NCBI GenBank assembly: GCA_964655705.1
Contig: CAZZPP010000001.1
Location: 9,207 to 58,123 of the forward strand
From: an uncultured Candidatus Saccharibacteria bacterium
Lineage (GTDB): Bacteria; Patescibacteriota; Dojkabacteria; SC72
Length of the DNA stretch: 48,917 nt
Direction: 5' to 3'
Part shown: piece after piece, positions 1-48,917 of the stretch
Position numbering within the stretch: the stretch's first letter is position 1
Layout: every line of letters begins with the position of its first letter
Program-made: the position numbers and the translations under genes
Notes under the pieces: model-generated
Database searches by the model: none
What the model was told of the DNA's origin: nothing
The model's input: the letters and a program-made list of their open reading frames with translations, nothing else

Positions 1-2022
1 TGGTCATGTACAGGTGGTACTTTGATTGAAAATGTGATAACTCTAACTTCTGAAGACGATGTAACATGTACAATCACTAATACTGCACAACCAGCAACAG
101 TAGTTGTTTACAAGAATGTTGTTGATTGGAACGGAAGTGAAGCATATTCTGATCAGGAGTTTGAAGTGATACTTGAAGGAAAGCTTTTGGTACCTTCTCA
201 GAATATTAGAGATTCAGAATTAGAACCAATGGTAGCTACTTTTGGTTTGCTAGATGCAGGAATATATACACCAACTGAAATAAATGTACCTGATGGATAC
301 ATATTTAATGAATGTTCTGTATATAGGCCTGTATTGAGTGATACAGAAATGTCAGCTATGTCCGTTCGTCCAACCAATTATGTAGGTAATGGAGAAACAC
401 TTGCATTTGTATGTGAGAACGAAGCAATACAACCAGAGTTAACTATCACAAAAGATAATGATAGTCCCATCTCAGGATTAGAAACAGGAAGTACAGTACT
501 TTACACATTAAGAATTGAAGCTCCATCTAATGAAACAGAAGGAACATATCTTGTTAACAATGTAAAAGTAACTGACATATTACCTGAAGGATTTGGATAT
601 GTAGCAGGTAGCTGGACAGCAGTATCCTCAGTTAGAGGAGATCTTAAAGCATTAAATATAACTAACCAACCAACATATAATGGCTCTCCTGCAACCTGGA
701 TACTAGGAAAAATGGTAGAAGGAGAAGTAATAACTCTAACATATGTTGCTAAAATTAACCTTCTTAATGAACCAGGAACATATAAAGATCTGGCATATGT
801 ACAAGGAGATTCCATACTAGCAGTATTAGATACTGGAGATGTATTAGGTCTAAGTTATAACGGAGGATATACACTTACTGAAACATTTGGAAAAAACTTC
901 GTAGGAACAAGAGTATTAATAATTGAACCAATAGAAGATGGAGGAGAAGTATTAGGAGCATCTATTACCTTACCAGTTACAGGTGCAGATACATATATAA
1001 CATTAGGAGCATTAATATCTATGATATTAGGATTTGTATTAATACTGTTTGGAAAGAAAAGAAAAATAGGGACTCTCTTTGTAGCCCTTGTAATCTCTCT
1101 TGGGTTGTTTACATTGTTAAAACCAATTGAAACATATGCCCAAACTCAAACACAAGTAAGTATTAGGTTAGAACAACCTAAAACAGGAATAACAGATAAA
1201 GAGTTTGAAATAACATATGTAGCTCTATCCATACCAGCACAACCATTAACAATACAATGTAAATACTCAACAGATGAGAATACCTGGGTTGATTTTGATA
1301 CTCCTAAAACAGCAAACAGTGATAGCTGTAGGGTAAATGAAACCGTAATTACTGGAAGCGGAACATACTACTTTAAAGTTGTTGCATCAACTACAGGTGG
1401 AGGAGCAGATTCTCAAGTAGTAAGTGTAGATATAATAGGGAACCCCTTACCAGTAACAGAGTACTCAAAAACAGAAGGAACATGTACATATACTCTTAAA
1501 TTTAAATCAACTACATCTAAAGTACAAATATATAGATCAGACAATCAGAAATCCTTCTATGCAGATGATACAACCTTAATAACCAAACCATCCCTTTCTG
1601 TTACACCTAACGTATTAACAACATATACAGACTCTAGTATTACAGACTGCTCTAAAGATTACTACTACGCAATTAGGTCCATAGATGACTACAACAATGT
1701 ATCTACCTTAGTAACAGATGACATTGTTACCATTGTAAGAACACCAGCCCCAATAACACCAACTACTCCAACTGAAATAACAGATGATGAAGGTGAAGTT
1801 GAAGGAGACGAAACAGCAATTGATGAAGAAGAAAAGGAAGATGAAAAAGAGGAAGGAGATGTTAAAGGAGATGAGGATACAGATTCTGAAAATGGAGAAG
1901 AAGACCAGGAAGATGAGAATAGTATTAAATCAATATGGGATGAATACAGATATTTAATTATCGCAATGGTAGTGGTAGCATTAGGAAGTGGAGTATACAA
2001 CTATGTCAGAAGAAAAAAGTAA
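1..2022 (+). CDS. 5'-truncated multidomain surface protein: pilin/SpaA-like repeat end, DUF11-like domain, internal LPVTG+TM+KKRK sorting signal, second signal peptide, FN3/Ig-like region, acidic linker, C-terminal TM
   Basis: Frame is open from base 1 (WSCTGGTLIEN..DVTCTITN). DUF11-like pattern LTITK..TVLYTLRI..VKVTDILPEGF.YV.GS. LPVTG at 970-984. D/E-rich stretch near 1785-1920. Ends in a hydrophobic helix plus RRKK. Confidence 0.8.
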   Translation, partial: WSCTGGTLIENVITLTSEDDVTCTITNTAQPATVVVYKNVVDWNGSEAYSDQEFEVILEGKLLVPSQNIRDSELEPMVATFGLLDAGIYTPTEINVPDGYIFNECSVYRPVLSDTEMSAMSVRPTNYVGNGETLAFVCENEAIQPELTITKDNDSPISGLETGSTVLYTLRIEAPSNETEGTYLVNNVKVTDILPEGFGYVAGSWTAVSSVRGDLKALNITNQPTYNGSPATWILGKMVEGEVITLTYVAKINLLNEPGTYKDLAYVQGDSILAVLDTGDVLGLSYNGGYTLTETFGKNFVGTRVLIIEPIEDGGEVLGASITLPVTGADTYITLGALISMILGFVLILFGKKRKIGTLFVALVISLGLFTLLKPIETYAQTQTQVSIRLEQPKTGITDKEFEITYVALSIPAQPLTIQCKYSTDENTWVDFDTPKTANSDSCRVNETVITGSGTYYFKVVASTTGGGADSQVVSVDIIGNPLPVTEYSKTEGTCTYTLKFKSTTSKVQIYRSDNQKSFYADDTTLITKPSLSVTPNVLTTYTDSSITDCSKDYYYAIRSIDDYNNVSTLVTDDIVTIVRTPAPITPTTPTEITDDEGEVEGDETAIDEEEKEDEKEEGDVKGDEDTDSENGEEDQEDENSIKSIWDEYRYLIIAMVVVALGSGVYNYVRRKK

Positions 2023-2668
2023 GAAATCTAAAGCAGGATACATAAAATATATAGGTATCCTGCTCCTTCTCCTTGGTTTGGGAATTCTGTACTATACATT
2101 TCAACCATTTATCTCTTCATATCTTGATTATAAATTAACCCCTGAACCGCAAAAAGAGATTAAGATTGAACTAACCAAGGGAGATGAAGAGATTACTACT
2201 GAGATTAAGAAGGATACAGAAGTAGTATTTGTTAATAGTGAATTCGGTCTTTACATTCCAAAAATACAAGCAAATGCGAAAGTAATAAAAAATATTGACC
2301 CATACGATTACGATGCATACCGTAATGCATTAATATATGGAGTAGTACATGCGAAAGGTAGTGCACTCCCTTCTGAACCTGGAAATGTATTTCTTTTTGC
2401 TCATTCTACAGTAAACTTCTATGAAAGAAGAAAATACAATGTATATTTTTACCTTCTAGGAGAATTAGAAAAAGATGATCCAATATATGTAAGCTATCAA
2501 GGGGGAATGTATAAATACAAGGTATTAGAGTTCAAAGTTGTAAAACCTGAAGAGATTCAATATATGGGTGAATATTTAGATCAAGATACTCTTACTCTAA
2601 TGACCTGTTGGCCAGTAGGATCAAATAGTAAAAGAGCAATAGTTACAGCTATACGGGATTTAGAGTAA
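2003..2668 (+). CDS. Sortase (first paralog)
   Basis: N-terminal TM anchor; catalytic His (FLFAHS), Cys (TLMTCWP) and Arg (KRAIVTA). ATG 2003 preferred to GTG 1988; overlaps the upstream stop. Confidence 0.92.
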   Translation: MSEEKSKKSKAGYIKYIGILLLLLGLGILYYTFQPFISSYLDYKLTPEPQKEIKIELTKGDEEITTEIKKDTEVVFVNSEFGLYIPKIQANAKVIKNIDPYDYDAYRNALIYGVVHAKGSALPSEPGNVFLFAHSTVNFYERRKYNVYFYLLGELEKDDPIYVSYQGGMYKYKVLEFKVVKPEEIQYMGEYLDQDTLTLMTCWPVGSNSKRAIVTAIRDLE

Positions 2669-2727
2669 AAAAATATCCCAATATCCTGTAAAATACATAG
2701 TTATACATTATATATACATATACAAAT

Positions 2728-3576
2728 ATGAAAATACTTGATGGTAAACAAACAGCATTAAAGATATCCACTAGATTGAAAAAAGAAATATCAGAATTCT
2801 TACAACAAGGGAAGAGAGCTCCTAAGATAGAAATAATTCTTGTTGGAGATGATTATGCAAGTAAGATGTATGTAGATATGAAATCTAAGAAAGCTCTGGA
2901 TTTAGGTATAGATGTAAAAGTACATTCTTTAGAAGAAAACACAACAACAGAGGAGTTGGAAAAAATCTTAAACGAGTTAAATCAGAATGCCAGTATCGAT
3001 GGAATAATGGTTCAATTACCATTACCAAAACATATTGAGGAGAAAAGAATCCTGGGAATTATTTCTCCTCTTAAAGATGTAGATGGATTAACATCATATA
3101 ACTTGGGGAAACTTTTTAAAAATGATAGCAGTGCAATAGCGCCAGCAACTGCAAAGGGTGTAATACTACTTCTTAAAGAATACGACATCCAAATTGATGG
3201 TAAAAATGTAGTTGTAATTGGAAGGGGGGATATTGCAGGACTACCAATTGCAGCTATGCTTCAAAATGAAAATGGTACTGTAACAATATGTCATTCACAT
3301 ACGCAGAACTTAAAAGGAATATGTAAGAATGCCGATATCTTAGTATCTAGTATAGGGAAACCTGAATATATTAATTCTGAATATATTAAAGAAGGAAGCA
3401 TTGTAATTGATGTAGGAACCAACAGGAATACTGATGGAAAGTTAGTAGGAGATATAGACTTTTACTCTGTTAAAGATTTAGTCAAATATATTACACCAGT
3501 ACCTGGTGGTGTCGGCCCTATGACAATTGCTTGTCTGTTTGATAATTTAATTGAGATATATAGAAAGAATGTATAA
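2728..3576 (+). CDS. folD: Methylenetetrahydrofolate dehydrogenase/cyclohydrolase
   Basis: MKILDGK start, [31 protein letters not shown]. Confidence 0.97.
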
Positions 3577-4798
3577 AGACGAGATTTTTAAATATATAGA
3601 TGAAGAAGCGAAAAGACAGAAGGAAGGAATAGAGTTAATTGCTTCAGAAAACTATGTAAGTGAGGATGTCCTTAAAGCAATGGGAAGTATATTAACAAAC
3701 AAATATTCTGAAGGATATCCAGACAAAAGATATTATGGTGGAAATAAATATATAGATGAAATAGAAAAAGAGTGTATCCAAAGGGCTAAAGATCTTTTTA
3801 AGGCAGAGCATGTTAATGTTCAACCATATTCTGGCTCTCCTGCTAATTTAGCAGTACATCTTGCGTTCTTAAATCCAGGAGATAAAACAATGGGTATGGA
3901 ACTTTCTGCGGGAGGACATCTAACACACGGTTTTAAAGTATCTATCAGTGGTAAATATTTTAATTCTGTAAGTTATGGTGTAAATAGAGAAGGATATATT
4001 GACTATAATGAAGTAAGAGAAATTGCATTAGAGCATAAACCTAAATTAATATGGAGTGGATTTAGTGCATACTCAAGAGTTATTGATTGGAATGAATTTA
4101 GAAAGATAGCAGATGAGGTTGGAGCAATATTAGTTGCAGATATAGCACATGTTGCAGGATTAATTGCAGCAGGAGTATACCCATCTCCTGTAGGTATTGC
4201 TGATGTAGTCACTACAACCACACATAAGACTCTAAGAGGTCCTCGTGGTGCGATGATTATGTGTAAAGAGGAGTATGGAGAGGTAATAGATAAGGCGGTA
4301 TTCCCTGGTCTTCAGGGAGGCCCCCATAACCATACAACTGCAGGTATAGCGATAGCCCTTAAAGAGGCTATGAGTGATGAATTTAAAGAGTATTCCAAAC
4401 AAATAGTATTAAACTCAAAAGCTTTAGCTAAAGCATTGATGGATAAAGGGTATAGCATTGTATCTGGGGGAACAGATAATCATTTGTTCTTGGTTGATAC
4501 TGTAAAAAGTGTAAACATGAGTGGTAAAGAGGCTTCGGATATTTTGGAAAGTGTAAATATTACATTAAACAAAAATAGTATCCCATACGATGAAAGAAAA
4601 CCATGGGATCCATCAGGTGTAAGAATAGGAACACCAGCGATTACAACTAGAGGCATGAAAGAGAAAGAGATGGAACAGATAGCAGGATATATAGATAGAG
4701 CATTAAAGAGTAAATCAAAGGAGGAGATCAATTTAATTAGAGATGAGGTTAAGAAGTTTACTAAAGATTTTCCAATTCCTGGAATAGATAAATTGTAA
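3569..4798 (+). CDS. glyA: Serine hydroxymethyltransferase
   Basis: [41 protein letters not shown] (PLP Lys), [17 protein letters not shown] 3569 preferred to TTG 3551. Confidence 0.98.
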
Positions 4799-4808
4799 TA
4801 CATCTTAA

Positions 4809-6404
4809 ATGAAGGGTAATTTCTTAAAAGAGTTACAGATTGCTACCGTACAATCTGAATCTAATTGGAATCATTTTAAAGTTCACACTCTTCTACAAAA
4901 CTGTCATCAGAAACAACCCTCAATTAATGCTTACCTTGGAGCAAGATATAGTAGATCTAGTGATAGTATTGTTGATATTGCAAAAGAAATTATTCAAAAC
5001 AATACAGATGCAGCACAAAGACTAGAAGCAATATTCCATGGGTATGGTCATAAATCAGTAGGAGATATGGCAGAGCTTTTTGTATGTATAGAGAATATCC
5101 CAATGTATACAGCTATGAGAATTTTCTACCTTAATTCCGTTATCTCTGGTCAAGAGAGATCTACAAGATATCAAAATTTTAAAGATCCTCAATATATAAA
5201 AATTCCTAAAGAGGTTTGTAGCGATGAGAACATTAGAAAGGAGTATGAATCAATAATATTAAAACAGATGAACGACTATTCCTCTCTTTTAGAGAAAACA
5301 AAAGTATATCTCAAAGAATATTTCCATATTGATGAGGAGATTAAAGAAGAAAAATCTGTTCTTCAAGCTAGAAGTTTTGATACTGCTAGGTATCTATTAC
5401 CTTATGGATTACAAACGAGTATGGCAGCAGTGATGTCTGCAAGAAATTGGTCTGAACTAATTTCCTATCTTCATGCTAGTGACAATGTTGTAGAAAATGA
5501 AATTGGTAAACTACTTTACAATCTCTTGGGTGAATCTAAGATAGATATTAATGGATATATTAGAGAAGCAGATGGACTAATTAGGCATACTGATGCTAAC
5601 TGTTGTAGAAGAAATTCAACTAATGAGATATTAGAATATATATCTAAAGGAGTATTCCCACAAAAGGAGTATGAAAATATGGGTTGTGAGTGTGATTCTT
5701 GTAGTGTTAGTTTTCATACCAATACTACTGAGAATCTCGTAACTAACTATGAATTACTTCTTAATCCATTAGGTAGTACTAATGAGTATGAATTTGATCA
5801 AGAGGATTGTAAGGAGATCGGGGGAATTATATTTGAGAATCATAATCAGCACAATTTAATGGGAAATATTGGACAGAGTGGTGCTATTAAAATAGAGGGA
5901 ATGGCTACATTAGGAACACTTAAAGATTTAAATAGGCATAGAAGTTTAGAAAGATATATTCCTCTATTTCATGATCAAATAAATATAGATAACGAATTAG
6001 ATAGGGATAATGAAGATTGCTTCTTCCTATGCAACTATCTCGAGATTCCTAAACTAAAAGAGTTAAGGAAAGAGTATGAGAATTGTTTGAAAGATACATA
6101 TGATTTGATAAAAAAGTGGAGAAAAGTCTCATCTCAGTTTATGTCCGATGAAGTATCAAAAGAGTATACTAAGTATTTACTACCCCATGCACATTCCACA
6201 AAGTATATCTTCTATGGTTCCTTTGATGATTTGCAGTACACAATTAATCTGAGGAGTAGAAGAGGTGGACATATCTCATACCGAAGTTTAGTGTATAGGT
6301 GGTTGGAACTATTAAACAGTGAAGAGAGTATATGGTATCCTTTATTGAATAGTATTGAGTCCCCAGACCCTAGTTCTAGGGAGCAGTTTCTAGATAGAAG
6401 TTAA
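4809..6404 (+). CDS. thyX: FAD-dependent thymidylate synthase, long two-domain form
   Basis: ARYSRS, GYGHKSV, QERSTRY in domain 1; DLNRHRS and YTINLRS in domain 2; context folD-glyA-dcd. Confidence 0.88.
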   Translation: MKGNFLKELQIATVQSESNWNHFKVHTLLQNCHQKQPSINAYLGARYSRSSDSIVDIAKEIIQNNTDAAQRLEAIFHGYGHKSVGDMAELFVCIENIPMYTAMRIFYLNSVISGQERSTRYQNFKDPQYIKIPKEVCSDENIRKEYESIILKQMNDYSSLLEKTKVYLKEYFHIDEEIKEEKSVLQARSFDTARYLLPYGLQTSMAAVMSARNWSELISYLHASDNVVENEIGKLLYNLLGESKIDINGYIREADGLIRHTDANCCRRNSTNEILEYISKGVFPQKEYENMGCECDSCSVSFHTNTTENLVTNYELLLNPLGSTNEYEFDQEDCKEIGGIIFENHNQHNLMGNIGQSGAIKIEGMATLGTLKDLNRHRSLERYIPLFHDQINIDNELDRDNEDCFFLCNYLEIPKLKELRKEYENCLKDTYDLIKKWRKVSSQFMSDEVSKEYTKYLLPHAHSTKYIFYGSFDDLQYTINLRSRRGGHISYRSLVYRWLELLNSEESIWYPLLNSIESPDPSSREQFLDRS

Positions 6405-6421
6405 ATTTAAACAGAAGAGAA

Positions 6422-6982
6422 ATGATACTTGCTGATAGGAGTATAAAAGAGAAATTGCGCAGTGGGGAGATAAGTATAGAGCCTTTCTCGGATGAATTTC
6501 TACAGCCTGCTTCATATGATTTACATTTAGATAAAAACATATTACTGTTTAATACGGATAAGCATGATTCCATTGATGTAAAAAATCCTGTAGAAGATTT
6601 AATGATTAAGGTAGAGATGAGTGAACAAGAGGGTTTTTTGATTAAACCAAGCCAATTCATACTAGCTAACGCAGTGGAGATAACAGGTGTAGACGCAAGA
6701 CATGTGGGTAGACTTGAAGGTAAGAGCTCCTTAGCCAGAATGGGCTTAATCATACATGTTACCGCAGGATTTTTAGATCCTGGTAATAAACTAAGATTAA
6801 CTTTAGAGATAGTAAATCTTTCTCCTTTACCAATTAGGATATATCCAGGTATGAAGATTGCTCAACTAGCTTTTGAGGAATTAGATAAAAATTGTGAAAG
6901 GCCCTACGGTAGTACTGGCTTAAATAGTAAGTACAAAGGAGATTTAACAGTTCAGGCTAGTAAGATGTATAAGAATTTTTAA
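6422..6982 (+). CDS. dcd: dCTP deaminase
   Basis: MILAD, QPASYDL, GKSSLARMG, TAGFLDPG, LTLEIVN, GMKIAQL. Confidence 0.96.
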   Translation: MILADRSIKEKLRSGEISIEPFSDEFLQPASYDLHLDKNILLFNTDKHDSIDVKNPVEDLMIKVEMSEQEGFLIKPSQFILANAVEITGVDARHVGRLEGKSSLARMGLIIHVTAGFLDPGNKLRLTLEIVNLSPLPIRIYPGMKIAQLAFEELDKNCERPYGSTGLNSKYKGDLTVQASKMYKNF

Positions 6983-6998
6983 ATTAGTCATTTTAAAA

Positions 6999-8291
6999 AT
7001 GTTTGATGATATTAGAAAAGAGTTTCCCATATTAAAAAGTAGCATCTTTGATAGGGGATTAGTGTATTTAGATAGTGCTGCTACAACACAGAAACCTCAA
7101 GTAGTAATAGATAGAATATCTCAGTATTACAGTAAAGAGAATGCAAATATTCATAGAGGCCCATATGATTTGTCCATTAATGCTACAAATCTTTGGAAAG
7201 AGTCCCATCAAATAGTAGCTGATTTCTTAAATGCAGATTCATACAAGGAGATACTCTTTGTTAGAAATACTACAGAGGGTTTAAACTTCTTAGTAAACAC
7301 TTTTGGAAAGACTCTTCTTTCTGAGGGAGATACTGTAGTAATAACTGAAATGGAGCACCATAGTAATATTGTACCTTGGATGATACTTCAAAGAGATATT
7401 AAATTTAATATTGAGTATATTCCTGTTAAAGATGATTACACACTTGATTTAGACTGGGTAAAGGATTTAATTAAGAAAGAAGACAAGAGGATAAAGGTCA
7501 TATCTGTAATGCATATTTCTAATGTCTTAGGTGTTAAGAATGATGTAAAGGAGATATTTAAGATGGCTAAGAAAATAGGGGCTTTTACAATACTTGATGC
7601 AGCTCAAAGTATTGCTAGATGTAAAGTGGATGTTAAAGAGATTGGATGTGATGCTTTGGTATTTTCAGGACATAAGGTATATGGTCCTACAGGTAGTGGC
7701 GCCATATATATTAATCTGAAATATCTCGATAACCTTTTACCATGGATGGGAGGTGGGGAGATGATTGAGTCTGTTACTAAGGAAGGTTTTGAATATAATG
7801 AATTACCTTGGAAATTCGAAGCAGGTACTCCTGACATTGCAGATGGGATAGCACTAGGTACCGCATTAAATTGGTTAAGGGATACTGTTGAAAAGGTGGG
7901 TGGTTGGGATATGGTAATTAATCATGAACAGGGATTAATGGGTAACTTCCTAAATGAGTTTAATGGTATTGATTGGTTTGTTCATTTTGGTCCTGATGAT
8001 ATAGCTCTTAAGTATGGGGCTATTGCATTCAATATTAAGGGTTTTAAGTTTAGAGGATGTAAGGATGTTAATAGTCTTGATACTAAACAGGATGGAGAGG
8101 GGATTATGGAGTTTCTAAATAGAAAAGGTATTGCATTTAGAGAAGGGTTTCATTGTGCAGAGCCCTTACATGATAGATTCTGTACAGGTCCTACATTAAG
8201 ATTAAGTCTGGGTATATACAGCAATGAGTCTGATATGAAGTATGCTGCTAACTCTCTTAAAGAGGCTGTACTAAGTGGTCTAGCCTTGTAA
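6999..8291 (+). CDS. sufS: SufS-type cysteine desulfurase
   Basis: YLDSAATTQKP, EMEHHSN, DAAQS, FSGHK.YGP, FEAGTP, REGFHCA (catalytic Cys). Confidence 0.9.
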   Translation: MFDDIRKEFPILKSSIFDRGLVYLDSAATTQKPQVVIDRISQYYSKENANIHRGPYDLSINATNLWKESHQIVADFLNADSYKEILFVRNTTEGLNFLVNTFGKTLLSEGDTVVITEMEHHSNIVPWMILQRDIKFNIEYIPVKDDYTLDLDWVKDLIKKEDKRIKVISVMHISNVLGVKNDVKEIFKMAKKIGAFTILDAAQSIARCKVDVKEIGCDALVFSGHKVYGPTGSGAIYINLKYLDNLLPWMGGGEMIESVTKEGFEYNELPWKFEAGTPDIADGIALGTALNWLRDTVEKVGGWDMVINHEQGLMGNFLNEFNGIDWFVHFGPDDIALKYGAIAFNIKGFKFRGCKDVNSLDTKQDGEGIMEFLNRKGIAFREGFHCAEPLHDRFCTGPTLRLSLGIYSNESDMKYAANSLKEAVLSGLAL

Positions 8292-8364
8292 TATATATCA
8301 TAATCATATGTTTTATCTATGTTATAGGTCAGGAATCTGTGCCTCTAATATGATATATTTTGAT

Positions 8365-9459
8365 ATGGATTACTCAAATGACAATGGGATGATTGCTGAA
8401 ATAGTAGAGTTAGGAAATAAACTCTCTTCTTCTAATACGCCTGTTGAATTAAAAGAACAGGTTATGCGTACCATACAAAGACTTGAGAGAATGGCTAAAT
8501 GGGGTAGCTATAGTTCTGAATTTGAGAGTGTAGATAAATATGTTGATTGGGTAACAAGAATACCTTGGGGAGTAGTTTCTGAAGACAATTTAGATATTAA
8601 GAATGCAAAAGAGCTCTTAGATTCTACTCACTATGGAATAGAAACAGTAAAGGAGATGATATTGGACTATATTGCAGCTATGCAATTAAAGAAGTTGGTT
8701 AAAGGGAAAGATAGTGTTGAAAAAACTCCTACTACTCCAACATTACTTTTCCTAGGTCTTCAGGGTATTGGTAAGACAACTATTGCTCAATCAATAGCAA
8801 AGGCTATGGGTAGGAAGTTTGCTAGAATATCTTTAGGTGCAGTCGGTGATGTAAGAACTCTAAGAGGTGTTCCTAGGCATGAGATAGATTCAGAACCTGG
8901 TCAAGTTATTAAGGCATTAGTAAGAACAGGTACTATGAATCCCGTTATATTGGTAGATGAAATTGAAAAGTCTAGTCAAAACAAGGGTGTCTTAAATGAT
9001 ATTATGGCTGCCCTTTTAGAAATCTTAGATCCTGAACAGAATTCTACTTTTGTAGACCACTATATTGATCATCCAGTAGATCTTTCTCAAGTCTTTTTCA
9101 TTTGTACAGCAAACAACTTAGGAGGGCTATCTGCTGCATTACTAGACAGATTAGAGGTAATCCGTTTTACTAGTTACAATGATCAAGAAAAAGAAGTTAT
9201 TGCAAAACAATATATTCTCCCTAAGGTTTTTGCTAGTATGGGATTGTCTGCTGAATATCTTCAGATATCTCAAGAGGTATGGCCACTTTTAATTAGGCCT
9301 GTTGGTTTTGATGCAGGAATACGTCAATTAGAAAGGAATATCTCTACGTTAGCCAGAAGTGCTGCTAGAGAGATTGTAAGTGGTAAGAGAATACCTGTTG
9401 TAATTACTCCTGAGAACTTAAAGCAGTATGTACTACCTGATCAGGGACCCCTAAGTTAG
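8365..9459 (+). CDS. Lon-family AAA+ ATPase lacking the C-terminal protease domain
   Basis: Lon-like W...IPW, L...HYG...VKE, Walker A GLQGIGKT, Walker B ILVDEIEK, ALLEILDPEQN, TAN, LLDRLE. Stop follows the lid helices. Start 8365 chosen because TG-A-TATATT lies 5 nt upstream (track start 8308). Confidence 0.85.
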   Translation: MDYSNDNGMIAEIVELGNKLSSSNTPVELKEQVMRTIQRLERMAKWGSYSSEFESVDKYVDWVTRIPWGVVSEDNLDIKNAKELLDSTHYGIETVKEMILDYIAAMQLKKLVKGKDSVEKTPTTPTLLFLGLQGIGKTTIAQSIAKAMGRKFARISLGAVGDVRTLRGVPRHEIDSEPGQVIKALVRTGTMNPVILVDEIEKSSQNKGVLNDIMAALLEILDPEQNSTFVDHYIDHPVDLSQVFFICTANNLGGLSAALLDRLEVIRFTSYNDQEKEVIAKQYILPKVFASMGLSAEYLQISQEVWPLLIRPVGFDAGIRQLERNISTLARSAAREIVSGKRIPVVITPENLKQYVLPDQGPLS

Positions 9460-9662
9460 ACTCCTCTAAATGGGTTTACTAATCTTAATGCTTTCTTTGC
9501 TCTATCTAGTGAAGGCTCAAAAGAAATTTTCTGGGTACTAGGTTTTACTGTTTTAACATTAGGATTATTTGTTAGAGGAATATTAGATGGTAGAACAGAG
9601 GAATCTGTTGTTGCATTGTATTGATATATTACCTTTCTATTGTTGTTTTGGTTGTTGTTCAT
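9456..9662 (-). CDS. Possible 68-aa small protein downstream of virB4-like gene
   Basis: Fills the 9460-9636 gap; its stop overlaps the convergent Lon-like stop (TTAG); codon choice resembles neighbouring minus-strand genes; no recognisable domain. Confidence 0.4.
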   Translation of the reverse strand: MNNNQNNNRKVIYQYNATTDSSVLPSNIPLTNNPNVKTVKPSTQKISFEPSLDRAKKALRLVNPFRGV

Positions 9663-12012
9663 TCTCATCTCCTATCATACCTTGAGGAGTAATATGTGCT
9701 CTACCCCTTTGTATATCCTGTCTTTCTTTTACTACCTGTCCAGGGACAGTGTTTTCCTGAATTAATTGATTTACACTTTTCTGAGAAGCGTATTTCTCAG
9801 GATTTAATTCTCTTTCTTGTTCAACTAATTTCTTCTTAAGTTCTTCTTGGTACCTTATCCTTTCATCCTTGATTACTTCGATATCTTCTTTTCTCTTACC
9901 AACAGCTCTCTCGATTAGGTCTCTGTTTTTAGAAGTCTCTGTCGATATTTGACTTTGAGTAGCAGGTGCATCAAAGATTGCAGAGAGTTCTTCAATTGTT
10001 CTTTTATCTATACTTACCTTGTTAATTCCTCTTCTTTCAATTTCTCTTGGATCTGAAGTAATTAATTCATTCTCTTGAACACTAGAGAGTACCTGGATTG
10101 CCACATGATTCTGTCCAGCAAAGAAAAGGCCTTGTCCCTTCTCACAGTTAAGTAAGAATACCCTCTCTCCATCGGAGAGATGAAAGGTAGGTTGTAAAAC
10201 ATCTAAAGCAGAGGGACTTTGCATCATGAGCATAGACATGGAAGCATTTTGAATAATGGCTCTACCCATATCATTGTTTAGGAAATCTGCAACATCTTGT
10301 GTAATGGTAGTCAGACCAAGGTAGTATTTCCTCGCTCTTTTAGCAATTGAATACATAAATCTAGCAGAGTCCTCCCTTTGCATCATATACCAGGCCTCAT
10401 CCACGATTAGAAGTCTTCTTTTCTTGTTTTTACGTATAACTGTCCATATGAAGTCTAACATTAGATACATGGCTAGAGGTTTCAATTCTTCCTGTAGATC
10501 TCTTACACTGAATACGGTAAAAGGATTTTTAATTTCAAAGTTGGTTGCCTCGTTAAATACTCCTGCACCACTACCAATTATAAATCTCTCCATTCTTCTT
10601 GCTAGGTTATGTGCTTCATCTTCAGCCATACCTTTAAGAACCTTATACAAGTCTTCTAACATTGGTGGAGAATTCTTTTGAGTTGCTGGGTCATATGTAA
10701 TACCTTTCTCTCTGTATGCTAGTATTATTGCCCTATCTAGTATAGATACCTCTACACTTGTTAATCCATCAAACATTACTTTGAAAAACCCTAATAGTGA
10801 TTGACTCTTTATTCTTAACTCATCTTCCCCCTCTTCAAAGACACCTGAGAGTTCAAATGGATTCATCTTGTCTCCTTTGTCTTGAGAGAAGGAAATATAT
10901 GATCCACCAACTGCTCTGGAGAGGTCTTCATACTCTCTTTCTGGATCAATAATTATTACATCTGTACCTAACATTAGACTACGAAGAGCCTCAAGTTTAA
11001 CAAAGTAGCTTTTACCTGCTCCTGATTTAGCGAATACAACAGCATTTGCATTCTCTAATTCAAACCTATCAAATATTACTAAACTCTTGTTATGCATATT
11101 AATCCCATACATTATTCCATGATCCATAGTTAACTCAGAAGTAACAAATGGGAATGTTGTAGCTAGAGATGTTGTATCCATATTCCTAGTTACATACAGT
11201 TTGTCTAGTCCCAGTGGTTGTGTACTTATGAATCCCTGTTCTTGTTGTAGAGTAGCTGATTTAGCTGTAACACTAATTGCAGCTAATGTAGATACTACAT
11301 TACGACTATATTTTTCTAAAAGATCTTTGGTAGGGGCATATATTGTAATGTACATTGTAAAATGAAAAAACTTCTCGGTACCCTCTGCAATTGAATCCTG
11401 AAGTTGCTGTGCATCAGAAAGTGCTACCTTAACAGAAGCATCAATTACCTTCCTGTCCTCCATCTGTCCATATATTGTAGCTTCCATTTCAGCTATCTTC
11501 TTTCTCAATTTCTCTAAAATGACTTTAGAATCTACAGGGTAGTAGAAAGTACTTATTCGAAGAGAATGCTCAAAGTTAATGATTGGGGATAGCCAATTAG
11601 GTCCTACAAACCTAGGATATCCACTTACAAAGAAAGTTCTAAAGTAGTAATCCCCCATTTGAAGAGTATTGAAATCTACTTCAATATCTATGGGAGCAAT
11701 TACATCCTGAGTGGTTAATCCATCATACTTAGCTATATTCGGTTCTTTTACAACTACTGGCTGTACTTTCTGTTTAGGCATTAACATATCTAAAAGTTTA
11801 AACAATGGATTCTTCTTCTCTTTCTTTTCATCTTCCTTAACTTCGTTGAATCTCTCCTTTTCTCCAGTAACAGGCTCGCTCTTCTTCTGTTGTATATCAG
11901 CAATATCTTTTGCCAAATCTTCTTTGAAAGATGCAAACTTATCTCCAGAGATGGTACTCTGTTTCTCTTCTAGCATTTCCATTGTTTTTGATTTAAATTT
12001 GTTCTCTTCCAT
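9637..12012 (-). CDS. VirB4/TraC/TcpF-like type IV secretion ATPase
   Basis: Walker A AKSGAGKS, IIIDPEREY, MNPFEL, Walker B LIVDEAW, RARKY, TITQDVADFL; T(S)LAT.FPF upstream of the ATPase domain. Confidence 0.9.
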   Translation of the reverse strand: MEENKFKSKTMEMLEEKQSTISGDKFASFKEDLAKDIADIQQKKSEPVTGEKERFNEVKEDEKKEKKNPLFKLLDMLMPKQKVQPVVVKEPNIAKYDGLTTQDVIAPIDIEVDFNTLQMGDYYFRTFFVSGYPRFVGPNWLSPIINFEHSLRISTFYYPVDSKVILEKLRKKIAEMEATIYGQMEDRKVIDASVKVALSDAQQLQDSIAEGTEKFFHFTMYITIYAPTKDLLEKYSRNVVSTLAAISVTAKSATLQQEQGFISTQPLGLDKLYVTRNMDTTSLATTFPFVTSELTMDHGIMYGINMHNKSLVIFDRFELENANAVVFAKSGAGKSYFVKLEALRSLMLGTDVIIIDPEREYEDLSRAVGGSYISFSQDKGDKMNPFELSGVFEEGEDELRIKSQSLLGFFKVMFDGLTSVEVSILDRAIILAYREKGITYDPATQKNSPPMLEDLYKVLKGMAEDEAHNLARRMERFIIGSGAGVFNEATNFEIKNPFTVFSVRDLQEELKPLAMYLMLDFIWTVIRKNKKRRLLIVDEAWYMMQREDSARFMYSIAKRARKYYLGLTTITQDVADFLNNDMGRAIIQNASMSMLMMQSPSALDVLQPTFHLSDGERVFLLNCEKGQGLFFAGQNHVAIQVLSSVQENELITSDPREIERRGINKVSIDKRTIEELSAIFDAPATQSQISTETSKNRDLIERAVGKRKEDIEVIKDERIRYQEELKKKLVEQERELNPEKYASQKSVNQLIQENTVPGQVVKERQDIQRGRAHITPQGMIGDENEQQPKQQ

Positions 12013-12016
12013 TTCT

Positions 12017-12658
12017 CTATGTCATCTCTTCCTCTGGATTATATATTGTGTAAACCTCAGTAAGGAGTTCTTTGTTAGTTAGTTGTTTCCCTGTAAGCCC
12101 CATACGAGACAACTGTTTTAAAATATGATCTCTTTTGGGATAGAGAAATATCTTAGCTTTCTCTACAAGTTGTTCTTGTTTCATACTCTGATTTCTAGCA
12201 ACCTCCTCTTTACTCTTCTTTGATTTAAGAAGATTAGAAGTAGGGATATCTCCCCCAGGGTTGAAAGGTATTACAAGAAAGAAGTTTTTGTCTAACACAT
12301 CATTTTCTATAATTAGACGCTGAATGAATTCGGTATATATATGTAATTGGTTCTTTAATCCCTCTGTCATAGCCTTATTCTCTTGATTTTTAAGATAGTC
12401 TACATAATTAGAGATATCTATTCTCCTAGTACGTATTAATATCTGTATGTGAAAGTTTAAAGAGTTTAGTAGGCCAGCAAATGCAAAAACCTTACTATCT
12501 TGTTCATATTCAGCAAGTAAATCAAAGTTAATAGCGGATGTCTGGATTATAATAGCGACACTCCCACTTTGAGTAATTACTAAATCATCAACAATATCCC
12601 TTATCTCTAAGTGTTCTTGCGTAGATGAAGTTGTTCTTGCCCTTGCATTTGTATCCAT
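12017..12658 (-). CDS. TraC-like accessory protein of CPR-type T4SS locus
   Basis: QEHLEIRDIVDDLVI, AINFDLL..EQ....AF..LLNSLNF.IQILI, KNFFLVIP pattern; lies between PrgI and VirB4 and is translationally coupled. Confidence 0.65.
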   Translation of the reverse strand: MDTNARARTTSSTQEHLEIRDIVDDLVITQSGSVAIIIQTSAINFDLLAEYEQDSKVFAFAGLLNSLNFHIQILIRTRRIDISNYVDYLKNQENKAMTEGLKNQLHIYTEFIQRLIIENDVLDKNFFLVIPFNPGGDIPTSNLLKSKKSKEEVARNQSMKQEQLVEKAKIFLYPKRDHILKQLSRMGLTGKQLTNKELLTEVYTIYNPEEEMT

Positions 12659-13488
12659 TATTGTATTGTAATTTTATATGGCAATTTACCCATATTCTTT
12701 GTTAAAACAATCTGTATGGAGGGTATACTAAAAGGTACTCCTTCGAATTGTATATTATATATTCCTTCAGGATACTCTTTGTTTGTTAAAAAGTAACCAT
12801 TCTTACCAGTCTTATTTGCATACAAAATCTTCTCATTATTATCCTTGAGGTATGTTTTAATATCAGATACAGGTTGATTATCTTTTGTACTGAGCCATAT
12901 ATTAATATTTCCAGGGAGTCTATCAACACTTTTAATATCAAACTGGTACTTAGATATATTTTCTTCATTAATGATAATGGGTTGGGGAGTATCAAGTTCA
13001 AGATGTTCCTCCTCCTGATCCTTAACTATATTACTTTTAACTATTTCTCCATTGCCCTCTTCAAACATATCATCACCTTGATCTTCAGTAAAAATATCCT
13101 TCCCCTCTTCCTTGACCTTAGAACCACCAAAAATCTTTTGGTTCTTCTTCTCAGGTTGTACTGAGGGTTTAATCCTTTGCTCTTTAAGTGCACTATTTAA
13201 CCATACTCTTTGAGTAGGCCTATTAATCGCAGAAAAGAAATTAGATATGAATCTGTCTGCAGGTTGATCATTAATTGGAACAAGAGCAAAGAATACTCCT
13301 AGACCAGAAAATAGCAAGAACATGGGTACCCCTATAACCCCAGGGAATTGTCCTTTAGTTGTGAAGTAGAGAAATACTCCTCCGATACTTACACCAATTG
13401 CAAGATATGCAAACTCTTTTAATGTAAACTTAGTAAAAAGTTTAAACTCCACATCTAAGATATTTTGTGGTATAGGGTGTTGTCTCAT
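12658..13488 (-). CDS. PrgI (VirB3-like) membrane protein with C-terminal beta-sandwich extension
   Basis: QHPIPQNI..VEFKL...FTLKEF.YL start, two TM helices, PIN.QP.D.FI.NF; stop/start overlap with the next gene. Confidence 0.75.
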   Translation of the reverse strand: MRQHPIPQNILDVEFKLFTKFTLKEFAYLAIGVSIGGVFLYFTTKGQFPGVIGVPMFLLFSGLGVFFALVPINDQPADRFISNFFSAINRPTQRVWLNSALKEQRIKPSVQPEKKNQKIFGGSKVKEEGKDIFTEDQGDDMFEEGNGEIVKSNIVKDQEEEHLELDTPQPIIINEENISKYQFDIKSVDRLPGNINIWLSTKDNQPVSDIKTYLKDNNEKILYANKTGKNGYFLTNKEYPEGIYNIQFEGVPFSIPSIQIVLTKNMGKLPYKITIQ

Positions 13489-13550
13489 ATATGTACTATC
13501 TAGTTTATCAGAATTAAAGGAAATAGGGGAGATATATTTAATATATTCAG

Positions 13551-14624
13551 TTATACTCCATTGAGATGTATTAATTGAGCATCTTTAACAATTCCCTTAG
13601 GTAGTGATTTGTAATCTATCACAGTTAGAAAGGTTTGTTGCTTGTCTAACACCTTTTTGTTAAATATTTTCTTTGTATTTAATATATCTAATTCAGAAGC
13701 TATATCATCGAGTAGAAGAATTGGGTAATGGGAAGTCTTCTTAAAAACAATCTCTTGTATCTCAAATATTAATTTCCCTATGGCTAACCTTTTTTCACCC
13801 CTAGAACCAAATTTCCTGATATCTCTGTCTTCAAATATATCCCAGTCATCTCTATGTGGTCCGACATTTGTGTATCCTGTAGCAATATCCCTCTTTTTAC
13901 TTAATTCTAATTCCTTATGTATACACTCCTTAAGGTATTCAATATTATGAATCTTTCTTCTATCGAAATTAATATCTGTTTTGTACTTAACCTCGTATTC
14001 ATTTTGTGAGAGTTCTTTAGTAAGTAATATCCTTTTTTGTAAGATATATGCTGATGTAAGACAGAAGTGATTACTCCAGAAGTTTAACTGAGTATCATTT
14101 AGAGCAATTATGCCTTTCTCATAGAAAAGTTTAGAAAGTTTTTTTAGATATGCATTTCTTTGTTTCAAGATCTTTTTAAAATCTTTAATCAAAGTATCAT
14201 ATTCATAGTCATATTTGAGTATAGTGGTATCTAGAAAATTTCTTCTTTCTGAAGGAGATATCATAAGGAGTTCTATTTTCTCTGGATTAAAGATATTTGC
14301 AGACCTATTCTGAAAGAAAGTTATTGCTCTTGTATTATTACCCTCTATCTTTAGATTCTTTCTGTTATTATCTTTAAAATATACATATGATCTACCATCT
14401 TCAATACTCTCTATACGGGTATGAACTTGAGAGATCTGTTCAATGTTAATGTATTCGTTTGTAGTGGCCCAGGGTGATTGTCCCGTACTTATCAAGTACA
14501 ATGCCTCTAATACAGAACTTTTACCTTGAGCATTGTGTCCATAGAAGACAGTAAGATTTTTTTTAAATTCAAAGGAGGTATTTTTGAATTTCCTGAAGTT
14601 TTGTAGTAATAATTTCTCAATCAT
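13551..14624 (-). CDS. recF: DNA replication/repair protein RecF
   Basis: QNFRKF, GHNAQGKS, P.ERRNFLD, GPHRDD, GSRGEKR, PILLLDDI.SELD. Confidence 0.93.
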   Translation of the reverse strand: MIEKLLLQNFRKFKNTSFEFKKNLTVFYGHNAQGKSSVLEALYLISTGQSPWATTNEYINIEQISQVHTRIESIEDGRSYVYFKDNNRKNLKIEGNNTRAITFFQNRSANIFNPEKIELLMISPSERRNFLDTTILKYDYEYDTLIKDFKKILKQRNAYLKKLSKLFYEKGIIALNDTQLNFWSNHFCLTSAYILQKRILLTKELSQNEYEVKYKTDINFDRRKIHNIEYLKECIHKELELSKKRDIATGYTNVGPHRDDWDIFEDRDIRKFGSRGEKRLAIGKLIFEIQEIVFKKTSHYPILLLDDIASELDILNTKKIFNKKVLDKQQTFLTVIDYKSLPKGIVKDAQLIHLNGV

Positions 14625-16447
14625 TATGTTTTTAATATACTTAAGAATGCCTCCTGGGGGATATTTACTTGTCCAATCTGTTTTAATCTCTTCTTACCCT
14701 TCTTCTGTTTCTCTAGTAATTTTAATCGTCTTGTATAATCTCCTCCATACAGTTTCGCTGTAACATCTTTGCGAAAGCCCTTTACATCTTGCCTTGCAAT
14801 AATCTTTGCCCCTATGGCTGCTTGAAGTGGAATAGGGAACTGTTGTCTTGGTATCTCTCCTTTCATTACTTCAAGTAGTCTAGATGCTTTAGTTTGTGCT
14901 AATTCTCGTGTTTCCAAAAAACTTAATGCAGGTATCTCTTCATGATTAACTAATACTGAGACTTTTACTAAATCTACGGGGAAGAAATCAATTAATTCAT
15001 ACTCCATAGAGGCGTAGCCACTTGATTGGTTTTTAAGTAAATCAAAAAAGTTAGATACTAAAGATGCTAGAGGTATATCGTACTCCAATACTATGTATTG
15101 GTCTTTTAATTGTATATCTCCAGAGGTATTAGACATGTACTTAGTATTTACATATACTCCCCTTTTGTATTGACACAACTCCATTAGGGGTCCCATATAC
15201 CTATCTGGTGTCATTATCTTTAGTCTTACCCAAGGTTCAAATATTTCAGATATCTCAGAGGGATCTGGTAGTTCTTGGGGTGTCTGTATATCAATCTTTG
15301 TACCATCTGTTCTAGTTACTTTGTATTCAACCGTTGGTGCAGTAATTATTAAATCTACGTCATACTCTCTTTCTAATCTCTCTTGAACTATCTCCATATG
15401 TAGTAAGCCTAAGAAACCACATCTAAATCCTGAACCCAGTAAGTTAGATCGTTGATCTGAGAATGTTAGGGCTGCATCATTCATACTTAATTTGTTTAAT
15501 CCAATTTTTAATGGCTCATACTCATCTGTAGTTATCGGGAAGAAAGTAGCATATACATTTGGTTTAGGGATTTTGTATCCCTCAAGAGGTTGGGTTAGTT
15601 TACTGTCTGATATTGTATCTCCAACTGTAAACATACTGATATTTTTGAATCCTGTTGCAATATATCCAACCTCTCCTGTACTAAGTTGTGTAGTCTCCTC
15701 TAAATCTGGTTTAAATATTCCTACCTCTGTTGGTTTAAAGCTCTCTCCCTTTTGTAAGATATGTAGGTCAACAGATTTCCCAGGTATATACATTACGCAG
15801 CCTTCAAACACCCTTACGGCAACAACTACCCCTCTATGTTCATCATAGAAGGAATCAAAAATGAGGGCTTTTAGTGGCTTACTAAAATCTCCCTTTGGAG
15901 GTGGGCATCTTTCAACAATTGCATCTAAGAGTTGTTCTACTCCTTCCCCGCTTTTGCCAGATACTTTTATAATTTCTTCTTTCTTAAATCCCAAGAGTTG
16001 AATTAATTCCTCTTCTCTTTCTTGAATATTAATATTAGGTAAATCTATTTTGTTTATTACTGGTATTAAGGTAAGACCCAGTTCTAGCGCTTTTTGGGTG
16101 TTTGATATTGTTTGAGCTTGAATACCTTGTGATGCATCTACTAAAAGTATTGCTGCTTCGCATGCAGCCAGTGATCTAGATACTTCGTAAGAGAAATCTA
16201 CATGACCAGGAGTATCTATTAGGTTTAATTCTGTTTCCTTCCACATCATCCTACAAGCCTGCAGTTTAATTGTAATACCTTTCTCTTGTTCTAATTCTAA
16301 TCTATCAAGTATTCGTGATTCCCTCTTGTCTCTTGAGATATCAATGTGTGCAGCCTCTAACATCCTGTCTGCTAAAGTTGATTTTCCATGATCTATATGA
16401 GCGATGATGGAAAAGTTCCTAATTTTATTTAAATCAGTTTTACCCAT
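14624..16447 (-). CDS. lepA: Elongation factor 4 (LepA)
   Basis: IRNFSIIAHIDHGKSTLADR, DTPGHVDF, GFRCGFLGLLH, RKDVTAKLYGGD. Confidence 0.98.
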   Translation of the reverse strand: MGKTDLNKIRNFSIIAHIDHGKSTLADRMLEAAHIDISRDKRESRILDRLELEQEKGITIKLQACRMMWKETELNLIDTPGHVDFSYEVSRSLAACEAAILLVDASQGIQAQTISNTQKALELGLTLIPVINKIDLPNINIQEREEELIQLLGFKKEEIIKVSGKSGEGVEQLLDAIVERCPPPKGDFSKPLKALIFDSFYDEHRGVVVAVRVFEGCVMYIPGKSVDLHILQKGESFKPTEVGIFKPDLEETTQLSTGEVGYIATGFKNISMFTVGDTISDSKLTQPLEGYKIPKPNVYATFFPITTDEYEPLKIGLNKLSMNDAALTFSDQRSNLLGSGFRCGFLGLLHMEIVQERLEREYDVDLIITAPTVEYKVTRTDGTKIDIQTPQELPDPSEISEIFEPWVRLKIMTPDRYMGPLMELCQYKRGVYVNTKYMSNTSGDIQLKDQYIVLEYDIPLASLVSNFFDLLKNQSSGYASMEYELIDFFPVDLVKVSVLVNHEEIPALSFLETRELAQTKASRLLEVMKGEIPRQQFPIPLQAAIGAKIIARQDVKGFRKDVTAKLYGGDYTRRLKLLEKQKKGKKRLKQIGQVNIPQEAFLSILKT

Positions 16448-16494
16448 AGAATACGGGTAATTATATTATATTTATGATGAGAAAAGATATATAT

Positions 16495-17049
16495 TTACTG
16501 AATCTCTTTAATATCTAGTTGGAAGTCCTCATTAAACCTGACATTAGAGAAACTCTCAATAGCGAGATATACAACATATTTCTCCTTAGGAATTAAAAGA
16601 ATCTTTTGTGCAGTTATATCCCCATTAGGACTTTGAATTCTATATACCTGATCATTGATGATTAATGAGATATTGGAACGGGTAGGTATATTGGTATTTC
16701 CATATATCTCTAGTTTAATCTCATCATTTTTGTTATTAGTTATCTCTAATATGGGTTTAGAGTACCTATCCGCATCCCTATTCTCTATGGTGGTTGTATA
16801 CCTATATACCCCCTGTTCATCTTGTTCAAGTCTTTCTCTACTAAATATTTGATGACTACCTCCAACTATCTGTATATCTAATTCTGCCTTTTCACTTACA
16901 CCTAATACATCAATTTCTTTTAGAGCTTTAGTTAAAGGTTCTAAATTCATAACGGTGATTGTTGGTATTATGAAGAGTAGGGCAAGTAAGCCAAGAGCTA
17001 TTGGTTCAATTACTAAGGTAAGAAATTTTTTAAACTTTTGATTTTTCAT
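16495..17049 (-). CDS. Membrane-anchored beta-rich hypothetical protein
   Basis: N-terminal TM followed by DVLGVS motif; stop/start overlap with the upstream gene. Confidence 0.7.
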   Translation of the reverse strand: MKNQKFKKFLTLVIEPIALGLLALLFIIPTITVMNLEPLTKALKEIDVLGVSEKAELDIQIVGGSHQIFSRERLEQDEQGVYRYTTTIENRDADRYSKPILEITNNKNDEIKLEIYGNTNIPTRSNISLIINDQVYRIQSPNGDITAQKILLIPKEKYVVYLAIESFSNVRFNEDFQLDIKEIQ

Positions 17050-17597
17050 TAGTAGTACTTCTTACTATCAGGATATACCTTACTAACTTGAATTTCAAAT
17101 GATTTAAGTGCTCCTAAACCACAAAGCAGTGAAACTACCCCTGATATATATGCAATCCATTGATATGTATCTCCTTCAATTGCATTTTTAATAATTAATC
17201 CACTACATAGCCAGAGGAATACACACCAAATGAAGATTTGAAGAAAGGTAGTATCATCCTTTGTAATCCATTTAAGAGCATTGAACTTAGTAACCTTTAC
17301 AATCGTTTTAGGATTTTGTAGGGTAGATTGAAACAGTAAAGTCTTAAGTATTTGATATATCGTAGGTACTGCTATTACTAAAAGCATCAGTAAATCGGAT
17401 ATTGAATTCACAAAGTAGGTAATTTGAGCATCATCGAAATATATCTGTGTAGAAAAGAAACCATTAATATCGTTTCCTATCTCCAATGGGTATCCATATT
17501 TTGCAGAGATTAAAAATATTCCGAGTGTTTTACCAGCAATCATTAATATCGCTGGAACTATGGAATTTTTAAGAGCTCTTTTGAGTAGTTTTGACAT
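17049..17597 (-). CDS. Integral membrane hypothetical protein (about 4 TM)
   Basis: Four hydrophobic segments; co-oriented between rpsT and 16495-17049. Confidence 0.72.
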   Translation of the reverse strand: MSKLLKRALKNSIVPAILMIAGKTLGIFLISAKYGYPLEIGNDINGFFSTQIYFDDAQITYFVNSISDLLMLLVIAVPTIYQILKTLLFQSTLQNPKTIVKVTKFNALKWITKDDTTFLQIFIWCVFLWLCSGLIIKNAIEGDTYQWIAYISGVVSLLCGLGALKSFEIQVSKVYPDSKKYY

Positions 17598-17865
17598 TAT
17601 CTTTGGATAGTTTGTTTAGTTGAATTGCAAGCCTTGATTTTTTACGACTTGCCTTACCCTTTTTAATGACATTCTTCTTAGCAGCTTTGTCAAGGACTTT
17701 GAAAGTCTGATTAAGTGATTTCTCAGCCTTCTCTTTGTCACCTTCTTTGATGCTATCTCTGAAATTCTTTTCAGACCTTTTTACTCTGTTTCTAAGTCTG
17801 TCATTAAAAGTACTTTTTCTTTTACTACTTCTTAAATCTTTTATTGATGTTTTTAAGTTTGGCAT
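17569..17865 (-). CDS. rpsT: 30S ribosomal protein S20
   Basis: MPNLKTSIK.LR, LDKAAKKNVIKK.KASR.KSRL. Confidence 0.95.
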   Translation of the reverse strand: MPNLKTSIKDLRSSKRKSTFNDRLRNRVKRSEKNFRDSIKEGDKEKAEKSLNQTFKVLDKAAKKNVIKKGKASRKKSRLAIQLNKLSKDNVKTTQKSS

Positions 17866-17966
17866 CGTGATATATATATTATTAAATGTATGATAACTGT
17901 GCTGTATTATATATACTAGAATGGTGTTTGTAAACAGAATATTTTATTGATACACTATAACTAGAT

Positions 17967-18365
17967 ATGATTAATACTAAAAAGGTACTTCTCATTACCC
18001 TTCTAATTGTAATCCCACTTGTTGCTTTGATATCATCTGGGTATTTAATATTCTTTAAACAAGATTCAGAAGTTAAGGGAGTAACTACTAAAGAAAAGGG
18101 TTGTGTACCATATATTGTAAATACAATACCAAGAGTTGCATATGTTGGAGAGGAATACCACTTCTTTCCAAGAGTATCTGGATGTCAGGTAGAAGAGATT
18201 GAGGTGAGAGGAGTAGGATGGTTAAATGTTGATAGTGATATGGGTATTTCGGGTATTCCCAAAAAGGAAGATATTGGAACTTTTAAGATTGAGATATATA
18301 CTCGTAGTAGTACGGATAGTTATGTGCTCAAAGATTACATAATCGTTAAAGAGAATGAGAAATAA
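17967..18365 (+). CDS. Small membrane-anchored protein with putative Ig (He_PIG/cadherin-like) domain
   Basis: N-terminal TM, SEVKGV, then P..AYVGEEY.F..GWL......ISG.P...D.G.F.I.I. Confidence 0.7.
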   Translation: MINTKKVLLITLLIVIPLVALISSGYLIFFKQDSEVKGVTTKEKGCVPYIVNTIPRVAYVGEEYHFFPRVSGCQVEEIEVRGVGWLNVDSDMGISGIPKKEDIGTFKIEIYTRSSTDSYVLKDYIIVKENEK

Positions 18366-18750
18366 CTGGATTGTAATGGGTGGGGTCGTATTACTACTAA
18401 TATCCGTAGTTACACTTTTTGTATTTAAATCATCTGCATCAGAAGATTCCACCTACGTTGAGGGTTGCACCCCATTCAATGTCGAGGTAAAAAGGGGAGA
18501 GAAAGAAAACAGTGTAGATATATCTTGGAAGAGTAAGGATGAGTGCTCAGGATATATTCTTTACGGTAAAGAGATGCGAGGGTTGGATATGGTTGGTGTA
18601 GATTTGTTAAATGAGGTTCAGAGTAAAGAGCATACAGTAACAATATCTAGTTTAGTAAGTACTAAGAGGTATTACTTTACAATTATTTCAAATGGTATTA
18701 GTTACGGTAAGGGTGGGCTCCCATTACAGTTCTCTATCGATTCCCTCTAG
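18355..18750 (+). CDS. Small secreted FN3/purple-acid-phosphatase-N-like domain protein
   Basis: Signal peptide; V.ISW..C.GYILYG..H.V.ISSL....RYYF.I.S.G pattern, shared with 39092-40696. Confidence 0.72.
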   Translation: MRNNWIVMGGVVLLLISVVTLFVFKSSASEDSTYVEGCTPFNVEVKRGEKENSVDISWKSKDECSGYILYGKEMRGLDMVGVDLLNEVQSKEHTVTISSLVSTKRYYFTIISNGISYGKGGLPLQFSIDSL

Positions 18751-20470
18751 ACTTTTTTCTTAAGATTTTTTCCTCAAAGTATTTCTTAGGGTTAGTAATC
18801 TTGTATTTTCTAAATTCAAAATTATCATATATTTTTGATTTAAGTAAACTCTCAGTTAGAGTTGCACCCTCAGGTCTTACATATATTAACCATCCGATAA
18901 TGAGAATGAATATTCCAAGACCAATCCTAACAAAGAAATTATCAAAGATACCGGTCTTAGGTGCTACTGGTTCTACCTTAGGAGCATTACTACAATCATC
19001 TGCAACAACAATATTAACTTGAGATCTTAGAGATGCAGGATCAAGGGGTATTTCAACTGGATTGACAATAATCTCATTTAAGTTCTGACCTGTCAGAGCA
19101 GTTGTACCTGCTGTTGCTTGAAATACAATTGACAGAGTTCCTCCACTAACTACACTCCATGGTGTTGTTGGTTCCCAGACAATCTCTTGAGTATCTCCAA
19201 CAGATGTAACTGTTACTAGTCCAGAGTCACTCACAGTGGCCCCATTCAGTACTGAACTATTTGGAGTATATATGAATCCTAAGGGTAATTTGTCCTTTAT
19301 TGATGTTATCTCATCTTGAGTATCCCTGTTGTTTGTAACAGTTATTGTGTATGTAGCTAGGTTATTTCCCTCTGTTCTCTCTACACACTCTTTATCTGCG
19401 GATTTAGATGCAGTAAAGCTGGATTTCTCATCCTTAGTTATCGGTTCATCTGGTGGTGTAGTTGCATTAGTGAATACTACAATAGTACTTGCTGAACCAA
19501 TATTTACCTCACTTACAAATATCTCTGCAGTAATTTTTAAATTTCCAACATGGTCATTCAAAACATTAAAGGAGTCATTACTAAAATTCTTTTCGTCATA
19601 CAAATCTAATTTAGACATCTCAATAGTTCCCTTGGTTGGTTCTACTGTAATACCGTCTAACGCTGTAAGTGTAGTAAAGGTTGGCTCAAAAGAGAACCTA
19701 ATTTTAACATTACTACTATCTATCTGACCAACAGAAATACTAATATTGGATATCTTAGTCTTACCATCTGATTGTTGCTCTGTTATTGCAACCATCCCAG
19801 TTACTGCAGAGCTACTACTCGTCTCAATATCAACAATTCTTCTACATACAATGGAATTAATTGTATCTCCTTGTGCATCTTTTGCAGTAGCCATAACCTC
19901 AACAGAGGTAATATTCTCGAAAGAAGATATTTTTTTACTTATTTTATTTCCATCAACTTTATCAGGTTGGGTACTTTCATTATTAATCTTAAATCCGTAG
20001 TCTATATAGTCGGATTTATCAAAAGTAGCTTCAACATTAATCTCATCTGTTGGTTGAATCTTACCAGTAATTATCTTCCCATCCTGGTCTTTAAGAATCA
20101 TATTCTCACATCTTGTATCTGAAATACTTCTTACTGTACACACTTTGTAAGAGTCTCTAGGGGTAGTGGAATTAAGTAGATTATCCGCTATATCATTAAT
20201 ATCACATTTAGCATTACATATCTGATCAGAGGAAACGGTATTAAGATTAAAGAGGAAGGCTCTTTTAGGATCTCCACATTCATTTACAATCTCAGGATCT
20301 ATTATATAGCAGCCACATGTAATTTTACTTAGATCTGTTCCTCCCTCCTCAGGGTCTTTCTTAATAACGAAGAAATATACCAAAGAGAGTATCAATGCAA
20401 CTATTAGAATAGCACCTACTATTGTTAGGCTCTTTAATGTTTTTTTAGTCTTTCTATCCGTTGTAGCCAT
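18734..20470 (-). CDS. Surface protein with N-terminal TM, Cys-rich region, DUF11-like domain and C-terminal APKTG+TM sorting-like signal
   Basis: FTASKSAD..ATYTITVTN..IKDKLPLGF.Y; APKTG at 18950-18964 followed by a hydrophobic helix and basic tail. Confidence 0.78.
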   Translation of the reverse strand: MATTDRKTKKTLKSLTIVGAILIVALILSLVYFFVIKKDPEEGGTDLSKITCGCYIIDPEIVNECGDPKRAFLFNLNTVSSDQICNAKCDINDIADNLLNSTTPRDSYKVCTVRSISDTRCENMILKDQDGKIITGKIQPTDEINVEATFDKSDYIDYGFKINNESTQPDKVDGNKISKKISSFENITSVEVMATAKDAQGDTINSIVCRRIVDIETSSSSAVTGMVAITEQQSDGKTKISNISISVGQIDSSNVKIRFSFEPTFTTLTALDGITVEPTKGTIEMSKLDLYDEKNFSNDSFNVLNDHVGNLKITAEIFVSEVNIGSASTIVVFTNATTPPDEPITKDEKSSFTASKSADKECVERTEGNNLATYTITVTNNRDTQDEITSIKDKLPLGFIYTPNSSVLNGATVSDSGLVTVTSVGDTQEIVWEPTTPWSVVSGGTLSIVFQATAGTTALTGQNLNEIIVNPVEIPLDPASLRSQVNIVVADDCSNAPKVEPVAPKTGIFDNFFVRIGLGIFILIIGWLIYVRPEGATLTESLLKSKIYDNFEFRKYKITNPKKYFEEKILRKKSRGNR

Positions 20471-20519
20471 CTAGCGTATCTAATATTTGCAGATTAAATT
20501 GTAATATTTATATACATAG

Positions 20520-20549
20520 AGTTTATGAGAATAGTAGTATTAATGTCAA
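20520..20549 (-). promoter_or_regulatory. Sigma70-type promoter for 18734-20470
   Basis: Minus strand TTGACA (20549-20544), 18 nt spacer, TAAACT (20525-20520). Confidence 0.55.
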
Positions 20550-20559
20550 CAAGAATCTT

Positions 20560-21489
20560 TTACATTGTTGTACAAAAGAGTGTGAGTCCTAGTTTAGGGT
20601 CAATTCTACCTATTTTAATTTCATAGTCTAAATTACTCAATTTCTCATATTTGTTAATTATCTTTCCCCAATCATACTTTTCGCTTGCTTCAATTAGAGG
20701 CTTTACAGTAAAAGGAGGTATTTTAAGTTTAGAGGCAATTTCTCCATAACTACTGTTATTTGTAATTAAATATTTTGTTAAAGTAATTAATCTCAAATTC
20801 CTTACAATCATTGGGAATATATATTGGGGATCTACCTGTTGAGTAAATATATTCTCTAAAATATTTAGGGGTCTTCCATCTTTCCTATTCATCTCATCTA
20901 AGAGTTTCCAGATGTCTTCTTCAAGTGTATCTTGAATTATTTCATCTATGTCTTCTTTACTAATCTGTTGATTTAAATCTAGTAGTTTGAGTTTCTTAAT
21001 ATTGTTTTCAAATCTCTCAATATCATAGTTTGAATATTGGCAGAGTAGTGATACTAAAGTATTATCTATATCTAACTGATTTTCTTTAGAGATCTCTTTT
21101 GCATATTTAAGAAAGGAAGGTTTTGTTAGTCTGTTACTTTCATCCAGGGAGTTATTTGATTTGAAAAATTTTACATACTTAGTTATTGAACTAACCTTTT
21201 GGTCTTCCCATATAATTACAGTATCGGGATTTTCTTTAGAGAGGTACTCTAGAAGATATGGTATTAGGTTCTCTCTGTCCTTATTTCTATACAACCTTTT
21301 AAAAAATAATAGCCTTGGTAGACTAAATAGTGATTGAGAGGAGAGGATATCAATTATTTTTGAACTATCAGTCTTTTCTCCATCAATAGATATATATTCA
21401 AGATTCCCATCCTCAAGAAATTCTTTTATCTGTGTATGGGCTTTTTTCAAAGAAAGGTAGGTTTCATTACCTATGTATAGTTTGTACAT
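20560..21489 (-). CDS. holA: DNA polymerase III delta subunit
   Basis: LYIGNETYL, S.SLFS..RLL, EEDIWKLLD, KIPPF, LSNLDYEIKIG.IDP pattern; 309 aa. Confidence 0.82.
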   Translation of the reverse strand: MYKLYIGNETYLSLKKAHTQIKEFLEDGNLEYISIDGEKTDSSKIIDILSSQSLFSLPRLLFFKRLYRNKDRENLIPYLLEYLSKENPDTVIIWEDQKVSSITKYVKFFKSNNSLDESNRLTKPSFLKYAKEISKENQLDIDNTLVSLLCQYSNYDIERFENNIKKLKLLDLNQQISKEDIDEIIQDTLEEDIWKLLDEMNRKDGRPLNILENIFTQQVDPQYIFPMIVRNLRLITLTKYLITNNSSYGEIASKLKIPPFTVKPLIEASEKYDWGKIINKYEKLSNLDYEIKIGRIDPKLGLTLFCTTM

Positions 21490-21491
21490 TG

Positions 21492-22931
21492 TTAATTTGT
21501 TTCTTCTTCGGTTAATTCTTCTATTACAATCTCTTTACCAAAGAGAATTGATATGTCTCCTCCTGTACTTGTTGTTAAATATTCAGGCTTAAGGATATTT
21601 TCTATACCCATGTACTCTGCAAGAAAAGTAACTGCTTGGGAGAATTCGTCAACCTTATTTGAGTATATATATTCTCCTTGCTTGTCTTTGTACTTAGTAC
21701 CCTGAAATCTAATGTTTAGATACTTGTATTCATCTTTGAGCCCTTGTGTTTTACTATTACTTTCTTTGTATCCGAGACCAGTATCATATGTATATATTGA
21801 GGGATTTTCTGAATAGAGGATCGGATATTTAACTGCAAGAGTAACATATTCCTGAATCTTAGTATATTTGCCTAATCCCTCTTTTGGTCCTAGGCCATAT
21901 CCTTCGTAAGGTACATTCGTTGTTACAAGAGAGTAGTTTCCTATGGTAGGATCTAATACAAAAGAGTAGGTTGAGGTATTCATTTCATCATCCTTAAATG
22001 ATTTAAGAATATTTACTCCTGCTTGTACATCGTCAAGAGTGAATTCAGAGACTTGAAGATTCTCCTGTACTGAACTTAGTAATGCCATCAACTTATTTGG
22101 GTTTAGTAATACCTCAGTACTAAGTAGTTGATCCATGAAAGCATCAATTACTTTCTGTTGTCTTCTTGCTCTTGCAAAATCAGATCCTTCTTGATTCTGT
22201 TGAGATTTTCTTGAACGAGCGTATTTCAATGCAGTATCCCCATCCATTAGTTGTGGTCCTTGCTTGAAAGATACTGTTTGATAGCTTTTACCCAAAGGAT
22301 ACATATAGTCTGTAAAACTGTTTTCAACATTTACATATACACCTCCAACAGCATCTATTAATTCTACAAAACCATTAAAGTTAATCATTGCGTGATACTG
22401 TATTTCCACTCCCATTACTTCCTCTGCCACCTTCTGTAGGGCTAATAGGCCAGTACCTTCCTCTTTCTTCTCATGTATCGAATATGTAGCATTAATCTTG
22501 TTAAAAGAGGTTCTTTCAGGGGAGACTTTAATGTAGAAATCCCTAGGGATTGATATTAAAACAATATCCTTAGTTTCATGGTTGTATGAGCCCACAATTA
22601 TTACATCAGTATTGAGTAACTGAGTATTCTCTCTGGAATCAATCCCAACTAGTAAAACATTAGTGTATTTCCCTGTACTATCCTTCTTTAATTCAGGATC
22701 TTTTTTATTATCTATTAACTGGCCGGGTTTAAAGATGAGACCTATCTCTTTGCCTGCCATGTATGCTTTGTATCCAAAATATATTCCAATACCTAAAATT
22801 GATATCAAAAATACTGATAGTGGGATATATATCCAAGGTTTTTTCTTTGTTAGATGTTTTCGCTTTACTCTTTCTTTAGAAGGTTTAATTTTCTTACTTC
22901 CTTTATCTGTTATATTTATTGAAACCTCCAT
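21492..22931 (-). CDS. LytR-CpsA-Psr (LCP) family cell-wall ligase with LytR_C-like tail
   Basis: TM, NVLLVGIDSR, NTDVII, LISIPRDFY, KINATY, DAVGGV.V, ALKYARSR, SDFARARRQQ. Confidence 0.92.
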   Translation of the reverse strand: MEVSINITDKGSKKIKPSKERVKRKHLTKKKPWIYIPLSVFLISILGIGIYFGYKAYMAGKEIGLIFKPGQLIDNKKDPELKKDSTGKYTNVLLVGIDSRENTQLLNTDVIIVGSYNHETKDIVLISIPRDFYIKVSPERTSFNKINATYSIHEKKEEGTGLLALQKVAEEVMGVEIQYHAMINFNGFVELIDAVGGVYVNVENSFTDYMYPLGKSYQTVSFKQGPQLMDGDTALKYARSRKSQQNQEGSDFARARRQQKVIDAFMDQLLSTEVLLNPNKLMALLSSVQENLQVSEFTLDDVQAGVNILKSFKDDEMNTSTYSFVLDPTIGNYSLVTTNVPYEGYGLGPKEGLGKYTKIQEYVTLAVKYPILYSENPSIYTYDTGLGYKESNSKTQGLKDEYKYLNIRFQGTKYKDKQGEYIYSNKVDEFSQAVTFLAEYMGIENILKPEYLTTSTGGDISILFGKEIVIEELTEEETN

Positions 22932-22948
22932 AGGGCAATAGTAAGAAA

Positions 22949-23950
22949 TTATCTATTTAAGTACTGACTAATATTGTTATTATGTTCAGTTAATGTCTTA
23001 GCATAATGTACTACGCCTTGTGGATCATGAATGAAGTAGTAGTAGGAGTTAGATTCTGGATTCCTTACCGCATTAATAGCTTCTAAACCGGGATTACATA
23101 TGGGAGTAGGTGTAAGTCCTGGATTTTTATACGTATTATATATATTACTCTCTTCCATATCTGATTTAGTTATTACATGTGTCCAATCCTTTTTGTAATA
23201 CAATACAGTTGAACAAAGTTGTAGAAGCCATCCCTCCTCATACCTTCTTTTGATGATATCTGCAATCATTGGCCTGTCTTCTGAATTACGTCCTTCTCTT
23301 TCTACCATACTTGCAATTATTATATCCTCATATGTATCCTGAACTCCTACCTTCTCTTGGAAGTTCAATACTAATTTCTCTAATACCTCTTGGGTAGTAT
23401 TATCTACTGAGAATGCATATTTATCTGGAAAAAGGAAACCTTCTAAATCCTTTAGCTCATAATTAAAGCCTAGGCTTGAAAGAAAGGAGGTGTCAGTTGT
23501 TAATGCTAGAAACTCCTCTTCATTGAAATTCATATTTCCCCCATTTTGAAGTTCAGTACTTAAAATCTCTACTATCTCATCTTTTCTTAATCCTTCCTGT
23601 ATTGTAACCCAAATATCTAAACCTTTTGATTGCTGTATGGTCTGGGCTATTTCCTTAATATTCAAATTCTTAGGTATCTCATATGTACCTGCCTGTATTT
23701 TCTCAGAGATATTGTTAATTTTAAGATATATCTCAAAATACTTTGCCCAATTCTCCTTAAGAAGACCAGAATCAACTAGTTTCTGGATAATGGAGTCTAC
23801 CGATTCCCCAGAGGATATTTGAAGAGATATCTTGTCACTACTATCACTATTCGGTTTCTCAATAATTGAATCGAAATTAATCTTTACTAAAAATATTATT
23901 ACTATTACAGTAACAAGAGCTAAGAGAAATATTTTAATTATACTTTTCAT
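22949..23950 (-). CDS. mltG: Endolytic transglycosylase MltG
   Basis: TM, IQAGTY, VTIQEG, LEGFLFPDKY, IASMVERE (catalytic Glu), YNTY.NPGL.P.PICNPG. Confidence 0.92.
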   Translation of the reverse strand: MKSIIKIFLLALVTVIVIIFLVKINFDSIIEKPNSDSSDKISLQISSGESVDSIIQKLVDSGLLKENWAKYFEIYLKINNISEKIQAGTYEIPKNLNIKEIAQTIQQSKGLDIWVTIQEGLRKDEIVEILSTELQNGGNMNFNEEEFLALTTDTSFLSSLGFNYELKDLEGFLFPDKYAFSVDNTTQEVLEKLVLNFQEKVGVQDTYEDIIIASMVEREGRNSEDRPMIADIIKRRYEEGWLLQLCSTVLYYKKDWTHVITKSDMEESNIYNTYKNPGLTPTPICNPGLEAINAVRNPESNSYYYFIHDPQGVVHYAKTLTEHNNNISQYLNR

Positions 23951-24380
23951 TTTCTTTCTGTTTTGAATTTAGAAATTCTTGAAGAAACACTGCTGCTGAT
24001 ATCATATCAATTTTCCCTTTAGAAGACCTACTACTTTGTCCTAGAGATAGTAGCATATTTTGAGCCTGAATAGTAGAATAACTCTCATCTTGAAATATTA
24101 CAGGTACCTGTGTAATATCTGAGAGTTTCTTTGCAAAGTTTTCTACCTTCTTTAAAGATTCGGAGTATGTTTCTTTAAGTAATTGTGGCTTACCAATTAA
24201 TATGCTTTTTACCCGGTACTCTTCAACTACTAAGAGTATGTCCTCTAAGATATTTTGTATATTCCTGTTTTTAGTGATCCTTAATACATCAAGGGGAGAT
24301 GCTATAACTCCTTTACTATCAGATATCGCAAGACCAATTCTTTTCTCTCCGTAATCAATTGCTAATATGGGGTTTTCCAT
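23934..24380 (-). CDS. ruvX: Holliday junction resolvase-like RuvX/YqgF
   Basis: ILAIDYGEKRIGLAISD, DESYST, ID.ISAAVFLQ; alaS-ruvX-mltG synteny. Confidence 0.95.
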   Translation of the reverse strand: MENPILAIDYGEKRIGLAISDSKGVIASPLDVLRITKNRNIQNILEDILLVVEEYRVKSILIGKPQLLKETYSESLKKVENFAKKLSDITQVPVIFQDESYSTIQAQNMLLSLGQSSRSSKGKIDMISAAVFLQEFLNSKQKENEKYN

Positions 24381-24382
24381 AC

Positions 24383-26170
24383 CTATTTTAGAACTCCTTT
24401 AATTCTTTTAAATCCAAAGCCAACACTCTCTTGTTTACTAATTTTAAATTTACCCAGTTGTGAGGTATTTGAGACATGAGGACCATTACATATCTCAATG
24501 GAGAAGGGGTTAGATTTTTCACCAACGTAGTACACTCTCACAGTATCTGCATACTTCTCTTCAAAAGCAGCGAAGGGTACTAATTCTAATGCACTACTTT
24601 TTGGTAGTTCTTCGTATGTAACTGGTAAACTATTCTTAATTGCTTCGTTAACTAGGTTTTCAACCTCTGCAATTTGTATATCTGTGAGTTTCTCTTGATT
24701 AGGGAAATCGATTCTTAATCTCTCTGGGGTGATATTACTACCCTTCTGGTATACATGGTTACCTAAAACTTTCCTTAATGCTGCTAGTAGTAGGTGAGAG
24801 GTTGTATGATACTTTGTAGACATTTCTGAGGTATCTGCTAACCCACCCTTAAAGATCTTTGAAGAAGAACTACGAGACTTCTCCTGGTGAAGTTTCTTAG
24901 CTTTCTCAAAACCTTCTTCATCAACAAGTTGGATATTTTTTTCAATTAAAATCTCTTCGGTTAGTTCTCTTGGTAATCCATAGGTTTCATACAGGAGGAA
25001 GAGGTCATTACCAGTGAGAGTCTTTTGCTTAATTACTAACCTCTCTAATTCTTTAAGACCATTACCTAGGGTTTTGTTAAACTTCTCCTCTTCATTTTGT
25101 AGTTGTGAAAGAATGTAATCCCTTTTTTCTTCTAATTTGGGATAGAGTTGTTTAAATTGTTGTATACATAGTTCACTGACAGTGGGGATGAAGGATCCTT
25201 CTATTCCAAGTATTCTTGCGTGTCTCATTGCTCTCCTGATTAGTCTTCTCAATATATATCCTTGCATACTATTTGAGGGTGTAACACCATCCATAATTAT
25301 TAAGATACTTGCTTTTAGATGGTCAGCTATTACTCTTTGAGAAGAGACATTCTGATTTTTGGACAGTTGCTTAATTCTCTCTAATATCGGGTAATATATA
25401 TCTATTTCGTATACTGACTCTACACCTTGACTAATCATTGCTAGTCTTTCTAAACCTCCTCCGAAATCTACATTGTGTCTTCCTAAGGGAAGGTACATAC
25501 TATTTTCAAAGAGATATTCCATGAATACATTATTTCCAATTTCTACATATTTCCCACAGTTGCAGTTAATATGGCAGTTCTTTCCACACTTTGGTTTACC
25601 CGTATCAAAAAATATTTCAGAGTCTGGACCACAGGGTCCTCCATTGGGTAGTCCCCACCAATTATGTTCTTTCCCATACTCTTGAATTCGTTCTCCTTCT
25701 CCAACCTTTGCCTTAACCCCATATCTTGAAAAAATCTGTTCCCATACCTCTATTGATTCTTTATCTTTCGGGATATTATCTTCACCCTTAAAAACAGATG
25801 CATATATTCTGTTAATATCCATTTCTAATACATTTACAAAAAACTCAATGGTCATCTCTATTGCTTCTTTCTTGAAGTATTCATTAAGAGACCAGTTACC
25901 TAACATTTCAAATGTTGTACAGTGAAAAGTATCTCCTACCTCATCAATATCTCCTGTCCTAAGACATCTCTGAGAGTTAGTTAGTCTGTTTCCTAGCGGA
26001 TGTTTCTCTCCTTGAAGAAAAGGGACTAGAGGAAACATACCAGCATTTACAAAAAGTACTGAGGGATCATCCTCAGGAACTAATAGGGCACTTGGGATTT
26101 CTACATGATTTTTACTCTTGAAGAAGTTAATATATTCCTCTCTGATTTGTGTATATGTGAGATTTCTCAT
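24383..26170 (-). CDS. alaS: Alanine-tRNA ligase lacking the C-Ala domain
   Basis: LFVNAGM, SQRCLR, FEMLGNWS, EIGNNVFM, DFGGGLER, editing motifs HTTSH and EICNGPHV. Confidence 0.96.
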   Translation of the reverse strand: MRNLTYTQIREEYINFFKSKNHVEIPSALLVPEDDPSVLFVNAGMFPLVPFLQGEKHPLGNRLTNSQRCLRTGDIDEVGDTFHCTTFEMLGNWSLNEYFKKEAIEMTIEFFVNVLEMDINRIYASVFKGEDNIPKDKESIEVWEQIFSRYGVKAKVGEGERIQEYGKEHNWWGLPNGGPCGPDSEIFFDTGKPKCGKNCHINCNCGKYVEIGNNVFMEYLFENSMYLPLGRHNVDFGGGLERLAMISQGVESVYEIDIYYPILERIKQLSKNQNVSSQRVIADHLKASILIIMDGVTPSNSMQGYILRRLIRRAMRHARILGIEGSFIPTVSELCIQQFKQLYPKLEEKRDYILSQLQNEEEKFNKTLGNGLKELERLVIKQKTLTGNDLFLLYETYGLPRELTEEILIEKNIQLVDEEGFEKAKKLHQEKSRSSSSKIFKGGLADTSEMSTKYHTTSHLLLAALRKVLGNHVYQKGSNITPERLRIDFPNQEKLTDIQIAEVENLVNEAIKNSLPVTYEELPKSSALELVPFAAFEEKYADTVRVYYVGEKSNPFSIEICNGPHVSNTSQLGKFKISKQESVGFGFKRIKGVLK

Positions 26171-26185
26171 TTCATGATTATATCA
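26168..26185 (-). promoter_or_regulatory. Extended -10 promoter immediately upstream of alaS (leaderless-type)
   Basis: TG-A-TATAAT, 6 nt, ATG. Confidence 0.65.
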
Positions 26186-26216
26186 AAAGGAGTAAGGGAG
26201 TAGAATATATACTTAG

Positions 26217-28154
26217 TTATTCCTTTTTATCTTTTTCTTCTAATTCCTTAACCTGATCATACAGACTCGTTAAATCTTCACCAGGCTCAGGAGCTTTGTA
26301 CATAGGTGTAATCCCCTCTACTCGAGTAGGAGTTGGGTTTTCAATATTGTTAAGAATATCATCGGGCAAAGGTAATTCAGGCTCAGGGGCTCCGAAATTA
26401 ATGGGGACTTCTTCAGATGTAGATATCTCAGGTTCAGGAGGTGTAAACTCATCCTTAATTAAGTTGTTTACTTGGTTAGTTGGATTAACGATGGGGATAT
26501 CATTAGTAGGTGGCATTGATTCTGGTAATATGGAATTGGTTGTTACATCACCAGATTTGTCTTTCCAAAGCAGAGGAATCAAGAGTGGGATTGTTATTGC
26601 CAAAAGGATTAATCCAATACCTCCTAGAATAATGTACATGGTTCTTTTGGGGATTTCATATCCAAAGATGTTAAAACTATCACTGTCATCTGAAGTTTCT
26701 CCTGAGATTGTAAATGCCCATTCTTTTTCTGTTTCCCCACCATTTGAATCCTTGAAAGATATTGTTACTTTGTGTAAACCTTCAGTTAAAGGATTCTCAG
26801 GTATGTATATTACTGTATGCTCAGATTCAGATATTTTGTTTATCTTTATATCGGTTGTAATATCTCTGTTATCTAATTTCACAAGTATACTCTCCTCTTC
26901 GATTGAAGCACCCTCTGTTGCTATTAAAGAAGCCCTTATTGTTGGAGATGTATTGCTAATTGTATCAGTACTAGTTGGTGACATATTAATAATTTGAGGT
27001 TGAGGTAATATCACCTTGTCATCGGTATCATCCTTCTCCTGGTTTCTGGATATTAATATCTCTTTAGATATATCCATACCTATCCCTGCAGGTTCTTGAT
27101 TATCAACTGCTCTAACGATTACTCTGTAAGCACCATCTTTCAACGAAGAGAGGTCAATACTGTACGATGTTTGTGTTGGAGATATATCCTTATCTATTGT
27201 TGTCCAAGCTAATTCATTTGCAGGGTTAGAAGAGATGTATATCTCGTATCTTAGAATCTGGTTTTCATCCACGGCTTCCCATCTAACTTGAATTGTATTT
27301 TCTGTTGTAATTACAGTATCGCTAACCGGATCAATTATTGTAACTACCGGATTATCATTACTCAGGGTATTTACACTAATTACCCATGATTGTGATGAAA
27401 GATGTTTACTATATCCATCATGAATGAATACATTAGCAAGATAGCTGCCTGGGGTTTTTGTAGAACCTCTAAACTTGATTATTAATTCTCCATTTCCCCC
27501 ATCTCTTATGATGGTGGGTTTTAACCAGGTCTCTCCCTTTGTGAAAGAGAAGGAGTAATTTATGGTGTCTTGATCAATATCTTTTGCTTCAAGAGTATAT
27601 TCGTATGTATCACCACTCTTTATACTCTGAGAGGGTATTGATGCCTTTGGAGTGGTTGTAAATTCTGGCTTTGAATTAGATATTATTGCCTTTACACCCT
27701 GTACATCATAGGGGCTACTAATTACACAAGCAAATGTATTCCCAGCGATATCATTTAATGTACCACCCAGATTGTATGCGCCTTCTGATTGAGGTGTATA
27801 CAGAAAGGATTCTGTAACTTTGTTTACTATTGTAGATTCATAGTTTTTAGTAAAAAGGGTCTTACCCATTCCATCTGTAATTTGAATCTCTTTGATGGTG
27901 GAGTTTTCCGAAAGACCATCTACTTGTATTCTTACCGTATTATCTATCTGTAATGTATATGGATTAACATTAGGGAACGTTATTATGCAGGGGTTAGTAC
28001 TACTAAGTTCAATCTCTTCAAATGCTTTATTCCTACTATCAAAGCTTTCATTTTGAATTAAACTGAAAACGAAGATTGGTATCGTAAGTAGCAAAAGAAA
28101 TGTTAGGAATATATTTTTCTTTTTTGTTCTTGTATGGGCAAGTTTGTTACTCAT
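26217..28154 (-). CDS. Multi-Ig/cadherin/FN3-like surface protein with TM at both ends and Pro/Glu-rich tail
   Basis: NSKPEFTT.P..YEY..A.D.D.D..WL; NDNPVV.I.DP..V.W..Y.V.V.AVD; second TM about 140 aa before the C-terminus. Confidence 0.75.
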   Translation of the reverse strand: MSNKLAHTRTKKKNIFLTFLLLLTIPIFVFSLIQNESFDSRNKAFEEIELSSTNPCIITFPNVNPYTLQIDNTVRIQVDGLSENSTIKEIQITDGMGKTLFTKNYESTIVNKVTESFLYTPQSEGAYNLGGTLNDIAGNTFACVISSPYDVQGVKAIISNSKPEFTTTPKASIPSQSIKSGDTYEYTLEAKDIDQDTINYSFSFTKGETWLKPTIIRDGGNGELIIKFRGSTKTPGSYLANVFIHDGYSKHLSSQSWVISVNTLSNDNPVVTIIDPVSDTVITTENTIQVRWEAVDENQILRYEIYISSNPANELAWTTIDKDISPTQTSYSIDLSSLKDGAYRVIVRAVDNQEPAGIGMDISKEILISRNQEKDDTDDKVILPQPQIINMSPTSTDTISNTSPTIRASLIATEGASIEEESILVKLDNRDITTDIKINKISESEHTVIYIPENPLTEGLHKVTISFKDSNGGETEKEWAFTISGETSDDSDSFNIFGYEIPKRTMYIILGGIGLILLAITIPLLIPLLWKDKSGDVTTNSILPESMPPTNDIPIVNPTNQVNNLIKDEFTPPEPEISTSEEVPINFGAPEPELPLPDDILNNIENPTPTRVEGITPMYKAPEPGEDLTSLYDQVKELEEKDKKE

Positions 28155-29479
28155 TAAAGGTCAATATGGGTATATATATTACTAATTGCCAGTTTCTCAT
28201 TAATTTCAGTTTCAATTCTTCTTAGTACAGAACTACTATATCTCTCATTCTCTGCAACTTCAGTAATTGCTTCGTTAAGTTTCTCTTCCACAAATGACTG
28301 TTCCCCCATCTGCCATGATTTCATATATGGGGCCATATATCCAAGTGCCTGGGTATATTCGCTATCTTTCAATTCAGAATTCATGGATACTCTAGAATAT
28401 GGCTCTCCAAAGGTTCTAATTTTTGCAGCATTTTGATTAAGTCTTCTTAACTGTTCTGGTTGACTTAGAAACTCTACAAATTTCCATGCCTCTAGAGTAT
28501 TAATACTAGTTTTACTTACAGTAGTTCCCCAGTATGTTGAGTAGTATACCTCCTCATTGTTTGTTAATCGTGGTAATGGTGCTAGCCCAAAGTCGATACT
28601 TTCTGTATATTCAAGTATCTCTAAAGCTCTCCAACTTGTACCAAACATCATTGCTAATTTCCCATTAACAAAGAGGGAAAGGTCATTAGGAAGATATGCT
28701 GCCCAAGTAGGATTAACCTCTTGTGCAAAGGAAGTATATTCATCTAATGCTTCAATGGCTCGGGGAGATGTTAGATTAACCGTTGTTCTGTCTTCATTCA
28801 TTATTTGAGCGAGATTCTGGAGGAAGAAATACGAGAGTATGTCTGCAGAGTGAGTAATATTTCTTGAAGTTCCTAGGGCTAGTCCAGATTGAATAATTTT
28901 ACCACTAGAATCCCTTACAGTTAGTTTATGTGCAGCCTCCATGAAGGAGTCCCAATCAGAGGGAGGGGCTGTATATCCTACTTTATTAAGTATCTCCTTA
29001 TTATATATTACCATTAGGCCATCAATTTGTAGGGGTATTGCATAGAGTTGTCCGTCTCTACCTGTAAAATCATCTAATGCTGTAGGGTAGAATTCATTTG
29101 CATATGTATCAATACTCATAACTTGGGAAGGGAGGGGTTCTAGATATTTCTCAAATTTAGGTAACCAACTATTATGAATCATTGAAATGTCAGGAGCAGG
29201 CTCACCATCTTGTAGTGCTTGTTCAAGTCTTGTGTATAGTAGGGATTCATAATTCCTTAAGGATTGTATTGCGTAAGATATCTTTACTCCAGGATTTTGT
29301 GCCTCGTATTTCTCAATTAAAGGATGCATAGCTTCCTCCTCTTCCCAGAATCCCCAGAAAGTTAACTCTACTTGTCTAGGTGTTTTAGGAAGCATTAAAG
29401 CAAGCAATATTGTTAATACCATTGTTACCCCAAGAATTATTAGTAATATCTTTATTAATCTCTTCCTCTTTTCATCCAT
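28154..29479 (-). CDS. Sugar-type extracellular solute-binding protein, TM-anchored
   Basis: LTFWGFW, KYEAQNPGVKI, PDI, LYAIPLQ.D.L..IYNK, P.DWD.F, F..GKLAM.F, AWKFVEFL. Confidence 0.88.
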   Translation of the reverse strand: MDEKRKRLIKILLIILGVTMVLTILLALMLPKTPRQVELTFWGFWEEEEAMHPLIEKYEAQNPGVKISYAIQSLRNYESLLYTRLEQALQDGEPAPDISMIHNSWLPKFEKYLEPLPSQVMSIDTYANEFYPTALDDFTGRDGQLYAIPLQIDGLMVIYNKEILNKVGYTAPPSDWDSFMEAAHKLTVRDSSGKIIQSGLALGTSRNITHSADILSYFFLQNLAQIMNEDRTTVNLTSPRAIEALDEYTSFAQEVNPTWAAYLPNDLSLFVNGKLAMMFGTSWRALEILEYTESIDFGLAPLPRLTNNEEVYYSTYWGTTVSKTSINTLEAWKFVEFLSQPEQLRRLNQNAAKIRTFGEPYSRVSMNSELKDSEYTQALGYMAPYMKSWQMGEQSFVEEKLNEAITEVAENERYSSSVLRRIETEINEKLAISNIYTHIDL

Positions 29480-29497
29480 ATGTATATATTACATAAA

Positions 29498-30292
29498 TTA
29501 TATTCTTTCTGCTACTACAATCAGTCTCTTTATACCGGCACCTAAAGGCCAACAGGTCATTAATGTTACAGTTTCTTTGTCTCCTTGACTTCTTAAGATG
29601 GTAAAATCATCTGCATCTACAATCTTCTTGTTTCTAACAACATATTCGAAAATCTCCTCCTCCTTTTTGATTTCTACTACATCTCCAATGTCTACATCCT
29701 CGAGTTTTGTAAATATGGTCTCAGGTAGATTGGAGTGTTTACTAAAGAAACTTAAAACAGCGCTATGACCATATATGAAGGAGTTACCACCATCACCAGG
29801 AAGAGGTGTTCCCCTGAAATGTGCCAAACCATATTTCAAATATCTGTCATATACTTCCTCCTGAGAGCTCTCTACATTAGGGGTAATTCTTACGGTATCA
29901 ATCCCAACCTCTGAAATTGAGAGGTACATATTTTTACTGTATGACTTGTCTACAACAATTTCCTTTGTACTCTTTGTCTCTGGATCGTAAGTAAAGAGAC
30001 CTTGGTATTCCAAATTTTCGGCGTTCTCTGAAAGATTCTCAAAATAGCTTTTACCTGGGTCGTAGTAAGCAAATTCATTCTCAATATATTCTTTGTATGA
30101 TTCAGGTACAGGATCTTTCATTAGATCTTGCTTTGAAAGTTGAATTTCACCTTGTATATATGAGATTAGAAGAGGAATGGATTGGCTTAAGAGAATTGTT
30201 ACTCCTACAATCCCTAGTATCCAAGAGATACTTTTTTTGGTATCTGCTATTTTCTTCTCACTTACTTTTTTAACTTGTATATCATTATCCAT
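29498..30292 (-). CDS. Sortase (second paralog, with longer stalk)
   Basis: TM; GLAHF.GT.LPG..GNS.I.GHS, TLMTCWP, KRLIVVA. ATG 30292 preferred to TTG 30313. Confidence 0.92.
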   Translation of the reverse strand: MDNDIQVKKVSEKKIADTKKSISWILGIVGVTILLSQSIPLLISYIQGEIQLSKQDLMKDPVPESYKEYIENEFAYYDPGKSYFENLSENAENLEYQGLFTYDPETKSTKEIVVDKSYSKNMYLSISEVGIDTVRITPNVESSQEEVYDRYLKYGLAHFRGTPLPGDGGNSFIYGHSAVLSFFSKHSNLPETIFTKLEDVDIGDVVEIKKEEEIFEYVVRNKKIVDADDFTILRSQGDKETVTLMTCWPLGAGIKRLIVVAERI

Positions 30293-30335
30293 GGGTAAAA
30301 TATATATTACCAATATTGGGTTTTAAAGTCACATG

Positions 30336-30365
30336 TTGGCACTTAATGCATTTGTCTGCTAGAAT
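30336..30365 (+). promoter_or_regulatory. dnaJ promoter overlapped by a degenerate CIRCE (HrcA operator)
   Basis: TTGGCACTT-N9-GTCTGCTAG versus CIRCE TTAGCACTC-N9-GAGTGCTAA; TTGGCA-18-TAGAAT with a TG extension. Confidence 0.6.
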
Positions 30366-30374
30366 ATCTTCAAT

Positions 30375-31469
30375 ATGACAAAAAGAGATTACTATGAAGT
30401 ACTTGGTGTAAACAAGGATTCTAAAAAAGAAGAGATTAAAAAAGCATACAGACAGTTGGTAAAAAAATATCATCCTGATGTGAACAAGGAGGAGGGTGCT
30501 GAGGAGAAGTTTAAGGAGATTCAAGAGGCGTACGAAGTCCTTTCTGAGGAGAGCAAAAGGAAAGCATATGACCAGTATGGTCATGCTGGTACTCAGGGTT
30601 TTGATCCAAGGAGTAGTAATGGTGGAGGTTATGAATATTCATATGGAGGGGCCCCTTTTGATATGGGTGATATATTTAATACGATATTTGGTGGAGGTAA
30701 TGATTTTGGATTTAATTTTGATTTTGGTCAACAATCAGGTAAGAGAAATATTGGGGGTGAGAACATTAGGTACAAGATGAGGTTCAGTTTTGAGGAGGCT
30801 ATGAAAGGTGGTGAGTTTAGTATCAAAGTTAAAAGAAATGTTAAGTGCTCGAAATGTGATGGTACTGGGAGCAAGACTGGAAAGAGAGAGACCTGTGATG
30901 TATGTAAGGGCACTGGTAGAGAGAGGAAAATACGGAATAGTTTCCTAGGACAGATTGCAATGATGGAACAATGTTCAAAATGTGGAGGTTTAGGGAGTAT
31001 TGCGCAGGAGGTTTGTAGTAACTGTAATGGCACTGGCTTGGAGTCTAAGAGTGAGAGTGTAAAGATTAAAATCCCTGCAGGTGCGTATGATGGTATGGTT
31101 TTAAGATTCAGGGAGGGTGGTAATGCAGGCTTAGATGGACAGTATGGTGATCTCTTCATTGAATTAGAAGTTGAACCATCTGAGAAGTTTGATAGGAGGG
31201 GGAATGATTTGTACTCTGTAGAGAGTATACCCATACATACTGCAGTACTTGGGGGGAAGATTGATATTGAGACAATCAAGAAAGATGTTAAATTGAGAAT
31301 TCCTGCGGGTACTCAGCCTAATACAATCTTTAAAGTACGTGGAGAGGGTGCACCGATTTTAGGTAAAGATGATCAAAGGGGTGATTTGTATGTACAAATT
31401 GATGTAGATATACCTAAGAGATTAAGTAAGGAGCAGAAAAAACTTTGGGAGGAGTTGGGTAGGGTATAG
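30375..31469 (+). CDS. dnaJ: Molecular chaperone DnaJ
   Basis: J domain with HPD, G/F region, four CxxCxGxG repeats, IPAGTQP. Confidence 0.98.
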
Positions 31470-31482
31470 TTGATTGCCATAT

Positions 31483-31512
31483 TTGGATTTTGTAGTATAT
31501 ACATGGTATACT
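31483..31512 (+). promoter_or_regulatory. Promoter for the nusA operon
   Basis: TTGGAT-18-TATACT with TG extension at 31504-31505. Confidence 0.5.
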
Positions 31513-31538
31513 CTTCTTGGAAGATGTATTAAAGATAT

Positions 31539-31565
31539 GGTGAGATGTTTTCTCACCTTTTTTTT
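31539..31565 (+). terminator. Intrinsic terminator between dnaJ and nusA (possible nusA leader attenuator)
   Basis: GGTGAGA-TGTTT-TCTCACC followed by 8 T. Confidence 0.85.
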
Positions 31566-31595
31566 AGTAAATATTAAATTTTTAATTTTGAATGT

Positions 31596-32750
31596 ATGGC
31601 AATGACATCAGAATTAGTTGCTGCAATTAATCAGATTGCTGCAGAAAGAGGAATAGACAAAGAGGATGTTTTTAAGGCATTAGAGTCCTCCATTTTAAGT
31701 GCTGTAAAGAAGGAAAAATACGGTAAGGTCGAATATGAGGAAGGAGAGGACAAGGTAGGGAGTAATTTGGTTGTAGAGGTTGACAGGGAGACTGGTGAAT
31801 TCAAACTCTTTGCATTAAAAGAAGTTGTTAAGAAGGTCTCAGATATTGAAAATCAGATAGCTCTAAGTGAGGCAGAGTTGATATCTCCTACCGTTGAGGT
31901 TGGTGATTCAATACAGATTGAAATGCCTTCTGAAGATTTAGGTAGAATTGCAACTCAGACAGCAAAGCAGGTTTTGCTTCAGAAGATTCGTGAATCTGAA
32001 AAGGATGCTGTAATTAGTGAATTTAGTGACAAGGTTGGAGAGGTATATACTGCTTTAATGCAAAGAATGCAGAAAGGTGTTGCAATAATGGAAATTGGCA
32101 AAGCTATTGCTAATATGCCTCCAGAGGAGCAGATATCTAATGAATTCTACAGGGTAGGTGAAAGGTACAAAGTTCTTCTTAAGAGTATTGAGGATTCTGA
32201 GATATTAGTATCTAGAGCTGACCCGAATTTCCTAATTGAGCTATTCAAATTAGAGGTTCCCGAAATTGAATCTGGGGTTGTAGAAATTAAAGCCGTTGCA
32301 AGAGAAGCTGGATCAAGAAGTAAGATTGCTGTTGTTTCCCACCAAGACGGAATTGACCCCATAGGTTCATGTGTTGGTCAAAGGGGTATTCGTATTGCGA
32401 ATGTAATGAATGAACTTGGTGAGGAGAAAATTGATATAATTGAGTGGGATGAGGATTTAGACAGGTTTGTAGCCAATGCATTAAGTCCTGCTAAGGTCGA
32501 TTCTGTAGAAATTAACAAAGATACAGCAACTGTTGTTTCTCCTTCCGATCAACTATCTTTAGCTATTGGAAGAGATGGACAAAATGTAAGGCTTGCATGG
32601 AAGTTAACTGGTATTAAAATTGATATTGTTGGAGCCCAGGGAGAAGTTATTGAGGAAAAGGAAGAGTTTGAAAAAGAGAAAGAGAGTGATGCTGTTGAGG
32701 AGTATGCAAAGGAGACTCAGGAAGAATCTTTAGATACAAAAGAAGAGTAA
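31596..32750 (+). CDS. nusA: Transcription factor NusA
   Basis: GRIATQTAKQV..QKIRE, VSRADP, AREAGSRSKIAV, GSCVGQRG, LAIGRDGQNVRLA. Confidence 0.97.
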   Translation: MAMTSELVAAINQIAAERGIDKEDVFKALESSILSAVKKEKYGKVEYEEGEDKVGSNLVVEVDRETGEFKLFALKEVVKKVSDIENQIALSEAELISPTVEVGDSIQIEMPSEDLGRIATQTAKQVLLQKIRESEKDAVISEFSDKVGEVYTALMQRMQKGVAIMEIGKAIANMPPEEQISNEFYRVGERYKVLLKSIEDSEILVSRADPNFLIELFKLEVPEIESGVVEIKAVAREAGSRSKIAVVSHQDGIDPIGSCVGQRGIRIANVMNELGEEKIDIIEWDEDLDRFVANALSPAKVDSVEINKDTATVVSPSDQLSLAIGRDGQNVRLAWKLTGIKIDIVGAQGEVIEEKEEFEKEKESDAVEEYAKETQEESLDTKEE

Positions 32751-32780
32751 ATATATTAAAATGAGAAATTGTAGTTTTAG

Positions 32781-34340
32781 ATGGTTAAGAAAGTTACTAA
32801 ACAAAAGACATGTGTTGAAAGTAGGGTTCCCATTGTTGCAATATTGGGTCATGTTGATCATGGAAAGACTACAATACTGGATTACATTAGAAAGAGTCAT
32901 GTTCAGAGTTGTGAAGCAGGAGGTATAACTCAAAAGATTTCTGTATTTACTGTAGCTCCAAACAATGATTTCTCAAAAAAGATAACCTTTATTGATACTC
33001 CGGGCCATGAAGCTTTCGACCTTATGAGATCTAGGGGAGGGAGTATTGCTGATATTGTGCTGTTAATCATTGCTGCAAATGATGGTGTTAAACCTCAGAC
33101 TGTTGAATCTATTGAGATAATCAAAAAATCTTCTGCTAAACCAATTGTAGTGATAAATAAGGTGGATTTACCAGATATTAATCTGACAAAGATTAAAAGG
33201 GATGTTACTAACGAAGGTTTACAAGTTGAAGGTATGGGTGGAAGTATTCCAGTCATAGAGGTATCTGGTAAGACAGGAAAGGGAATCCCAGAACTGTTAG
33301 ATTTAATTAATCTCGTTGCTCAGGTTGAGGGTGTTCAGGAGAGAGGGGAGTTACCACCAAAAGTTGTTGCAAAGGCCTTTGTCTTAGAATCAGTTAAGGA
33401 CAAGACAAAAGGTAATGTATCTACCCTAGTATTGGTTAATGGAGATCTTTGTAAAGGGTCATGGTTGGGATACAAAGTCGATGAGAAGATTACTGTTGAG
33501 AAAGTTAAGGGTATTGTCTCTGAGGAGGGGGAAAATATTTGTGATCTCTCATGTGGCTGTGGTGGTAAAGTAATTGGGATTTCAAATTTAATTCCACTTG
33601 GTAGTGAGGTATATATCCTTCAGGAGAATAGTCCCAAACTGTTAGAACCTCTTTACATTGAACAGATTGTTGTACAGGAGCAAGCCTTAATTGAAGATGA
33701 GATGTTTGGTTCAATTTTTGAAGAAGAACTTAAAGATGGAGATACTAACCTTAACGTTATACTTAAGAGTTCTTCTCAGGGTTCATTAGAAGCACTTAAG
33801 CACTCATTAGAGAGAGTTAAAAAGGATGAATACACAGTTAATATCGTTTCTTGTGGTGTAGGAGATATCTCAAACAAAGATGTGGATATGGCAAAACTTT
33901 CTAAATCTATACTGTTAGGTTTTGAAGTAGGAATTGAGAAAGGGATAGAAGATATTGCTAAGAAAAACTCTGTATTGGTTAGAACATATTCCATAATTTA
34001 CAAACTAGTTGAAGAGGTAGAAGATGCATTAGAGATGCTCTCTACTCCTAAACATGTAGAAGAAGAGATTGGTAATGGGATAATTAAGATGATGTTTCTT
34101 CTCTCAGATGGTTCTAAAGTATTAGGTTGTAGAGTTAAGGATGGAATTCTTAAAAGAGACTGTAAAAGTTATATAGTTCGTAATGATGAAATCCTAGGTG
34201 AGGGGAAAATACTCTCCCTTAGGAAGGGTAAAGATACTGTACATGAGGCAAAACAGGGAGAGGACTGTGGGGTAATATTGGATATTGATATTGATAGTAA
34301 TGAGGGGGACGAGATATACTGTTACAAGGTTTCTAGATAA
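32781..34340 (+). CDS. infB: Translation initiation factor IF-2, N-terminally minimal
   Basis: R.PIVAILGHVDHGKTT, GGITQ, FIDTPGHEAF, NKVD, GSLEAL, ECG-like DCGV. Confidence 0.95.
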   Translation: MVKKVTKQKTCVESRVPIVAILGHVDHGKTTILDYIRKSHVQSCEAGGITQKISVFTVAPNNDFSKKITFIDTPGHEAFDLMRSRGGSIADIVLLIIAANDGVKPQTVESIEIIKKSSAKPIVVINKVDLPDINLTKIKRDVTNEGLQVEGMGGSIPVIEVSGKTGKGIPELLDLINLVAQVEGVQERGELPPKVVAKAFVLESVKDKTKGNVSTLVLVNGDLCKGSWLGYKVDEKITVEKVKGIVSEEGENICDLSCGCGGKVIGISNLIPLGSEVYILQENSPKLLEPLYIEQIVVQEQALIEDEMFGSIFEEELKDGDTNLNVILKSSSQGSLEALKHSLERVKKDEYTVNIVSCGVGDISNKDVDMAKLSKSILLGFEVGIEKGIEDIAKKNSVLVRTYSIIYKLVEEVEDALEMLSTPKHVEEEIGNGIIKMMFLLSDGSKVLGCRVKDGILKRDCKSYIVRNDEILGEGKILSLRKGKDTVHEAKQGEDCGVILDIDIDSNEGDEIYCYKVSR

Positions 34341-34350
34341 TAGATAGGAA

Positions 34351-34379
34351 TTGACACAAACCCCATAATAATATAAAAT
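34351..34379 (+). promoter_or_regulatory. Near-consensus sigma70 promoter for rpsO-pnp
   Basis: TTGACA-17-TAAAAT. Confidence 0.8.
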
Positions 34380-34438
34380 AGGCTTTGTACCATGGTTGTC
34401 TATTGTCAAATTAAATATATGATGATAATCTAGAATAT

Positions 34439-34702
34439 ATGTCATTGTCTAAAGAAGAAAAACAGAAGGTTGTTAACACTTACGCCCTGCATGAGGGTGA
34501 TACTGGTTCACCAGAGGTTCAGATTGCTATATTAACAGAAGAGATAAACAAATTAAGTGAACATCTTAAAGAGCATAAAAAGGATAATCATTCTAGAAGA
34601 GGTTTGTTGCAAAAGGTTGGTAAAAGGAGAAGATTAATTCAATACCTTTCTGCAAATGAACCTGAGAGATATGATACTTTCTCTAAAAAGATAAAGATTT
34701 AA
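34439..34702 (+). CDS. rpsO: 30S ribosomal protein S15
   Basis: [27 protein letters not shown]. Confidence 0.98.
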
Positions 34703-34793
34703 CTGCTTTTCATCAAGGCCTTTCTTTTTTCCCTTTCTCTTGATATAACTACAAGATTATATTTTTGTTATTTAATATTTTATTTATCTATTT

Positions 34794-36899
34794 ATGTTGT
34801 TTAATCATAAGATTTATGAATTTGAGATTGATGGAAGAAAGTGTTCTTTTGAAACAGGAAAACTTGCATTAAAATCAGAGAGTGCAGTTATTGCACGAAT
34901 GGGTGATACAGTTGTAGAGGTTAATGTTAATACATCTCCTGCTAAACAGGAGAGTGATTACTTCCCTATGTCTGTTGAGTATATTGAGAGATTCTATGCA
35001 TCTGGAAAGATAAATGGTTCTAGGTTTGTTAAGATTGAAAGATTTCCTAGTGATGATGCAATCCTTAAAGCAAGGATGATAGATAGGGCACTGAGATCTA
35101 GATTTCCTAGTGACTATAGAGATGATTTAAGTCTCATTGTTACAGTAATGTCATATGACGAAGAGAATGACCCCGTAATATTAGCAATTAACGCTGCTTC
35201 AGTAGCATTGCTAAATTCTAAAGCACCATTTGATGGACCTGTTGCAGGTGTAAGAATGGGAATGGAGAATGGTGAAATAAAAGGGGTTTACAAAAGTTTA
35301 GAGGATGTAAGTGAACAAGATGTCTTAAACTATGTATTAGGAGGAGATGAGAAACTGTTTACAATGATTGATGCTGGTTGCTATGAACTCCCAGAAGATC
35401 AAGTATTAAAAGCTATGGAGTTAGGTTTAGTGGAAATGAAGAAATGGATATCTGCTCAAAATGAGTTTGTTAAGCTACTTGAGAAGAAAGAGAAGACTTA
35501 CAAGTCATATGCACTAGATGAGAATATGATAAAGGAGATGGAGGAGTTTCTGGGAGAAAGAACAATTGAGAATCTTTTGAAAGGTGATAAGTCTGTTCAC
35601 GAGTCTACTAAGGAAGAGGTATTTGAAAAATTTGCAGGTAAATATACCAAGTTACAAATGAGTGAAGGGTATGAGAAATTACTTAAGAAGGCAATGAGAA
35701 AGTATGTTGTAGAACAAAAGAAACGAGCTGATGGGAGAGGGTATGATGAAATTAGGGAGATGGATGCCCAGATTGATTTACTACCTAGAGTCCATGGATC
35801 TGGATTGTTTACTAGAGGTGTTACTCAAGTACTCTCTATTGCAACCCTAGGTACTCTAGAAGATGCAAAAATGGTAGATGATATGTTAGGAGAGAAAGAG
35901 AAAAGGTATATGCATTACTACAATGATTTACCTTTTGCATATGGTGATACTGATAGGGTAAGACTATCTCCAAGTAGAAGAGCTATTGGTCATGGGATGC
36001 TTGCTGAGAAAGCATTAATACCTGTAATCCCATCTGTTGAAGAATTCCCTTACACAATATTAGTAATGTCAGAAGTACAAGGAGAAAACGGATCTTCATC
36101 TATGGCATCTGCCTGTGGTTCAACCTTAGCCTTAATGGCTGCGGGTGTTCCAATTAAAAAGATGGTTGGTGGTATAGCTTGTGGGTTAGTAGCAGAAGAG
36201 AATGGAGAATTCCATATTCTTACTGATATGCAAGGAGTAGAAGATTTCTATGGGGATATGGATTTCAAGATTACTGGAACAAAAGATGGTATTACTGCAG
36301 TACAGATGGATAACAAGATGTCTGGACTAAGTATGGATATTGTAAAAGCAACCTTTGAAAAGTCAAAGATAGCAAGAGCAGAGGTTTTAAAGATTATGGA
36401 GAAAGCAATTGCTCAACCTAAGGAGCAGTTATCAGAATTCGCACCTAAGGTAGCAAGAGCATCAATCCCAGTAGAAAAGATTGGTGAGTTAATAGGGCCT
36501 GGAGGGAAAAATATTAGGGAGTTAACTGAAAGAACAGGAGCAAAGATATCAGTCGAAGAAAGTGGTGCTGTAAATATCTATTCTATGGATCAAAGTTCCA
36601 TTGATGCAGCATTATCCTATGTAAAAAAATTGGGATTAGTACCGGTAGTAGGAGAAATATATGATGGTAAGGTAGCAACTATTATGGAGTATGGTGCTTT
36701 TGTTGATATTGCACCTGGGATATCAGGTCTTGTTCATGTCTCTGAAATTGCAGAAGGGTTTGTAAAAGATGTAAGAAAATATCTTAAAGAGGGAGATGAT
36801 GTTAAAGTTAAACTCCTTTCTAAGGAAAGAGACGGGAAATTGAAGTTAAGTATTAAACAGGTAGATGCTCCAAAAGAGAAGAGTGAAGCTGTTGAATAG
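34794..36899 (+). CDS. pnp: Polyribonucleotide nucleotidyltransferase
   Basis: ETGKLA, R.IDR.LR, R.DGR, HGSGLFTRG.TQ, RR.IGHG, NGSSSMA, GDMDFK, KH (IG.LIGPGGK) and S1 domains. Confidence 0.97.
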   Translation: MLFNHKIYEFEIDGRKCSFETGKLALKSESAVIARMGDTVVEVNVNTSPAKQESDYFPMSVEYIERFYASGKINGSRFVKIERFPSDDAILKARMIDRALRSRFPSDYRDDLSLIVTVMSYDEENDPVILAINAASVALLNSKAPFDGPVAGVRMGMENGEIKGVYKSLEDVSEQDVLNYVLGGDEKLFTMIDAGCYELPEDQVLKAMELGLVEMKKWISAQNEFVKLLEKKEKTYKSYALDENMIKEMEEFLGERTIENLLKGDKSVHESTKEEVFEKFAGKYTKLQMSEGYEKLLKKAMRKYVVEQKKRADGRGYDEIREMDAQIDLLPRVHGSGLFTRGVTQVLSIATLGTLEDAKMVDDMLGEKEKRYMHYYNDLPFAYGDTDRVRLSPSRRAIGHGMLAEKALIPVIPSVEEFPYTILVMSEVQGENGSSSMASACGSTLALMAAGVPIKKMVGGIACGLVAEENGEFHILTDMQGVEDFYGDMDFKITGTKDGITAVQMDNKMSGLSMDIVKATFEKSKIARAEVLKIMEKAIAQPKEQLSEFAPKVARASIPVEKIGELIGPGGKNIRELTERTGAKISVEESGAVNIYSMDQSSIDAALSYVKKLGLVPVVGEIYDGKVATIMEYGAFVDIAPGISGLVHVSEIAEGFVKDVRKYLKEGDDVKVKLLSKERDGKLKLSIKQVDAPKEKSEAVE

Positions 36900-36901
36900 A
36901 T

Positions 36902-36929
36902 AAATAGGGGAGAGATCCCCTATTTTTTT
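36902..36929. terminator. Bidirectional intrinsic terminator between pnp and the convergent methyltransferase
   Basis: AAATAGGGGA-GAGA-TCCCCTATTT plus T-run; A-tract on the 5' side; covers the minus-strand TAG. Confidence 0.88.
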
Positions 36930-37945
36930 GTAATTTTAGCAATAAAAAAGCCCATCATCTCTGAAGATGGAAGTATTCTAATACTCTTTTTAACTGAAGG
37001 ATGATACACATTCCCACTCCAATTTGTAATTCCCTTGGTAATATGTTTTCTATACTCTCTAAACTCATCAGTAGAGATTAACTCAATCTCCTCCACTTGA
37101 GCATTGGGATGTCTTTTTAAAAGTGAAGTTACAACTCTTTCATTCTCTTCTGGTTCAAGTGTACAGGTAGAATATACTAGTATCCCTCCGGTTTTTAATG
37201 TTCTAAAAGCTGACTCAACCAATTCTTCCTGAATTAAAGCACTACTCTTTACTTTCTTTATACTCCAGAATCTCAAAGGTTTGGGACCACGCATATATAT
37301 TCTACCCTCACCACTACAAGGGGCATCCAAAAGAACTTTGTCAAAATAGTCAGGGTATTTTCTCCCAAACTCTCTGGCATCACTTAGGGTGATTTTTACC
37401 TTATTTGCACCAAACTGTTCAATTACATTCCTAAGAGAATTAGTACGACTAACTTCTAATTCGTTTGCTAAGATAATGGCATCATTCTTAGTTATATCTG
37501 CAATATGTGTAGTTTTACTACCAGGGGCTGCACACATATCTAAAATTCTTTCCCTCTTCATTGGAGATAGTACTAAAGTAGCAAGGATACTAGAGAGATC
37601 CTGTATGTAAAAAAGTCCTTCTTGATACTCGGCTATTTGAGATATTTCTGCTTTGTCCCTGTTATTTACAAAGTAGGTATTTAAAGCCCAAGGTATTCTT
37701 TCTAATTCATAGCCTCTAGCTCTAAGTAATCGATATGTTTCTCTTACATCTCCCTTTAAACCATTTAAACGTATGGTAGTTTTTGCTCTTTGATTAAACA
37801 GTCCTAGTATCTTCGATTTAGGGATCATTAATATACTTGCCATCCTAGATATGAAAATATCATCCTTAGTAAAGTACTTCTCTTTTCTCTCGGTATTCAT
37901 ATTTCTTGGTTTTTTGTAATTACTCCTTGTTCTCTTTCTTCCCAT
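36920..37945 (-). CDS. RsmB/RsmF/NOP2-family m5C rRNA methyltransferase
   Basis: YIQDLSS, ILDMCAAPGSKT, DAPCSGEG, LVYSTCT..PEENE. Confidence 0.93.
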   Translation of the reverse strand: MGRKRTRSNYKKPRNMNTERKEKYFTKDDIFISRMASILMIPKSKILGLFNQRAKTTIRLNGLKGDVRETYRLLRARGYELERIPWALNTYFVNNRDKAEISQIAEYQEGLFYIQDLSSILATLVLSPMKRERILDMCAAPGSKTTHIADITKNDAIILANELEVSRTNSLRNVIEQFGANKVKITLSDAREFGRKYPDYFDKVLLDAPCSGEGRIYMRGPKPLRFWSIKKVKSSALIQEELVESAFRTLKTGGILVYSTCTLEPEENERVVTSLLKRHPNAQVEEIELISTDEFREYRKHITKGITNWSGNVYHPSVKKSIRILPSSEMMGFFIAKITKK

Positions 37946-38673
37946 TATATTTCCCCCTTTAAATATTTAATTATACTTGAAATTACTAAACCAGCAGTTT
38001 CAGTCCTAAGGATATTCCCTTCTAACTTTATGAATGTAAAACGATTTTTCTCAAAAAATACTAAATCTTTACTACTCCATCCCCTCTCTGGTCCAATTGC
38101 AATTAAGAAAGATTCTTTGACATCAATCCCCTGTAAATATTTCTTTAGACTCACACTATTACTATTTTCTGTTGAGAGACAGATTCTGTTTTTAGAGTTA
38201 GTAATTTCTAAATCTTGTAATTTAAGAGGTTTCTCAACAATCAAGGGTTTAGTATTTCGAGATTGCTCTACTGCATCTTTAACAATCTTTTTCCAGAGAC
38301 CGTATTCTTTAAGGGCTTTGTTTCTAGTTACTGTGGAATACTGAGACTCTACAGGCAAAATCATATCTACCCCTATTTCTACGGATTTCTCTAGTAAGAA
38401 GTTAAACTTCTCTTTTCCTATCAATGACTGTATTAAACATATATCTAGAGTATCAGGGATCTCTTTCTCTGAAATTCTTTCTACAATTTCTACCTCTACA
38501 GAGCTACTACTAATATCGGTAATTACTCCTAAAAAAAGTGCTTCATATGTTTCAATTTCAATGAAATTCTCTGGTTTTAACCTATGTTGATTAATGACTA
38601 ATTCGCTATCTGAATCTGACAGATGTAGAGTGTCATTAATACTTAGTTTGTGTTTTACAAAAAATCTATTCAT
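37945..38673 (-). CDS. rsmE: 16S rRNA m3U1498 methyltransferase
   Basis: MNRFFV, LLEKSVEIGV, AVEQS, IAIGPERG, LEGNILRTETA. Confidence 0.92.
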   Translation of the reverse strand: MNRFFVKHKLSINDTLHLSDSDSELVINQHRLKPENFIEIETYEALFLGVITDISSSSVEVEIVERISEKEIPDTLDICLIQSLIGKEKFNFLLEKSVEIGVDMILPVESQYSTVTRNKALKEYGLWKKIVKDAVEQSRNTKPLIVEKPLKLQDLEITNSKNRICLSTENSNSVSLKKYLQGIDVKESFLIAIGPERGWSSKDLVFFEKNRFTFIKLEGNILRTETAGLVISSIIKYLKGEI

Positions 38674-38687
38674 TACTGATTATATCA
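38671..38687 (-). promoter_or_regulatory. Extended -10 promoter directly upstream of rsmE (leaderless-type)
   Basis: TG-A-TATAAT, 5 nt, ATG. Confidence 0.62.
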
Positions 38688-38693
38688 TTTAAC

Positions 38694-38723
38694 TTGACAT
38701 ATATTAGTAAAGACAATCATAAT
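38694..38723 (+). promoter_or_regulatory. Sigma70 promoter for 38759-39052
   Basis: TTGACA-18-CATAAT. Confidence 0.6.
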
Positions 38724-38758
38724 TGTATGTATATATATTAAATTAAGAGAGAAAAAAG

Positions 38759-39052
38759 ATGGATCAGATACCTAGTGTATTTTGGATGATAGTTATTAGT
38801 GTGTTAACAATTTTTCTAAGCTATGCTCTTTACCATTTAGCTATGTTGCTTAATGAGTCAAGGAGTACGGTGTCTCAATTAAAAATCACGCTCAAGGAAG
38901 TTAATGGTATAGTCTCAGAAGTATCATCAATGATTGATGGTATAAAGACGCCGGTTTCTCAAATAACTGGAGTAGTTCAAAGAGTCTCTTCTGCTTTTAG
39001 CGTAGTATCTGGAATAATGGATGGATTTAAATCAGGGAAAAAGGATGATTAA
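38759..39052 (+). CDS. Small TM plus coiled-coil protein (DUF948/YoxC-like)
   Basis: N-terminal TM followed by heptad-like V/I repeats. Confidence 0.6.
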   Translation: MDQIPSVFWMIVISVLTIFLSYALYHLAMLLNESRSTVSQLKITLKEVNGIVSEVSSMIDGIKTPVSQITGVVQRVSSAFSVVSGIMDGFKSGKKDD

Positions 39053-39056
39053 GTCG

Positions 39057-39094
39057 TTGATATTGTTCCTACTACTTAGTATTATGGATAAATG
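39057..39094 (+). promoter_or_regulatory. Promoter for the 39092-47403 cluster (leaderless-type)
   Basis: TTGATA-17-TATTAT, 6 nt, ATG. Confidence 0.62.
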
Positions 39095-40696
39095 AATTTA
39101 ACTCCACATCAGAAGAGACAGTTGAGGTTTGTAATAGTACTTGTTATTGGTATACCTTTAACAGTATTTGCCCTTTACAAAGGGGTCCAACTTTTAATAA
39201 ATGCAAGTGGAGATGCTACACCTCAAGAGGTTGTGGTATCAAATCTTACTACTAGTTCTTTGACTGTAAGTTGGGTAACCGAGAAGGCTGTTGATGGTTA
39301 TGTTATTCCTGTCTTAAATGGTACAGAACAAAATCCCGTATTAGACAAGAGAGGCAGTGGAAAGAGAGAATCTCACTATGTAGTATTGAAGAGTTTAGAG
39401 CCTTCTTCAGAGTACTCCTTTATACTGGTTTCAGATAATGAGAAATATACACAGGGTAGTAGTGGTACTTACAAGTTTACTACTGCTCCCATAGGGGAGG
39501 ATACTCCTGTTCCTAACCCAGTGTATGGTACTGTAACTGGTTCAAATGCACAGGAATCCATTATATATGTAATGTTTAAAGACAAAAGTGTATACCCAGT
39601 ATCTACTGATGTACCTGAGAATGGTAATTGGATTGTAGAACTTTCATCTTTTAGGAGTATATCTGATATGGGTTTAATTAGAACAACAGATAGTACACAG
39701 TTAATAGTAATTGCAAGAAATGGTTTGAATCAAGCTGGTGTAATAGAGGGTAGCTATTCTGAACTTTTTAACAAAAGTGGTCAATTAAATAGTGATTTGG
39801 TATTAGCAGATGTGGCAGTTAACGAAATTACTTCGTATTTCCCTAACCAAACATTACTAGGGAATGCATCAGTAACACCTGATCCTGTACCACAGCCGGA
39901 ACCACAAGCAAAACCAACTCCTAAACCAGTTCCGTCTGTACCAATCTCTACTAAATATATTGTTAGACAGGATGTTCCTTGGGAGGATTTAAGTAATGCT
40001 AGGGTTGGGACCCTAGATCTTACTACTGGTGAAGATAGTGTAGTCATTGTTAACTTAACAGATACCAACTTCGTAGTTGCATGGAGGTCAAGAGAAAAAG
40101 AACAAGGATATATTAAATATGGGCTATCTAAAGAGGTGTTAGATAGTGAAATGAAAGATTCAAGAGATTCTCTAACAGTTAAGGGCGATTATTATTCCCA
40201 CTATATTGAAAGTGGAAGACTAAAACCAGATACAACATATTACTTTGAAATATATTCTGGTGATAGTAAATATGATAATAATGGGAGTAAGTATACCATT
40301 ACTACGTACTCAACACTCTCCTCTGCTCCACCTCTTGATACTCGTGGTGGTACCTTAATTAATTCCTCTGATCCTTCTGATTGGGTCTTGGTATTTCAAC
40401 TAATTGATAATGATGGTGTTGGTACATCTGATTCTTCTGGATATATTGCTACAATACCAGATTTGGATGGGTCTTGGATACTAGTTGTCGGTGATGCTAG
40501 GAGTTCTGATGGTTCATCATACTTCACCTTCTCTCAAGATGATATCTTACAAGCCTCTTTCTTAGGAGCTCAGGGAAACACCTTTGATTTTAATCTAGGA
40601 CAGAATGATATACAATTAGATGTTAGTAAATTAGGTGGTGGAGTAAGAACAAGAGTTGATTTACTCACAGATTATGGAATAGTTGATTTACAATAG
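39092..40696 (+). CDS. Membrane-anchored protein with two tandem FN3-like plus beta-sandwich modules
   Basis: Repeated V.V.NLT...V.W..SHY....L.P...Y.F.I.S...KY and G.W.....RS motifs; Pro-rich linker. Confidence 0.78.
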   Translation: MNLTPHQKRQLRFVIVLVIGIPLTVFALYKGVQLLINASGDATPQEVVVSNLTTSSLTVSWVTEKAVDGYVIPVLNGTEQNPVLDKRGSGKRESHYVVLKSLEPSSEYSFILVSDNEKYTQGSSGTYKFTTAPIGEDTPVPNPVYGTVTGSNAQESIIYVMFKDKSVYPVSTDVPENGNWIVELSSFRSISDMGLIRTTDSTQLIVIARNGLNQAGVIEGSYSELFNKSGQLNSDLVLADVAVNEITSYFPNQTLLGNASVTPDPVPQPEPQAKPTPKPVPSVPISTKYIVRQDVPWEDLSNARVGTLDLTTGEDSVVIVNLTDTNFVVAWRSREKEQGYIKYGLSKEVLDSEMKDSRDSLTVKGDYYSHYIESGRLKPDTTYYFEIYSGDSKYDNNGSKYTITTYSTLSSAPPLDTRGGTLINSSDPSDWVLVFQLIDNDGVGTSDSSGYIATIPDLDGSWILVVGDARSSDGSSYFTFSQDDILQASFLGAQGNTFDFNLGQNDIQLDVSKLGGGVRTRVDLLTDYGIVDLQ

Positions 40697-40704
40697 GGTA
40701 ATCT

Positions 40705-42066
40705 ATGAAAGATGTTTTTGAGAAATTAAAACCAATATTACTATTATTGTCCATGTCATTGGTTTCTTTTGGTATTGTATGGGTAGTGAATCAGTTTAAG
40801 TATAGCAACAAGCCTGTTGTAGTAAGTGCACCTGTTTTACAATCCCCACCCGAACAACAAGAAGAGAGTATGCCTCTAATGGAGGATACGTCAGAACTTT
40901 TAGAGGTACCCCAAGAAAACGAGTACGATGAATATGTTCTCTCAGAGTTAGATGAGTCTGAGGTTAAGGGTGCTGCTCAGTGTAAAAACATTGAGACCTT
41001 TACAGACATTAAATCATCTTCCATATGTATTAGAGAGTTTGAGGACAAGGGGGAAGTAGATTTTGGTGATGGGGAGGCTGTTTCAGGTACATTAGTGAGG
41101 AAGGAAGCTCAAGTAGAGTTAACTAAAGTTACTGTTCCTTTAGAACTGTACTCAGGGGTAGAGGTCGCAGACTCCAACAGATTAATAACTAAAGAGACTC
41201 CTACACTTAAACCAGCTGGTGAACAGGTGGACGATCTTTCTGGGAATGTTCAGATGCCTCCTAATGTACAGGTTGGTACAAAATTAACTTGGGATGAAGA
41301 GAAACCTTTTAAATCTAGTTATGGAGTTGGTTTTGCAAGTGCACCTGATACTTTTACAGAAAGTGGGGATGTTGGAGTTGAAACAGAATTGGGTAATCAG
41401 TGTGATGATGATATGTATAACAATGTTTCAAATGTTAACCCAAGTAGGTCAAATGCCATATTTAAGTTTCTGAATAATACATATTACAGATTTCCTAATG
41501 AAGTATTGGATATAACTGAAGAGACTGCTGCAGAGGAGTGTTCTGATTCTGATACTTTCATAGTTTGGGATAAGAGGGAATATATTGCATGTAGGGCTAG
41601 TTTAGTTACTCAGACGGTTGAGTTTTTCAAGGATATTGTACTCTGGTGGGAGGAATTTGATAACAAGAGGTATTGTGAAGCAAATCCTGATGAGTGTATG
41701 GATACTGAAGACATTATCGTGATGATGACCTCAACTTTTGGATCAGATACAGAATGTACAGATGAGGAAGGGAGTGCATGTACTAATGCATATATGAATA
41801 CTAGAAACAGGGTAGTACTTCCACCAAATGCAGATATGGGTGGTAAACAGTATTTTCTTACTCCATGCAAAGCTAAAGTTAAGGGAGCTCGTGGAGAACA
41901 GGATGTCCAGTGTGCTTGGGATATGTCACATCTGTTTAAAGAGAGAAAAGTAAATGAATATGACGATACACCTAATACTGAGTTTACTCCTTCTGAGGAG
42001 GAATATGAGGAGTTCCTTAAAGAAGAGGTACAGGGTACTAGGGGTACTGAAAGATTAATACAGTAA
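40705..42066 (+). CDS. Membrane-anchored acidic Cys-rich hypothetical protein
   Basis: N-terminal TM, SEVKGA motif, about a dozen Cys mostly in the C-terminal half. Confidence 0.75.
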   Translation: MKDVFEKLKPILLLLSMSLVSFGIVWVVNQFKYSNKPVVVSAPVLQSPPEQQEESMPLMEDTSELLEVPQENEYDEYVLSELDESEVKGAAQCKNIETFTDIKSSSICIREFEDKGEVDFGDGEAVSGTLVRKEAQVELTKVTVPLELYSGVEVADSNRLITKETPTLKPAGEQVDDLSGNVQMPPNVQVGTKLTWDEEKPFKSSYGVGFASAPDTFTESGDVGVETELGNQCDDDMYNNVSNVNPSRSNAIFKFLNNTYYRFPNEVLDITEETAAEECSDSDTFIVWDKREYIACRASLVTQTVEFFKDIVLWWEEFDNKRYCEANPDECMDTEDIIVMMTSTFGSDTECTDEEGSACTNAYMNTRNRVVLPPNADMGGKQYFLTPCKAKVKGARGEQDVQCAWDMSHLFKERKVNEYDDTPNTEFTPSEEEYEEFLKEEVQGTRGTERLIQ

Positions 42067-42096
42067 TTAATTTAGTTAATTTTATATCTATACAAT

Positions 42097-43581
42097 ATGG
42101 GTATTTCTAAAAAAATATATTTAAATATTCTTAGTATAAAGGGTATTACTCAGAGGAAGAGTTTTAAGATCTCTTTTATGACCATTATGACTTTTCTAAT
42201 GTTTTTCATGACATTCAACTCCTATGCACAAGAAGAAACAATTTCTCCTGATTGGTCTGGGACACAGGAGTTCTGTAATAATATCAGTGGGGTAAAAGAT
42301 GGTAAGCAAGACAATGTCGTAACAGGTAATTGCACACATGTTGAGGCCGGTGCATGGACTGCAGCAGTCCTATTAGATCCTTCGGTTTCACCAGACTATG
42401 TAACTGTTCTAGACAATCCTAGAATACCTAGTGACTTGAAAGCAGGGTTAATTGGTTTAGCTGATAGTGCAGGTACTGCCTTGTATGCTAACTATCCTCT
42501 AATTAATATCCCACAACATTTAGCACAACGATGGGTTCCTGGATATGAAGATAGTACAACATCTTTGTATGCTGCTGAATCTCATCCAAGTGGTTATTCC
42601 GTATTATCAGATTCAGGTATTGCCGGCTTATGGACTAGAACATTAAATCTTTCCTACCTTTTCTTTGTAGTGGTAATGATTGTTGCAGGTTTCATGATTA
42701 TGTTCAGACACAAACTGGGAGGACAAACAATGGTTACATTAGCAAATGTATTACCCAGAGTAATTTCTGCTTTAATATTTGCAACTTTTAGTTTTGCCAT
42801 AGCGGGACTAGTTATTGATTTGGGTGGAATAGTAATGAATCTAATTGCTTACATATATGAGGGGGTTGAATTAAATTCAATTTCAAAAGTATCGACCTTA
42901 ATGGCAAGTGTATTGAATACCAAAGCATGGACACTAACTGGTGCTGGTGGTTTGACAGCATATGTTTTTTCGGGATTGGGCTTGAAAGCTATTACCGCGA
43001 AGGCGGTAGCAGCAGGTGCAGCGGCTACAGGATTCTTGCCATTTCTCTTAGGTGCTGTTGGAGCAGTCGGCATTATTGCATTGATTCTTGCAGTAGTTAT
43101 TTTAGGTATTTTCTTCGTTGGTGCTTTGAAGGTAATAATTACTCTGTTTAAGGCATATATCCAACTATTACTTGCCGTTATCTTAGGACCCATACAAATA
43201 ACATTGGGTGCGCTCCCAGGGTCTTCTCATGCAATTAAGAATTGGCTATTAAGTATTCTGAGAAACGTTATGGTGTTTCCTGTAGTTTTTGCTATTGTTA
43301 ATTTACCAAACGCTCTTGCTGCTTCAGATAAAATACTTGTAAGTTTTCCAGGGAAATTAGTAAATGAGGATCCTTCAGCATATTATCCAGAGGGTGTAGA
43401 TGCAAATTCAGGGTTTTTCATTTTAGTAATGAAAATATTTGTTCTGTACTTTGCTGCTCAAGCACCTAAATTCTTGGAGAAGTGGTTCCCACCTGATTCA
43501 TCTAGAGCAATGCAAGAAGGGTACAAACAGACTAAAGATAGTTTGCAAAAGATTCCACTTGTAGGAGGTATGTTTAAATAA
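42097..43581 (+). CDS. VirB6/TrbL-like polytopic membrane protein
   Basis: Signal (SYA^Q), W....NLSY.FFVVV.IVAGFMIMFR..LPRVI.AL..ATFSFAI.GL.ID, AYIQLLL.VILGP, W...IL.N..VFP, ending KIPLVGG. Confidence 0.72.
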   Translation: MGISKKIYLNILSIKGITQRKSFKISFMTIMTFLMFFMTFNSYAQEETISPDWSGTQEFCNNISGVKDGKQDNVVTGNCTHVEAGAWTAAVLLDPSVSPDYVTVLDNPRIPSDLKAGLIGLADSAGTALYANYPLINIPQHLAQRWVPGYEDSTTSLYAAESHPSGYSVLSDSGIAGLWTRTLNLSYLFFVVVMIVAGFMIMFRHKLGGQTMVTLANVLPRVISALIFATFSFAIAGLVIDLGGIVMNLIAYIYEGVELNSISKVSTLMASVLNTKAWTLTGAGGLTAYVFSGLGLKAITAKAVAAGAAATGFLPFLLGAVGAVGIIALILAVVILGIFFVGALKVIITLFKAYIQLLLAVILGPIQITLGALPGSSHAIKNWLLSILRNVMVFPVVFAIVNLPNALAASDKILVSFPGKLVNEDPSAYYPEGVDANSGFFILVMKIFVLYFAAQAPKFLEKWFPPDSSRAMQEGYKQTKDSLQKIPLVGGMFK

Positions 43582-43592
43582 TTGAATAATAT

Positions 43593-46500
43593 ATGCCTAA
43601 GGGAAGAACAAAGAAAAACTATGATGCATTAGGAAGTATATTTGATTTCATCTTTCAAGAAGCAGAAAAGCCTGTAGACAAAAGGAGGCCTGTTCCACCT
43701 ACGGGTATATCTGCTGAGGGAGAATTTAGTGATGCCCTAATATCTACCTTAGAAAAACCAGGTGCTTTCGTTTCAAATACATTAATAAAGGAGTTTAATG
43801 ATGCACTAGATGTTAAGTTGCTTAGTCTAGATTTTAATAATCAGGGGAAGATAAACATATCTGCAAACAATATTGTGGATGTAATTAGAGATCCTGGTGC
43901 ATTTGTTGACAAGGCTATACAAAGAGCTAAGACAGATAGAAAAGCCTCTAGGGTAAGATTCTTAGGTGAGGCAATGGATGATTTCTTGATTACTTCCTGG
44001 GCACATAAATATGGTGATACAGAAGCAAGGGAGATTGCACTTGCAAATGCTTCTGCTAATCAAGATATTAGGAAAGAACGTCACAAGATATCTAGGGCCA
44101 TTGGTCAGAGTGTAAGATATTCTCCCGAGACTCAGTTTCTTAATTCTGACTTTATTATTGACAGAAGTATAGAATTAATTGGAAGACGTACTTTTGGAAG
44201 TAATTGGGATACTCTTTCAGAGAGCCAAAAGAGTGAATTTAGCAATTTACTTTCGGGATCTGGTCCCTTATCAAGCATTACTCGGTCAGAGATAGAGTTA
44301 GATAAATTTGTTTCTGGTCAAAAAAAGTATTCGGAGAATCCTTCTGTTGCTGACGTACAGAAGTACTTAGTTAAAAATTTTGGGAAAAAAGAAGCACAGG
44401 CTTTTGCTAGAGCTGTGGATTATTCGAATCCAAAACAATCTGTAGATATTTCTGACCCTCAATTGTATAAATCTCTAGAAAGAAATCATTTAGCCGGGAA
44501 AATAGGTGCTTTGGGGAATCCTGCAGTTGGAACAGATGATTACAAAAAGAAGTTGATGTATCAAAAGAATCTTAATTTTGTAAATCTTCAGACAAGAGAT
44601 CAGATTAGAGATTTAAAGGAGAAAATAAATGATATTAAGGAGTTAGCAAAAAAAAAGAGGATGGAGCAAACCATTGCTGATGAAGAAATAGCTAAGATAC
44701 AGAAAGCCATTGATGATGGAGAAACTGCTCTTAGATTTATGGGTGGGAAAATGCACAATATCGTAAATGTAACAGGAAGGTTAGAAGGATATCTAAACTC
44801 TCTCAATACTGTTTGGGGAGGAGTAATGGGTGCTCCCAATTTAATATCGAGTATTTTAAATGGAGACTTCTTTGATTCAAGGAAGAACACTTGGAATAAT
44901 CCTGTTGAAGAAAAAGCGGTTACTGATTCAGTAATAATATATATGGCTAAATATACTAAAGGTAGAACTTTTTCAAATGCATATAACAAGATAGGAGAAA
45001 CCGTGTATTATTTAACTCCTAGGTCCATAATGAGAACGTTCTTTTTCAATGGAGAGGGATTTGCCTTACTAATGAGAAAGAGATTAAATTTTTTAGAGGA
45101 TTCTAAAATCTTTGATCTGATGAGAATAGATGGTAATATAGGTGGCAAAAAAATGACTTCAGATGATATTTTAAAGATATACTCTCAGTCGCCCGCAGAA
45201 GTTAAAAAATTTGTTGAGAAGCAACTAGATTTTTTTAAATCACGTCTTACTGACAAGCAATACAAGCAATTAGAAAAACTATTGAAGAGTTCATCAAGAT
45301 ATCATGGACTATTTCATTTCTTTGGAAGACCTGCAAGATTCAAAGCTGCATTAGACAAACTTGTGCAAAAAAGAGCAAGAAGGATAAGGGCGAGATTACT
45401 TAGGGTATTTACTAAGAACAAAAGAATCAGGGAATGGTTAGTTAAAAAGGGTGTACTAAAACTTTTTGGTACATGGGTTGCCAAGGGAGGGGTAAAGAAT
45501 TTAGTTAAGGCCTTTGTTACTACCATCATGGGTGCTTTAGGTCAAACGCTTACACCTGTTGGCAGTATAATAGTTTCAGCACTAACATGGGTATTAACAG
45601 ATTTAATAATGAAACTTACTAAATTTGCAATGCAAATTGCTATATGGATGATGTGGGGATTTATAGCTATAGCAGTCCTTATCTTCTCTGGAGGTCTTTC
45701 ACTTTCTAGAAAATCAAATAAAAGGGCATTTTCATATAACTATGTACCACCTAATGCAGTAAATAAGTGTATGCCAATGAGTCCTCTCGATGACCCAGAA
45801 ACCCCTATTCCCATTATTGGATCTTGTATTCTTGGAGAGGGATATATTCCTTGCTCACAAGGTTGGGATATCAACGCTTCTTGGAGTAACCAGATATGTT
45901 TTAGTCATAACTATCCAGGTATGCATGTTGATTTAACTAATGTTTCGTATATCTATGCACCTGATTTTTGTGATGATTCTGGTTCGGAGTGTAGAATAGT
46001 TAGCTCAACACCCTGGTATTGTGGAACAGATGGGAAATATGCGGGAGATGAGATAGTATTTTCTTTCCAAACAGGGGAGTATACATTTACTTTTAATTTT
46101 CTGCATGTAAAACTTCTACCTGGATTCTCTGCGGGAAGTAGTTTGTCGAGTGGTGCATTTGCCTATGTGCAAGGTAGTGATGAAATTGATAGTGGGAACT
46201 GTTGGAGTGGAAAGCATTTACATATTGAGTATGGGAAAGTGAATGGTACGGCTGTCAGCCCACTAGATTTGTTACTTGCTTTTGATTGTGATGTTCCCGA
46301 AGACGTATCTCAGTGTGCAAGTTGTAATGGTGGTGGTGGTGAGGTAGATCTTCCATTTATTGATCTCCCAGAAAGTGGAGAGAATCCATATGCACAATCG
46401 ATTACCTCAAGTGCAAGTCAAATAACAGGATTTTTAGGAAAAGGATATTGGAATTTCTACAACAAACCGCTACCTGCTATGCCACAAAACTACTCTCATC

Positions 46501-48917: not shown

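What the first reader, a model, noticed from the sequence alone, without database searches (positions are those of the whole stretch)
940..1143. Surface polyprotein: an internal sortase signal is fused to a second signal peptide
Mid-protein the ORF reads GEVLGASIT-LPVTG-hydrophobic helix-KKRK, a complete sortase sorting signal that would normally end a protein. There is no stop. KKRK runs into a second hydrophobic helix ending TYA^Q, like the SYA^Q signal end of 42097-43581. A second extracellular region with its own C-terminal TM+RRKK follows. The same basic patch could act as the retention tail of the first signal and the n-region of the second. One ORF could then yield two exported products: a sortase-linked DUF11/pilin-like protein and a membrane-tethered FN3-like protein. 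A sortase gene overlaps its stop. The layout is seen in the sequence; the processing model is inference.
Basis: partly seen in the sequence, partly recalled or inferred. Interest (0 to 1): 0.8.

Follow-up and report, generated by a model that had tools for sequence, protein, structure and literature searches.

The report
Surface protein with internal sortase signal
One gene of an uncultivated ultra-small (CPR) bacterium joins a giant sortase-anchored surface stalk to a membrane-tethered double-FN3 protein through an intact internal signal peptide; relatives encode the same two parts as separate overlapping genes, so the single protein is very probably cut into two surface products.

Summary
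The ORF is open at the window's left edge and stops at 2020-2022. It reads GEVLGASIT-LPVTG-TM1-KKRK-TM2-KPIETYA|Q, then two FN3-like domains, an acidic linker, TM3 and RRKK. A sortase gene overlaps its stop.

It is not an assembly error. About 105 of the 150 best 50%-identity clusters of the FN3x2 module carry the same fusion, at the C-end of 1,500-2,900 aa SpaA/DUF11 stalk proteins. About 45 are stand-alone ~320 aa proteins. In those, an ordinary N-terminal signal peptide sits exactly where TM2 sits in the fusion.

Nine split loci were examined. In seven, the upstream gene ends ...LPxTG-TM-RRxxx* and overlaps the downstream ATG by 8 nt. The residue at -1 of the predicted signal-peptidase site is Ala in 104/105 fused and 41/42 stand-alone forms.

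No cleavage has been shown.

The closest known case is the streptococcal IgA1-protease/Zmp N-terminus: LPXTG, two hydrophobic segments and a second signal-peptidase site. This is a new variant of that layout. It has large passengers on both sides and a dedicated sortase, and it is widespread in Dojkabacteria and Microgenomates. What the FN3x2 partner does is not known.

The parts
1..969 (+). C-terminal end of the giant surface stalk. The ORF is cut by the window's left edge. It contains a DUF11 domain at about nt 439-807, and the GEVLG motif at 943-957 just before the sorting motif.
   Evidence: DUF11 27.2 bits against a cut-off of 24.6, and a SpaA_2 edge at residues 1-25. P0008 continues the ORF upstream. 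Full-length relatives are 1,700-2,900 aa with an N-terminal signal peptide and SpaA/SpaA_2/SpaA_4/SdrD_B/DUF11 repeats.
970..984 (+). LPVTG sortase motif, internal to the protein.
   Evidence: P, T, G and the following A are invariant in 12 homologues down to 28% identity. A [VI]LG motif lies within 14 aa upstream in 104/106 fused relatives.
985..1053 (+). TM1 (ADTYITLGALISMILGFVLILFG), the hydrophobic part of the sorting signal.
   Evidence: AlphaFold models it as a helix, residues 14-36 of the model.
1054..1065 (+). KKRK basic patch. It is the cytoplasmic tail of the sorting signal and also the n-region of the internal signal peptide.
   Evidence: the aligned columns are K/R in both fused and stand-alone forms. 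In split loci this spot holds the stop of the upstream gene, the Shine-Dalgarno sequence and the ATG of the downstream gene.
1066..1140 (+). TM2, the internal signal peptide: h-region IGTLFVALVISLGLFTLL plus c-region KPIETYA. The predicted signal peptidase I site lies between nt 1140 and 1141 (TYA|Q).
   Evidence: It aligns with the N-terminal signal peptides of stand-alone homologues. Position -1 is Ala in 145/149; -3 is V/A/T/I; -2 is Y/F/H/L. A66 is invariant in A1.
1141..1740 (+). Two tandem FN3-like beta-sandwich domains, each with a conserved Cys pair. This is a family without a Pfam model.
   Evidence: AlphaFold pLDDT is 80-96 over this region. Foldseek matches tandem FN3 pairs (Tie2 Fn2-3, gp130, contactins) at E about 1e-6. 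There is no Pfam or PDB sequence match. The family has 451 representative clusters at E<1e-30. C37, C60, C112 and C167 are conserved in 147-150 of 150.
1741..1950 (+). Disordered acidic linker with two G-[ED]-V-x-G motifs: GEVEG at 1792-1806 and GDVKG at 1855-1869.
   Evidence: pLDDT below 50. G305, V307 and G309 are invariant or nearly so in A1. [VI]LG occurs 13.2 times per 1000 aa in these tails against 1.04 in stalks.
1951..2022 (+). TM3 (YLIIAMVVVALGSGVYNYV), the RRKK cytoplasmic tail and the stop codon.
   Evidence: Modelled as a helix, residues 329-358. Conserved in fused and stand-alone homologues.
1988..2668 (+). Sortase gene overlapping the stop of the polyprotein ORF (GTG at 1988 or ATG at 2003). 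It has an N-terminal membrane anchor and the catalytic motif TLMTCWP.
   Evidence: PF04203 at 6e-24. All NCBIfam sortase class models score below their cut-offs, the best being class C at 69 bits against 160. The nearest solved structures are class C pilus sortases at E 5e-11. A sortase lies directly downstream in every related locus that has enough sequence.

Best explanation
The gene encodes a natural surface polyprotein. It is the fused form of a conserved three-part CPR cassette:
1. a giant LPxTG stalk;
2. a signal peptide + FN3x2 + TM protein;
3. a sortase.

Proposed pathway:
1. The precursor is exported by Sec through an N-terminal signal peptide. That peptide lies outside the window but is seen in full-length relatives.
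2. TM1 stops transfer and KKRK stays in the cytoplasm.
3. TM2 re-starts translocation as an internal signal peptide, so the two FN3-like domains are also exported.
4. TM3 with RRKK stops transfer again.
5. The co-encoded membrane sortase cuts LPVT|G and passes the stalk to its acceptor, most simply the wall precursor.
6. Signal peptidase I cuts after TYA. This frees an FN3x2 type-I membrane protein and leaves a ~53-residue TM1-KKRK-TM2 hairpin to be degraded.

The result is the same two mature products that the split operons make, but in fixed 1:1 amounts and in the same place.

Shown here: the anatomy, its conservation, the fused/split equivalence and the sortase linkage.
Inferred: the topology, both cleavages, the acceptor, and a role for the FN3x2 protein as a one-to-one membrane partner or base of the stalk.
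For: The fusion is conserved.
- P0002-P0014 and P0016, down to about 30% identity, all read LPxTG-TM-basic-TM-AxA-module.
- 105 of the top 157 representative clusters are fused.
- About 25 of 36 GTDB loci are fused.

TM2 is homologous to real signal peptides.
- About 45 stand-alone proteins of 306-344 aa start with M-[KR]-K, an h-region and V/A-x-A immediately before the module.
- A motif-independent MAFFT alignment of 150 junctions puts Ala at -1 in 104/105 fused and 41/42 stand-alone forms, and V/A/T/I at -3.
- h-core length is 17 against 16 residues, and n-region charge is +3 against +2.

True split loci exist.
- In L005, L006, L013, L014 and L016 the upstream ORF ends ...GEVLGAST-LPxTG-TM-RRxxx*, 8 nt into the downstream ATG. 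L019 and L021 do the same if the second ATG is the real start; from the first ATG the overlap is 23 nt. In L005, L006, L016 and L013 an AGGAG-type Shine-Dalgarno sequence lies among the basic-tail codons.
- No upstream LPxTG tail was recovered for L015 or L026.
- 23 of 105 fused proteins keep a Met aligned with the stand-alone initiator.

Fused and split states interchange on the module tree, with at least 25 changes by parsimony.

The topology obeys the positive-inside rule: KKRK sits between TM1 and TM2, RRKK follows TM3, and the flanks outside are acidic or neutral.

Full-length fused relatives carry N-terminal signal peptides.

The sortase gene overlaps the stop here and sits directly downstream in all the loci seen.

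The module has two conserved Cys pairs, as expected for an exported domain.

There is a precedent. Streptococcal Zmp proteases have LPXTG, two hydrophobic segments and a proposed second signal-peptidase site (PMC3518915).
Against: - No cleavage was observed. There are no proteomic or read data, and no SignalP/DeepTMHMM run was possible.
- The window lacks the N-terminus, so export of the stalk rests on homologues.
- The LPxTG anchor models score below their thresholds.
- The sortase fits no curated class.
- AlphaFold runs the TM2 helix through the AxA site at low confidence.
- The parsimony count rests on a neighbour-joining tree of a 200-residue domain, and some 'stand-alone' calls may be gene-caller starts inside fused ORFs.
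- Conservation of AxA could partly reflect recent or repeated fusion rather than continuing selection for cleavage.
- No signal peptidase I gene lies in the window.
Confidence: 0.6

Rival explanations
1. Sortase cleavage only. TM2 is an uncleaved membrane span. After the cut at LPVT|G, the remainder stays as a three-span membrane protein: a TM1-KKRK-TM2 hairpin, the FN3x2 ectodomain and TM3.
For: The same topology arguments apply. The TM2 hydrophobic core of 18 residues is long enough to span a membrane. AlphaFold models a continuous helix through the AxA site. Natural cleavage of internal signal peptides is rarely documented in bacteria (own knowledge).
Against: Position -1 is Ala in 104/105 fused forms and -3 is V/A/T/I. 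A Pro or Gly often lies 4-6 residues before the site. All of this is the same as in the stand-alone signal peptides. Without cleavage these positions should drift in the many deep fused lineages. The Gram-positive-type signal peptides of the stand-alone forms have equally long h-regions.
Confidence: 0.2
2. The FN3x2 protein is the acceptor. After both cuts, the sortase joins the stalk's LPVT carboxyl to the module, either at its new N-terminal amine or at a lysine. The fibre then ends up covalently tethered to the membrane through TM3. In the fused form this amounts to excising the TM hairpin.
For: - The stalk gene, module gene and sortase gene are always adjacent and overlap, as expected for translational coupling. 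The frequent fusion enforces 1:1 amounts, which suits a partner used once per stalk better than a catalyst.
- The sortase's nearest solved relatives are pilus (class C) sortases, which join LPXT to a protein lysine.
- One lysine of the module (the YSK motif) is K in 146/150.
- The module tail repeats the G-x-V-L-G motif that precedes LPxTG in the stalk, like a sorting signal without the scissile site.
- A 2xFN3 + C-terminal TM protein (PamR) has been proposed as a membrane tether of another CPR filament (bioRxiv 10.64898/2026.03.03.709456).
Against: - The conserved lysine is R or H in 4/150, which argues for a charge or structural role.
- The +1 residue after the AxA site is variable (A, S, G, D, E, V...), not the Gly or Ala that sortases usually prefer.
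- The sortase scores far below the class C cut-off, and no lid motif was seen (and direct reading).
- CPR bacteria are reported to have near-complete peptidoglycan synthesis pathways, so the ordinary acceptor is available (PMC7143001).
Confidence: 0.12
3. The fusion is an artefact or a decaying gene: a sequencing or assembly indel in the A-rich KKRK codons, or a recent frameshift, has joined two genes that are really separate.
For: Split relatives differ from fused ones by a one-base frame relation in an 8-nt overlap. The junction DNA is A-rich (ggaaagaaaagaaaaatagg), and a +1-frame TAG follows KKRK at 1067-1069.
Against: - The window has no ATG/GTG/TTG from which a separate downstream gene could start.
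- The junction is identical from LPxTG to TYA (x residue aside) in independent assemblies P0002 and P0003.
- More than 100 fused clusters exist.
- Third-codon-position bias runs through the junction.
- Off-frame stops at that distance are common in these AT-rich genes.
Confidence: 0.02
4. No processing at the junction. LPVTG is not used, and the whole protein stays as one polytopic membrane-anchored adhesin.
For: The internal position of the signal is atypical, and the anchor models are sub-threshold.
Against: The L-P-x-T-G-A motif is invariant across all fused and split forms, and a dedicated sortase overlaps the gene. In split loci the same motif sits in a canonical C-terminal sorting signal.
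Confidence: 0.05

Closest known systems
[quoted passage not shown]
   Same: The order is the same: signal peptide, LPXTG, a hydrophobic segment, then a second hydrophobic segment proposed to act as a second signal peptide with its own signal-peptidase site, then a large extracellular domain (PMC3518915). The sortase dependence of these proteins has support from proteomics (PMC13604702).
   Different: - In Zmp proteins the piece before LPXTG lies close to the N-terminus, ahead of the repeat and protease regions. Here it is a stalk of 1,500 aa or more.
- Here the C-terminal product has its own membrane anchor, whereas no C-terminal membrane anchor is described for Zmp proteins in the paper read.
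- There is no HEXXH protease domain and no sequence relationship.
- The gene is tied to its own sortase.
- A split two-gene form of the same system exists.
- The host is a CPR bacterium, not a Firmicute.
Canonical Gram-positive cell-wall sorting signal (LPXTG + hydrophobic stretch + basic tail) on fibrillar SpaA/SdrD-type adhesins
   Same: The motif, the hydrophobic segment, the basic tail, a stalk of SpaA/SdrD_B/DUF11 repeats and an adjacent sortase are all present. Split relatives have exactly this canonical C-terminal form.
   Different: In the window, and in about two thirds of relatives, the signal is internal and runs on into another exported protein.
Sortase-assembled pili (class C sortase, pilin motif lysine)
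   Same: The domains have Ig-like SpaA folds. The sortase's nearest solved relatives are class C pilus sortases. The substrate gene, a small partner gene and the sortase gene are clustered.
   Different: The stalk is a single giant polypeptide, not a polymer of small pilins. The sortase scores 69 bits against the class C cut-off of 160. No pilin motif or lid was identified.
PamR of the CPR Pam pilus (two FN3 domains + C-terminal TM helix)
   Same: It shares the tandem-FN3 ectodomain with a C-terminal membrane helix and occurs in CPR bacteria. It has been proposed to tether a filament to the membrane (bioRxiv 10.64898/2026.03.03.709456).
   Different: The Pam system uses donor-strand exchange with chaperones and has no sortase.

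Membership tests
Sortase substrate with cell-wall sorting signal | LPXTG pentapeptide | tested here: met
   LPVTG at nt 970-984. P, T and G are invariant in 12 homologues.
Sortase substrate with cell-wall sorting signal | Hydrophobic segment followed by a positively charged tail | tested here: met
   A 23-residue segment followed by KKRK.
Sortase substrate with cell-wall sorting signal | Signal located at the extreme C-terminus | tested here: not met
   Another 318 residues follow KKRK. The curated anchor models score below their cut-offs: 14.0/20 and 15.1/15.9. Split relatives do meet this feature.
Sortase substrate with cell-wall sorting signal | N-terminal secretion signal | not testable with these tools
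   The N-terminus lies outside the window. Full-length relatives such as P0065 and P0128 have one.
Sortase substrate with cell-wall sorting signal | Cleavage between T and G by a cognate sortase | not testable with these tools
   A sortase gene overlaps the stop. No biochemical data exist.
Sec-type (signal peptidase I) signal peptide | Basic n-region, hydrophobic h-region, and a c-region with small residues at -3 and -1 | tested here: met
   KKRK, then 18 hydrophobic residues, then KPIETYA with T at -3 and A at -1. Family-wide, -1 is Ala in 145/149.
Sec-type (signal peptidase I) signal peptide | Located at the N-terminus of the precursor | tested here: not met
   It is internal here. It is N-terminal in the roughly 45 stand-alone homologues with which it aligns.
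Sec-type (signal peptidase I) signal peptide | Cleaved by signal peptidase I | not testable with these tools
   No predictor or proteomic data were available. This is inferred from conservation only.
Streptococcal Zmp / IgA1 protease family | LPXTG, two hydrophobic segments and a second signal-peptidase site near the N-terminus | tested here: inconclusive
   The order of elements is the same, but here it comes after a giant passenger rather than near the N-terminus.
Streptococcal Zmp / IgA1 protease family | Zinc metalloprotease domain with HEXXH | tested here: not met
   Pfam gives no protease domain. The C-terminal part is two FN3-like domains. This is not a member; the two only work alike.
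Class C (pilus) sortase | Score above the curated class C model cut-off | tested here: not met
   NF033745 scores 69 bits against 160. The class D and class E models are also below their cut-offs.
Fibronectin type III domain (Pfam fn3) | Sequence match to the family model | tested here: not met
   No fn3 hit at E<=1. Only the fold is similar, to tandem FN3 pairs.
DUF11 (PF01345) repeat | Score above the gathering threshold | tested here: met
   27.2 bits against 24.6, residues 147-269.

The most novel reading that the evidence does not exclude
The cassette may be a three-part fibre-anchoring machine in which the FN3x2 protein is the basal subunit.
- Its tail (G-x-V-L-G motifs, TM, basic residues) would act as a sorting signal without a cleavage site and dock the sortase.
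- The sortase would transfer the giant stalk onto the module, not onto the wall.

In the fused form, sortase and signal peptidase would together cut out the TM1-KKRK-TM2 hairpin and rejoin the two ectodomains. That would be a natural, enzyme-driven protein-splicing step giving a membrane-tethered fibre.
Probability: 0.12. Interest if true: 0.85.

Novelty: new variant of a known kind. Interest (0 to 1): 0.62.

Why it matters
Sortases are reported in more than half of CPR genomes and in nearly all Microgenomates (PMC6744442). I found no paper in the held library that describes what they act on.

This locus suggests their usual substrate system: a giant stalk, an unannotated double-FN3 membrane protein and the sortase, always adjacent and overlapping as if translationally coupled. 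Nature has repeatedly fused and split the first two.

The fused form would be one of very few bacterial polyproteins resolved by sortase together with signal peptidase acting on an internal signal peptide. The split relatives serve as a built-in control.

It also gives a concrete, testable handle on how ultra-small episymbiotic bacteria build their long surface fibres. Finally, it defines a protein family of at least 451 clusters that has no Pfam model.

Tried and rejected
- Looking up the window's own protein P0001 in the contig index gave nothing. The upstream part of the gene and the read support therefore could not be examined.
- Assembly error was rejected on the evidence of many independent fused homologues.
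- Internal translation start was rejected for this window, because there is no start codon near KKRK. However, 23/105 fused relatives keep a Met there.
- Programmed +1 frameshifting in the A-rich KKRK codons was considered, because of the +1-frame TAG at 1067-1069. Comparable off-frame stops occur 1-16 codons away in most AT-rich relatives, so this is not evidence.
- The conserved lysine of the module as sortase nucleophile is weakened by K-to-R/H in 4/150.
- TM1 looked unusually conserved (74% against 58% for the module). That subset was selected with a TM1 motif, so the figure is biased and I dropped it.
- My first regex for downstream sortases missed five loci. Direct translation shows a sortase in all of them.
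- The S24 peptidase gene near the sortase in L002 is LexA-like, not a signal peptidase. No signal peptidase I motif was found in the window.
- tRNA and Rfam scans of the window were empty.
- Sequence searches of the module against Pfam and the PDB gave nothing significant.
- Literature searches for internal LPXTG, a second signal peptide, or an internal signal peptide with sortase returned no papers.
Full report
**1. What is in the sequence**

Frame +1 is open from the first base of the window to a TAA at 2020-2022. The protein is therefore cut at its N-terminus by the window edge. P0008 shows the ORF continuing upstream in a relative.

From nt 943 the protein reads:
- GEVLGASIT
- LPVTG (970-984)
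- ADTYITLGALISMILGFVLILFG (985-1053)
- KKRK (1054-1065)
- IGTLFVALVISLGLFTLL (1066-1119)
- KPIETYA (1120-1140)
- QTQTQVSIRLEQPK...

No stop codon and no ATG/GTG/TTG lies between LPVTG and the second helix.

Pfam finds DUF11 in the N-part (27.2 bits, cut-off 24.6). The LPXTG anchor models score only just below threshold, as expected for a signal that is not terminal.

The ORF ends ...YLIIAMVVVALGSGVYNYV-RRKK. A sortase gene (PF04203, 6e-24) overlaps its last codons. The comparison ORF at 42097 does start ...MTFNSYA|QEE.

**2. Structure of the C-terminal half**

I aligned 12 sequences and ran AlphaFold2 on residues from GEVLG to the end. The model shows:
- two helices for TM1 and TM2;
- two beta-sandwich domains at pLDDT 80-96;
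- a disordered acidic linker;
- a third helix.

Foldseek against the PDB matches tandem FN3 pairs such as Tie2 Fn2-3, gp130 and contactins, at E about 1e-6 and 8-16% identity. By sequence the module has no Pfam family and no PDB relative. Each domain has a conserved Cys pair: C37/C60 in 150/150, and C112/C167 in 147-148/150.

**3. The fusion is conserved, so it is not an error**

The word-indexed search returned relatives from Dojkabacteria, Microgenomates and other Patescibacteria. P0002-P0014 (except the C-terminally truncated fragment P0008) and P0016, down to about 30% identity, read LPxTG-TM-basic-TM-AxA-module-linker-TM-basic. P0002 and P0003 come from independent assemblies and have a junction identical to the window's from LPxTG to TYA, apart from the x residue of LPxTG (A for V).

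I then ran a profile of the FN3x2 module against 1.84 billion representative proteins. It found 1,608 proteins at E<=1e-3 and 451 at E<=1e-30. Among the 157 sequences held, counts were as follows:

| Class | Number |
|---|---|
| Module fused behind an in-frame LPxTG and two hydrophobic segments, usually at the end of 1,500-2,900 aa proteins | 105 |
| Stand-alone or N-terminally short | 49 |
| Long, with a variant motif | 3 |

Full-length fused proteins begin with ordinary signal peptides. They consist of SpaA, SpaA_2, SpaA_4, SdrD_B, DUF7507 and DUF11 repeats.

A scan of GTDB species representatives gave 36 loci. About 25 are fused and 7 are split.
- Named lineages: Dojkabacteria/WS6, Gottesman-, Collier-, Roizman- and Shapirobacteria, Paceibacterota, Parcubacteria, and bins labelled Saccharibacteria.
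- Co-assembly bins titled Gammaproteobacteria or Pseudomonadales also appear. I did not verify those labels.

Between the window and five relatives, nucleotide differences through the junction fall mostly on codon position 3.

**4. The second helix corresponds to a real signal peptide**

The stand-alone proteins (306-344 aa) start with textbook signal peptides. Examples are MRKLLTLAISLLTLFALTGRAYA|GSVSIRLEEPKSP and MFKKIIASACVVIASLFVGTQVYA|TDVSVR. Each is followed at once by the conserved start of the module.

A MAFFT alignment of 150 junction segments, made without reference to any motif, places TM2 of the fused proteins on these signal peptides:
- The column holding the A of TYA is Ala in 145/149 (104/105 fused, 41/42 stand-alone). 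That is as conserved as the best columns of the folded domain.
- The -3 column is V/A/T/I.
- The -2 column is Y/F/L/H.
- The basic columns are K/R in both classes.

A cruder site-picker gave the same composition, h-cores of 17 against 16 residues and n-region charge of +3 against +2. That picker is biased by design, so I rely.

**5. How split and fused forms relate**

In L005, L006, L013, L014 and L016 the upstream ORF ends ...GEVLGAST-LPxTG-TM-RRxxx*. Its stop lies 8 nt inside the downstream ATG. L019 and L021 fit the same pattern if the second ATG is the real start; from the first ATG the overlap is 23 nt. In L005, L006, L016 and L013 an AGGAG-type Shine-Dalgarno sequence lies among the codons of the basic tail. 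No upstream LPxTG tail was recovered for L015 or L026.

P0015 and P0017 had looked like canonical C-terminal LPXTG proteins. P0017's tail is identical to the upstream ORF tail of split locus L019, and P0015's tail is near-identical to it.

The two arrangements therefore differ by one base of reading frame inside an 8-nt overlap. In 23 of 105 fused proteins a Met survives at the position of the old initiator.

On a neighbour-joining tree of the module, parsimony needs at least 25 changes between the states. Shuffled labels need 38 on average and 30 at minimum. The states are clustered but have interchanged many times. The tree is rough, and a few stand-alone calls may be gene-caller artefacts.

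**6. The cassette**

A sortase gene follows the module ORF in the window and in every related locus with enough sequence, and overlaps its stop in the window and in most of those loci. These are L001-L004, L006 and the GTDB loci. They include five loci my regex first missed, and one (L009) where the sortase ORF is truncated.

The sortase has an N-terminal anchor and the motif TLMTCWP. It fits no curated class; the best is class C at 69 bits against 160. Its nearest solved relatives are class C pilus sortases at E 5e-11 to 1e-7.

**7. Most likely mechanism**

The charges fit an out-in-out-in topology: KKRK between TM1 and TM2, RRKK after TM3, and acidic or neutral flanks outside.

The fused protein very probably gives the same two mature products as the split operon:
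- the stalk, released at LPVT|G by the sortase and passed to its acceptor;
- an FN3x2 type-I membrane protein, released at TYA|Q by signal peptidase I.

A ~53-residue hairpin would be discarded. I put this at 0.6.

The main rival (0.2) keeps TM2 uncleaved. Conservation of the -3/-1 positions in the many deep fused lineages argues against it. A further reading (0.12) makes the module the sortase's acceptor; section 8 gives the clues. Artefact (0.02) and no processing at all (0.05) are poorly supported.

**8. An unexplained motif**

G-x-V-L-G lies within 14 residues upstream of LPxTG in 104/106 fused proteins. It recurs once or twice in the otherwise unalignable tail of the module.

| Region | [VI]LG per 1000 aa |
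|---|---|
| Module tails | 13.2 |
| Stalks | 1.04 |
| FN3 domains | 0.15 |

In the window the tail copies are GEVEG (1792-1806) and GDVKG (1855-1869), and G305/V307/G309 are invariant or nearly so.

The module tail thus looks like a sorting signal without the scissile motif. Together with the forced 1:1 amounts and the class-C-like sortase, this keeps the acceptor/basal-subunit idea alive. Against it, the one conserved lysine is R or H in 4/150, and the residue after the AxA site is variable.

**9. Comparison with what is known**

The streptococcal zinc metalloproteases (IgA1 protease, ZmpB/C/D) have a signal peptide, an atypically placed LPXTG, two hydrophobic segments and a proposed second signal-peptidase site (PMC3518915). 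Loss of sortase A depletes them (PMC13604702). The junction layout is therefore known.

Several things are new here:
- large passengers on both sides;
- a second membrane anchor;
- a dedicated sortase;
- a natural split form;
- the host group.

CPR sortases are known to be widespread (PMC6744442). I found no description of this substrate architecture. A recent preprint proposes a 2xFN3 + TM protein (PamR) as a membrane tether of a different, sortase-independent CPR pilus. Homology to the module here was not tested.

**10. Verdict**

It is a new variant of a known kind. Interest is 0.62: a sortase or secretion specialist would find a widespread, repeatedly fused and split polyprotein surprising and directly testable, but the basic junction has a precedent.

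Noticed in passing
window 943-957, 1792-1806, 1855-1869; relatives P0002-P0169: The short motif G-x-V-L-G precedes LPxTG in 104/106 fused relatives. It recurs in the acidic tail of the FN3x2 module, where it is 13-fold enriched over the stalks. Its function is unknown. The tail looks like a sorting signal without the cleavage motif.
   Followed up: partly
window 29498-30313 (-): A second sortase paralogue (271 aa, ending ...TVTLMTCWPLGAGIKRLIVVAERI) lies next to genes for membrane-anchored proteins. No other LPxTG + TM signal was found in the window, so its substrate is not here.
   Followed up: no
L002/L003 7830-7832: In the P0013 locus the signal-peptide-bearing upstream SpaA ORF and the fused ORF are in the same frame. 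A single TGA separates them, sitting where the stalk repeats have Trp in a 'GW' motif (VQSG*TA). The same stop appears in both records that carry this locus (a Logan assembly and a JGI metagenome contig).
   Followed up: partly
L001 about 7690-7740: The syntenic Dojkabacteria-like contig splits the stalk gene by apparent frameshifts. The contig also has ambiguous residues in its sortase, so these look like draft-sequence errors rather than real breaks.
   Followed up: partly
L009 3830-4312: The sortase downstream of this fused gene is truncated at 160 aa, before the catalytic Cys. This is either a pseudogene or an assembly error.
   Followed up: no
window 2728-8291: Directly downstream lies a nucleotide and one-carbon block: folD, glyA, a 531-aa Thy1 (ThyX) protein of about twice the usual length, and dcd. 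The order is the same in L001.
   Followed up: no
window 16495-17049 (-), 17967-18750 (+): Several small proteins with an N-terminal membrane helix carry (D/E)V(L/K)G soon after the helix (EIDVLGVSEK, SEVKGVT). This may be the same membrane-proximal motif.
   Followed up: no
L016, L021, L025-L028, L030, L032-L034, L036-L038: GTDB records carrying this CPR-type cassette are titled 'uncultured Gammaproteobacteria' or 'Pseudomonadales' (TPA co-assembly bins). The labels look unreliable.
   Followed up: no

Follow-up and report, generated by a model that had tools for sequence, protein, structure and literature searches.

A short V-x-G motif conserved beside the anchors of several Dojkabacteria surface protein families, with a possible role as an endoprotease site

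We analyzed a 48,917-nucleotide stretch of DNA (the window) from the 0.8-Mb genome of a member of the Dojkabacteria, an ultra-small bacterium, for the tetrapeptide pattern [ED]-V-[LKQE]-G. A first-pass annotation had cited nine occurrences of this pattern, and we found all nine in frame where it had placed them. Three additional in-frame matches lie in the window, all of them in cytoplasmic housekeeping proteins, and the window encodes two sortases. The features are listed below with the site names of the nine cited tetrapeptides; matches that we assign to a conserved motif, the VLG box, are listed as boxes (TM, transmembrane segment).

838-849, + strand (site 835): DVLG inside or after a DUF11 domain; 30th conservation percentile, with gaps in the first two columns in 5 of 7 sequences
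946-957, + strand (site 943): EVLG box, with LPVTG 4 residues downstream, context GGEVLGASIT-LPVTG, from the alignment of a 666-aa surface protein fragment
970-984, + strand: LPVTG sortase motif with a TM and KKRK behind it, mid-ORF, as read from the sequence; LPxTG is conserved in the 7-homologue alignment
1795-1806, + strand (site 1792): EVEG box in an acidic stalk, 52 aa before a C-terminal TM, context G-E-V-E-G-D; G465, V467 and G469 invariant, 96th percentile
1858-1869, + strand (site 1855): DVKG box in an acidic stalk, 31 aa before a C-terminal TM and RRKK, context G-D-V-K-G-D-E-D; G486, V488, G490 and E492 invariant, 98th percentile
1988-2668, + strand: sortase gene that overlaps the LPVTG protein gene at the latter's end (Pfam PF04203 Sortase, E = 6.1e-24)
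14777-14788, - strand: DVKG in LepA (Pfam GTP_EFTU and LepA_C), cytoplasmic and unrelated
16900-16911, - strand (site 16894): DVLG box of a 184-aa protein, ~15 aa past its N-terminal TM, context N-L-x-P...x-V-L-G-V, from an 18-sequence alignment
18069-18080, + strand (site 18066): EVKG box of a 132-aa protein, ~5-9 aa past its N-terminal TM, context [ED]-V-x-G-V, from 12 orthologues
27696-27707, - strand (site 27687): DVQG in a 645-aa Big_7 protein, with the nearest TM 116 aa away; 35th percentile
29498-30313, - strand: second sortase gene of the window (Pfam PF04203 Sortase, E = 7e-22)
30396-30407, + strand: EVLG at the start of the DnaJ J-domain (YYEVLGV; Pfam DnaJ at residues 5-66, E = 2.4e-27), cytoplasmic and unrelated
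36072-36083, + strand: EVQG in PNPase (Pfam RNase_PH, KH and S1 domains), cytoplasmic and unrelated
40960-40971, + strand (site 40957): EVKG in the acidic linker that follows the TM of a 453-aa protein; not conserved in register, 8th percentile
42025-42036, + strand (site 42022): EVQG in the C-terminal tail, conserved as x-V-[KQ]-G-x-R-G, of the same 453-aa, Cys-rich protein, with no adjoining anchor; V442 and R446 invariant, G444 at least 90% conserved

The first-pass annotation had itself cautioned that SEVQGE in the cytoplasmic PNPase points to chance matches. We confirmed the PNPase match and added those in DnaJ and LepA. The match at 30396 was the only one covered by a DnaJ domain at the J-domain N-terminus (PF00226), and is therefore unrelated to a surface motif.

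By counting, the cited motif was no more frequent than expected by chance. Using gene calls made for this analysis (783 genes, 245,365 aa) and within-protein shuffles as the expectation, we counted 50 matches genome-wide (36.9 expected). The excess was confined to the window that had suggested the motif (12 vs 2.7 expected); the rest of the genome gave no signal (38 vs 34.2). The first-pass annotation had predicted enrichment in exported proteins and near membrane anchors. Outside the window, the pooled degenerate pattern was flat in TM proteins (14 matches vs 13.1 expected). Within 40 aa of a TM we observed 0.45/k vs 0.20-0.24/k genome-wide (p = 0.05), and held-out data showed no difference (0.24/k vs 0.17-0.18/k, p = 0.37). 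In a look-elsewhere test, each of the 40 shuffled windows contained at least one motif of the form [2 residues]-x-[4 residues]-y that matched 15-21 times; the median Poisson p of their best motif was 4e-8, and the cited motif was weaker at ~3e-5 (our own Poisson estimate, from 12 vs ~2.7). An unbiased k-mer scan near anchors ranked EV.G, DV.G and VLG only ~440-630 of 4,922 patterns. Within 80 aa after N-terminal TMs, a distance that we chose, there were 9 matches vs 2.1 expected from local shuffles, 16 vs 7.4 for the wider [ED]V.G and 12 vs 4.2 for VLG; the control patterns ILG, LLG, VLS, VLA and VIG were flat over the same distance.

Judged by conservation, a subset of the cited sites is more than chance. 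Sites 943, 1792, 1855, 16894 and 18066 form conserved islands in orthologue alignments reaching down to 23-32% identity, each in an otherwise variable linker adjoining an anchor. Their shared form is (G)-[ED]-V-x-G-[A/V/D/E], in which V and G are conserved and the middle residue is free. As a control within the same alignments, which comprise 7-18 sequences, some closely related, and were selected because they bear the motif, 7 of 12 cited-motif matches had V and G each conserved at 90% or more, vs 2 of 20 other x-V-x-G; 6 of the 12 tested matches reached or exceeded the 87th conservation percentile. These alignments show selection on the peptide: V and G, two positions apart, have been kept, and the intervening residue and the linker around the box have drifted.

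In the LPVTG protein, residues G182, V184, L185, G186, I189, L191, P192, T194 and G195 around 946-957 were invariant in 7 homologues (32-53% identity, one of them order-level), and EVLG fell at the 99th conservation percentile of 4-mers in the same protein. The spacing from box to LPVTG was near-constant in 6 of 7 homologues. This protein continues in frame into a membrane-anchored "part 2", and the other two boxes are in the stalk of that part. The stalk around the EVEG box is acidic and varies in length among homologues, and at the position of the DVKG box the order-level homologue reads GEVLGEEE.

Two small proteins carry the box after an N-terminal TM anchor. In the 184-aa family (18 sequences, down to 23% identity), L36, P38, L49 and G50 were the sole invariant columns of the whole protein, and L49 and G50 were also invariant in 95 database homologues; the box lay 15-19 residues past the TM across the family. 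The V, L and G codons of this box vary synonymously among orthologues, so selection acts on the peptide. In the 132-aa family (12 orthologues), position 35 was E or D throughout, V36, G38 and V39 were invariant, position 37 was K, E, M or L, and the flanks were variable. For both boxes, AlphaFold2 gave pLDDT below 50 over a segment that separates the TM helix from a beta domain predicted with confidence: residues 36-54 in the 184-aa protein, and residues 33-42 in the 132-aa protein, between a helix at 4-29 and a folded Ig-like domain from ~47 to 128. In the two families modelled, the box linkers are thus predicted to be disordered.

The remaining cited sites differed. We class the matches at 835, 27687 and 40957 as chance. 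That at 835 is not conserved and is coincidental; that at 27687 is coincidental or genus-level, as D-[IV]-[KQ]-G occurs there within the genus only and is absent from order-level homologues. At 40957, V-L-G or V-L-A occurs in 8 of 11 orthologues a few columns upstream, and E-V-L followed by Ser in two more, where the variable post-TM linker ends; this genome reads VLS at that position (40936-40944, EYVLSE) and has a new EVKG 7 residues later. This looks like motif turnover. The box of this family lies 40-70 residues past the TM. At 42025-42036 the first position is not conserved (E, K, Q or S).

Outside the cited sites, we observed the box in a held-out C-terminal cassette that occurs three times in the genome. 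There, K-Y-x-x-E-V-L-G is invariant 28 aa before a TM and RKKRKK. The box is preceded by a beta-hairpin-like "KYKVKIEYNGEKYETEVLG", and may simply be the end of a beta-strand of the preceding domain. A DNA pattern search for GEV[LF]GA across 101 Patescibacteria genomes, with the reversed pattern as control, recovered "GEVLGASKTPANVPTGPVEDA" followed by a TM and "PTPTPEEGEVLGAEELTYARKKQ..." at a C-terminus in other families. Other CPR families carry the box upstream of VPTGP and LTYA-type C-terminal signals. Phylum-wide, the hexapeptide pattern gave only 19 matches vs 10 for the reversed control.

The original claim, a short signal shared by the linkers of unrelated exported proteins, therefore held in part. 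It was borne out at five of the nine cited sites and in one held-out family, where the box is the most conserved linker element; it was not supported at 835, 27687 and 40957, which are not conserved, or at several matches that belong to unrelated motifs such as the J-domain start. Site 42022 is conserved without a nearby anchor. The statement that most matches sit next to anchors is true of 943, 1792, 1855, 16894, 18066 and 40957, and not of 27687, far from any TM, or 42022, in a C-terminal tail. The first position is acidic throughout the 132-aa family but not throughout the 184-aa family, which has D, N, S or H there. Boxes follow N-terminal TM anchors, precede C-terminal TM anchors and once stand before LPVTG; the box is absent from several of the genome's sortase-type substrates and C-terminally anchored proteins.

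An NCBIfam search returned no sorting-domain match, Pfam and NCBIfam models neither match nor cover the V-x-G box, and the literature searched held no description of it. The box is a strongly conserved, short and apparently undescribed stalk motif. A dockerin or EF-hand-like calcium loop was rejected as the identity of the cited matches, which have L, K, Q or E at loop position 3 and no D-G pair. Such a loop (D-x-[DN]-x-D-G-x-[IV]-D) was found only in a 306-aa family outside the window, as G-D-V-N-G-D-G/A-V-V-D; this match belongs to the wider [ED]V.G set and falls outside the cited motif.

We propose that the cited tetrapeptide lumps three kinds of match: a genuine VLG box, unrelated cytoplasmic motifs (DnaJ, LepA, PNPase) and chance matches. 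The box has the consensus (G/polar)-[ED, sometimes N/S]-V-[L/K/A/E/Q]-G-[A/V/I/D/E] and lies a few to ~60 residues outside membrane or wall anchors in several unrelated Dojkabacteria surface-protein families, where one shared extracytoplasmic factor would read it. We consider it very probable that a real shared motif exists. The first-pass annotation had offered a protease site, a glycosylation or chaperone tag, or a Gly nucleophile for sortase. Conservation of V and G around a free position is best matched by a protease or strand-docking site; the box has no Ser, Thr or Asn acceptor for glycosylation. Side chains would alternate, with V at -3, a free -2, G at -1 and a small or acidic +1, the pattern expected of a strand in a protease cleft with the -3/-1 specificity of S26 (type I signal peptidase). 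From this alternation we judge a proteolytic maturation or shedding site to be the most likely role. Cleavage there would release the ectodomain from its anchor or trim it, much as at the PPEP-1 sites that Clostridioides difficile has between adhesin and sortase anchor. We identified no candidate dedicated protease. The neighboring genes are a sortase and housekeeping genes. Membrane distances of 5 to ~60 aa on either side of the TM do not fit canonical membrane-surface cleavage by LepB, and box-bearing proteins also have signal-peptidase-like sites of the ordinary Ala type (KLSA↓Q, TYA↓Q). The box is only tentatively a protease site; as an overall explanation, a shared juxta-anchor recognition motif that is most likely an endoprotease site is the best that we can offer, and we hold it with slightly less reserve.

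It is rather doubtful that the box has no common function at all, being a degenerate tetrapeptide chosen post hoc whose conserved cases are independent, family-specific instances of V-x-G, a common strand-turn element. The counts speak for this: held-out enrichment is absent, every shuffled window yields a better post-hoc motif, and xVLG is over-represented proteome-wide whatever its first residue (GVLG 15 vs 6.4, FVLG 11 vs 4.5). Other [ED]V.G matches are known motifs, namely the J-domain start and the calcium loop, and the alignments were picked for containing the motif. However, acid-preceded V-x-G is far better conserved than other x-V-x-G, half of the tested matches are in the high percentiles given above, and the box is a conserved island of a variable juxtamembrane linker in three unrelated families, predicted to be disordered in both that were modelled. 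It also recurs before anchors in other CPR lineages.

We regard as unlikely a docking tag of the sortase system, an uncleaved exosite extending the LPxTG signal for the organism's several sortases; in a variant, the box might mark membrane-anchored acceptor proteins for protein-protein ligation. Consistent with this are the near-constant spacing of the box before LPVTG, its position ahead of VPTGP and LTYA-type signals elsewhere, and the fusion of the LPVTG protein to a part 2 with two stalk boxes; at least two sortases are encoded in this window alone, and few canonical LPxTG substrates were seen. Yet four of five box-bearing families (184-aa, 132-aa, 453-aa and C-terminal cassette) lack a sortase-type motif and have the box 28-60 aa from a plain TM, a VPQTG protein, another sortase-type substrate here, lacks the box, and Lys at the middle position is not conserved, leaving no conserved nucleophile evident. 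Less probable still is a passive hinge, turn or strand cap that sets stalk geometry relative to the membrane or peptidoglycan and is recognized by no enzyme. An invariant Gly with a beta-branched Val two residues before it is typical of a strand end and turn, the cassette box follows a hairpin-like segment, and the membrane distance would put the box within or near the wall layer. Against this, AlphaFold2 gave low-confidence box segments with no contacts in both modelled proteins, a mere hinge in an acidic low-complexity stalk would need no conserved acidic residue and Val, and the same sequence recurs across unrelated folds.

Compared with known systems, the box shares with LPXTG sorting signals (TIGR01167, PF00746, PF04203) the same proteins, the same juxtamembrane place and a sortase gene next door, sortases being encoded at 1988-2668 and 29498-30313. 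It differs in that it is no tripartite C-terminal signal (pentapeptide, hydrophobic segment, basic tail) and occurs without an LPxTG-like motif and after N-terminal anchors; only 946-957 adjoins LPVTG-TM-KKRK. It resembles S26 sites in the conserved instances by a small or aliphatic residue at -3 (V), a free -2 and a small residue (A/G/S) at -1 (G), often with Gly at -5. Unlike them, most boxes lie 15-60 residues from a TM or upstream of C-terminal TMs, and the conserved -4 acidic and +1 residues are unusual for signal peptidase sites. Only the 132-aa protein (helix 4-29, G38) has its site ~3-9 residues past an N-terminal hydrophobic core; the distance is 15-19 residues in the 184-aa family and 40-70 in the 453-aa family, and the remaining boxes are 17-52 residues upstream of C-terminal TMs. 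LepB is not known to act upstream of C-terminal TMs or 15-60 residues from a TM. PPEP-1 and PPEP-2 sites (P↓P-X-P) separate adhesin domains from the cell-wall anchor in C. difficile CD2831 and CD3246 and Paenibacillus alvei VMSP, and the PPEP metalloprotease is usually encoded beside its substrate (PMC8610288). The box has V-x-G in place of Pro-Pro and also follows N-terminal anchors; no PPEP-type site or gene accompanies it, no dedicated protease gene adjoins it or could be identified here, and its cleavage is a proposal. What the box has in common with PPEP-1 and PPEP-2 sites is that it is a short conserved stalk motif immediately beyond the anchor, in one setting right before an LPxTG-like signal, that is shared by surface proteins with no other relationship and can occur more than once per stalk.

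The first-pass annotation had proposed that exported proteins share the motif [ED]-V-[LKQE]-G. All nine cited tetrapeptides (835, 943, 1792, 1855, 16894, 18066, 27687, 40957 and 42022) were in frame at their places. The three further in-frame matches in the window were all cytoplasmic: the start of the DnaJ J-domain (YYEVLGV, 30396), LepA (14777) and PNPase (36072), the last already named as a caveat. The window spans C1:9207-58123 of a 0.81 Mb genome (23 contigs, 34% G+C) that database homologues assign to the Dojkabacteria (WS6) of the Patescibacteria. Counts were made on 783 genes (245,365 aa, 91% coding) predicted in this genome with a simple codon-bias caller. Within-protein shuffles predicted 36.9 matches genome-wide, and 50 were observed. 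The surplus lay wholly in the window (12 vs. 2.7 expected); the other 94% of the proteome held 38 matches vs. 34.2 expected from the same shuffles. All 40 shuffled windows yielded some motif of the same shape with 15–21 matches (median best Poisson p = 4e-8), stronger than the ~3e-5 estimated for the proposed motif (12 vs. ~2.7). The local excess is no more than post-hoc selection would be expected to produce.

The held-out data, meaning the proteome outside the window that suggested the motif, did not bear out the proposed enrichment in exported over cytoplasmic proteins (14 matches vs. 13.1 expected in transmembrane (TM)-containing proteins). Held-out proteins with an N-terminal TM contained 11 matches vs. 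7.0 expected from shuffles. The proximity test that the annotation had suggested, for matches no more than 40 aa from a TM, gave p = 0.05 for all data and p = 0.37 for held-out data. In held-out data the pooled motif is enriched neither in exported proteins nor near anchors, and by the annotation's own yardstick it fails. In an unbiased k-mer scan near anchors, EV.G, DV.G and VLG ranked only ~440–630 of 4,922 patterns; the scan was topped by Lys/Arg clusters, which near anchors reflect the positive-inside rule. In the 80 residues after N-terminal TMs, windows and patterns that were picked after the alignments had been seen, local shuffles gave 7.4 expected for [ED]V.G (16 observed) and 4.2 for VLG (12 observed), and the controls ILG, LLG, VLS, VLA and VIG were flat.

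The shared-motif claim survived in a narrower form: the pooled motif is unenriched in held-out data, but a subset of sites forms a conserved short box beside anchors in orthologue alignments. Conservation was assessed by searching related genomes for orthologues, which were then aligned. The box-bearing features are as follows.

22-2022, plus strand: 666-aa fragment of an LPVTG surface protein
16495-17049: 184-aa anchored beta-sandwich protein
17967-18365: 132-aa anchored Ig-like protein
40705-42066: 453-aa Cys-rich protein
Contig C7, 3927-7262: locus with one copy of a box-bearing C-terminal cassette
Contig C18, 4877-5059: contig-end fragment with the same cassette
Contig C8, 21829-22011: contig-end fragment with the same cassette
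EDGGEVLGASIT: example box peptide

In the 184-aa family (18 sequences, down to 23% identity, across the order), only L36, P38, L49 and G50 were invariant protein-wide. The first pair lies in N-L-x-P just after the TM and the second in x-[VI]-L-G-[VI], separated by 8–14 residues that vary in length and sequence. L49 and G50 were also invariant in 95 database homologues, and the first motif position was D, N, S or H. Among 12 orthologues of the 132-aa protein, [ED]35, V36, G38 and V39 were fixed, position 37 was K, E, M or L, and the flanks drifted on both sides. The 666-aa fragment kept G-E-V-L-G-A-x-I-x-L-P-x-T-G invariant in seven homologues, one at 32% identity, together with two invariant G-x-V-x-G islands (1795, 1858) within a length-variable acidic stalk; a distant homologue had GEVLGEEE at the second island.

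The EVKG cited in the 453-aa protein was unconserved in register. Its orthologues carried V-L-G or V-L-A (8 of 11), or E-V-L followed by Ser (two more), in each case where the variable acidic linker ends, directly ahead of the first Cys that is conserved. At the orthologous place this genome has VLS, with a new EVKG seven residues downstream (40936-40971), a possible case of linear-motif turnover in which V-L-G was apparently lost to V-L-S and E-V-K-G gained. The C-terminal EVQG of this protein is part of a conserved tail, x-V-[KQ]-G-x-R-G, away from any anchor. Sites 835 and 27687 showed no conservation in the orthologue alignments. When the 4-mers of each protein were ranked by conservation, 6 of 12 tested matches to the motif reached the 87th percentile or higher. 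In the same alignments, conservation of at least 90% for V and G alike was seen in 7 of 12 matches, compared to 2 of 20 other x-V-x-G occurrences.

Outside the window, a 1,111-aa protein had EVLG 28 aa before its C-terminal TM, within an invariant K-Y-x-x-E-V-L-G. Its C-terminal cassette (NKYQTEVLGEESTEGSIQVRVTQ, a TM and RKKRKK) was present in three genome copies at 75–93% identity. Two of the three lie at contig ends, which suggests that the tails of these surface proteins are swapped or repeated units at which the assembly breaks. Two held-out matches on contig C3 (EVLG at 7400, EVQG at 36153) were unconserved in register. D-V-[QR]-G-[LI]-Y was common to two N-terminal paralogues within a diverged linker. 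These paralogous N-terminally anchored proteins (C1:109979-111307 and C14:164-1612; 442 and 482 aa) are 69% identical and also contain 5–7 repeats of [ST]-D-V-[LM]-[EAS]-G-K-x-F-Y. We rejected as a box the DVNG of a 306-aa protein (C10:7601-8521), found with the wider [ED]V.G set; it is part of a dockerin/EF-hand-like calcium loop, G-D-V-N-G-D-G/A-V-V-D. This loop directly precedes a C-terminal TM anchor and is kept throughout the order.

A DNA pattern for GEV[LF]GA gave 19 matches in 101 genomes across the phylum, compared to 10 for a reversed control. Of eight that we translated, three were in a pre-anchor stalk and five were out of frame or elsewhere, some inside domains. One pre-anchor match lay in an orthologue of the 666-aa protein and two in other families (GEVLGASKTPANVPTGPVEDA followed by a TM, and PTPTPEEGEVLGAEELTYARKKQ at a C-terminus). 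Pfam and NCBIfam contained no model for the box or the small box-bearing proteins, and the literature searched on EVLG/VLGA with sortase or on CPR sorting signals contained no description of it.

Among orthologues, the V, L and G of the box are encoded by varying synonymous codons, which places the constraint on the peptide and not on any nucleotide element, Shine-Dalgarno-like or other. A nucleotide-level reading (a Shine-Dalgarno-like GGAG in GGA-GAA...GGA-G) was rejected on this ground and because GGT or GGC is used in other lineages. AlphaFold2 models of the 184-aa and 132-aa proteins (mean pLDDT 83 and 82) both ran from a TM helix through a box-containing segment with pLDDT <50 to a confident beta-sandwich. 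Because this segment is of low confidence in both models, the box is predicted to lie outside the fold, in disordered surroundings in these two families. Foldseek with the 184-aa model returned only generic jelly-roll/CBM-like matches (TM-score ~0.3) and no TasA-like match.

Two sortase genes lie in the window, one at 1988-2668 that overlaps the end of the LPVTG protein gene and one at 29498-30313, as does a gene for an LCP-family enzyme. A sortase signal adjoins only one box, and several further proteins of the genome with a sortase-type signal or a C-terminal anchor have no box. Midway through the 666-aa ORF lies a full sorting signal, LPVTG-TM-KKRK (LPVTG at 970-984). It is followed in frame by a second TM, which has a signal-peptidase-like Y-A|Q site, then by an Ig/FN3-like ectodomain, the acidic stalk and, last, TM-RRKK. 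In orthologues this whole architecture is a single ORF of 878–2,840 aa; from this layout, sortase cleavage would yield a separate membrane-anchored ‘part 2’. The window start directly follows a 100-N scaffold gap (C1:9106-9206), and because the gap flanks repeat the same ~54 nt, the 5' part of this gene is an assembly join, which makes the N-terminus as read provisional. The second sortase heads an apparent operon (26217-30313, minus strand) with a solute-binding protein and a 645-aa Big_7 surface protein, which has a conserved LEIPKRT just before its TM (aa 508-526), possibly a non-canonical sorting motif.

The 184-aa gene lies in a conserved cluster (16495-18365) of rpsT, a 182-aa polytopic membrane protein, the 184-aa protein and lepA; the 132-aa gene is beside it in divergent orientation. 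The 184-aa and 132-aa genes retain this neighbourhood in a different genus and in a different family of the order, and the 182-aa gene adjoins the 184-aa gene in eight same-genus genomes. The 182-aa protein is highly conserved (85% mean column identity). We rejected this co-transcribed protein as a dedicated protease; it had no conserved His and no protease family or Pfam match.

These data show that some of the matches belong to a short linear motif that is conserved beside anchors and selected at the peptide level. A real shared motif probably exists, and we infer a common reader. With weak counts and modest alignments, there is some room for a mixture of independent features and chance with no common function, which we consider somewhat unlikely. 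A passive structural element is very unlikely. A sortase docking tag would account for the LPVTG-adjacent box, but it leaves four families without a sortase signal unexplained, and we regard it as unlikely.

We tentatively favor a proteolytic site, which is plausible at best. A fixed V, a free residue, a fixed G and then a small or acidic residue make up the pattern of a strand bound in a protease cleft, and V-x-G fits the -3/-1 rule of S26 signal peptidases. Canonical LepB cleavage at the box is disfavored: TM distances are variable and often long, boxes also lie upstream of C-terminal TMs, and the same proteins carry ordinary Ala-type signal-peptidase-like sites. More speculatively, and with low probability, the box could serve as an address label that directs N-terminally, C-terminally and sortase-anchored surface proteins alike to an undescribed maturation system found across the CPR. 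Such a system might use a lineage-specific endoprotease (sheddase) with -3/-1 specificity that controls ectodomain release from epibiotic cells. In a bolder version, cleavage or docking at the box would supply acceptor ends with which the organism's several sortases ligate surface proteins together, for example the LPVTG adhesin to anchored partners bearing boxes.

Cells of the CPR/Patescibacteria spend their lives attached to others, and most of their surface proteins lack annotation. The box, apparently the best-conserved feature of several stalks, occurs next to TM anchors at either terminus and next to one sortase signal. It would offer a handle on the maturation, display or release of these proteins and a simple sequence rule to find juxta-anchor stalks, and could eventually lead to the enzyme that reads it. 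Genome-wide tetrapeptide counts alone would have rejected the finding; orthologue conservation marks about half of the matches as real. For cleavage sites placed in a stalk immediately outside a sortase anchor, the targets of PPEP-1 and PPEP-2 are a precedent (PMC8610288). The box belongs with the juxta-anchor motifs, and its role in sorting or processing is putative.

Follow-up and report, generated by a model that had tools for sequence, protein, structure and literature searches.

A protease-less, Lon-type AAA+ ATPase family with rebuilt pore loops in Patescibacteria

Lon is the textbook example of an ATPase fused to a protease, and its chaperone-like activity has long been debated. To our knowledge, all described Lon subfamilies retain the protease domain. 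A gene for what appears to be the ATPase part alone (hereafter lon') lies next to an opposite-strand virB4 locus in a 48,917-nt stretch of DNA (i.e. the window, meaning the whole stretch that was analysed) from a patescibacterial genome, raising the question of what a Lon motor does once parted from its protease. A preliminary description of this locus had proposed an unfoldase or disassembly ATPase, perhaps acting on secretion substrates or docking on a separate peptidase. A literature search, which covered full texts outside subscription journals and depended on the noisy term 'lon', found no description of a protease-less Lon family in Patescibacteria. The features of the locus are collected in Table 1.

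Table 1. Coordinates of lon', its encoded motifs and the neighbouring genes in the window
Feature	Position	Strand	Remarks
lon' (protease-less Lon-type ATPase gene)	8365..9459	+	Frame opens at 8308; likely ATG 8350 or 8365; stop TAG 9457-9459
N-terminal helical region	8377..8703	+	Residues 24-132 of P0001; LonA three-helix bundle and helices into the AAA+ core
Walker A, GLQGIGKT	8755..8778	+	Residues 150-157
Pore loop 1, rebuilt, RGVPRHEIDSEPGQ	8863..8904	+	Residues 186-199; Glu in place of the substrate-gripping Tyr of Lon; acidic
Walker B, VILVDEIEK	8944..8970	+	Residues 213-221
Pore loop 2, rebuilt	8971..9021	+	Residues 222-238; without aromatic; two residues longer than that of Lon
Sensor 1 (ICTANN, N269) and Arg finger (LLDRLEVI, R281)	9100..9162	+	Both residues invariant
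Lid segment, VWPLLIRPVGFDAGIRQLER	9277..9336	+	Family motif W..[RK]P.G[FY]D and sensor II Arg R339
C-terminal tail, VLPDQGPLS	9430..9456	+	Start of the Lon AAA-protease linker; class-specific ending
Class-V aminotransferase (SufS-like)	6999..8291	+	Co-directional upstream neighbour; Pfam, synteny
Conserved 70-aa ORF downstream of virB4	9456..9668	-	Overlaps the lon' stop codon tail-to-tail
T4SS core	9637..13488	-	VirB4 9637..12012; TrsD-like 12017..12658; PrgI/VirB3-like 12658..13488

The open reading frame occupies positions 8308..9459 (+) and encodes 383 aa, or 364-383 aa depending on the start. Translation is likely to begin at ATG 8350 (M15) or ATG 8365 (M20) rather than at 8308, as several relatives of the same genus carry a stop 5' of this point, the frames of relatives open with MIYF.MD or MD[YL], and residues 1-21 of the 383-aa frame have pLDDT values of <50 and are predicted to be disordered. 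Position 8365, originally proposed as the start, is one of these two likely starts, with ATG 8350 standing on an equal footing. The sequence 5' of the start is conserved across the genus, stop codons notwithstanding, and AATCTGTGCC is found at 8334..8343 (+), 6 nt ahead of ATG 8350. The nearest proteins in the databases carry the names Candidatus Dojkabacteria or WS6 and, in the source databases, the lon' product is labelled 'AAA family ATPase' or, by JGI, 'ATP-dependent Lon protease'. The latter label is wrong for lon' genes and should be avoided. Metatranscriptome contigs from three runs of one anaerobic-digester study covered positions 8387-8833 (0 differences), 9037-9452 (1 difference) and 9193-9629 (0 differences); the presence of lon' sequence in RNA libraries is a hint of expression, with DNA carry-over as a possible source, and parts of the window without contig cover in these runs are uninformative.

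Domain content was examined with profile and structure searches. Pfam detected an AAA domain (PF00004; residues 146-288, 68.6 bits) and a Lon_lid domain (PF22667; residues 311-360, 36.7 bits) and nothing else. Neither Lon_C (PF05362, i.e. the S16 domain with the Ser-Lys dyad) nor the LON N-domain (PF02190, LON_substr_bdg) was found in the protein, in agreement with the description of a product that ends at PDQGPLS without a protease domain or a long N-domain; the LON N-domain was also not detected in the genome at E<=0.1. The Lon (endopeptidase La) model TIGR00763 was matched only at model positions 256-567 of 795, with a score (333.4 bits) under the curated cut-off of 608, and the protein passed no model of NCBIfam release 20.0. 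Lon chains of the PDB were matched by sequence at E-values of 1e-66 to 5e-76, the alignment to B. subtilis Lon (3m6a; E 5e-76) ending with the end of the 3m6a AAA+ module, and other AAA+ families scored low (e.g. ClpA, 43 bits; RuvB, 21 bits). An AlphaFold2 model with 47 family members in the alignment had a pLDDT of 88.4 and a pTM of 0.83, and its best structural matches were the AAA+ chains of LonA and LONP1 (E 3e-32, TMq 0.74-0.80). The modelled N-terminal helices span residues 24-40, 46-65, 69-84, 97-107 and 112-132, in a region that pairs in the alignment with the Lon residues directly ahead of the ATPase. The lon' protein is a LonA three-helix bundle (a term used in passages of PMC8519571), an AAA+ module and a lid, ending in the AAA-protease linker. 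The previous description of a stand-alone Lon-type module without a protease is supported.

The C-terminus (...ENLKQYVLPDQGPLS) consists of the first residues of the Lon AAA-protease linker and, as in the rest of the family, lies no more than about 10 residues from the [YF][LV]P linker motif. DQGP[LI]S-type endings were found in the clade of the organism's own class. In a MAFFT alignment PDQGPLS was paired with the catalytic PKDGPSA of Lon (3/7 residues matching); this pairing is an end-gap artefact, and the tail was dropped as a vestige of the catalytic site because its natural counterpart is the Lon linker YLGP..., with the other clades of such proteins finishing at YLPK[YW].

A separate protease half was sought in the rest of the genome. 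A six-frame search of the whole genome for Lon_C gave one weak match (25 bits), located in a 449-aa gene that is radA (TIGR00416, 448.6 bits; cut-off 403), and a ChlI/Lon_C-like model likewise found the RadA gene only. Across 41 genomes of the order, including the source genome, the best Lon_C scores were <=27 bits, mostly in RadA-sized frames of ~450 aa, with the identity as RadA confirmed for the source genome only. No stand-alone Lon_C partner gene was detected in the source genome or in 40 relatives, so a split Lon with a free-standing partner was not seen; such a gene could lie in the unassembled part of the source genome, which comprises 809 kb in 23 contigs and is 98% complete. A proteasome or HslV was not found in the source genome and ClpX was not found above cut-off there or in 5/5 other CPR genomes tested. 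ClpP, FtsH and two Hsp100/ClpC-type ATPases are present. The genes for trigger factor and ClpP are adjacent on one contig (C10; L031 401..2046), as they are in other bacteria, and are not followed by clpX.

The residues predicted to bind and hydrolyse ATP were all invariant among 47 relatives of the same architecture (hereafter short forms), and this holds also for the Arg finger, which acts in trans, and for the base loop before sensor 1. These comprise G150, G153, G155, K156 and T157 of Walker A, D217 and E218 of Walker B, N269 of sensor 1, R281 of the Arg finger, R339 and R343 of the sensor II helix, and D241, Q244 and N245 of the base loop. The Walker A, Walker B, sensor-1 and Arg-finger motifs had correctly been recognised and are intact, and translation confirmed a Walker A of GLQGIGKT rather than GPPGVGKT, with L151 of the short forms standing where Lon has Pro. 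According to passages of PMC8503904, the homologous Arg484, Arg541 and Asp444-Pro445-Glu446 of MtaLonA form the inter-subunit ATP site.

The pore loops have been rebuilt. According to the same paper, the substrate of MtaLonA is held by Tyr397 of pore loop 1 and Trp431 of pore loop 2. The pore-loop-1 position was Tyr in 30/30 full-length Lons and aromatic in only 13/65 short forms (E 19, F 9, S 8, H 7, L 5, Y 4 and others), with Glu in the lon' protein, whilst the pore-loop-2 aromatic was present in 29/30 full-length Lons as compared to 4/65 short forms. The net charge of pore loop 1 was about -1 (range -2 to +1) in short forms and +3 in full-length Lons. As the flanks of pore loop 1 (RG ... 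EPG) stay conserved, the loop appears to have been re-selected and not left to decay. These changes argue against the classical unfoldase suggested initially, although some grip on polypeptides may survive in those parts of the family that have Phe or Tyr in pore loop 1. A further difference was observed in the lid, where W..[RK]P.G[FY]D.G.R was found in 65/65 short forms and its counterpart YT.E[AS]G.R in 30/30 full-length Lons. The lon' protein carries the short-form signature, i.e. L151, E196-P-G, W325 and P331-x-G-[FY]-D.

The distribution of the short form was determined at the levels of order and phylum. Conservation of the truncated form was borne out in 38/41 genomes of the order, with open frames of 293-549 aa, none longer, and no full-length lon at the locus in relatives; the three genomes without it are 79%, 84% and 91% complete. 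Among 301 genomes of the phylum (>=80% complete), 94 had a Lon-like match, and frame lengths were bimodal (~330-450 aa or ~770-880 aa). In a hand count of the table, the short form stood alone in 37 genomes and beside full-length Lon in 34, full-length Lon stood alone in 23 (G111 being ambiguous) and 207 genomes had neither, placing the short form in about 71/301 genomes. The function would therefore be dispensable in most of the phylum. In the order of the source organism the short form is the only relative of Lon, and elsewhere it coexists with true Lon.

Phylogenetic analysis was performed on 308 columns of the AAA+ module. Short forms were aligned with 20 full-length Lons from CPR genomes and with 10 named Lons from other phyla; the frameshifted L018 and 14 own-family rows that were near-duplicates had been removed. 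IQ-TREE separated 56 short from 30 full-length proteins with support of 100/100 and in 100% of 200 bootstrap trees; a quick tree with 55 short forms agreed, the stem measuring 0.62 substitutions per site. Full-length CPR Lons intermingled with the outgroup Lons. The sequence data thus point firmly to a single origin of the short form. Three subclades were resolved. The first, in which the lon' protein of the window nests, is the own class and like the second is short-only, whereas the members of the third come from genomes in which Lon is retained as well. Six ortholog pairs of lon' gave pN values of 0.08-0.18 with pS saturated at 0.60-0.76, which, as far as sequence comparison can show, marks an intact gene under strong purifying selection.

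Matches outside the tree were consistent with this separation. The closest longer proteins in a large protein database were only 33-45% identical to the short form, and a profile of 47 short forms, run against 1.84 billion representatives, scored short single-module proteins at ~420-550 bits and full-length Lons at <=375 bits. Eighteen short or stand-alone representatives contained AAA and Lon_lid only, with P0359 as the exception. This 491-aa protein has a Lon-type AAA+ module, a strong Lon_lid match and, where a protease would be expected, a fused VIT domain; it scored at the level of full-length Lons and is probably from another lineage. The family is old and so far seen in Patescibacteria; lon' was not truncated recently and is not one part of a split gene. 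Specific to Dojkabacteria are the loss of full-length Lon in the order, the DQGPLS tail, a relocation beside the T4SS and a second short paralog. The latter was found in G027 (L123), G035 (L124) and G040 (L125), is 45% identical and 379-548 aa long, branches within the own-class clade, and has a Walker A of GVQG[AS]GKT, a different pore loop and a long low-complexity C-terminal tail.

Other Lon-like architectures were encountered in these searches. Giant metagenomic relatives of Lon (P0241, 1113 aa; P0242, 1675 aa; P0265, 3865 aa; and P0121-P0128) contain 2-4 tandem Lon-type AAA+ modules and Lon_C. The nearest ESM Atlas clusters by language-model features are proteins of ~390-410 aa with AAA and Lon_lid (55-58% of members) from Nucleocytoviricota, together with Bacillota clusters of ~345 aa with AAA, AAA_5 or DUF815; both may be independent stand-alone Lon-like ATPases.

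We consider it rather probable that lon' belongs to a LonA-derived, protease-less family whose members form a Lon-like ring and act as non-degradative, ATP-driven remodellers independently of the T4SS. The short form would be a LonA that has lost both the substrate-recognition domain at its N-terminus and the S16 protease domain at its C-terminus, while retaining the three-helix bundle, AAA+ core and lid. A Lon-like, ATP-hydrolysing ring is suggested by the conservation of a trans-acting ATP site, as this site needs a neighbouring subunit. ATP would then be spent on the non-degradative remodelling of a protein client, perhaps a basic one, which may represent the chaperone-like activity of Lon in a specialised form, with no part taken by the adjacent T4SS genes. 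The absence of a protease and of the two gripping aromatics argues against processive threading for degradation. In LonA the hexamer is held together in part by the protease ring, which leaves ring formation by the short form uncertain. A two-copy complex prediction (residues 28-383 with ATP, run without controls) scored 0.00 as compared to a mark of 0.42, which does not bear on self-association either way. We infer the oligomeric state, the ATPase activity and the client alike.

Among the alternatives, a link to RNA decay carries the most weight, followed by a link to ClpP and then one to the T4SS. The lon' product could be an accessory ATPase of RNA decay acting with PNPase and RNase J (e.g. 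by stripping basic RNA-binding proteins), in which case the position of lon' in the source genome would be secondary. Within flanks of ~1.5 kb, loci outside the own class had the short form directly behind pnp on the same strand (4/13 in clade A, 9/19 in clade B) and ahead of the gene for RNase J (5/13 and 10/19, respectively). By genome coordinates, pnp was <=2.5 kb away in 12/22 genomes for which both positions were listed. The acidic pore loop would also suit basic clients. Uracil-DNA glycosylase (UDG), a DNA-repair enzyme whose presence in the pnp-rnj block speaks against this reading, was encoded downstream of the short form in 7/13 clade A and 4/19 clade B loci. The block was further examined in 20 genomes from 20 families without any Lon relative, reading 4.2 kb 3' of pnp (only 1954 bases at one locus). 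Both UDG and RNase J were present in 7 of these genomes, while one genome had only RNase J, another had only UDG and the remaining 11 had neither. Since the pnp-udg-rnj block thus exists without lon', its gene order gives no more than a slight pointer to function, and synteny as a proof of function is weakened. PNPase itself occurs in 296/301 genomes of the phylum (a count that includes the unpublished G188). In the source genome pnp (34794..36899) is 25 kb from lon' and rnj is on another contig. Overall, a role in RNA decay appears unlikely. Slightly less likely again is its most specific version, in which a Lon motor would have been recruited to a CPR-specific PNPase/RNase J assembly as its ATP-driven remodelling subunit, pulling basic RNA-binding proteins off transcripts with its acidic channel, with the genes merely scattered in Dojkabacteria; if true, the Lon motor would fill the place of DEAD-box helicases in known degradosomes.

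Two further short copies between pnp and rnj, in G059 (L128) and G098 (L129), contain in-frame stops or a frameshift, and both genomes also encode full-length Lon. Such lesions might reflect assembly errors or an occasional decay of short-form genes.

The lon' product might instead serve as the ATPase partner of a separate peptidase, with ClpP as the candidate. Docking would occur through an invariant hydrophobic-Gly-aromatic loop ([VLFM]-G-[FY] in 65/65 short forms and 0/30 full-length Lons), which we take to resemble the ClpP-binding tripeptide of ClpX, ClpA and ClpC, and the presence of ClpP together with the failure to detect ClpX would leave room for such a partner. However, the motif immediately precedes the sensor II Arg within the lid instead of lying on a loop that projects from the large domain, which makes a reshaping of the nucleotide site the more likely role. 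Threading would also require aromatics that the pore loops lack, ClpP already has two Hsp100/ClpC-type ATPases at its disposal, and the other candidate peptidase parts, i.e. Lon_C and HslV, were not found in the source genome. Docking on ClpP is accordingly improbable, at about half the standing of the RNA-decay link.

A tie to the adjacent T4SS, as an accessory or disassembly ATPase, was suggested by the convergent virB4 operon. The core of this T4SS is of the same kind as that described for Patescibacteria in PMC12102498, a survey of virB4 neighbourhoods whose main text makes no mention of Lon or AAA proteins. The direct convergent neighbour of lon' is the 70-aa ORF rather than virB4 itself, which ends at 9637. 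Copies of this ORF (36-58% identical) were present in 16/20 related loci, i.e. 16/17 of those keeping synteny, and it matched no Pfam or NCBIfam model; it is probably a small T4SS-associated protein. The position of lon' beside a convergent virB4 operon was kept in 17/20 loci of the own and nearby genera and virB4 was the convergent neighbour in 13/17 own-class loci, as compared to 0/32 loci of the other two clades (flanks of ~1.5 kb), so the proposed conservation of this adjacency holds within the class and fails elsewhere. The tail-to-tail arrangement means that lon' and the virB4 operon are not co-transcribed, the lon' protein is kept in genomes irrespective of local context, including the 4/17 own-class loci without a virB4 neighbour, and the protein has no Pfam or NCBIfam match to the T4SS ATPase families VirB4, VirB11 or VirD4. 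A role in secretion is therefore very improbable, and the earlier suggestion of an action on secretion substrates is not supported.

On its other side, lon' ends a co-directional run of genes in the window for a sortase, FolD, SHMT, a ThyX-like protein, Dcd and the SufS-like protein. Within this run, FolD, SHMT, the ThyX-like protein and dCTP deaminase form a compact thymidylate/folate cluster (2728..6982, +), and the ThyX-like protein, with 531 aa and two Thy1 stretches, is about twice the usual length. PADLOC models of anti-phage defence gave a best match to DolB (35 bits, P-loop region only) and otherwise weak generic AAA matches.

The reading of lon' as a decaying remnant or one half of a split lon, which its stop exactly at a domain boundary and the JGI annotation might suggest, is refuted by intact frames in nearly all relatives, strong purifying selection, the long stem branch to a single old clade, the failure to find a Lon_C gene across the order and the coexistence with complete Lon in 34 genomes.

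The non-degradative remodeller that we favour can be placed among known systems by what it shares with them and what it lacks. LonA (MEROPS S16; e.g. 3m6a, M. taiwanensis 7fd4 and human LONP1 7ksm) and the short form have the same fold, with ~40-50% identity between LonA and the lon' protein over the module, and share the three-helix bundle, the AAA+ alpha/beta domain, the lid, Walker A and B, sensor 1, Arg finger, sensor II and the pre-sensor-1 base loop DPE. They differ in the LON N-domain and S16 protease domain, which the short form is without, in Walker A (GL.G.GKT as compared to GPPG.GKT of LonA), in the pore loops (acidic and stripped of both aromatics as compared to basic with Tyr and an aromatic), in the lid (P.G[FY]D.G.R as compared to YT.EAGVR) and in phylogeny, where short forms are a clade apart on a stem of ~0.6 substitutions per site. 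The AAA+ fragment of E. coli Lon (6n2i) has nearly the same boundaries (TMt 0.88 over 345 columns; E 4e-68 by sequence), but is an engineered piece of a protease whereas the lon' product is natural, selected and stand-alone, with rebuilt pore loops. The HslU/ClpX/Lon/RuvB clade contains other stand-alone ATPases. HslU and ClpX are likewise AAA+ motors without a covalently attached protease, but keep aromatic pore loops and dock on HslV and ClpP, and HslV and ClpX were not found in the source genome; by sequence the lon' protein is a Lon and not a member of these families. LonC of Meiothermus taiwanensis is a Lon-like protease with a degenerate ATPase and mirrors the short form, having kept the protease and lost the ATPase function where the short form did the reverse.

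These findings bear on protein quality control in ultra-small CPR bacteria, in which ClpX, HslUV and, in the order, the Lon protease were missing from the genomes tested. The short form also illustrates the course that AAA+ pore loops take in evolution when a motor no longer has to thread substrate into a protease, and provides a test case for the Lon motor apart from degradation, i.e. for the chaperone-like activity of Lon.

Follow-up and report, generated by a model that had tools for sequence, protein, structure and literature searches.

Do conjugation-type genes lodged among the housekeeping genes of a bacterial chromosome belong to a mobile element that transfers DNA, or to a secretion system that has become a fixed part of that chromosome? 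The question is raised by three genes at positions 9637-13488 of a 48,917-nucleotide stretch of DNA (hereafter the window) whose source genome is that of a member of Candidatus Dojkabacteria (WS6), and for which a preliminary description, made from the sequence, had favored the second answer. Our analysis leads to the same side: the trio probably constitutes the cytoplasmic-membrane energising core of a chromosomal, non-conjugative T4SS of the Patescibacteria type, likely serving a host-dependent lifestyle, a reading to which we assign a probability of about 0.8. Such a system is no novelty: relaxase-less chromosomal VirB3-TrsD-VirB4 systems have been published across the Patescibacteria (Wang et al. 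2023, Cell, PMC10633639; Quinonero-Coronel et al. 2025, Microb Genom, PMC12102498), as the preliminary description had recognized for T4SS-like genes in general, and the preprint of the latter study names Dojkabacteria. The details added here are the idea of a split ATPase, a probable beta domain in the PrgI-like protein, candidate VirB6-like and CHAP proteins, and metatranscriptome contigs spanning the gene junctions.

Organization of the locus

Open reading frames, Pfam and NCBIfam matches place the trio where it had been described, between recF-lepA on one side and a Lon-like AAA+ gene on the other. The genes run head to tail on the minus strand as prgI (12658-13488), trsD (12017-12658) and virB4 (9637-12012), and the tight coupling claimed for them can be read in the sequence, in which the TAA stop of prgI shares the letters TAATG with the ATG of trsD, and the TAG of trsD is followed after a 4-nt gap by the ATG of virB4. 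The flanking genes, assigned with Pfam, are recF (13551-14624, minus strand), lepA (14624-16447, minus strand) and the Lon-like gene (8308-9459), which lies on the strand opposite to the trio and is convergent with it. Together with rpsT and two small membrane protein genes, lepA and recF form a series (13551..17865, minus strand) of overlapping or closely spaced genes (gaps of at most 62 nt) on the same strand as the trio. The best minus-strand promoter-like site within 9000-18200 is located upstream of rpsT at 17934-17906 (11/12 matches), and no terminator-like site was found in the recF-prgI interval. Thus rpsT, the two small membrane protein genes, lepA, recF and the trio probably make up one transcription unit. 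Metatranscriptome contigs from anaerobic digesters match virB4, trsD, prgI and their neighbors at 99-100% identity and bridge both the trsD/virB4 and prgI/trsD junctions, these being assembled, low-depth, strandless contigs in which DNA carry-over is possible.

The VirB4 ATPase and the PrgI-like protein

The virB4 gene (9637..12012, minus strand) encodes a 791-aa ATPase of the MPF_FATA (CD1110) type, which passes the cut-off of the NCBIfam model NF045971 ("VirB4-like conjugal transfer ATPase, CD1110 family"; 404 bits, cut-off 325), matches P-loop_TraG, AAA_10 and DUF87 in Pfam, and matches the C-terminal domain of VirB4 in the PDB (4ag5, E=3.5e-49). After a variable, low-complexity N-terminus (residues 1-100) come a core that is highly conserved (120-640) and, at the C-terminus, a charged tail (650-791). 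By eye, the translation contains a Walker A motif, AKSGAGKS (residues 328-335; 11008..11031, minus strand), and a Walker B motif, LLIVDEAW (residues 534-541; 10390..10413, minus strand), in blocks that are 89% and 85% conserved, respectively, among 78 VirB4 orthologues; judged by these residues, the nucleotide-binding motifs are intact.

The first gene of the trio (12658..13488, minus strand) encodes a 276-aa PrgI/VirB3-like membrane protein that passes the cut-off of Pfam PrgI (PF12666; 31 bits, cut-off 27) through a domain at residues 5-94 (13207..13476, minus strand), with two predicted transmembrane helices at residues 26-44 and 51-69. Its conservation profile shows two conserved parts, residues 1-100 and 165-276, joined by a variable acidic linker (100-165). 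The second of these, a C-terminal extension of ~110 aa (residues ~165-276; 12661..12996, minus strand) conserved over 67 orthologues, is probably an Ig-like or CarboxypepD_reg-like beta sandwich, as suggested by a below-cut-off CarboxypepD_reg match in one orthologue (E=1e-4); the extension of the window protein itself gives a weak SdrD_B match alone (E=0.02-0.09).

The middle gene and a possible split VirB4

The middle gene (12017..12658, minus strand) encodes a soluble protein of 213 aa that has no Pfam match and matches the NCBIfam TrsD/TraD model NF041427 with E=1e-7 and 32 bits, against a cut-off of 200; its relatives reach at most ~45 bits and also remain under this cut-off. By NCBI's criterion the protein lies outside NF041427, and its sequence identifies it as a distant homologue. 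At the level of the family the signal is clearer, since 46 of 47 diverse relatives match TrsD/TraD and all 47 match the VirB4 N-terminus. The family comprises 1520 representative clusters in a library of 1.84 billion proteins, and identity within the class is 54-86%. Because TraC is the F-type VirB4, the label "TraC-like" given earlier to this gene is loosely defensible, and the labels PrgI and VirB4 stand for its neighbors; in its pIP501 meaning, TraC does not apply to the middle gene, and from the profile matches of that gene the precise label is TrsD/TraD-like.

The profile coordinates suggest how the two proteins may be related. The window VirB4 covers positions 292-892 of 894 in VirB4_plasma, the model of the Mycoplasma ICE VirB4, and positions 124-734 of 752 in the CD1110 model, while the TrsD relatives cover ~97-287 of the former and 2-180 of the latter, and the window TrsD-like protein by itself gives a weak match to VirB4_plasma at positions 101-233 (E=2e-6). 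TrsD and VirB4 would thus lie side by side along an undivided Gram-positive VirB4, a pattern suggesting that the ATPase is split. The two window proteins have no mutual similarity, which fits complementary pieces rather than paralogues. The structure prediction for the TrsD-like protein (pLDDT 41) is unusable as a model and a profile of the 47 relatives found nothing in the PDB, so it is the profile coordinates that carry the split-VirB4 idea.

Conservation, descent and absence of mobility functions

To place the locus in its lineage, we compared 80 species-level Dojkabacteria loci with 58-85% VirB4 identity, taking +/-10 kb around the trio; apart from a few unclassified MAGs, these 80 closest VirB4 loci carry the label Dojkabacteria, WS6 or that of some other group of Patescibacteria. 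Almost all of them share the gene order rpsT-lepA-recF-prgI-trsD-virB4-lon-csd-dcd-thyX-glyA-folD, with trsD found in 77/80, prgI and the Lon-like gene each in 71/80 and recF in 61/80, the shortfall in flanking genes falling largely on loci cut by short contigs. In the most divergent loci the trio still stands alone among housekeeping genes, and the insertions that occasionally separate recF from prgI, where sampled, contain metabolic genes only. Pairwise distances of VirB4 and LepA are correlated (r=0.69), a value reached in 0 of 2000 permutations of a Mantel test, and the mean p-distances of the two proteins are 0.26 and 0.25, respectively. VirB4 therefore diverges in step with LepA and is equally conserved, which fits vertical descent, and the incongruence that would have spoken against it was not found in these pairwise distances. 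The best VirB4 matches outside the Patescibacteria in a plasmid collection have 35-39% identity. Throughout the class the locus keeps its place among housekeeping genes, and it is under strong constraint.

These data bear directly on whether the trio belongs to an ICE, or to another mobile element that transfers DNA, or is left over from one. VirB4, TrsD and PrgI have homologues among the components of Gram-positive conjugation machines, and a minority of Patescibacteria genomes do carry relaxases (PMC12102498). Against such an origin, a Pfam scan covering every main ORF in the window revealed no relaxase, no VirD4/TcpA-type coupling protein (no T4SS-DNA_transf, TraG-D_C or TrwB match) and no integrase, neither flanking the trio nor elsewhere in the window; the window also lacks tRNA genes, and a repeat search around the trio returned no att-like or bracketing repeats, only short, imperfect ones at chance level. 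No relaxase was found within +/-10 kb of the 80 relatives, as judged by shared gene content, nor in the sampled insertions, the absence of relaxase and VirD4 thus covering 49 kb of a ~179-kb contig plus +/-10 kb in relatives. In GC content and codon usage, the trio falls within the spread of the other window genes, bearing out the earlier remark that its composition resembles that of its neighbors. Patchy presence, an ICE trait, is not seen, the trio occupying the identical chromosomal position in all comparable loci of ~80 species, and decay of an ICE remnant would not leave the 80-95% identity that the VirB4 ATPase core keeps across orthologues. Fixed synteny, VirB4-LepA concordance, missing mobility genes and native composition together support the view that the system is domesticated and is not an ICE; the mobile-element reading is largely refuted by the sequence data, and we regard it as very improbable.

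Candidate further components

No VirB6, VirB8, VirB2 or VirD4 is recognized by HMMs anywhere in the 49-kb window. Two adjoining plus-strand genes ~30 kb from the trio, a cluster conserved in one relative (locus L082), offer weak candidates for further parts. The first (42097..43581) encodes a 494-aa polytopic membrane protein with several predicted transmembrane segments and no Pfam or NCBIfam match. Its AlphaFold2 model (pLDDT 66) finds as its best PDB match in Foldseek the TrwI/VirB6 chain 7o3v_G of R388 (E=0.03, probability 0.97, TM-scores 0.19/0.30), and TrwI/VirB6 chains occupy ranks 1-3 and 6/10 of the top ten matches (E 0.03-0.9, TM-scores 0.14-0.36); the modelled fold thus weakly suggests a VirB6-like protein. 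The second (43593..46973) encodes a candidate VirB1-like cell-wall hydrolase of 1126 aa with a long helical N-terminal part, two transmembrane helices (655-700) and a C-terminal CHAP domain (Pfam, 36 bits, cut-off 26), and we infer its tie to the T4SS.

Proposed function

VirB3 tethers VirB4 in solved T4SSs. By analogy, we propose that the PrgI-like protein anchors a TrsD-VirB4 complex at the membrane, in which TrsD would supply the N-terminal segment missing from the shortened VirB4, so that the pair would act as a split VirB4. The resulting hexameric ATPase would energise both the building of a channel or pilus and the passage of macromolecules where the cell touches a host bacterium. Co-transcription would link the three genes to rpsT-lepA-recF, while a VirB6-like channel protein, wall hydrolase, pilins and any coupling protein would be encoded elsewhere, the region at 42.1-47.0 kb providing weak candidates for the first two. 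To our knowledge, there are no cultured Dojkabacteria, and the functional assignment draws on homology and on one cultured species of Saccharibacteria, Southlakia epibionticum, whose T4SS is essential for epibiotic growth and has no recognizable coupling protein or relaxase (PMC10633639). By analogy with this species, the system most likely serves a host-dependent lifestyle and not DNA conjugation.

The absence of a relaxase or coupling protein for DNA export could also be read as a sign that the machine works inwards. Like the Ced DNA importer of archaea or the ComB system of H. pylori, it would then take up macromolecules from the host, nucleic acids or others, and thereby feed an organism unable to make nucleotides. 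Archaeal DNA importers use VirB4-like ATPases and were included in the 2025 phylogeny (PMC12102498), and for a different parasite among the Patescibacteria, a preprint of 2026 describes host RNA acquisition and tubular structures, possibly pili of a T4SS. The window VirB4 matches the model of the DNA import protein CedB, albeit weakly; its 58 bits are far under the threshold of 700, whereas the conjugation-type CD1110 model passes its cut-off. Moreover, loss of comEC in S. epibionticum abolished DNA uptake and left viability unaffected, yet the T4SS is essential, indicating that it is not needed for transformation. The sequence gives no sign of the direction of transport, and we consider uptake unlikely. 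Slightly less probable still is that the trio serves only to build a filament or adhesin on the cell surface, a VirB2-like pilus by which the cell attaches to its host and which translocates no substrate. VirB4 is needed for pilus biogenesis in known T4SSs, and arrays of VirB2-like pilins are both frequent and essential in the T4SS loci of Patescibacteria, but there is no VirB2-like gene in the window, where the intergenic space is too small for a hidden array, an objection softened by the possibility that pilin genes lie elsewhere in the genome.

Comparison with known systems

With the VirB-type inner-membrane complex of R388 and Agrobacterium (PDB 7o3v, 7o41, 8rtd), the locus shares the VirB4 ATPase fold, although the sequence match to TrwK is weak (E=0.01), and the logic of VirB3 anchoring VirB4; R388 TrwI/VirB6 is also the best, though weak, fold match of the 494-aa membrane protein. 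Unlike these systems, the locus of this monoderm organism lacks the genes of an outer-membrane core (VirB7/9/10) as well as VirB11, VirD4 and VirB5.

Plasmids of the pGO1/pSK41/pIP501 type carry the order TrsC-TrsD-TrsE. T4SS loci of Bacillota share the order seen in the window, namely a small transmembrane protein, TrsD and VirB4. In the example examined, plasmid NZ_OY970401 of Peribacillus frigoritolerans, where trsD is annotated, VirB4 would likewise be divided between TrsD and a shortened ATPase, which has 657 aa in the plasmid and 791 aa in the window. TrsD identity to this type of system is ~31% over half of the protein, and the plasmid locus continues in a single block with a lysozyme, a VirD4-like coupling protein and TrbL/VirB6, none of which is adjacent in the window. 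The megaplasmid NZ_CP062975.1 of Pontibacillus sp. ALD_SL1 has, at 352-361 kb, a T4SS-like locus whose VirB4 ranks among the closest relatives in the plasmid collection outside the Patescibacteria and whose TrsD is the best match in that collection (30% identity, 97% of the query). There, a small protein precedes a TrsD-like gene directly upstream of a CD1110-family VirB4 (36% identity over 71%), and the pair is flanked by a pilin-like gene, a 779-aa protein and, next to virB4, a 1050-aa M23 wall hydrolase; the VirB6-like and hydrolase candidates of the window have no significant similarity to these flanking proteins. The megaplasmid is predicted by PLSDB to be non-mobilizable and has no annotated VirD4 at the locus.

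The closest correspondence is with the Patescibacteria-clade T4SS (PMC12102498; PMC10633639, S. epibionticum SEML1_0006-0019). VirB4 occurs in 2,417 of 3,035 Patescibacteria genomes as a monophyletic clade inside MPF_FATA, with its closest relative in the same class in 99.3%; TrsD and VirB3 mostly adjoin virB4, VirD4-like genes lie far from it in many genomes, and relaxases occur in only 103 (PMC12102498). The Dojkabacteria locus likewise has an MPF_FATA-derived VirB4 beside TrsD and PrgI/VirB3 homologues, the former directly upstream of virB4 (the single-sequence match being weak) and the latter two genes upstream, and is likewise chromosomal, probably inherited within the class, and lacking a relaxase or coupling protein nearby. 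It differs from the 14-gene S. epibionticum cluster in that the pilin array, VirB6 and hydrolase are not adjacent, and from the systems described in this clade in the extra C-terminal domain, probably a beta domain, of its PrgI-like protein. Its setting also differs: the locus lies next to dnaA/dnaN in Paceibacteria and Microgenomatia and next to comF/recG/radA in ABY1, whereas in Dojkabacteria it is next to neither, forming a three-gene core in the rpsT-lepA-recF unit, convergent with the Lon AAA+ gene.

Identity and Packing of the Core Genes

Three open reading frames, all on the minus strand, occupy positions 9637-13488, with recF and lepA upstream and a convergent gene for a Lon-like AAA+ protein downstream (Pfam assignments). 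The first, prgI (12658-13488, minus strand), encodes a 276-residue protein that matches the Pfam family PrgI (PF12666) at 31 bits against a cut-off of 27 and carries two hydrophobic helices, at residues 26-44 and 51-69; PrgI is the counterpart of VirB3 in Gram-positive bacteria. The last, virB4 (9637-12012, minus strand), encodes a 791-residue ATPase that scores 404 bits against a cut-off of 325 with NCBIfam NF045971 ("VirB4-like conjugal transfer ATPase, CD1110 family"), is matched by Pfam P-loop_TraG, AAA_10 and DUF87, and aligns in the PDB with the solved VirB4 C-terminal domain 4ag5 (E=3.5e-49). Its nucleotide-binding motifs are intact (Walker A AKSGAGKS, Walker B LLIVDEAW), and relatives across the class keep 80-95% identity with the window protein over the ATPase core. 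Between the two lies trsD (12017-12658, minus strand), which encodes 213 residues with no transmembrane helix; its start overlaps the prgI stop in the sequence TAATG, and its own stop is separated by 4 nt from the virB4 ATG. The trio of the preliminary description was thus recovered in its reading frames, its tight packing and its recF-lepA and Lon-like flanks.

A further reading frame for 70 residues (9456-9668, minus strand) shares 32 nt with the 3' end of virB4 and 4 nt with the stop of the Lon-like gene. Its product is Asn/Pro-rich with no family match, and because it was found only in 8 close relatives (42-57% identity) we regard it as a doubtful gene.

TrsD as a Putative Detached Piece of VirB4

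The 213-residue TrsD protein found no match in the Pfam copy scanned, and matched only weakly the NCBIfam TrsD/TraD model (E=1e-7) and the N-terminal part of a Mycoplasma ICE VirB4 model (E=2e-6). The Pfam label PF26593 is precomputed on TrsD-like proteins among its relatives (P0121-P0240). Scanned in full with HMMER, a library of 1.84 billion representative proteins yielded 1520 clusters of relatives, 685 of them at E<=1e-10, and in most clusters the homologous region is N-terminal and followed by variable tails. The N-terminal part of the VirB4_plasma model was matched by all 47 diverse TrsD relatives, the TrsD/TraD model by 46 of the 47 and the CD1110 VirB4 model by 23, all with scores so far under the curated cut-offs that the proteins are to be taken as distant homologues and not as members by NCBI's rule.

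On the VirB4_plasma model (894 positions), the TrsD relatives cover about 97-287 and the window VirB4 covers 292-892; on the CD1110 model (752 positions) the corresponding ranges are about 2-180 and 124-734. Judged from these alignments, TrsD and the window VirB4 tile a one-piece VirB4, and from this tiling we infer that the two may form a split ATPase in which TrsD would be the detached N-terminal piece. Where the missing segment would stand, the window VirB4 begins with 100 residues of variable, low-complexity sequence. The order of the genes, VirB3, then the putative N-terminal piece of VirB4, then VirB4, is colinear with the position of VirB3 at the N-terminal side of VirB4. Class-level alignments of TrsD and VirB4 showed no mutual similarity in hhalign, at a low alignment diversity (Neff about 2), a result in line with complementary pieces rather than paralogy or duplication. 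PDB sequences were matched neither by the single TrsD sequence nor by a profile of the 47 diverse relatives, and the AlphaFold2 model of TrsD, based on 35 close homologues, was unusable (pLDDT 41). The split-VirB4 idea is a concrete, testable proposal for the unexplained TrsD protein.

Extension of the PrgI-Like Protein and Transcription Context

At about three times the length of a plain PrgI domain, the PrgI-like protein continues into an acidic, variable linker and then a conserved C-terminal domain of about 110 residues. Single-sequence searches with this domain gave sub-threshold matches only, and an orthologue of it matched CarboxypepD_reg, likewise sub-threshold, at E=1e-4.

The trio follows closely on the string of genes from rpsT to lepA and recF, no gap exceeding 62 nt. 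Within 9000-18200, the minus-strand site most like a promoter lies upstream of rpsT, and the recF-prgI interval contains no terminator-like site. Assembled contigs from anaerobic-digester metatranscriptomes match parts of the rpsT-lepA-recF genes and of the trio at 99-100% identity, with one piece (11821-12044) crossing the trsD/virB4 junction and another (12498-12712) crossing the prgI/trsD junction. These contigs, which are of low depth, carry no strand information and may include DNA carry-over, suggest expression and co-transcription of the trio.

Between rpsT and lepA, two small membrane proteins are encoded at 16495-17597 on the minus strand, the same strand as the trio, one of 184 residues with one transmembrane helix and one of 182 residues with three; they have no family assignment and are kept in 50-52 of 80 relatives' loci.

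Probable Vertical Descent and Lack of Mobility Functions in the Window

The preliminary description regarded the trio as the core of a domesticated chromosomal T4SS rather than an ICE. Conservation of the locus was examined with a VirB4 scan of one genome per GTDB species, which yielded 187 relatives; the best 80 of these, at 58-85% identity, were used to compare loci. Nearly all of the best 80 are metagenome-assembled genomes labeled Candidatus Dojkabacteria, WS6 or other Patescibacteria, and a few are unclassified; the DNA sequencing runs that hold the sequence are from wastewater, bioreactor and sludge metagenomes. Comparison of all window proteins with the 80 loci (tblastn) revealed a shared order of holA, a 578-residue surface protein, fn3, rpsT, the two small membrane proteins, lepA, recF, prgI, trsD and virB4, followed on the opposite strand by the Lon-like gene, csd, dcd, thyX, glyA and folD. 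Among these best 80 loci, trsD is present in 77, prgI and the Lon-like gene in 71 each, and recF in 61, the lower counts of flanking genes being largely due to contigs too short to cover the whole locus. The most divergent loci differ in their housekeeping neighbors, but the trio there is intact and alone.

Pairwise VirB4 distances track those of LepA in 48 genomes (r=0.69, a value reached by none of 2000 Mantel permutations), and VirB4 is as conserved as LepA, with mean p-distances of 0.26 and 0.25, respectively; these distances give no sign of the incongruence with vertical descent that would have refuted the domesticated reading. Pfam searches of all main open reading frames revealed no relaxase, VirD4/TcpA or integrase in the window, so that within this 49-kb view no relaxase and integrase flank the trio. 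The window contains no tRNA gene, and repeats around the trio are at chance level only. In GC, GC3 and codon usage, the trio does not stand out from the rest of the window, in agreement with the earlier remark that its composition resembles that of its neighbors. Relatives were also checked for T4SS or mobility genes hidden in inserted DNA that separates recF from prgI, or virB4 from the Lon-like gene; none was found, the inserted genes encoding an EamA transporter, inositol monophosphatase, a hydrolase, nucleotidyltransferases, NUDIX proteins and ABC transporters. The interpretation of the trio as an ICE is practically excluded, and annotation pipelines should not score a VirB4 match in these genomes as an ICE.

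Two features of the downstream neighbors were observed in passing. The Lon-like gene (8308-9459, plus strand) encodes the AAA+ module and lid of Lon only (TIGR00763 positions 256-567 of 795), without the N-terminal substrate domain and the protease domain; convergent with virB4, it adjoins it in 71 of 80 Dojkabacteria loci, an ABC transporter lying between them in the most distant ones. The folD-glyA-thyX-dcd string for dTMP synthesis is kept beside the T4SS core in most relatives, and its ThyX-like protein (4809-6404, plus strand) has 531 residues, roughly double the normal length, and contains two Thy1 stretches.

Candidate Distant Components in a Surface-Protein Cluster

Models of VirB6, VirB8, VirB2, VirB1 and VirD4 found no match in the window. 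A conserved cluster of six genes for surface and cell-wall proteins at 39092-48639 (plus strand) encodes an fn3 surface protein, a 453-residue Cys-rich protein, a 494-residue polytopic membrane protein (42097-43581, plus strand), a 1126-residue protein with two transmembrane helices and a C-terminal CHAP domain (43593-46973, plus strand), a 164-residue single-pass protein and a 392-residue secreted protein, the fn3 and CHAP domains being the only confident family assignments. In a relative, rsmE and a UvrD/PcrA helicase gene flank the cluster, which contains no VirD4. In a Foldseek search with the AlphaFold2 model of the 494-residue protein (pLDDT 66), TrwI/VirB6 chains of the R388 T4SS filled the top three ranks and six of the top ten, at E-values of 0.03-0.9 and TM-scores of 0.14-0.36. 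Neither this protein nor the 1126-residue protein matched any of 72,556 plasmids (tblastn). We regard the two as VirB6-like and VirB1-like candidates, respectively, and no more.

The 392-residue protein shows faint amidase and SH3 matches. By eye, the 1126-residue protein seems to contain an M23-like HxxxD...HLH motif, but Pfam did not support it and it is not claimed. Elsewhere in the window, a DUF11 surface-protein reading frame (22-2022, plus strand) has an internal LPVTG motif, a transmembrane helix and KKRK, but does not end there: still in frame, it goes on to encode another hydrophobic segment resembling a signal and then a long region rich in Thr and acidic residues. The next gene encodes a sortase (1988-2668, plus strand), and a second sortase is encoded at 29498-30313.

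Proposed Function

In the reading with the best support, drawn from homology, the VirB3-like protein would anchor the TrsD-plus-VirB4 ATPase at the membrane, and this ATPase would power T4SS assembly and transport at the interface with a host bacterium, in the service of a host-dependent lifestyle and not of conjugation. The T4SS may export effectors or may import host macromolecules, RNA acquisition and possible T4SS pili having been suggested for another lineage by a 2026 preprint; a purely pilus-building role may also be considered.

A tentative joint reading, to which we assign a probability of roughly 0.3, is that the Dojkabacteria T4SS is a dispersed, pared-down system with a split VirB4, an operon-embedded core and distant, unrecognized parts, and that it is perhaps independent of a coupling protein. 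In such a system, TrsD, as the N-terminal segment of VirB4, may dock on a VirB3 homologue bearing an extra beta-sandwich domain, the core may be transcribed inside the rpsT-lepA-recF translation and repair operon, and the channel and wall-breaching parts may be the 494-residue and 1126-residue CHAP proteins, encoded about 30 kb away in the surface-protein cluster. If the genome has no VirD4, this could be a coupling-protein-independent T4SS whose substrate is host-derived material rather than DNA.

Comparison with Known Systems

The Patescibacteria T4SS is the first type IV system reported to be essential for survival of its own carrier. The T4SS cluster of Southlakia epibionticum was found by Tn-seq to be essential for epibiotic growth (Wang et al. 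2023, PMC10633639). The S. epibionticum system resembles Gram-positive conjugative systems and has pilins but no recognizable coupling protein or relaxase (PMC10633639). Among 3,035 Patescibacteria genomes, 2,417 carry VirB4, which forms a monophyletic clade inside MPF_FATA, its nearest relatives lying within the same class in 99.3% of cases; TrsD is its most abundant partner, VirB3/PrgI mostly adjoins, and only 103 of the genomes have relaxases (Quinonero-Coronel et al. 2025, PMC12102498). The authors concluded that the T4SS is chromosomal and co-opted for a non-conjugative role; their dataset contains Dojkabacteria genomes, the preprint of the study names Dojkabacteria, and a 2025 review gives the same picture. 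The domesticated-not-ICE interpretation of the preliminary description is therefore correct and already published.

On a Peribacillus plasmid, and unlike in the window, pilin, small transmembrane protein, TrsD, VirB4, lysozyme, VirD4 and TrbL genes form one block. In Pontibacillus sp. ALD_SL1 (NZ_CP062975.1, 351.8-361.4 kb), the order is a pilin-like protein, proteins of 779 and 116 residues, a TrsD-like protein, VirB4 and a 1050-residue M23 hydrolase, and pairwise and profile comparisons of the 494-residue, 1126-residue and PrgI-like proteins with the genes flanking this virB4 gave nothing significant. In the plasmid collection, the Pontibacillus locus gives the best match to TrsD and ranks among the nearest VirB4 relatives outside Patescibacteria. 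It lies beside flagellar genes on a 0.9-Mb replicon typed in PLSDB as non-mobilizable, neither a relaxase nor VirD4 is annotated within 14 kb, and it may be another co-opted T4SS, in a Bacillota.

The kind of system seen in the window is already known; what the window shows is its minimal invariant unit, the VirB3-like protein, TrsD and VirB4, alone. The fixation of this trio in a putative housekeeping operon across a whole class helps to define the indispensable parts, and points of continuing interest are the idea of a split VirB4, the lengthened VirB3 homologue and the surface cluster without assigned role. In other classes of Patescibacteria the core lies near dnaA/dnaN or competence genes (PMC12102498), whereas in Dojkabacteria it does not, lying instead within a string of translation and repair genes with no other recognizable T4SS gene adjoining. 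The trio is thus ordinary for the phylum, and what differs in Dojkabacteria is its context and compactness.
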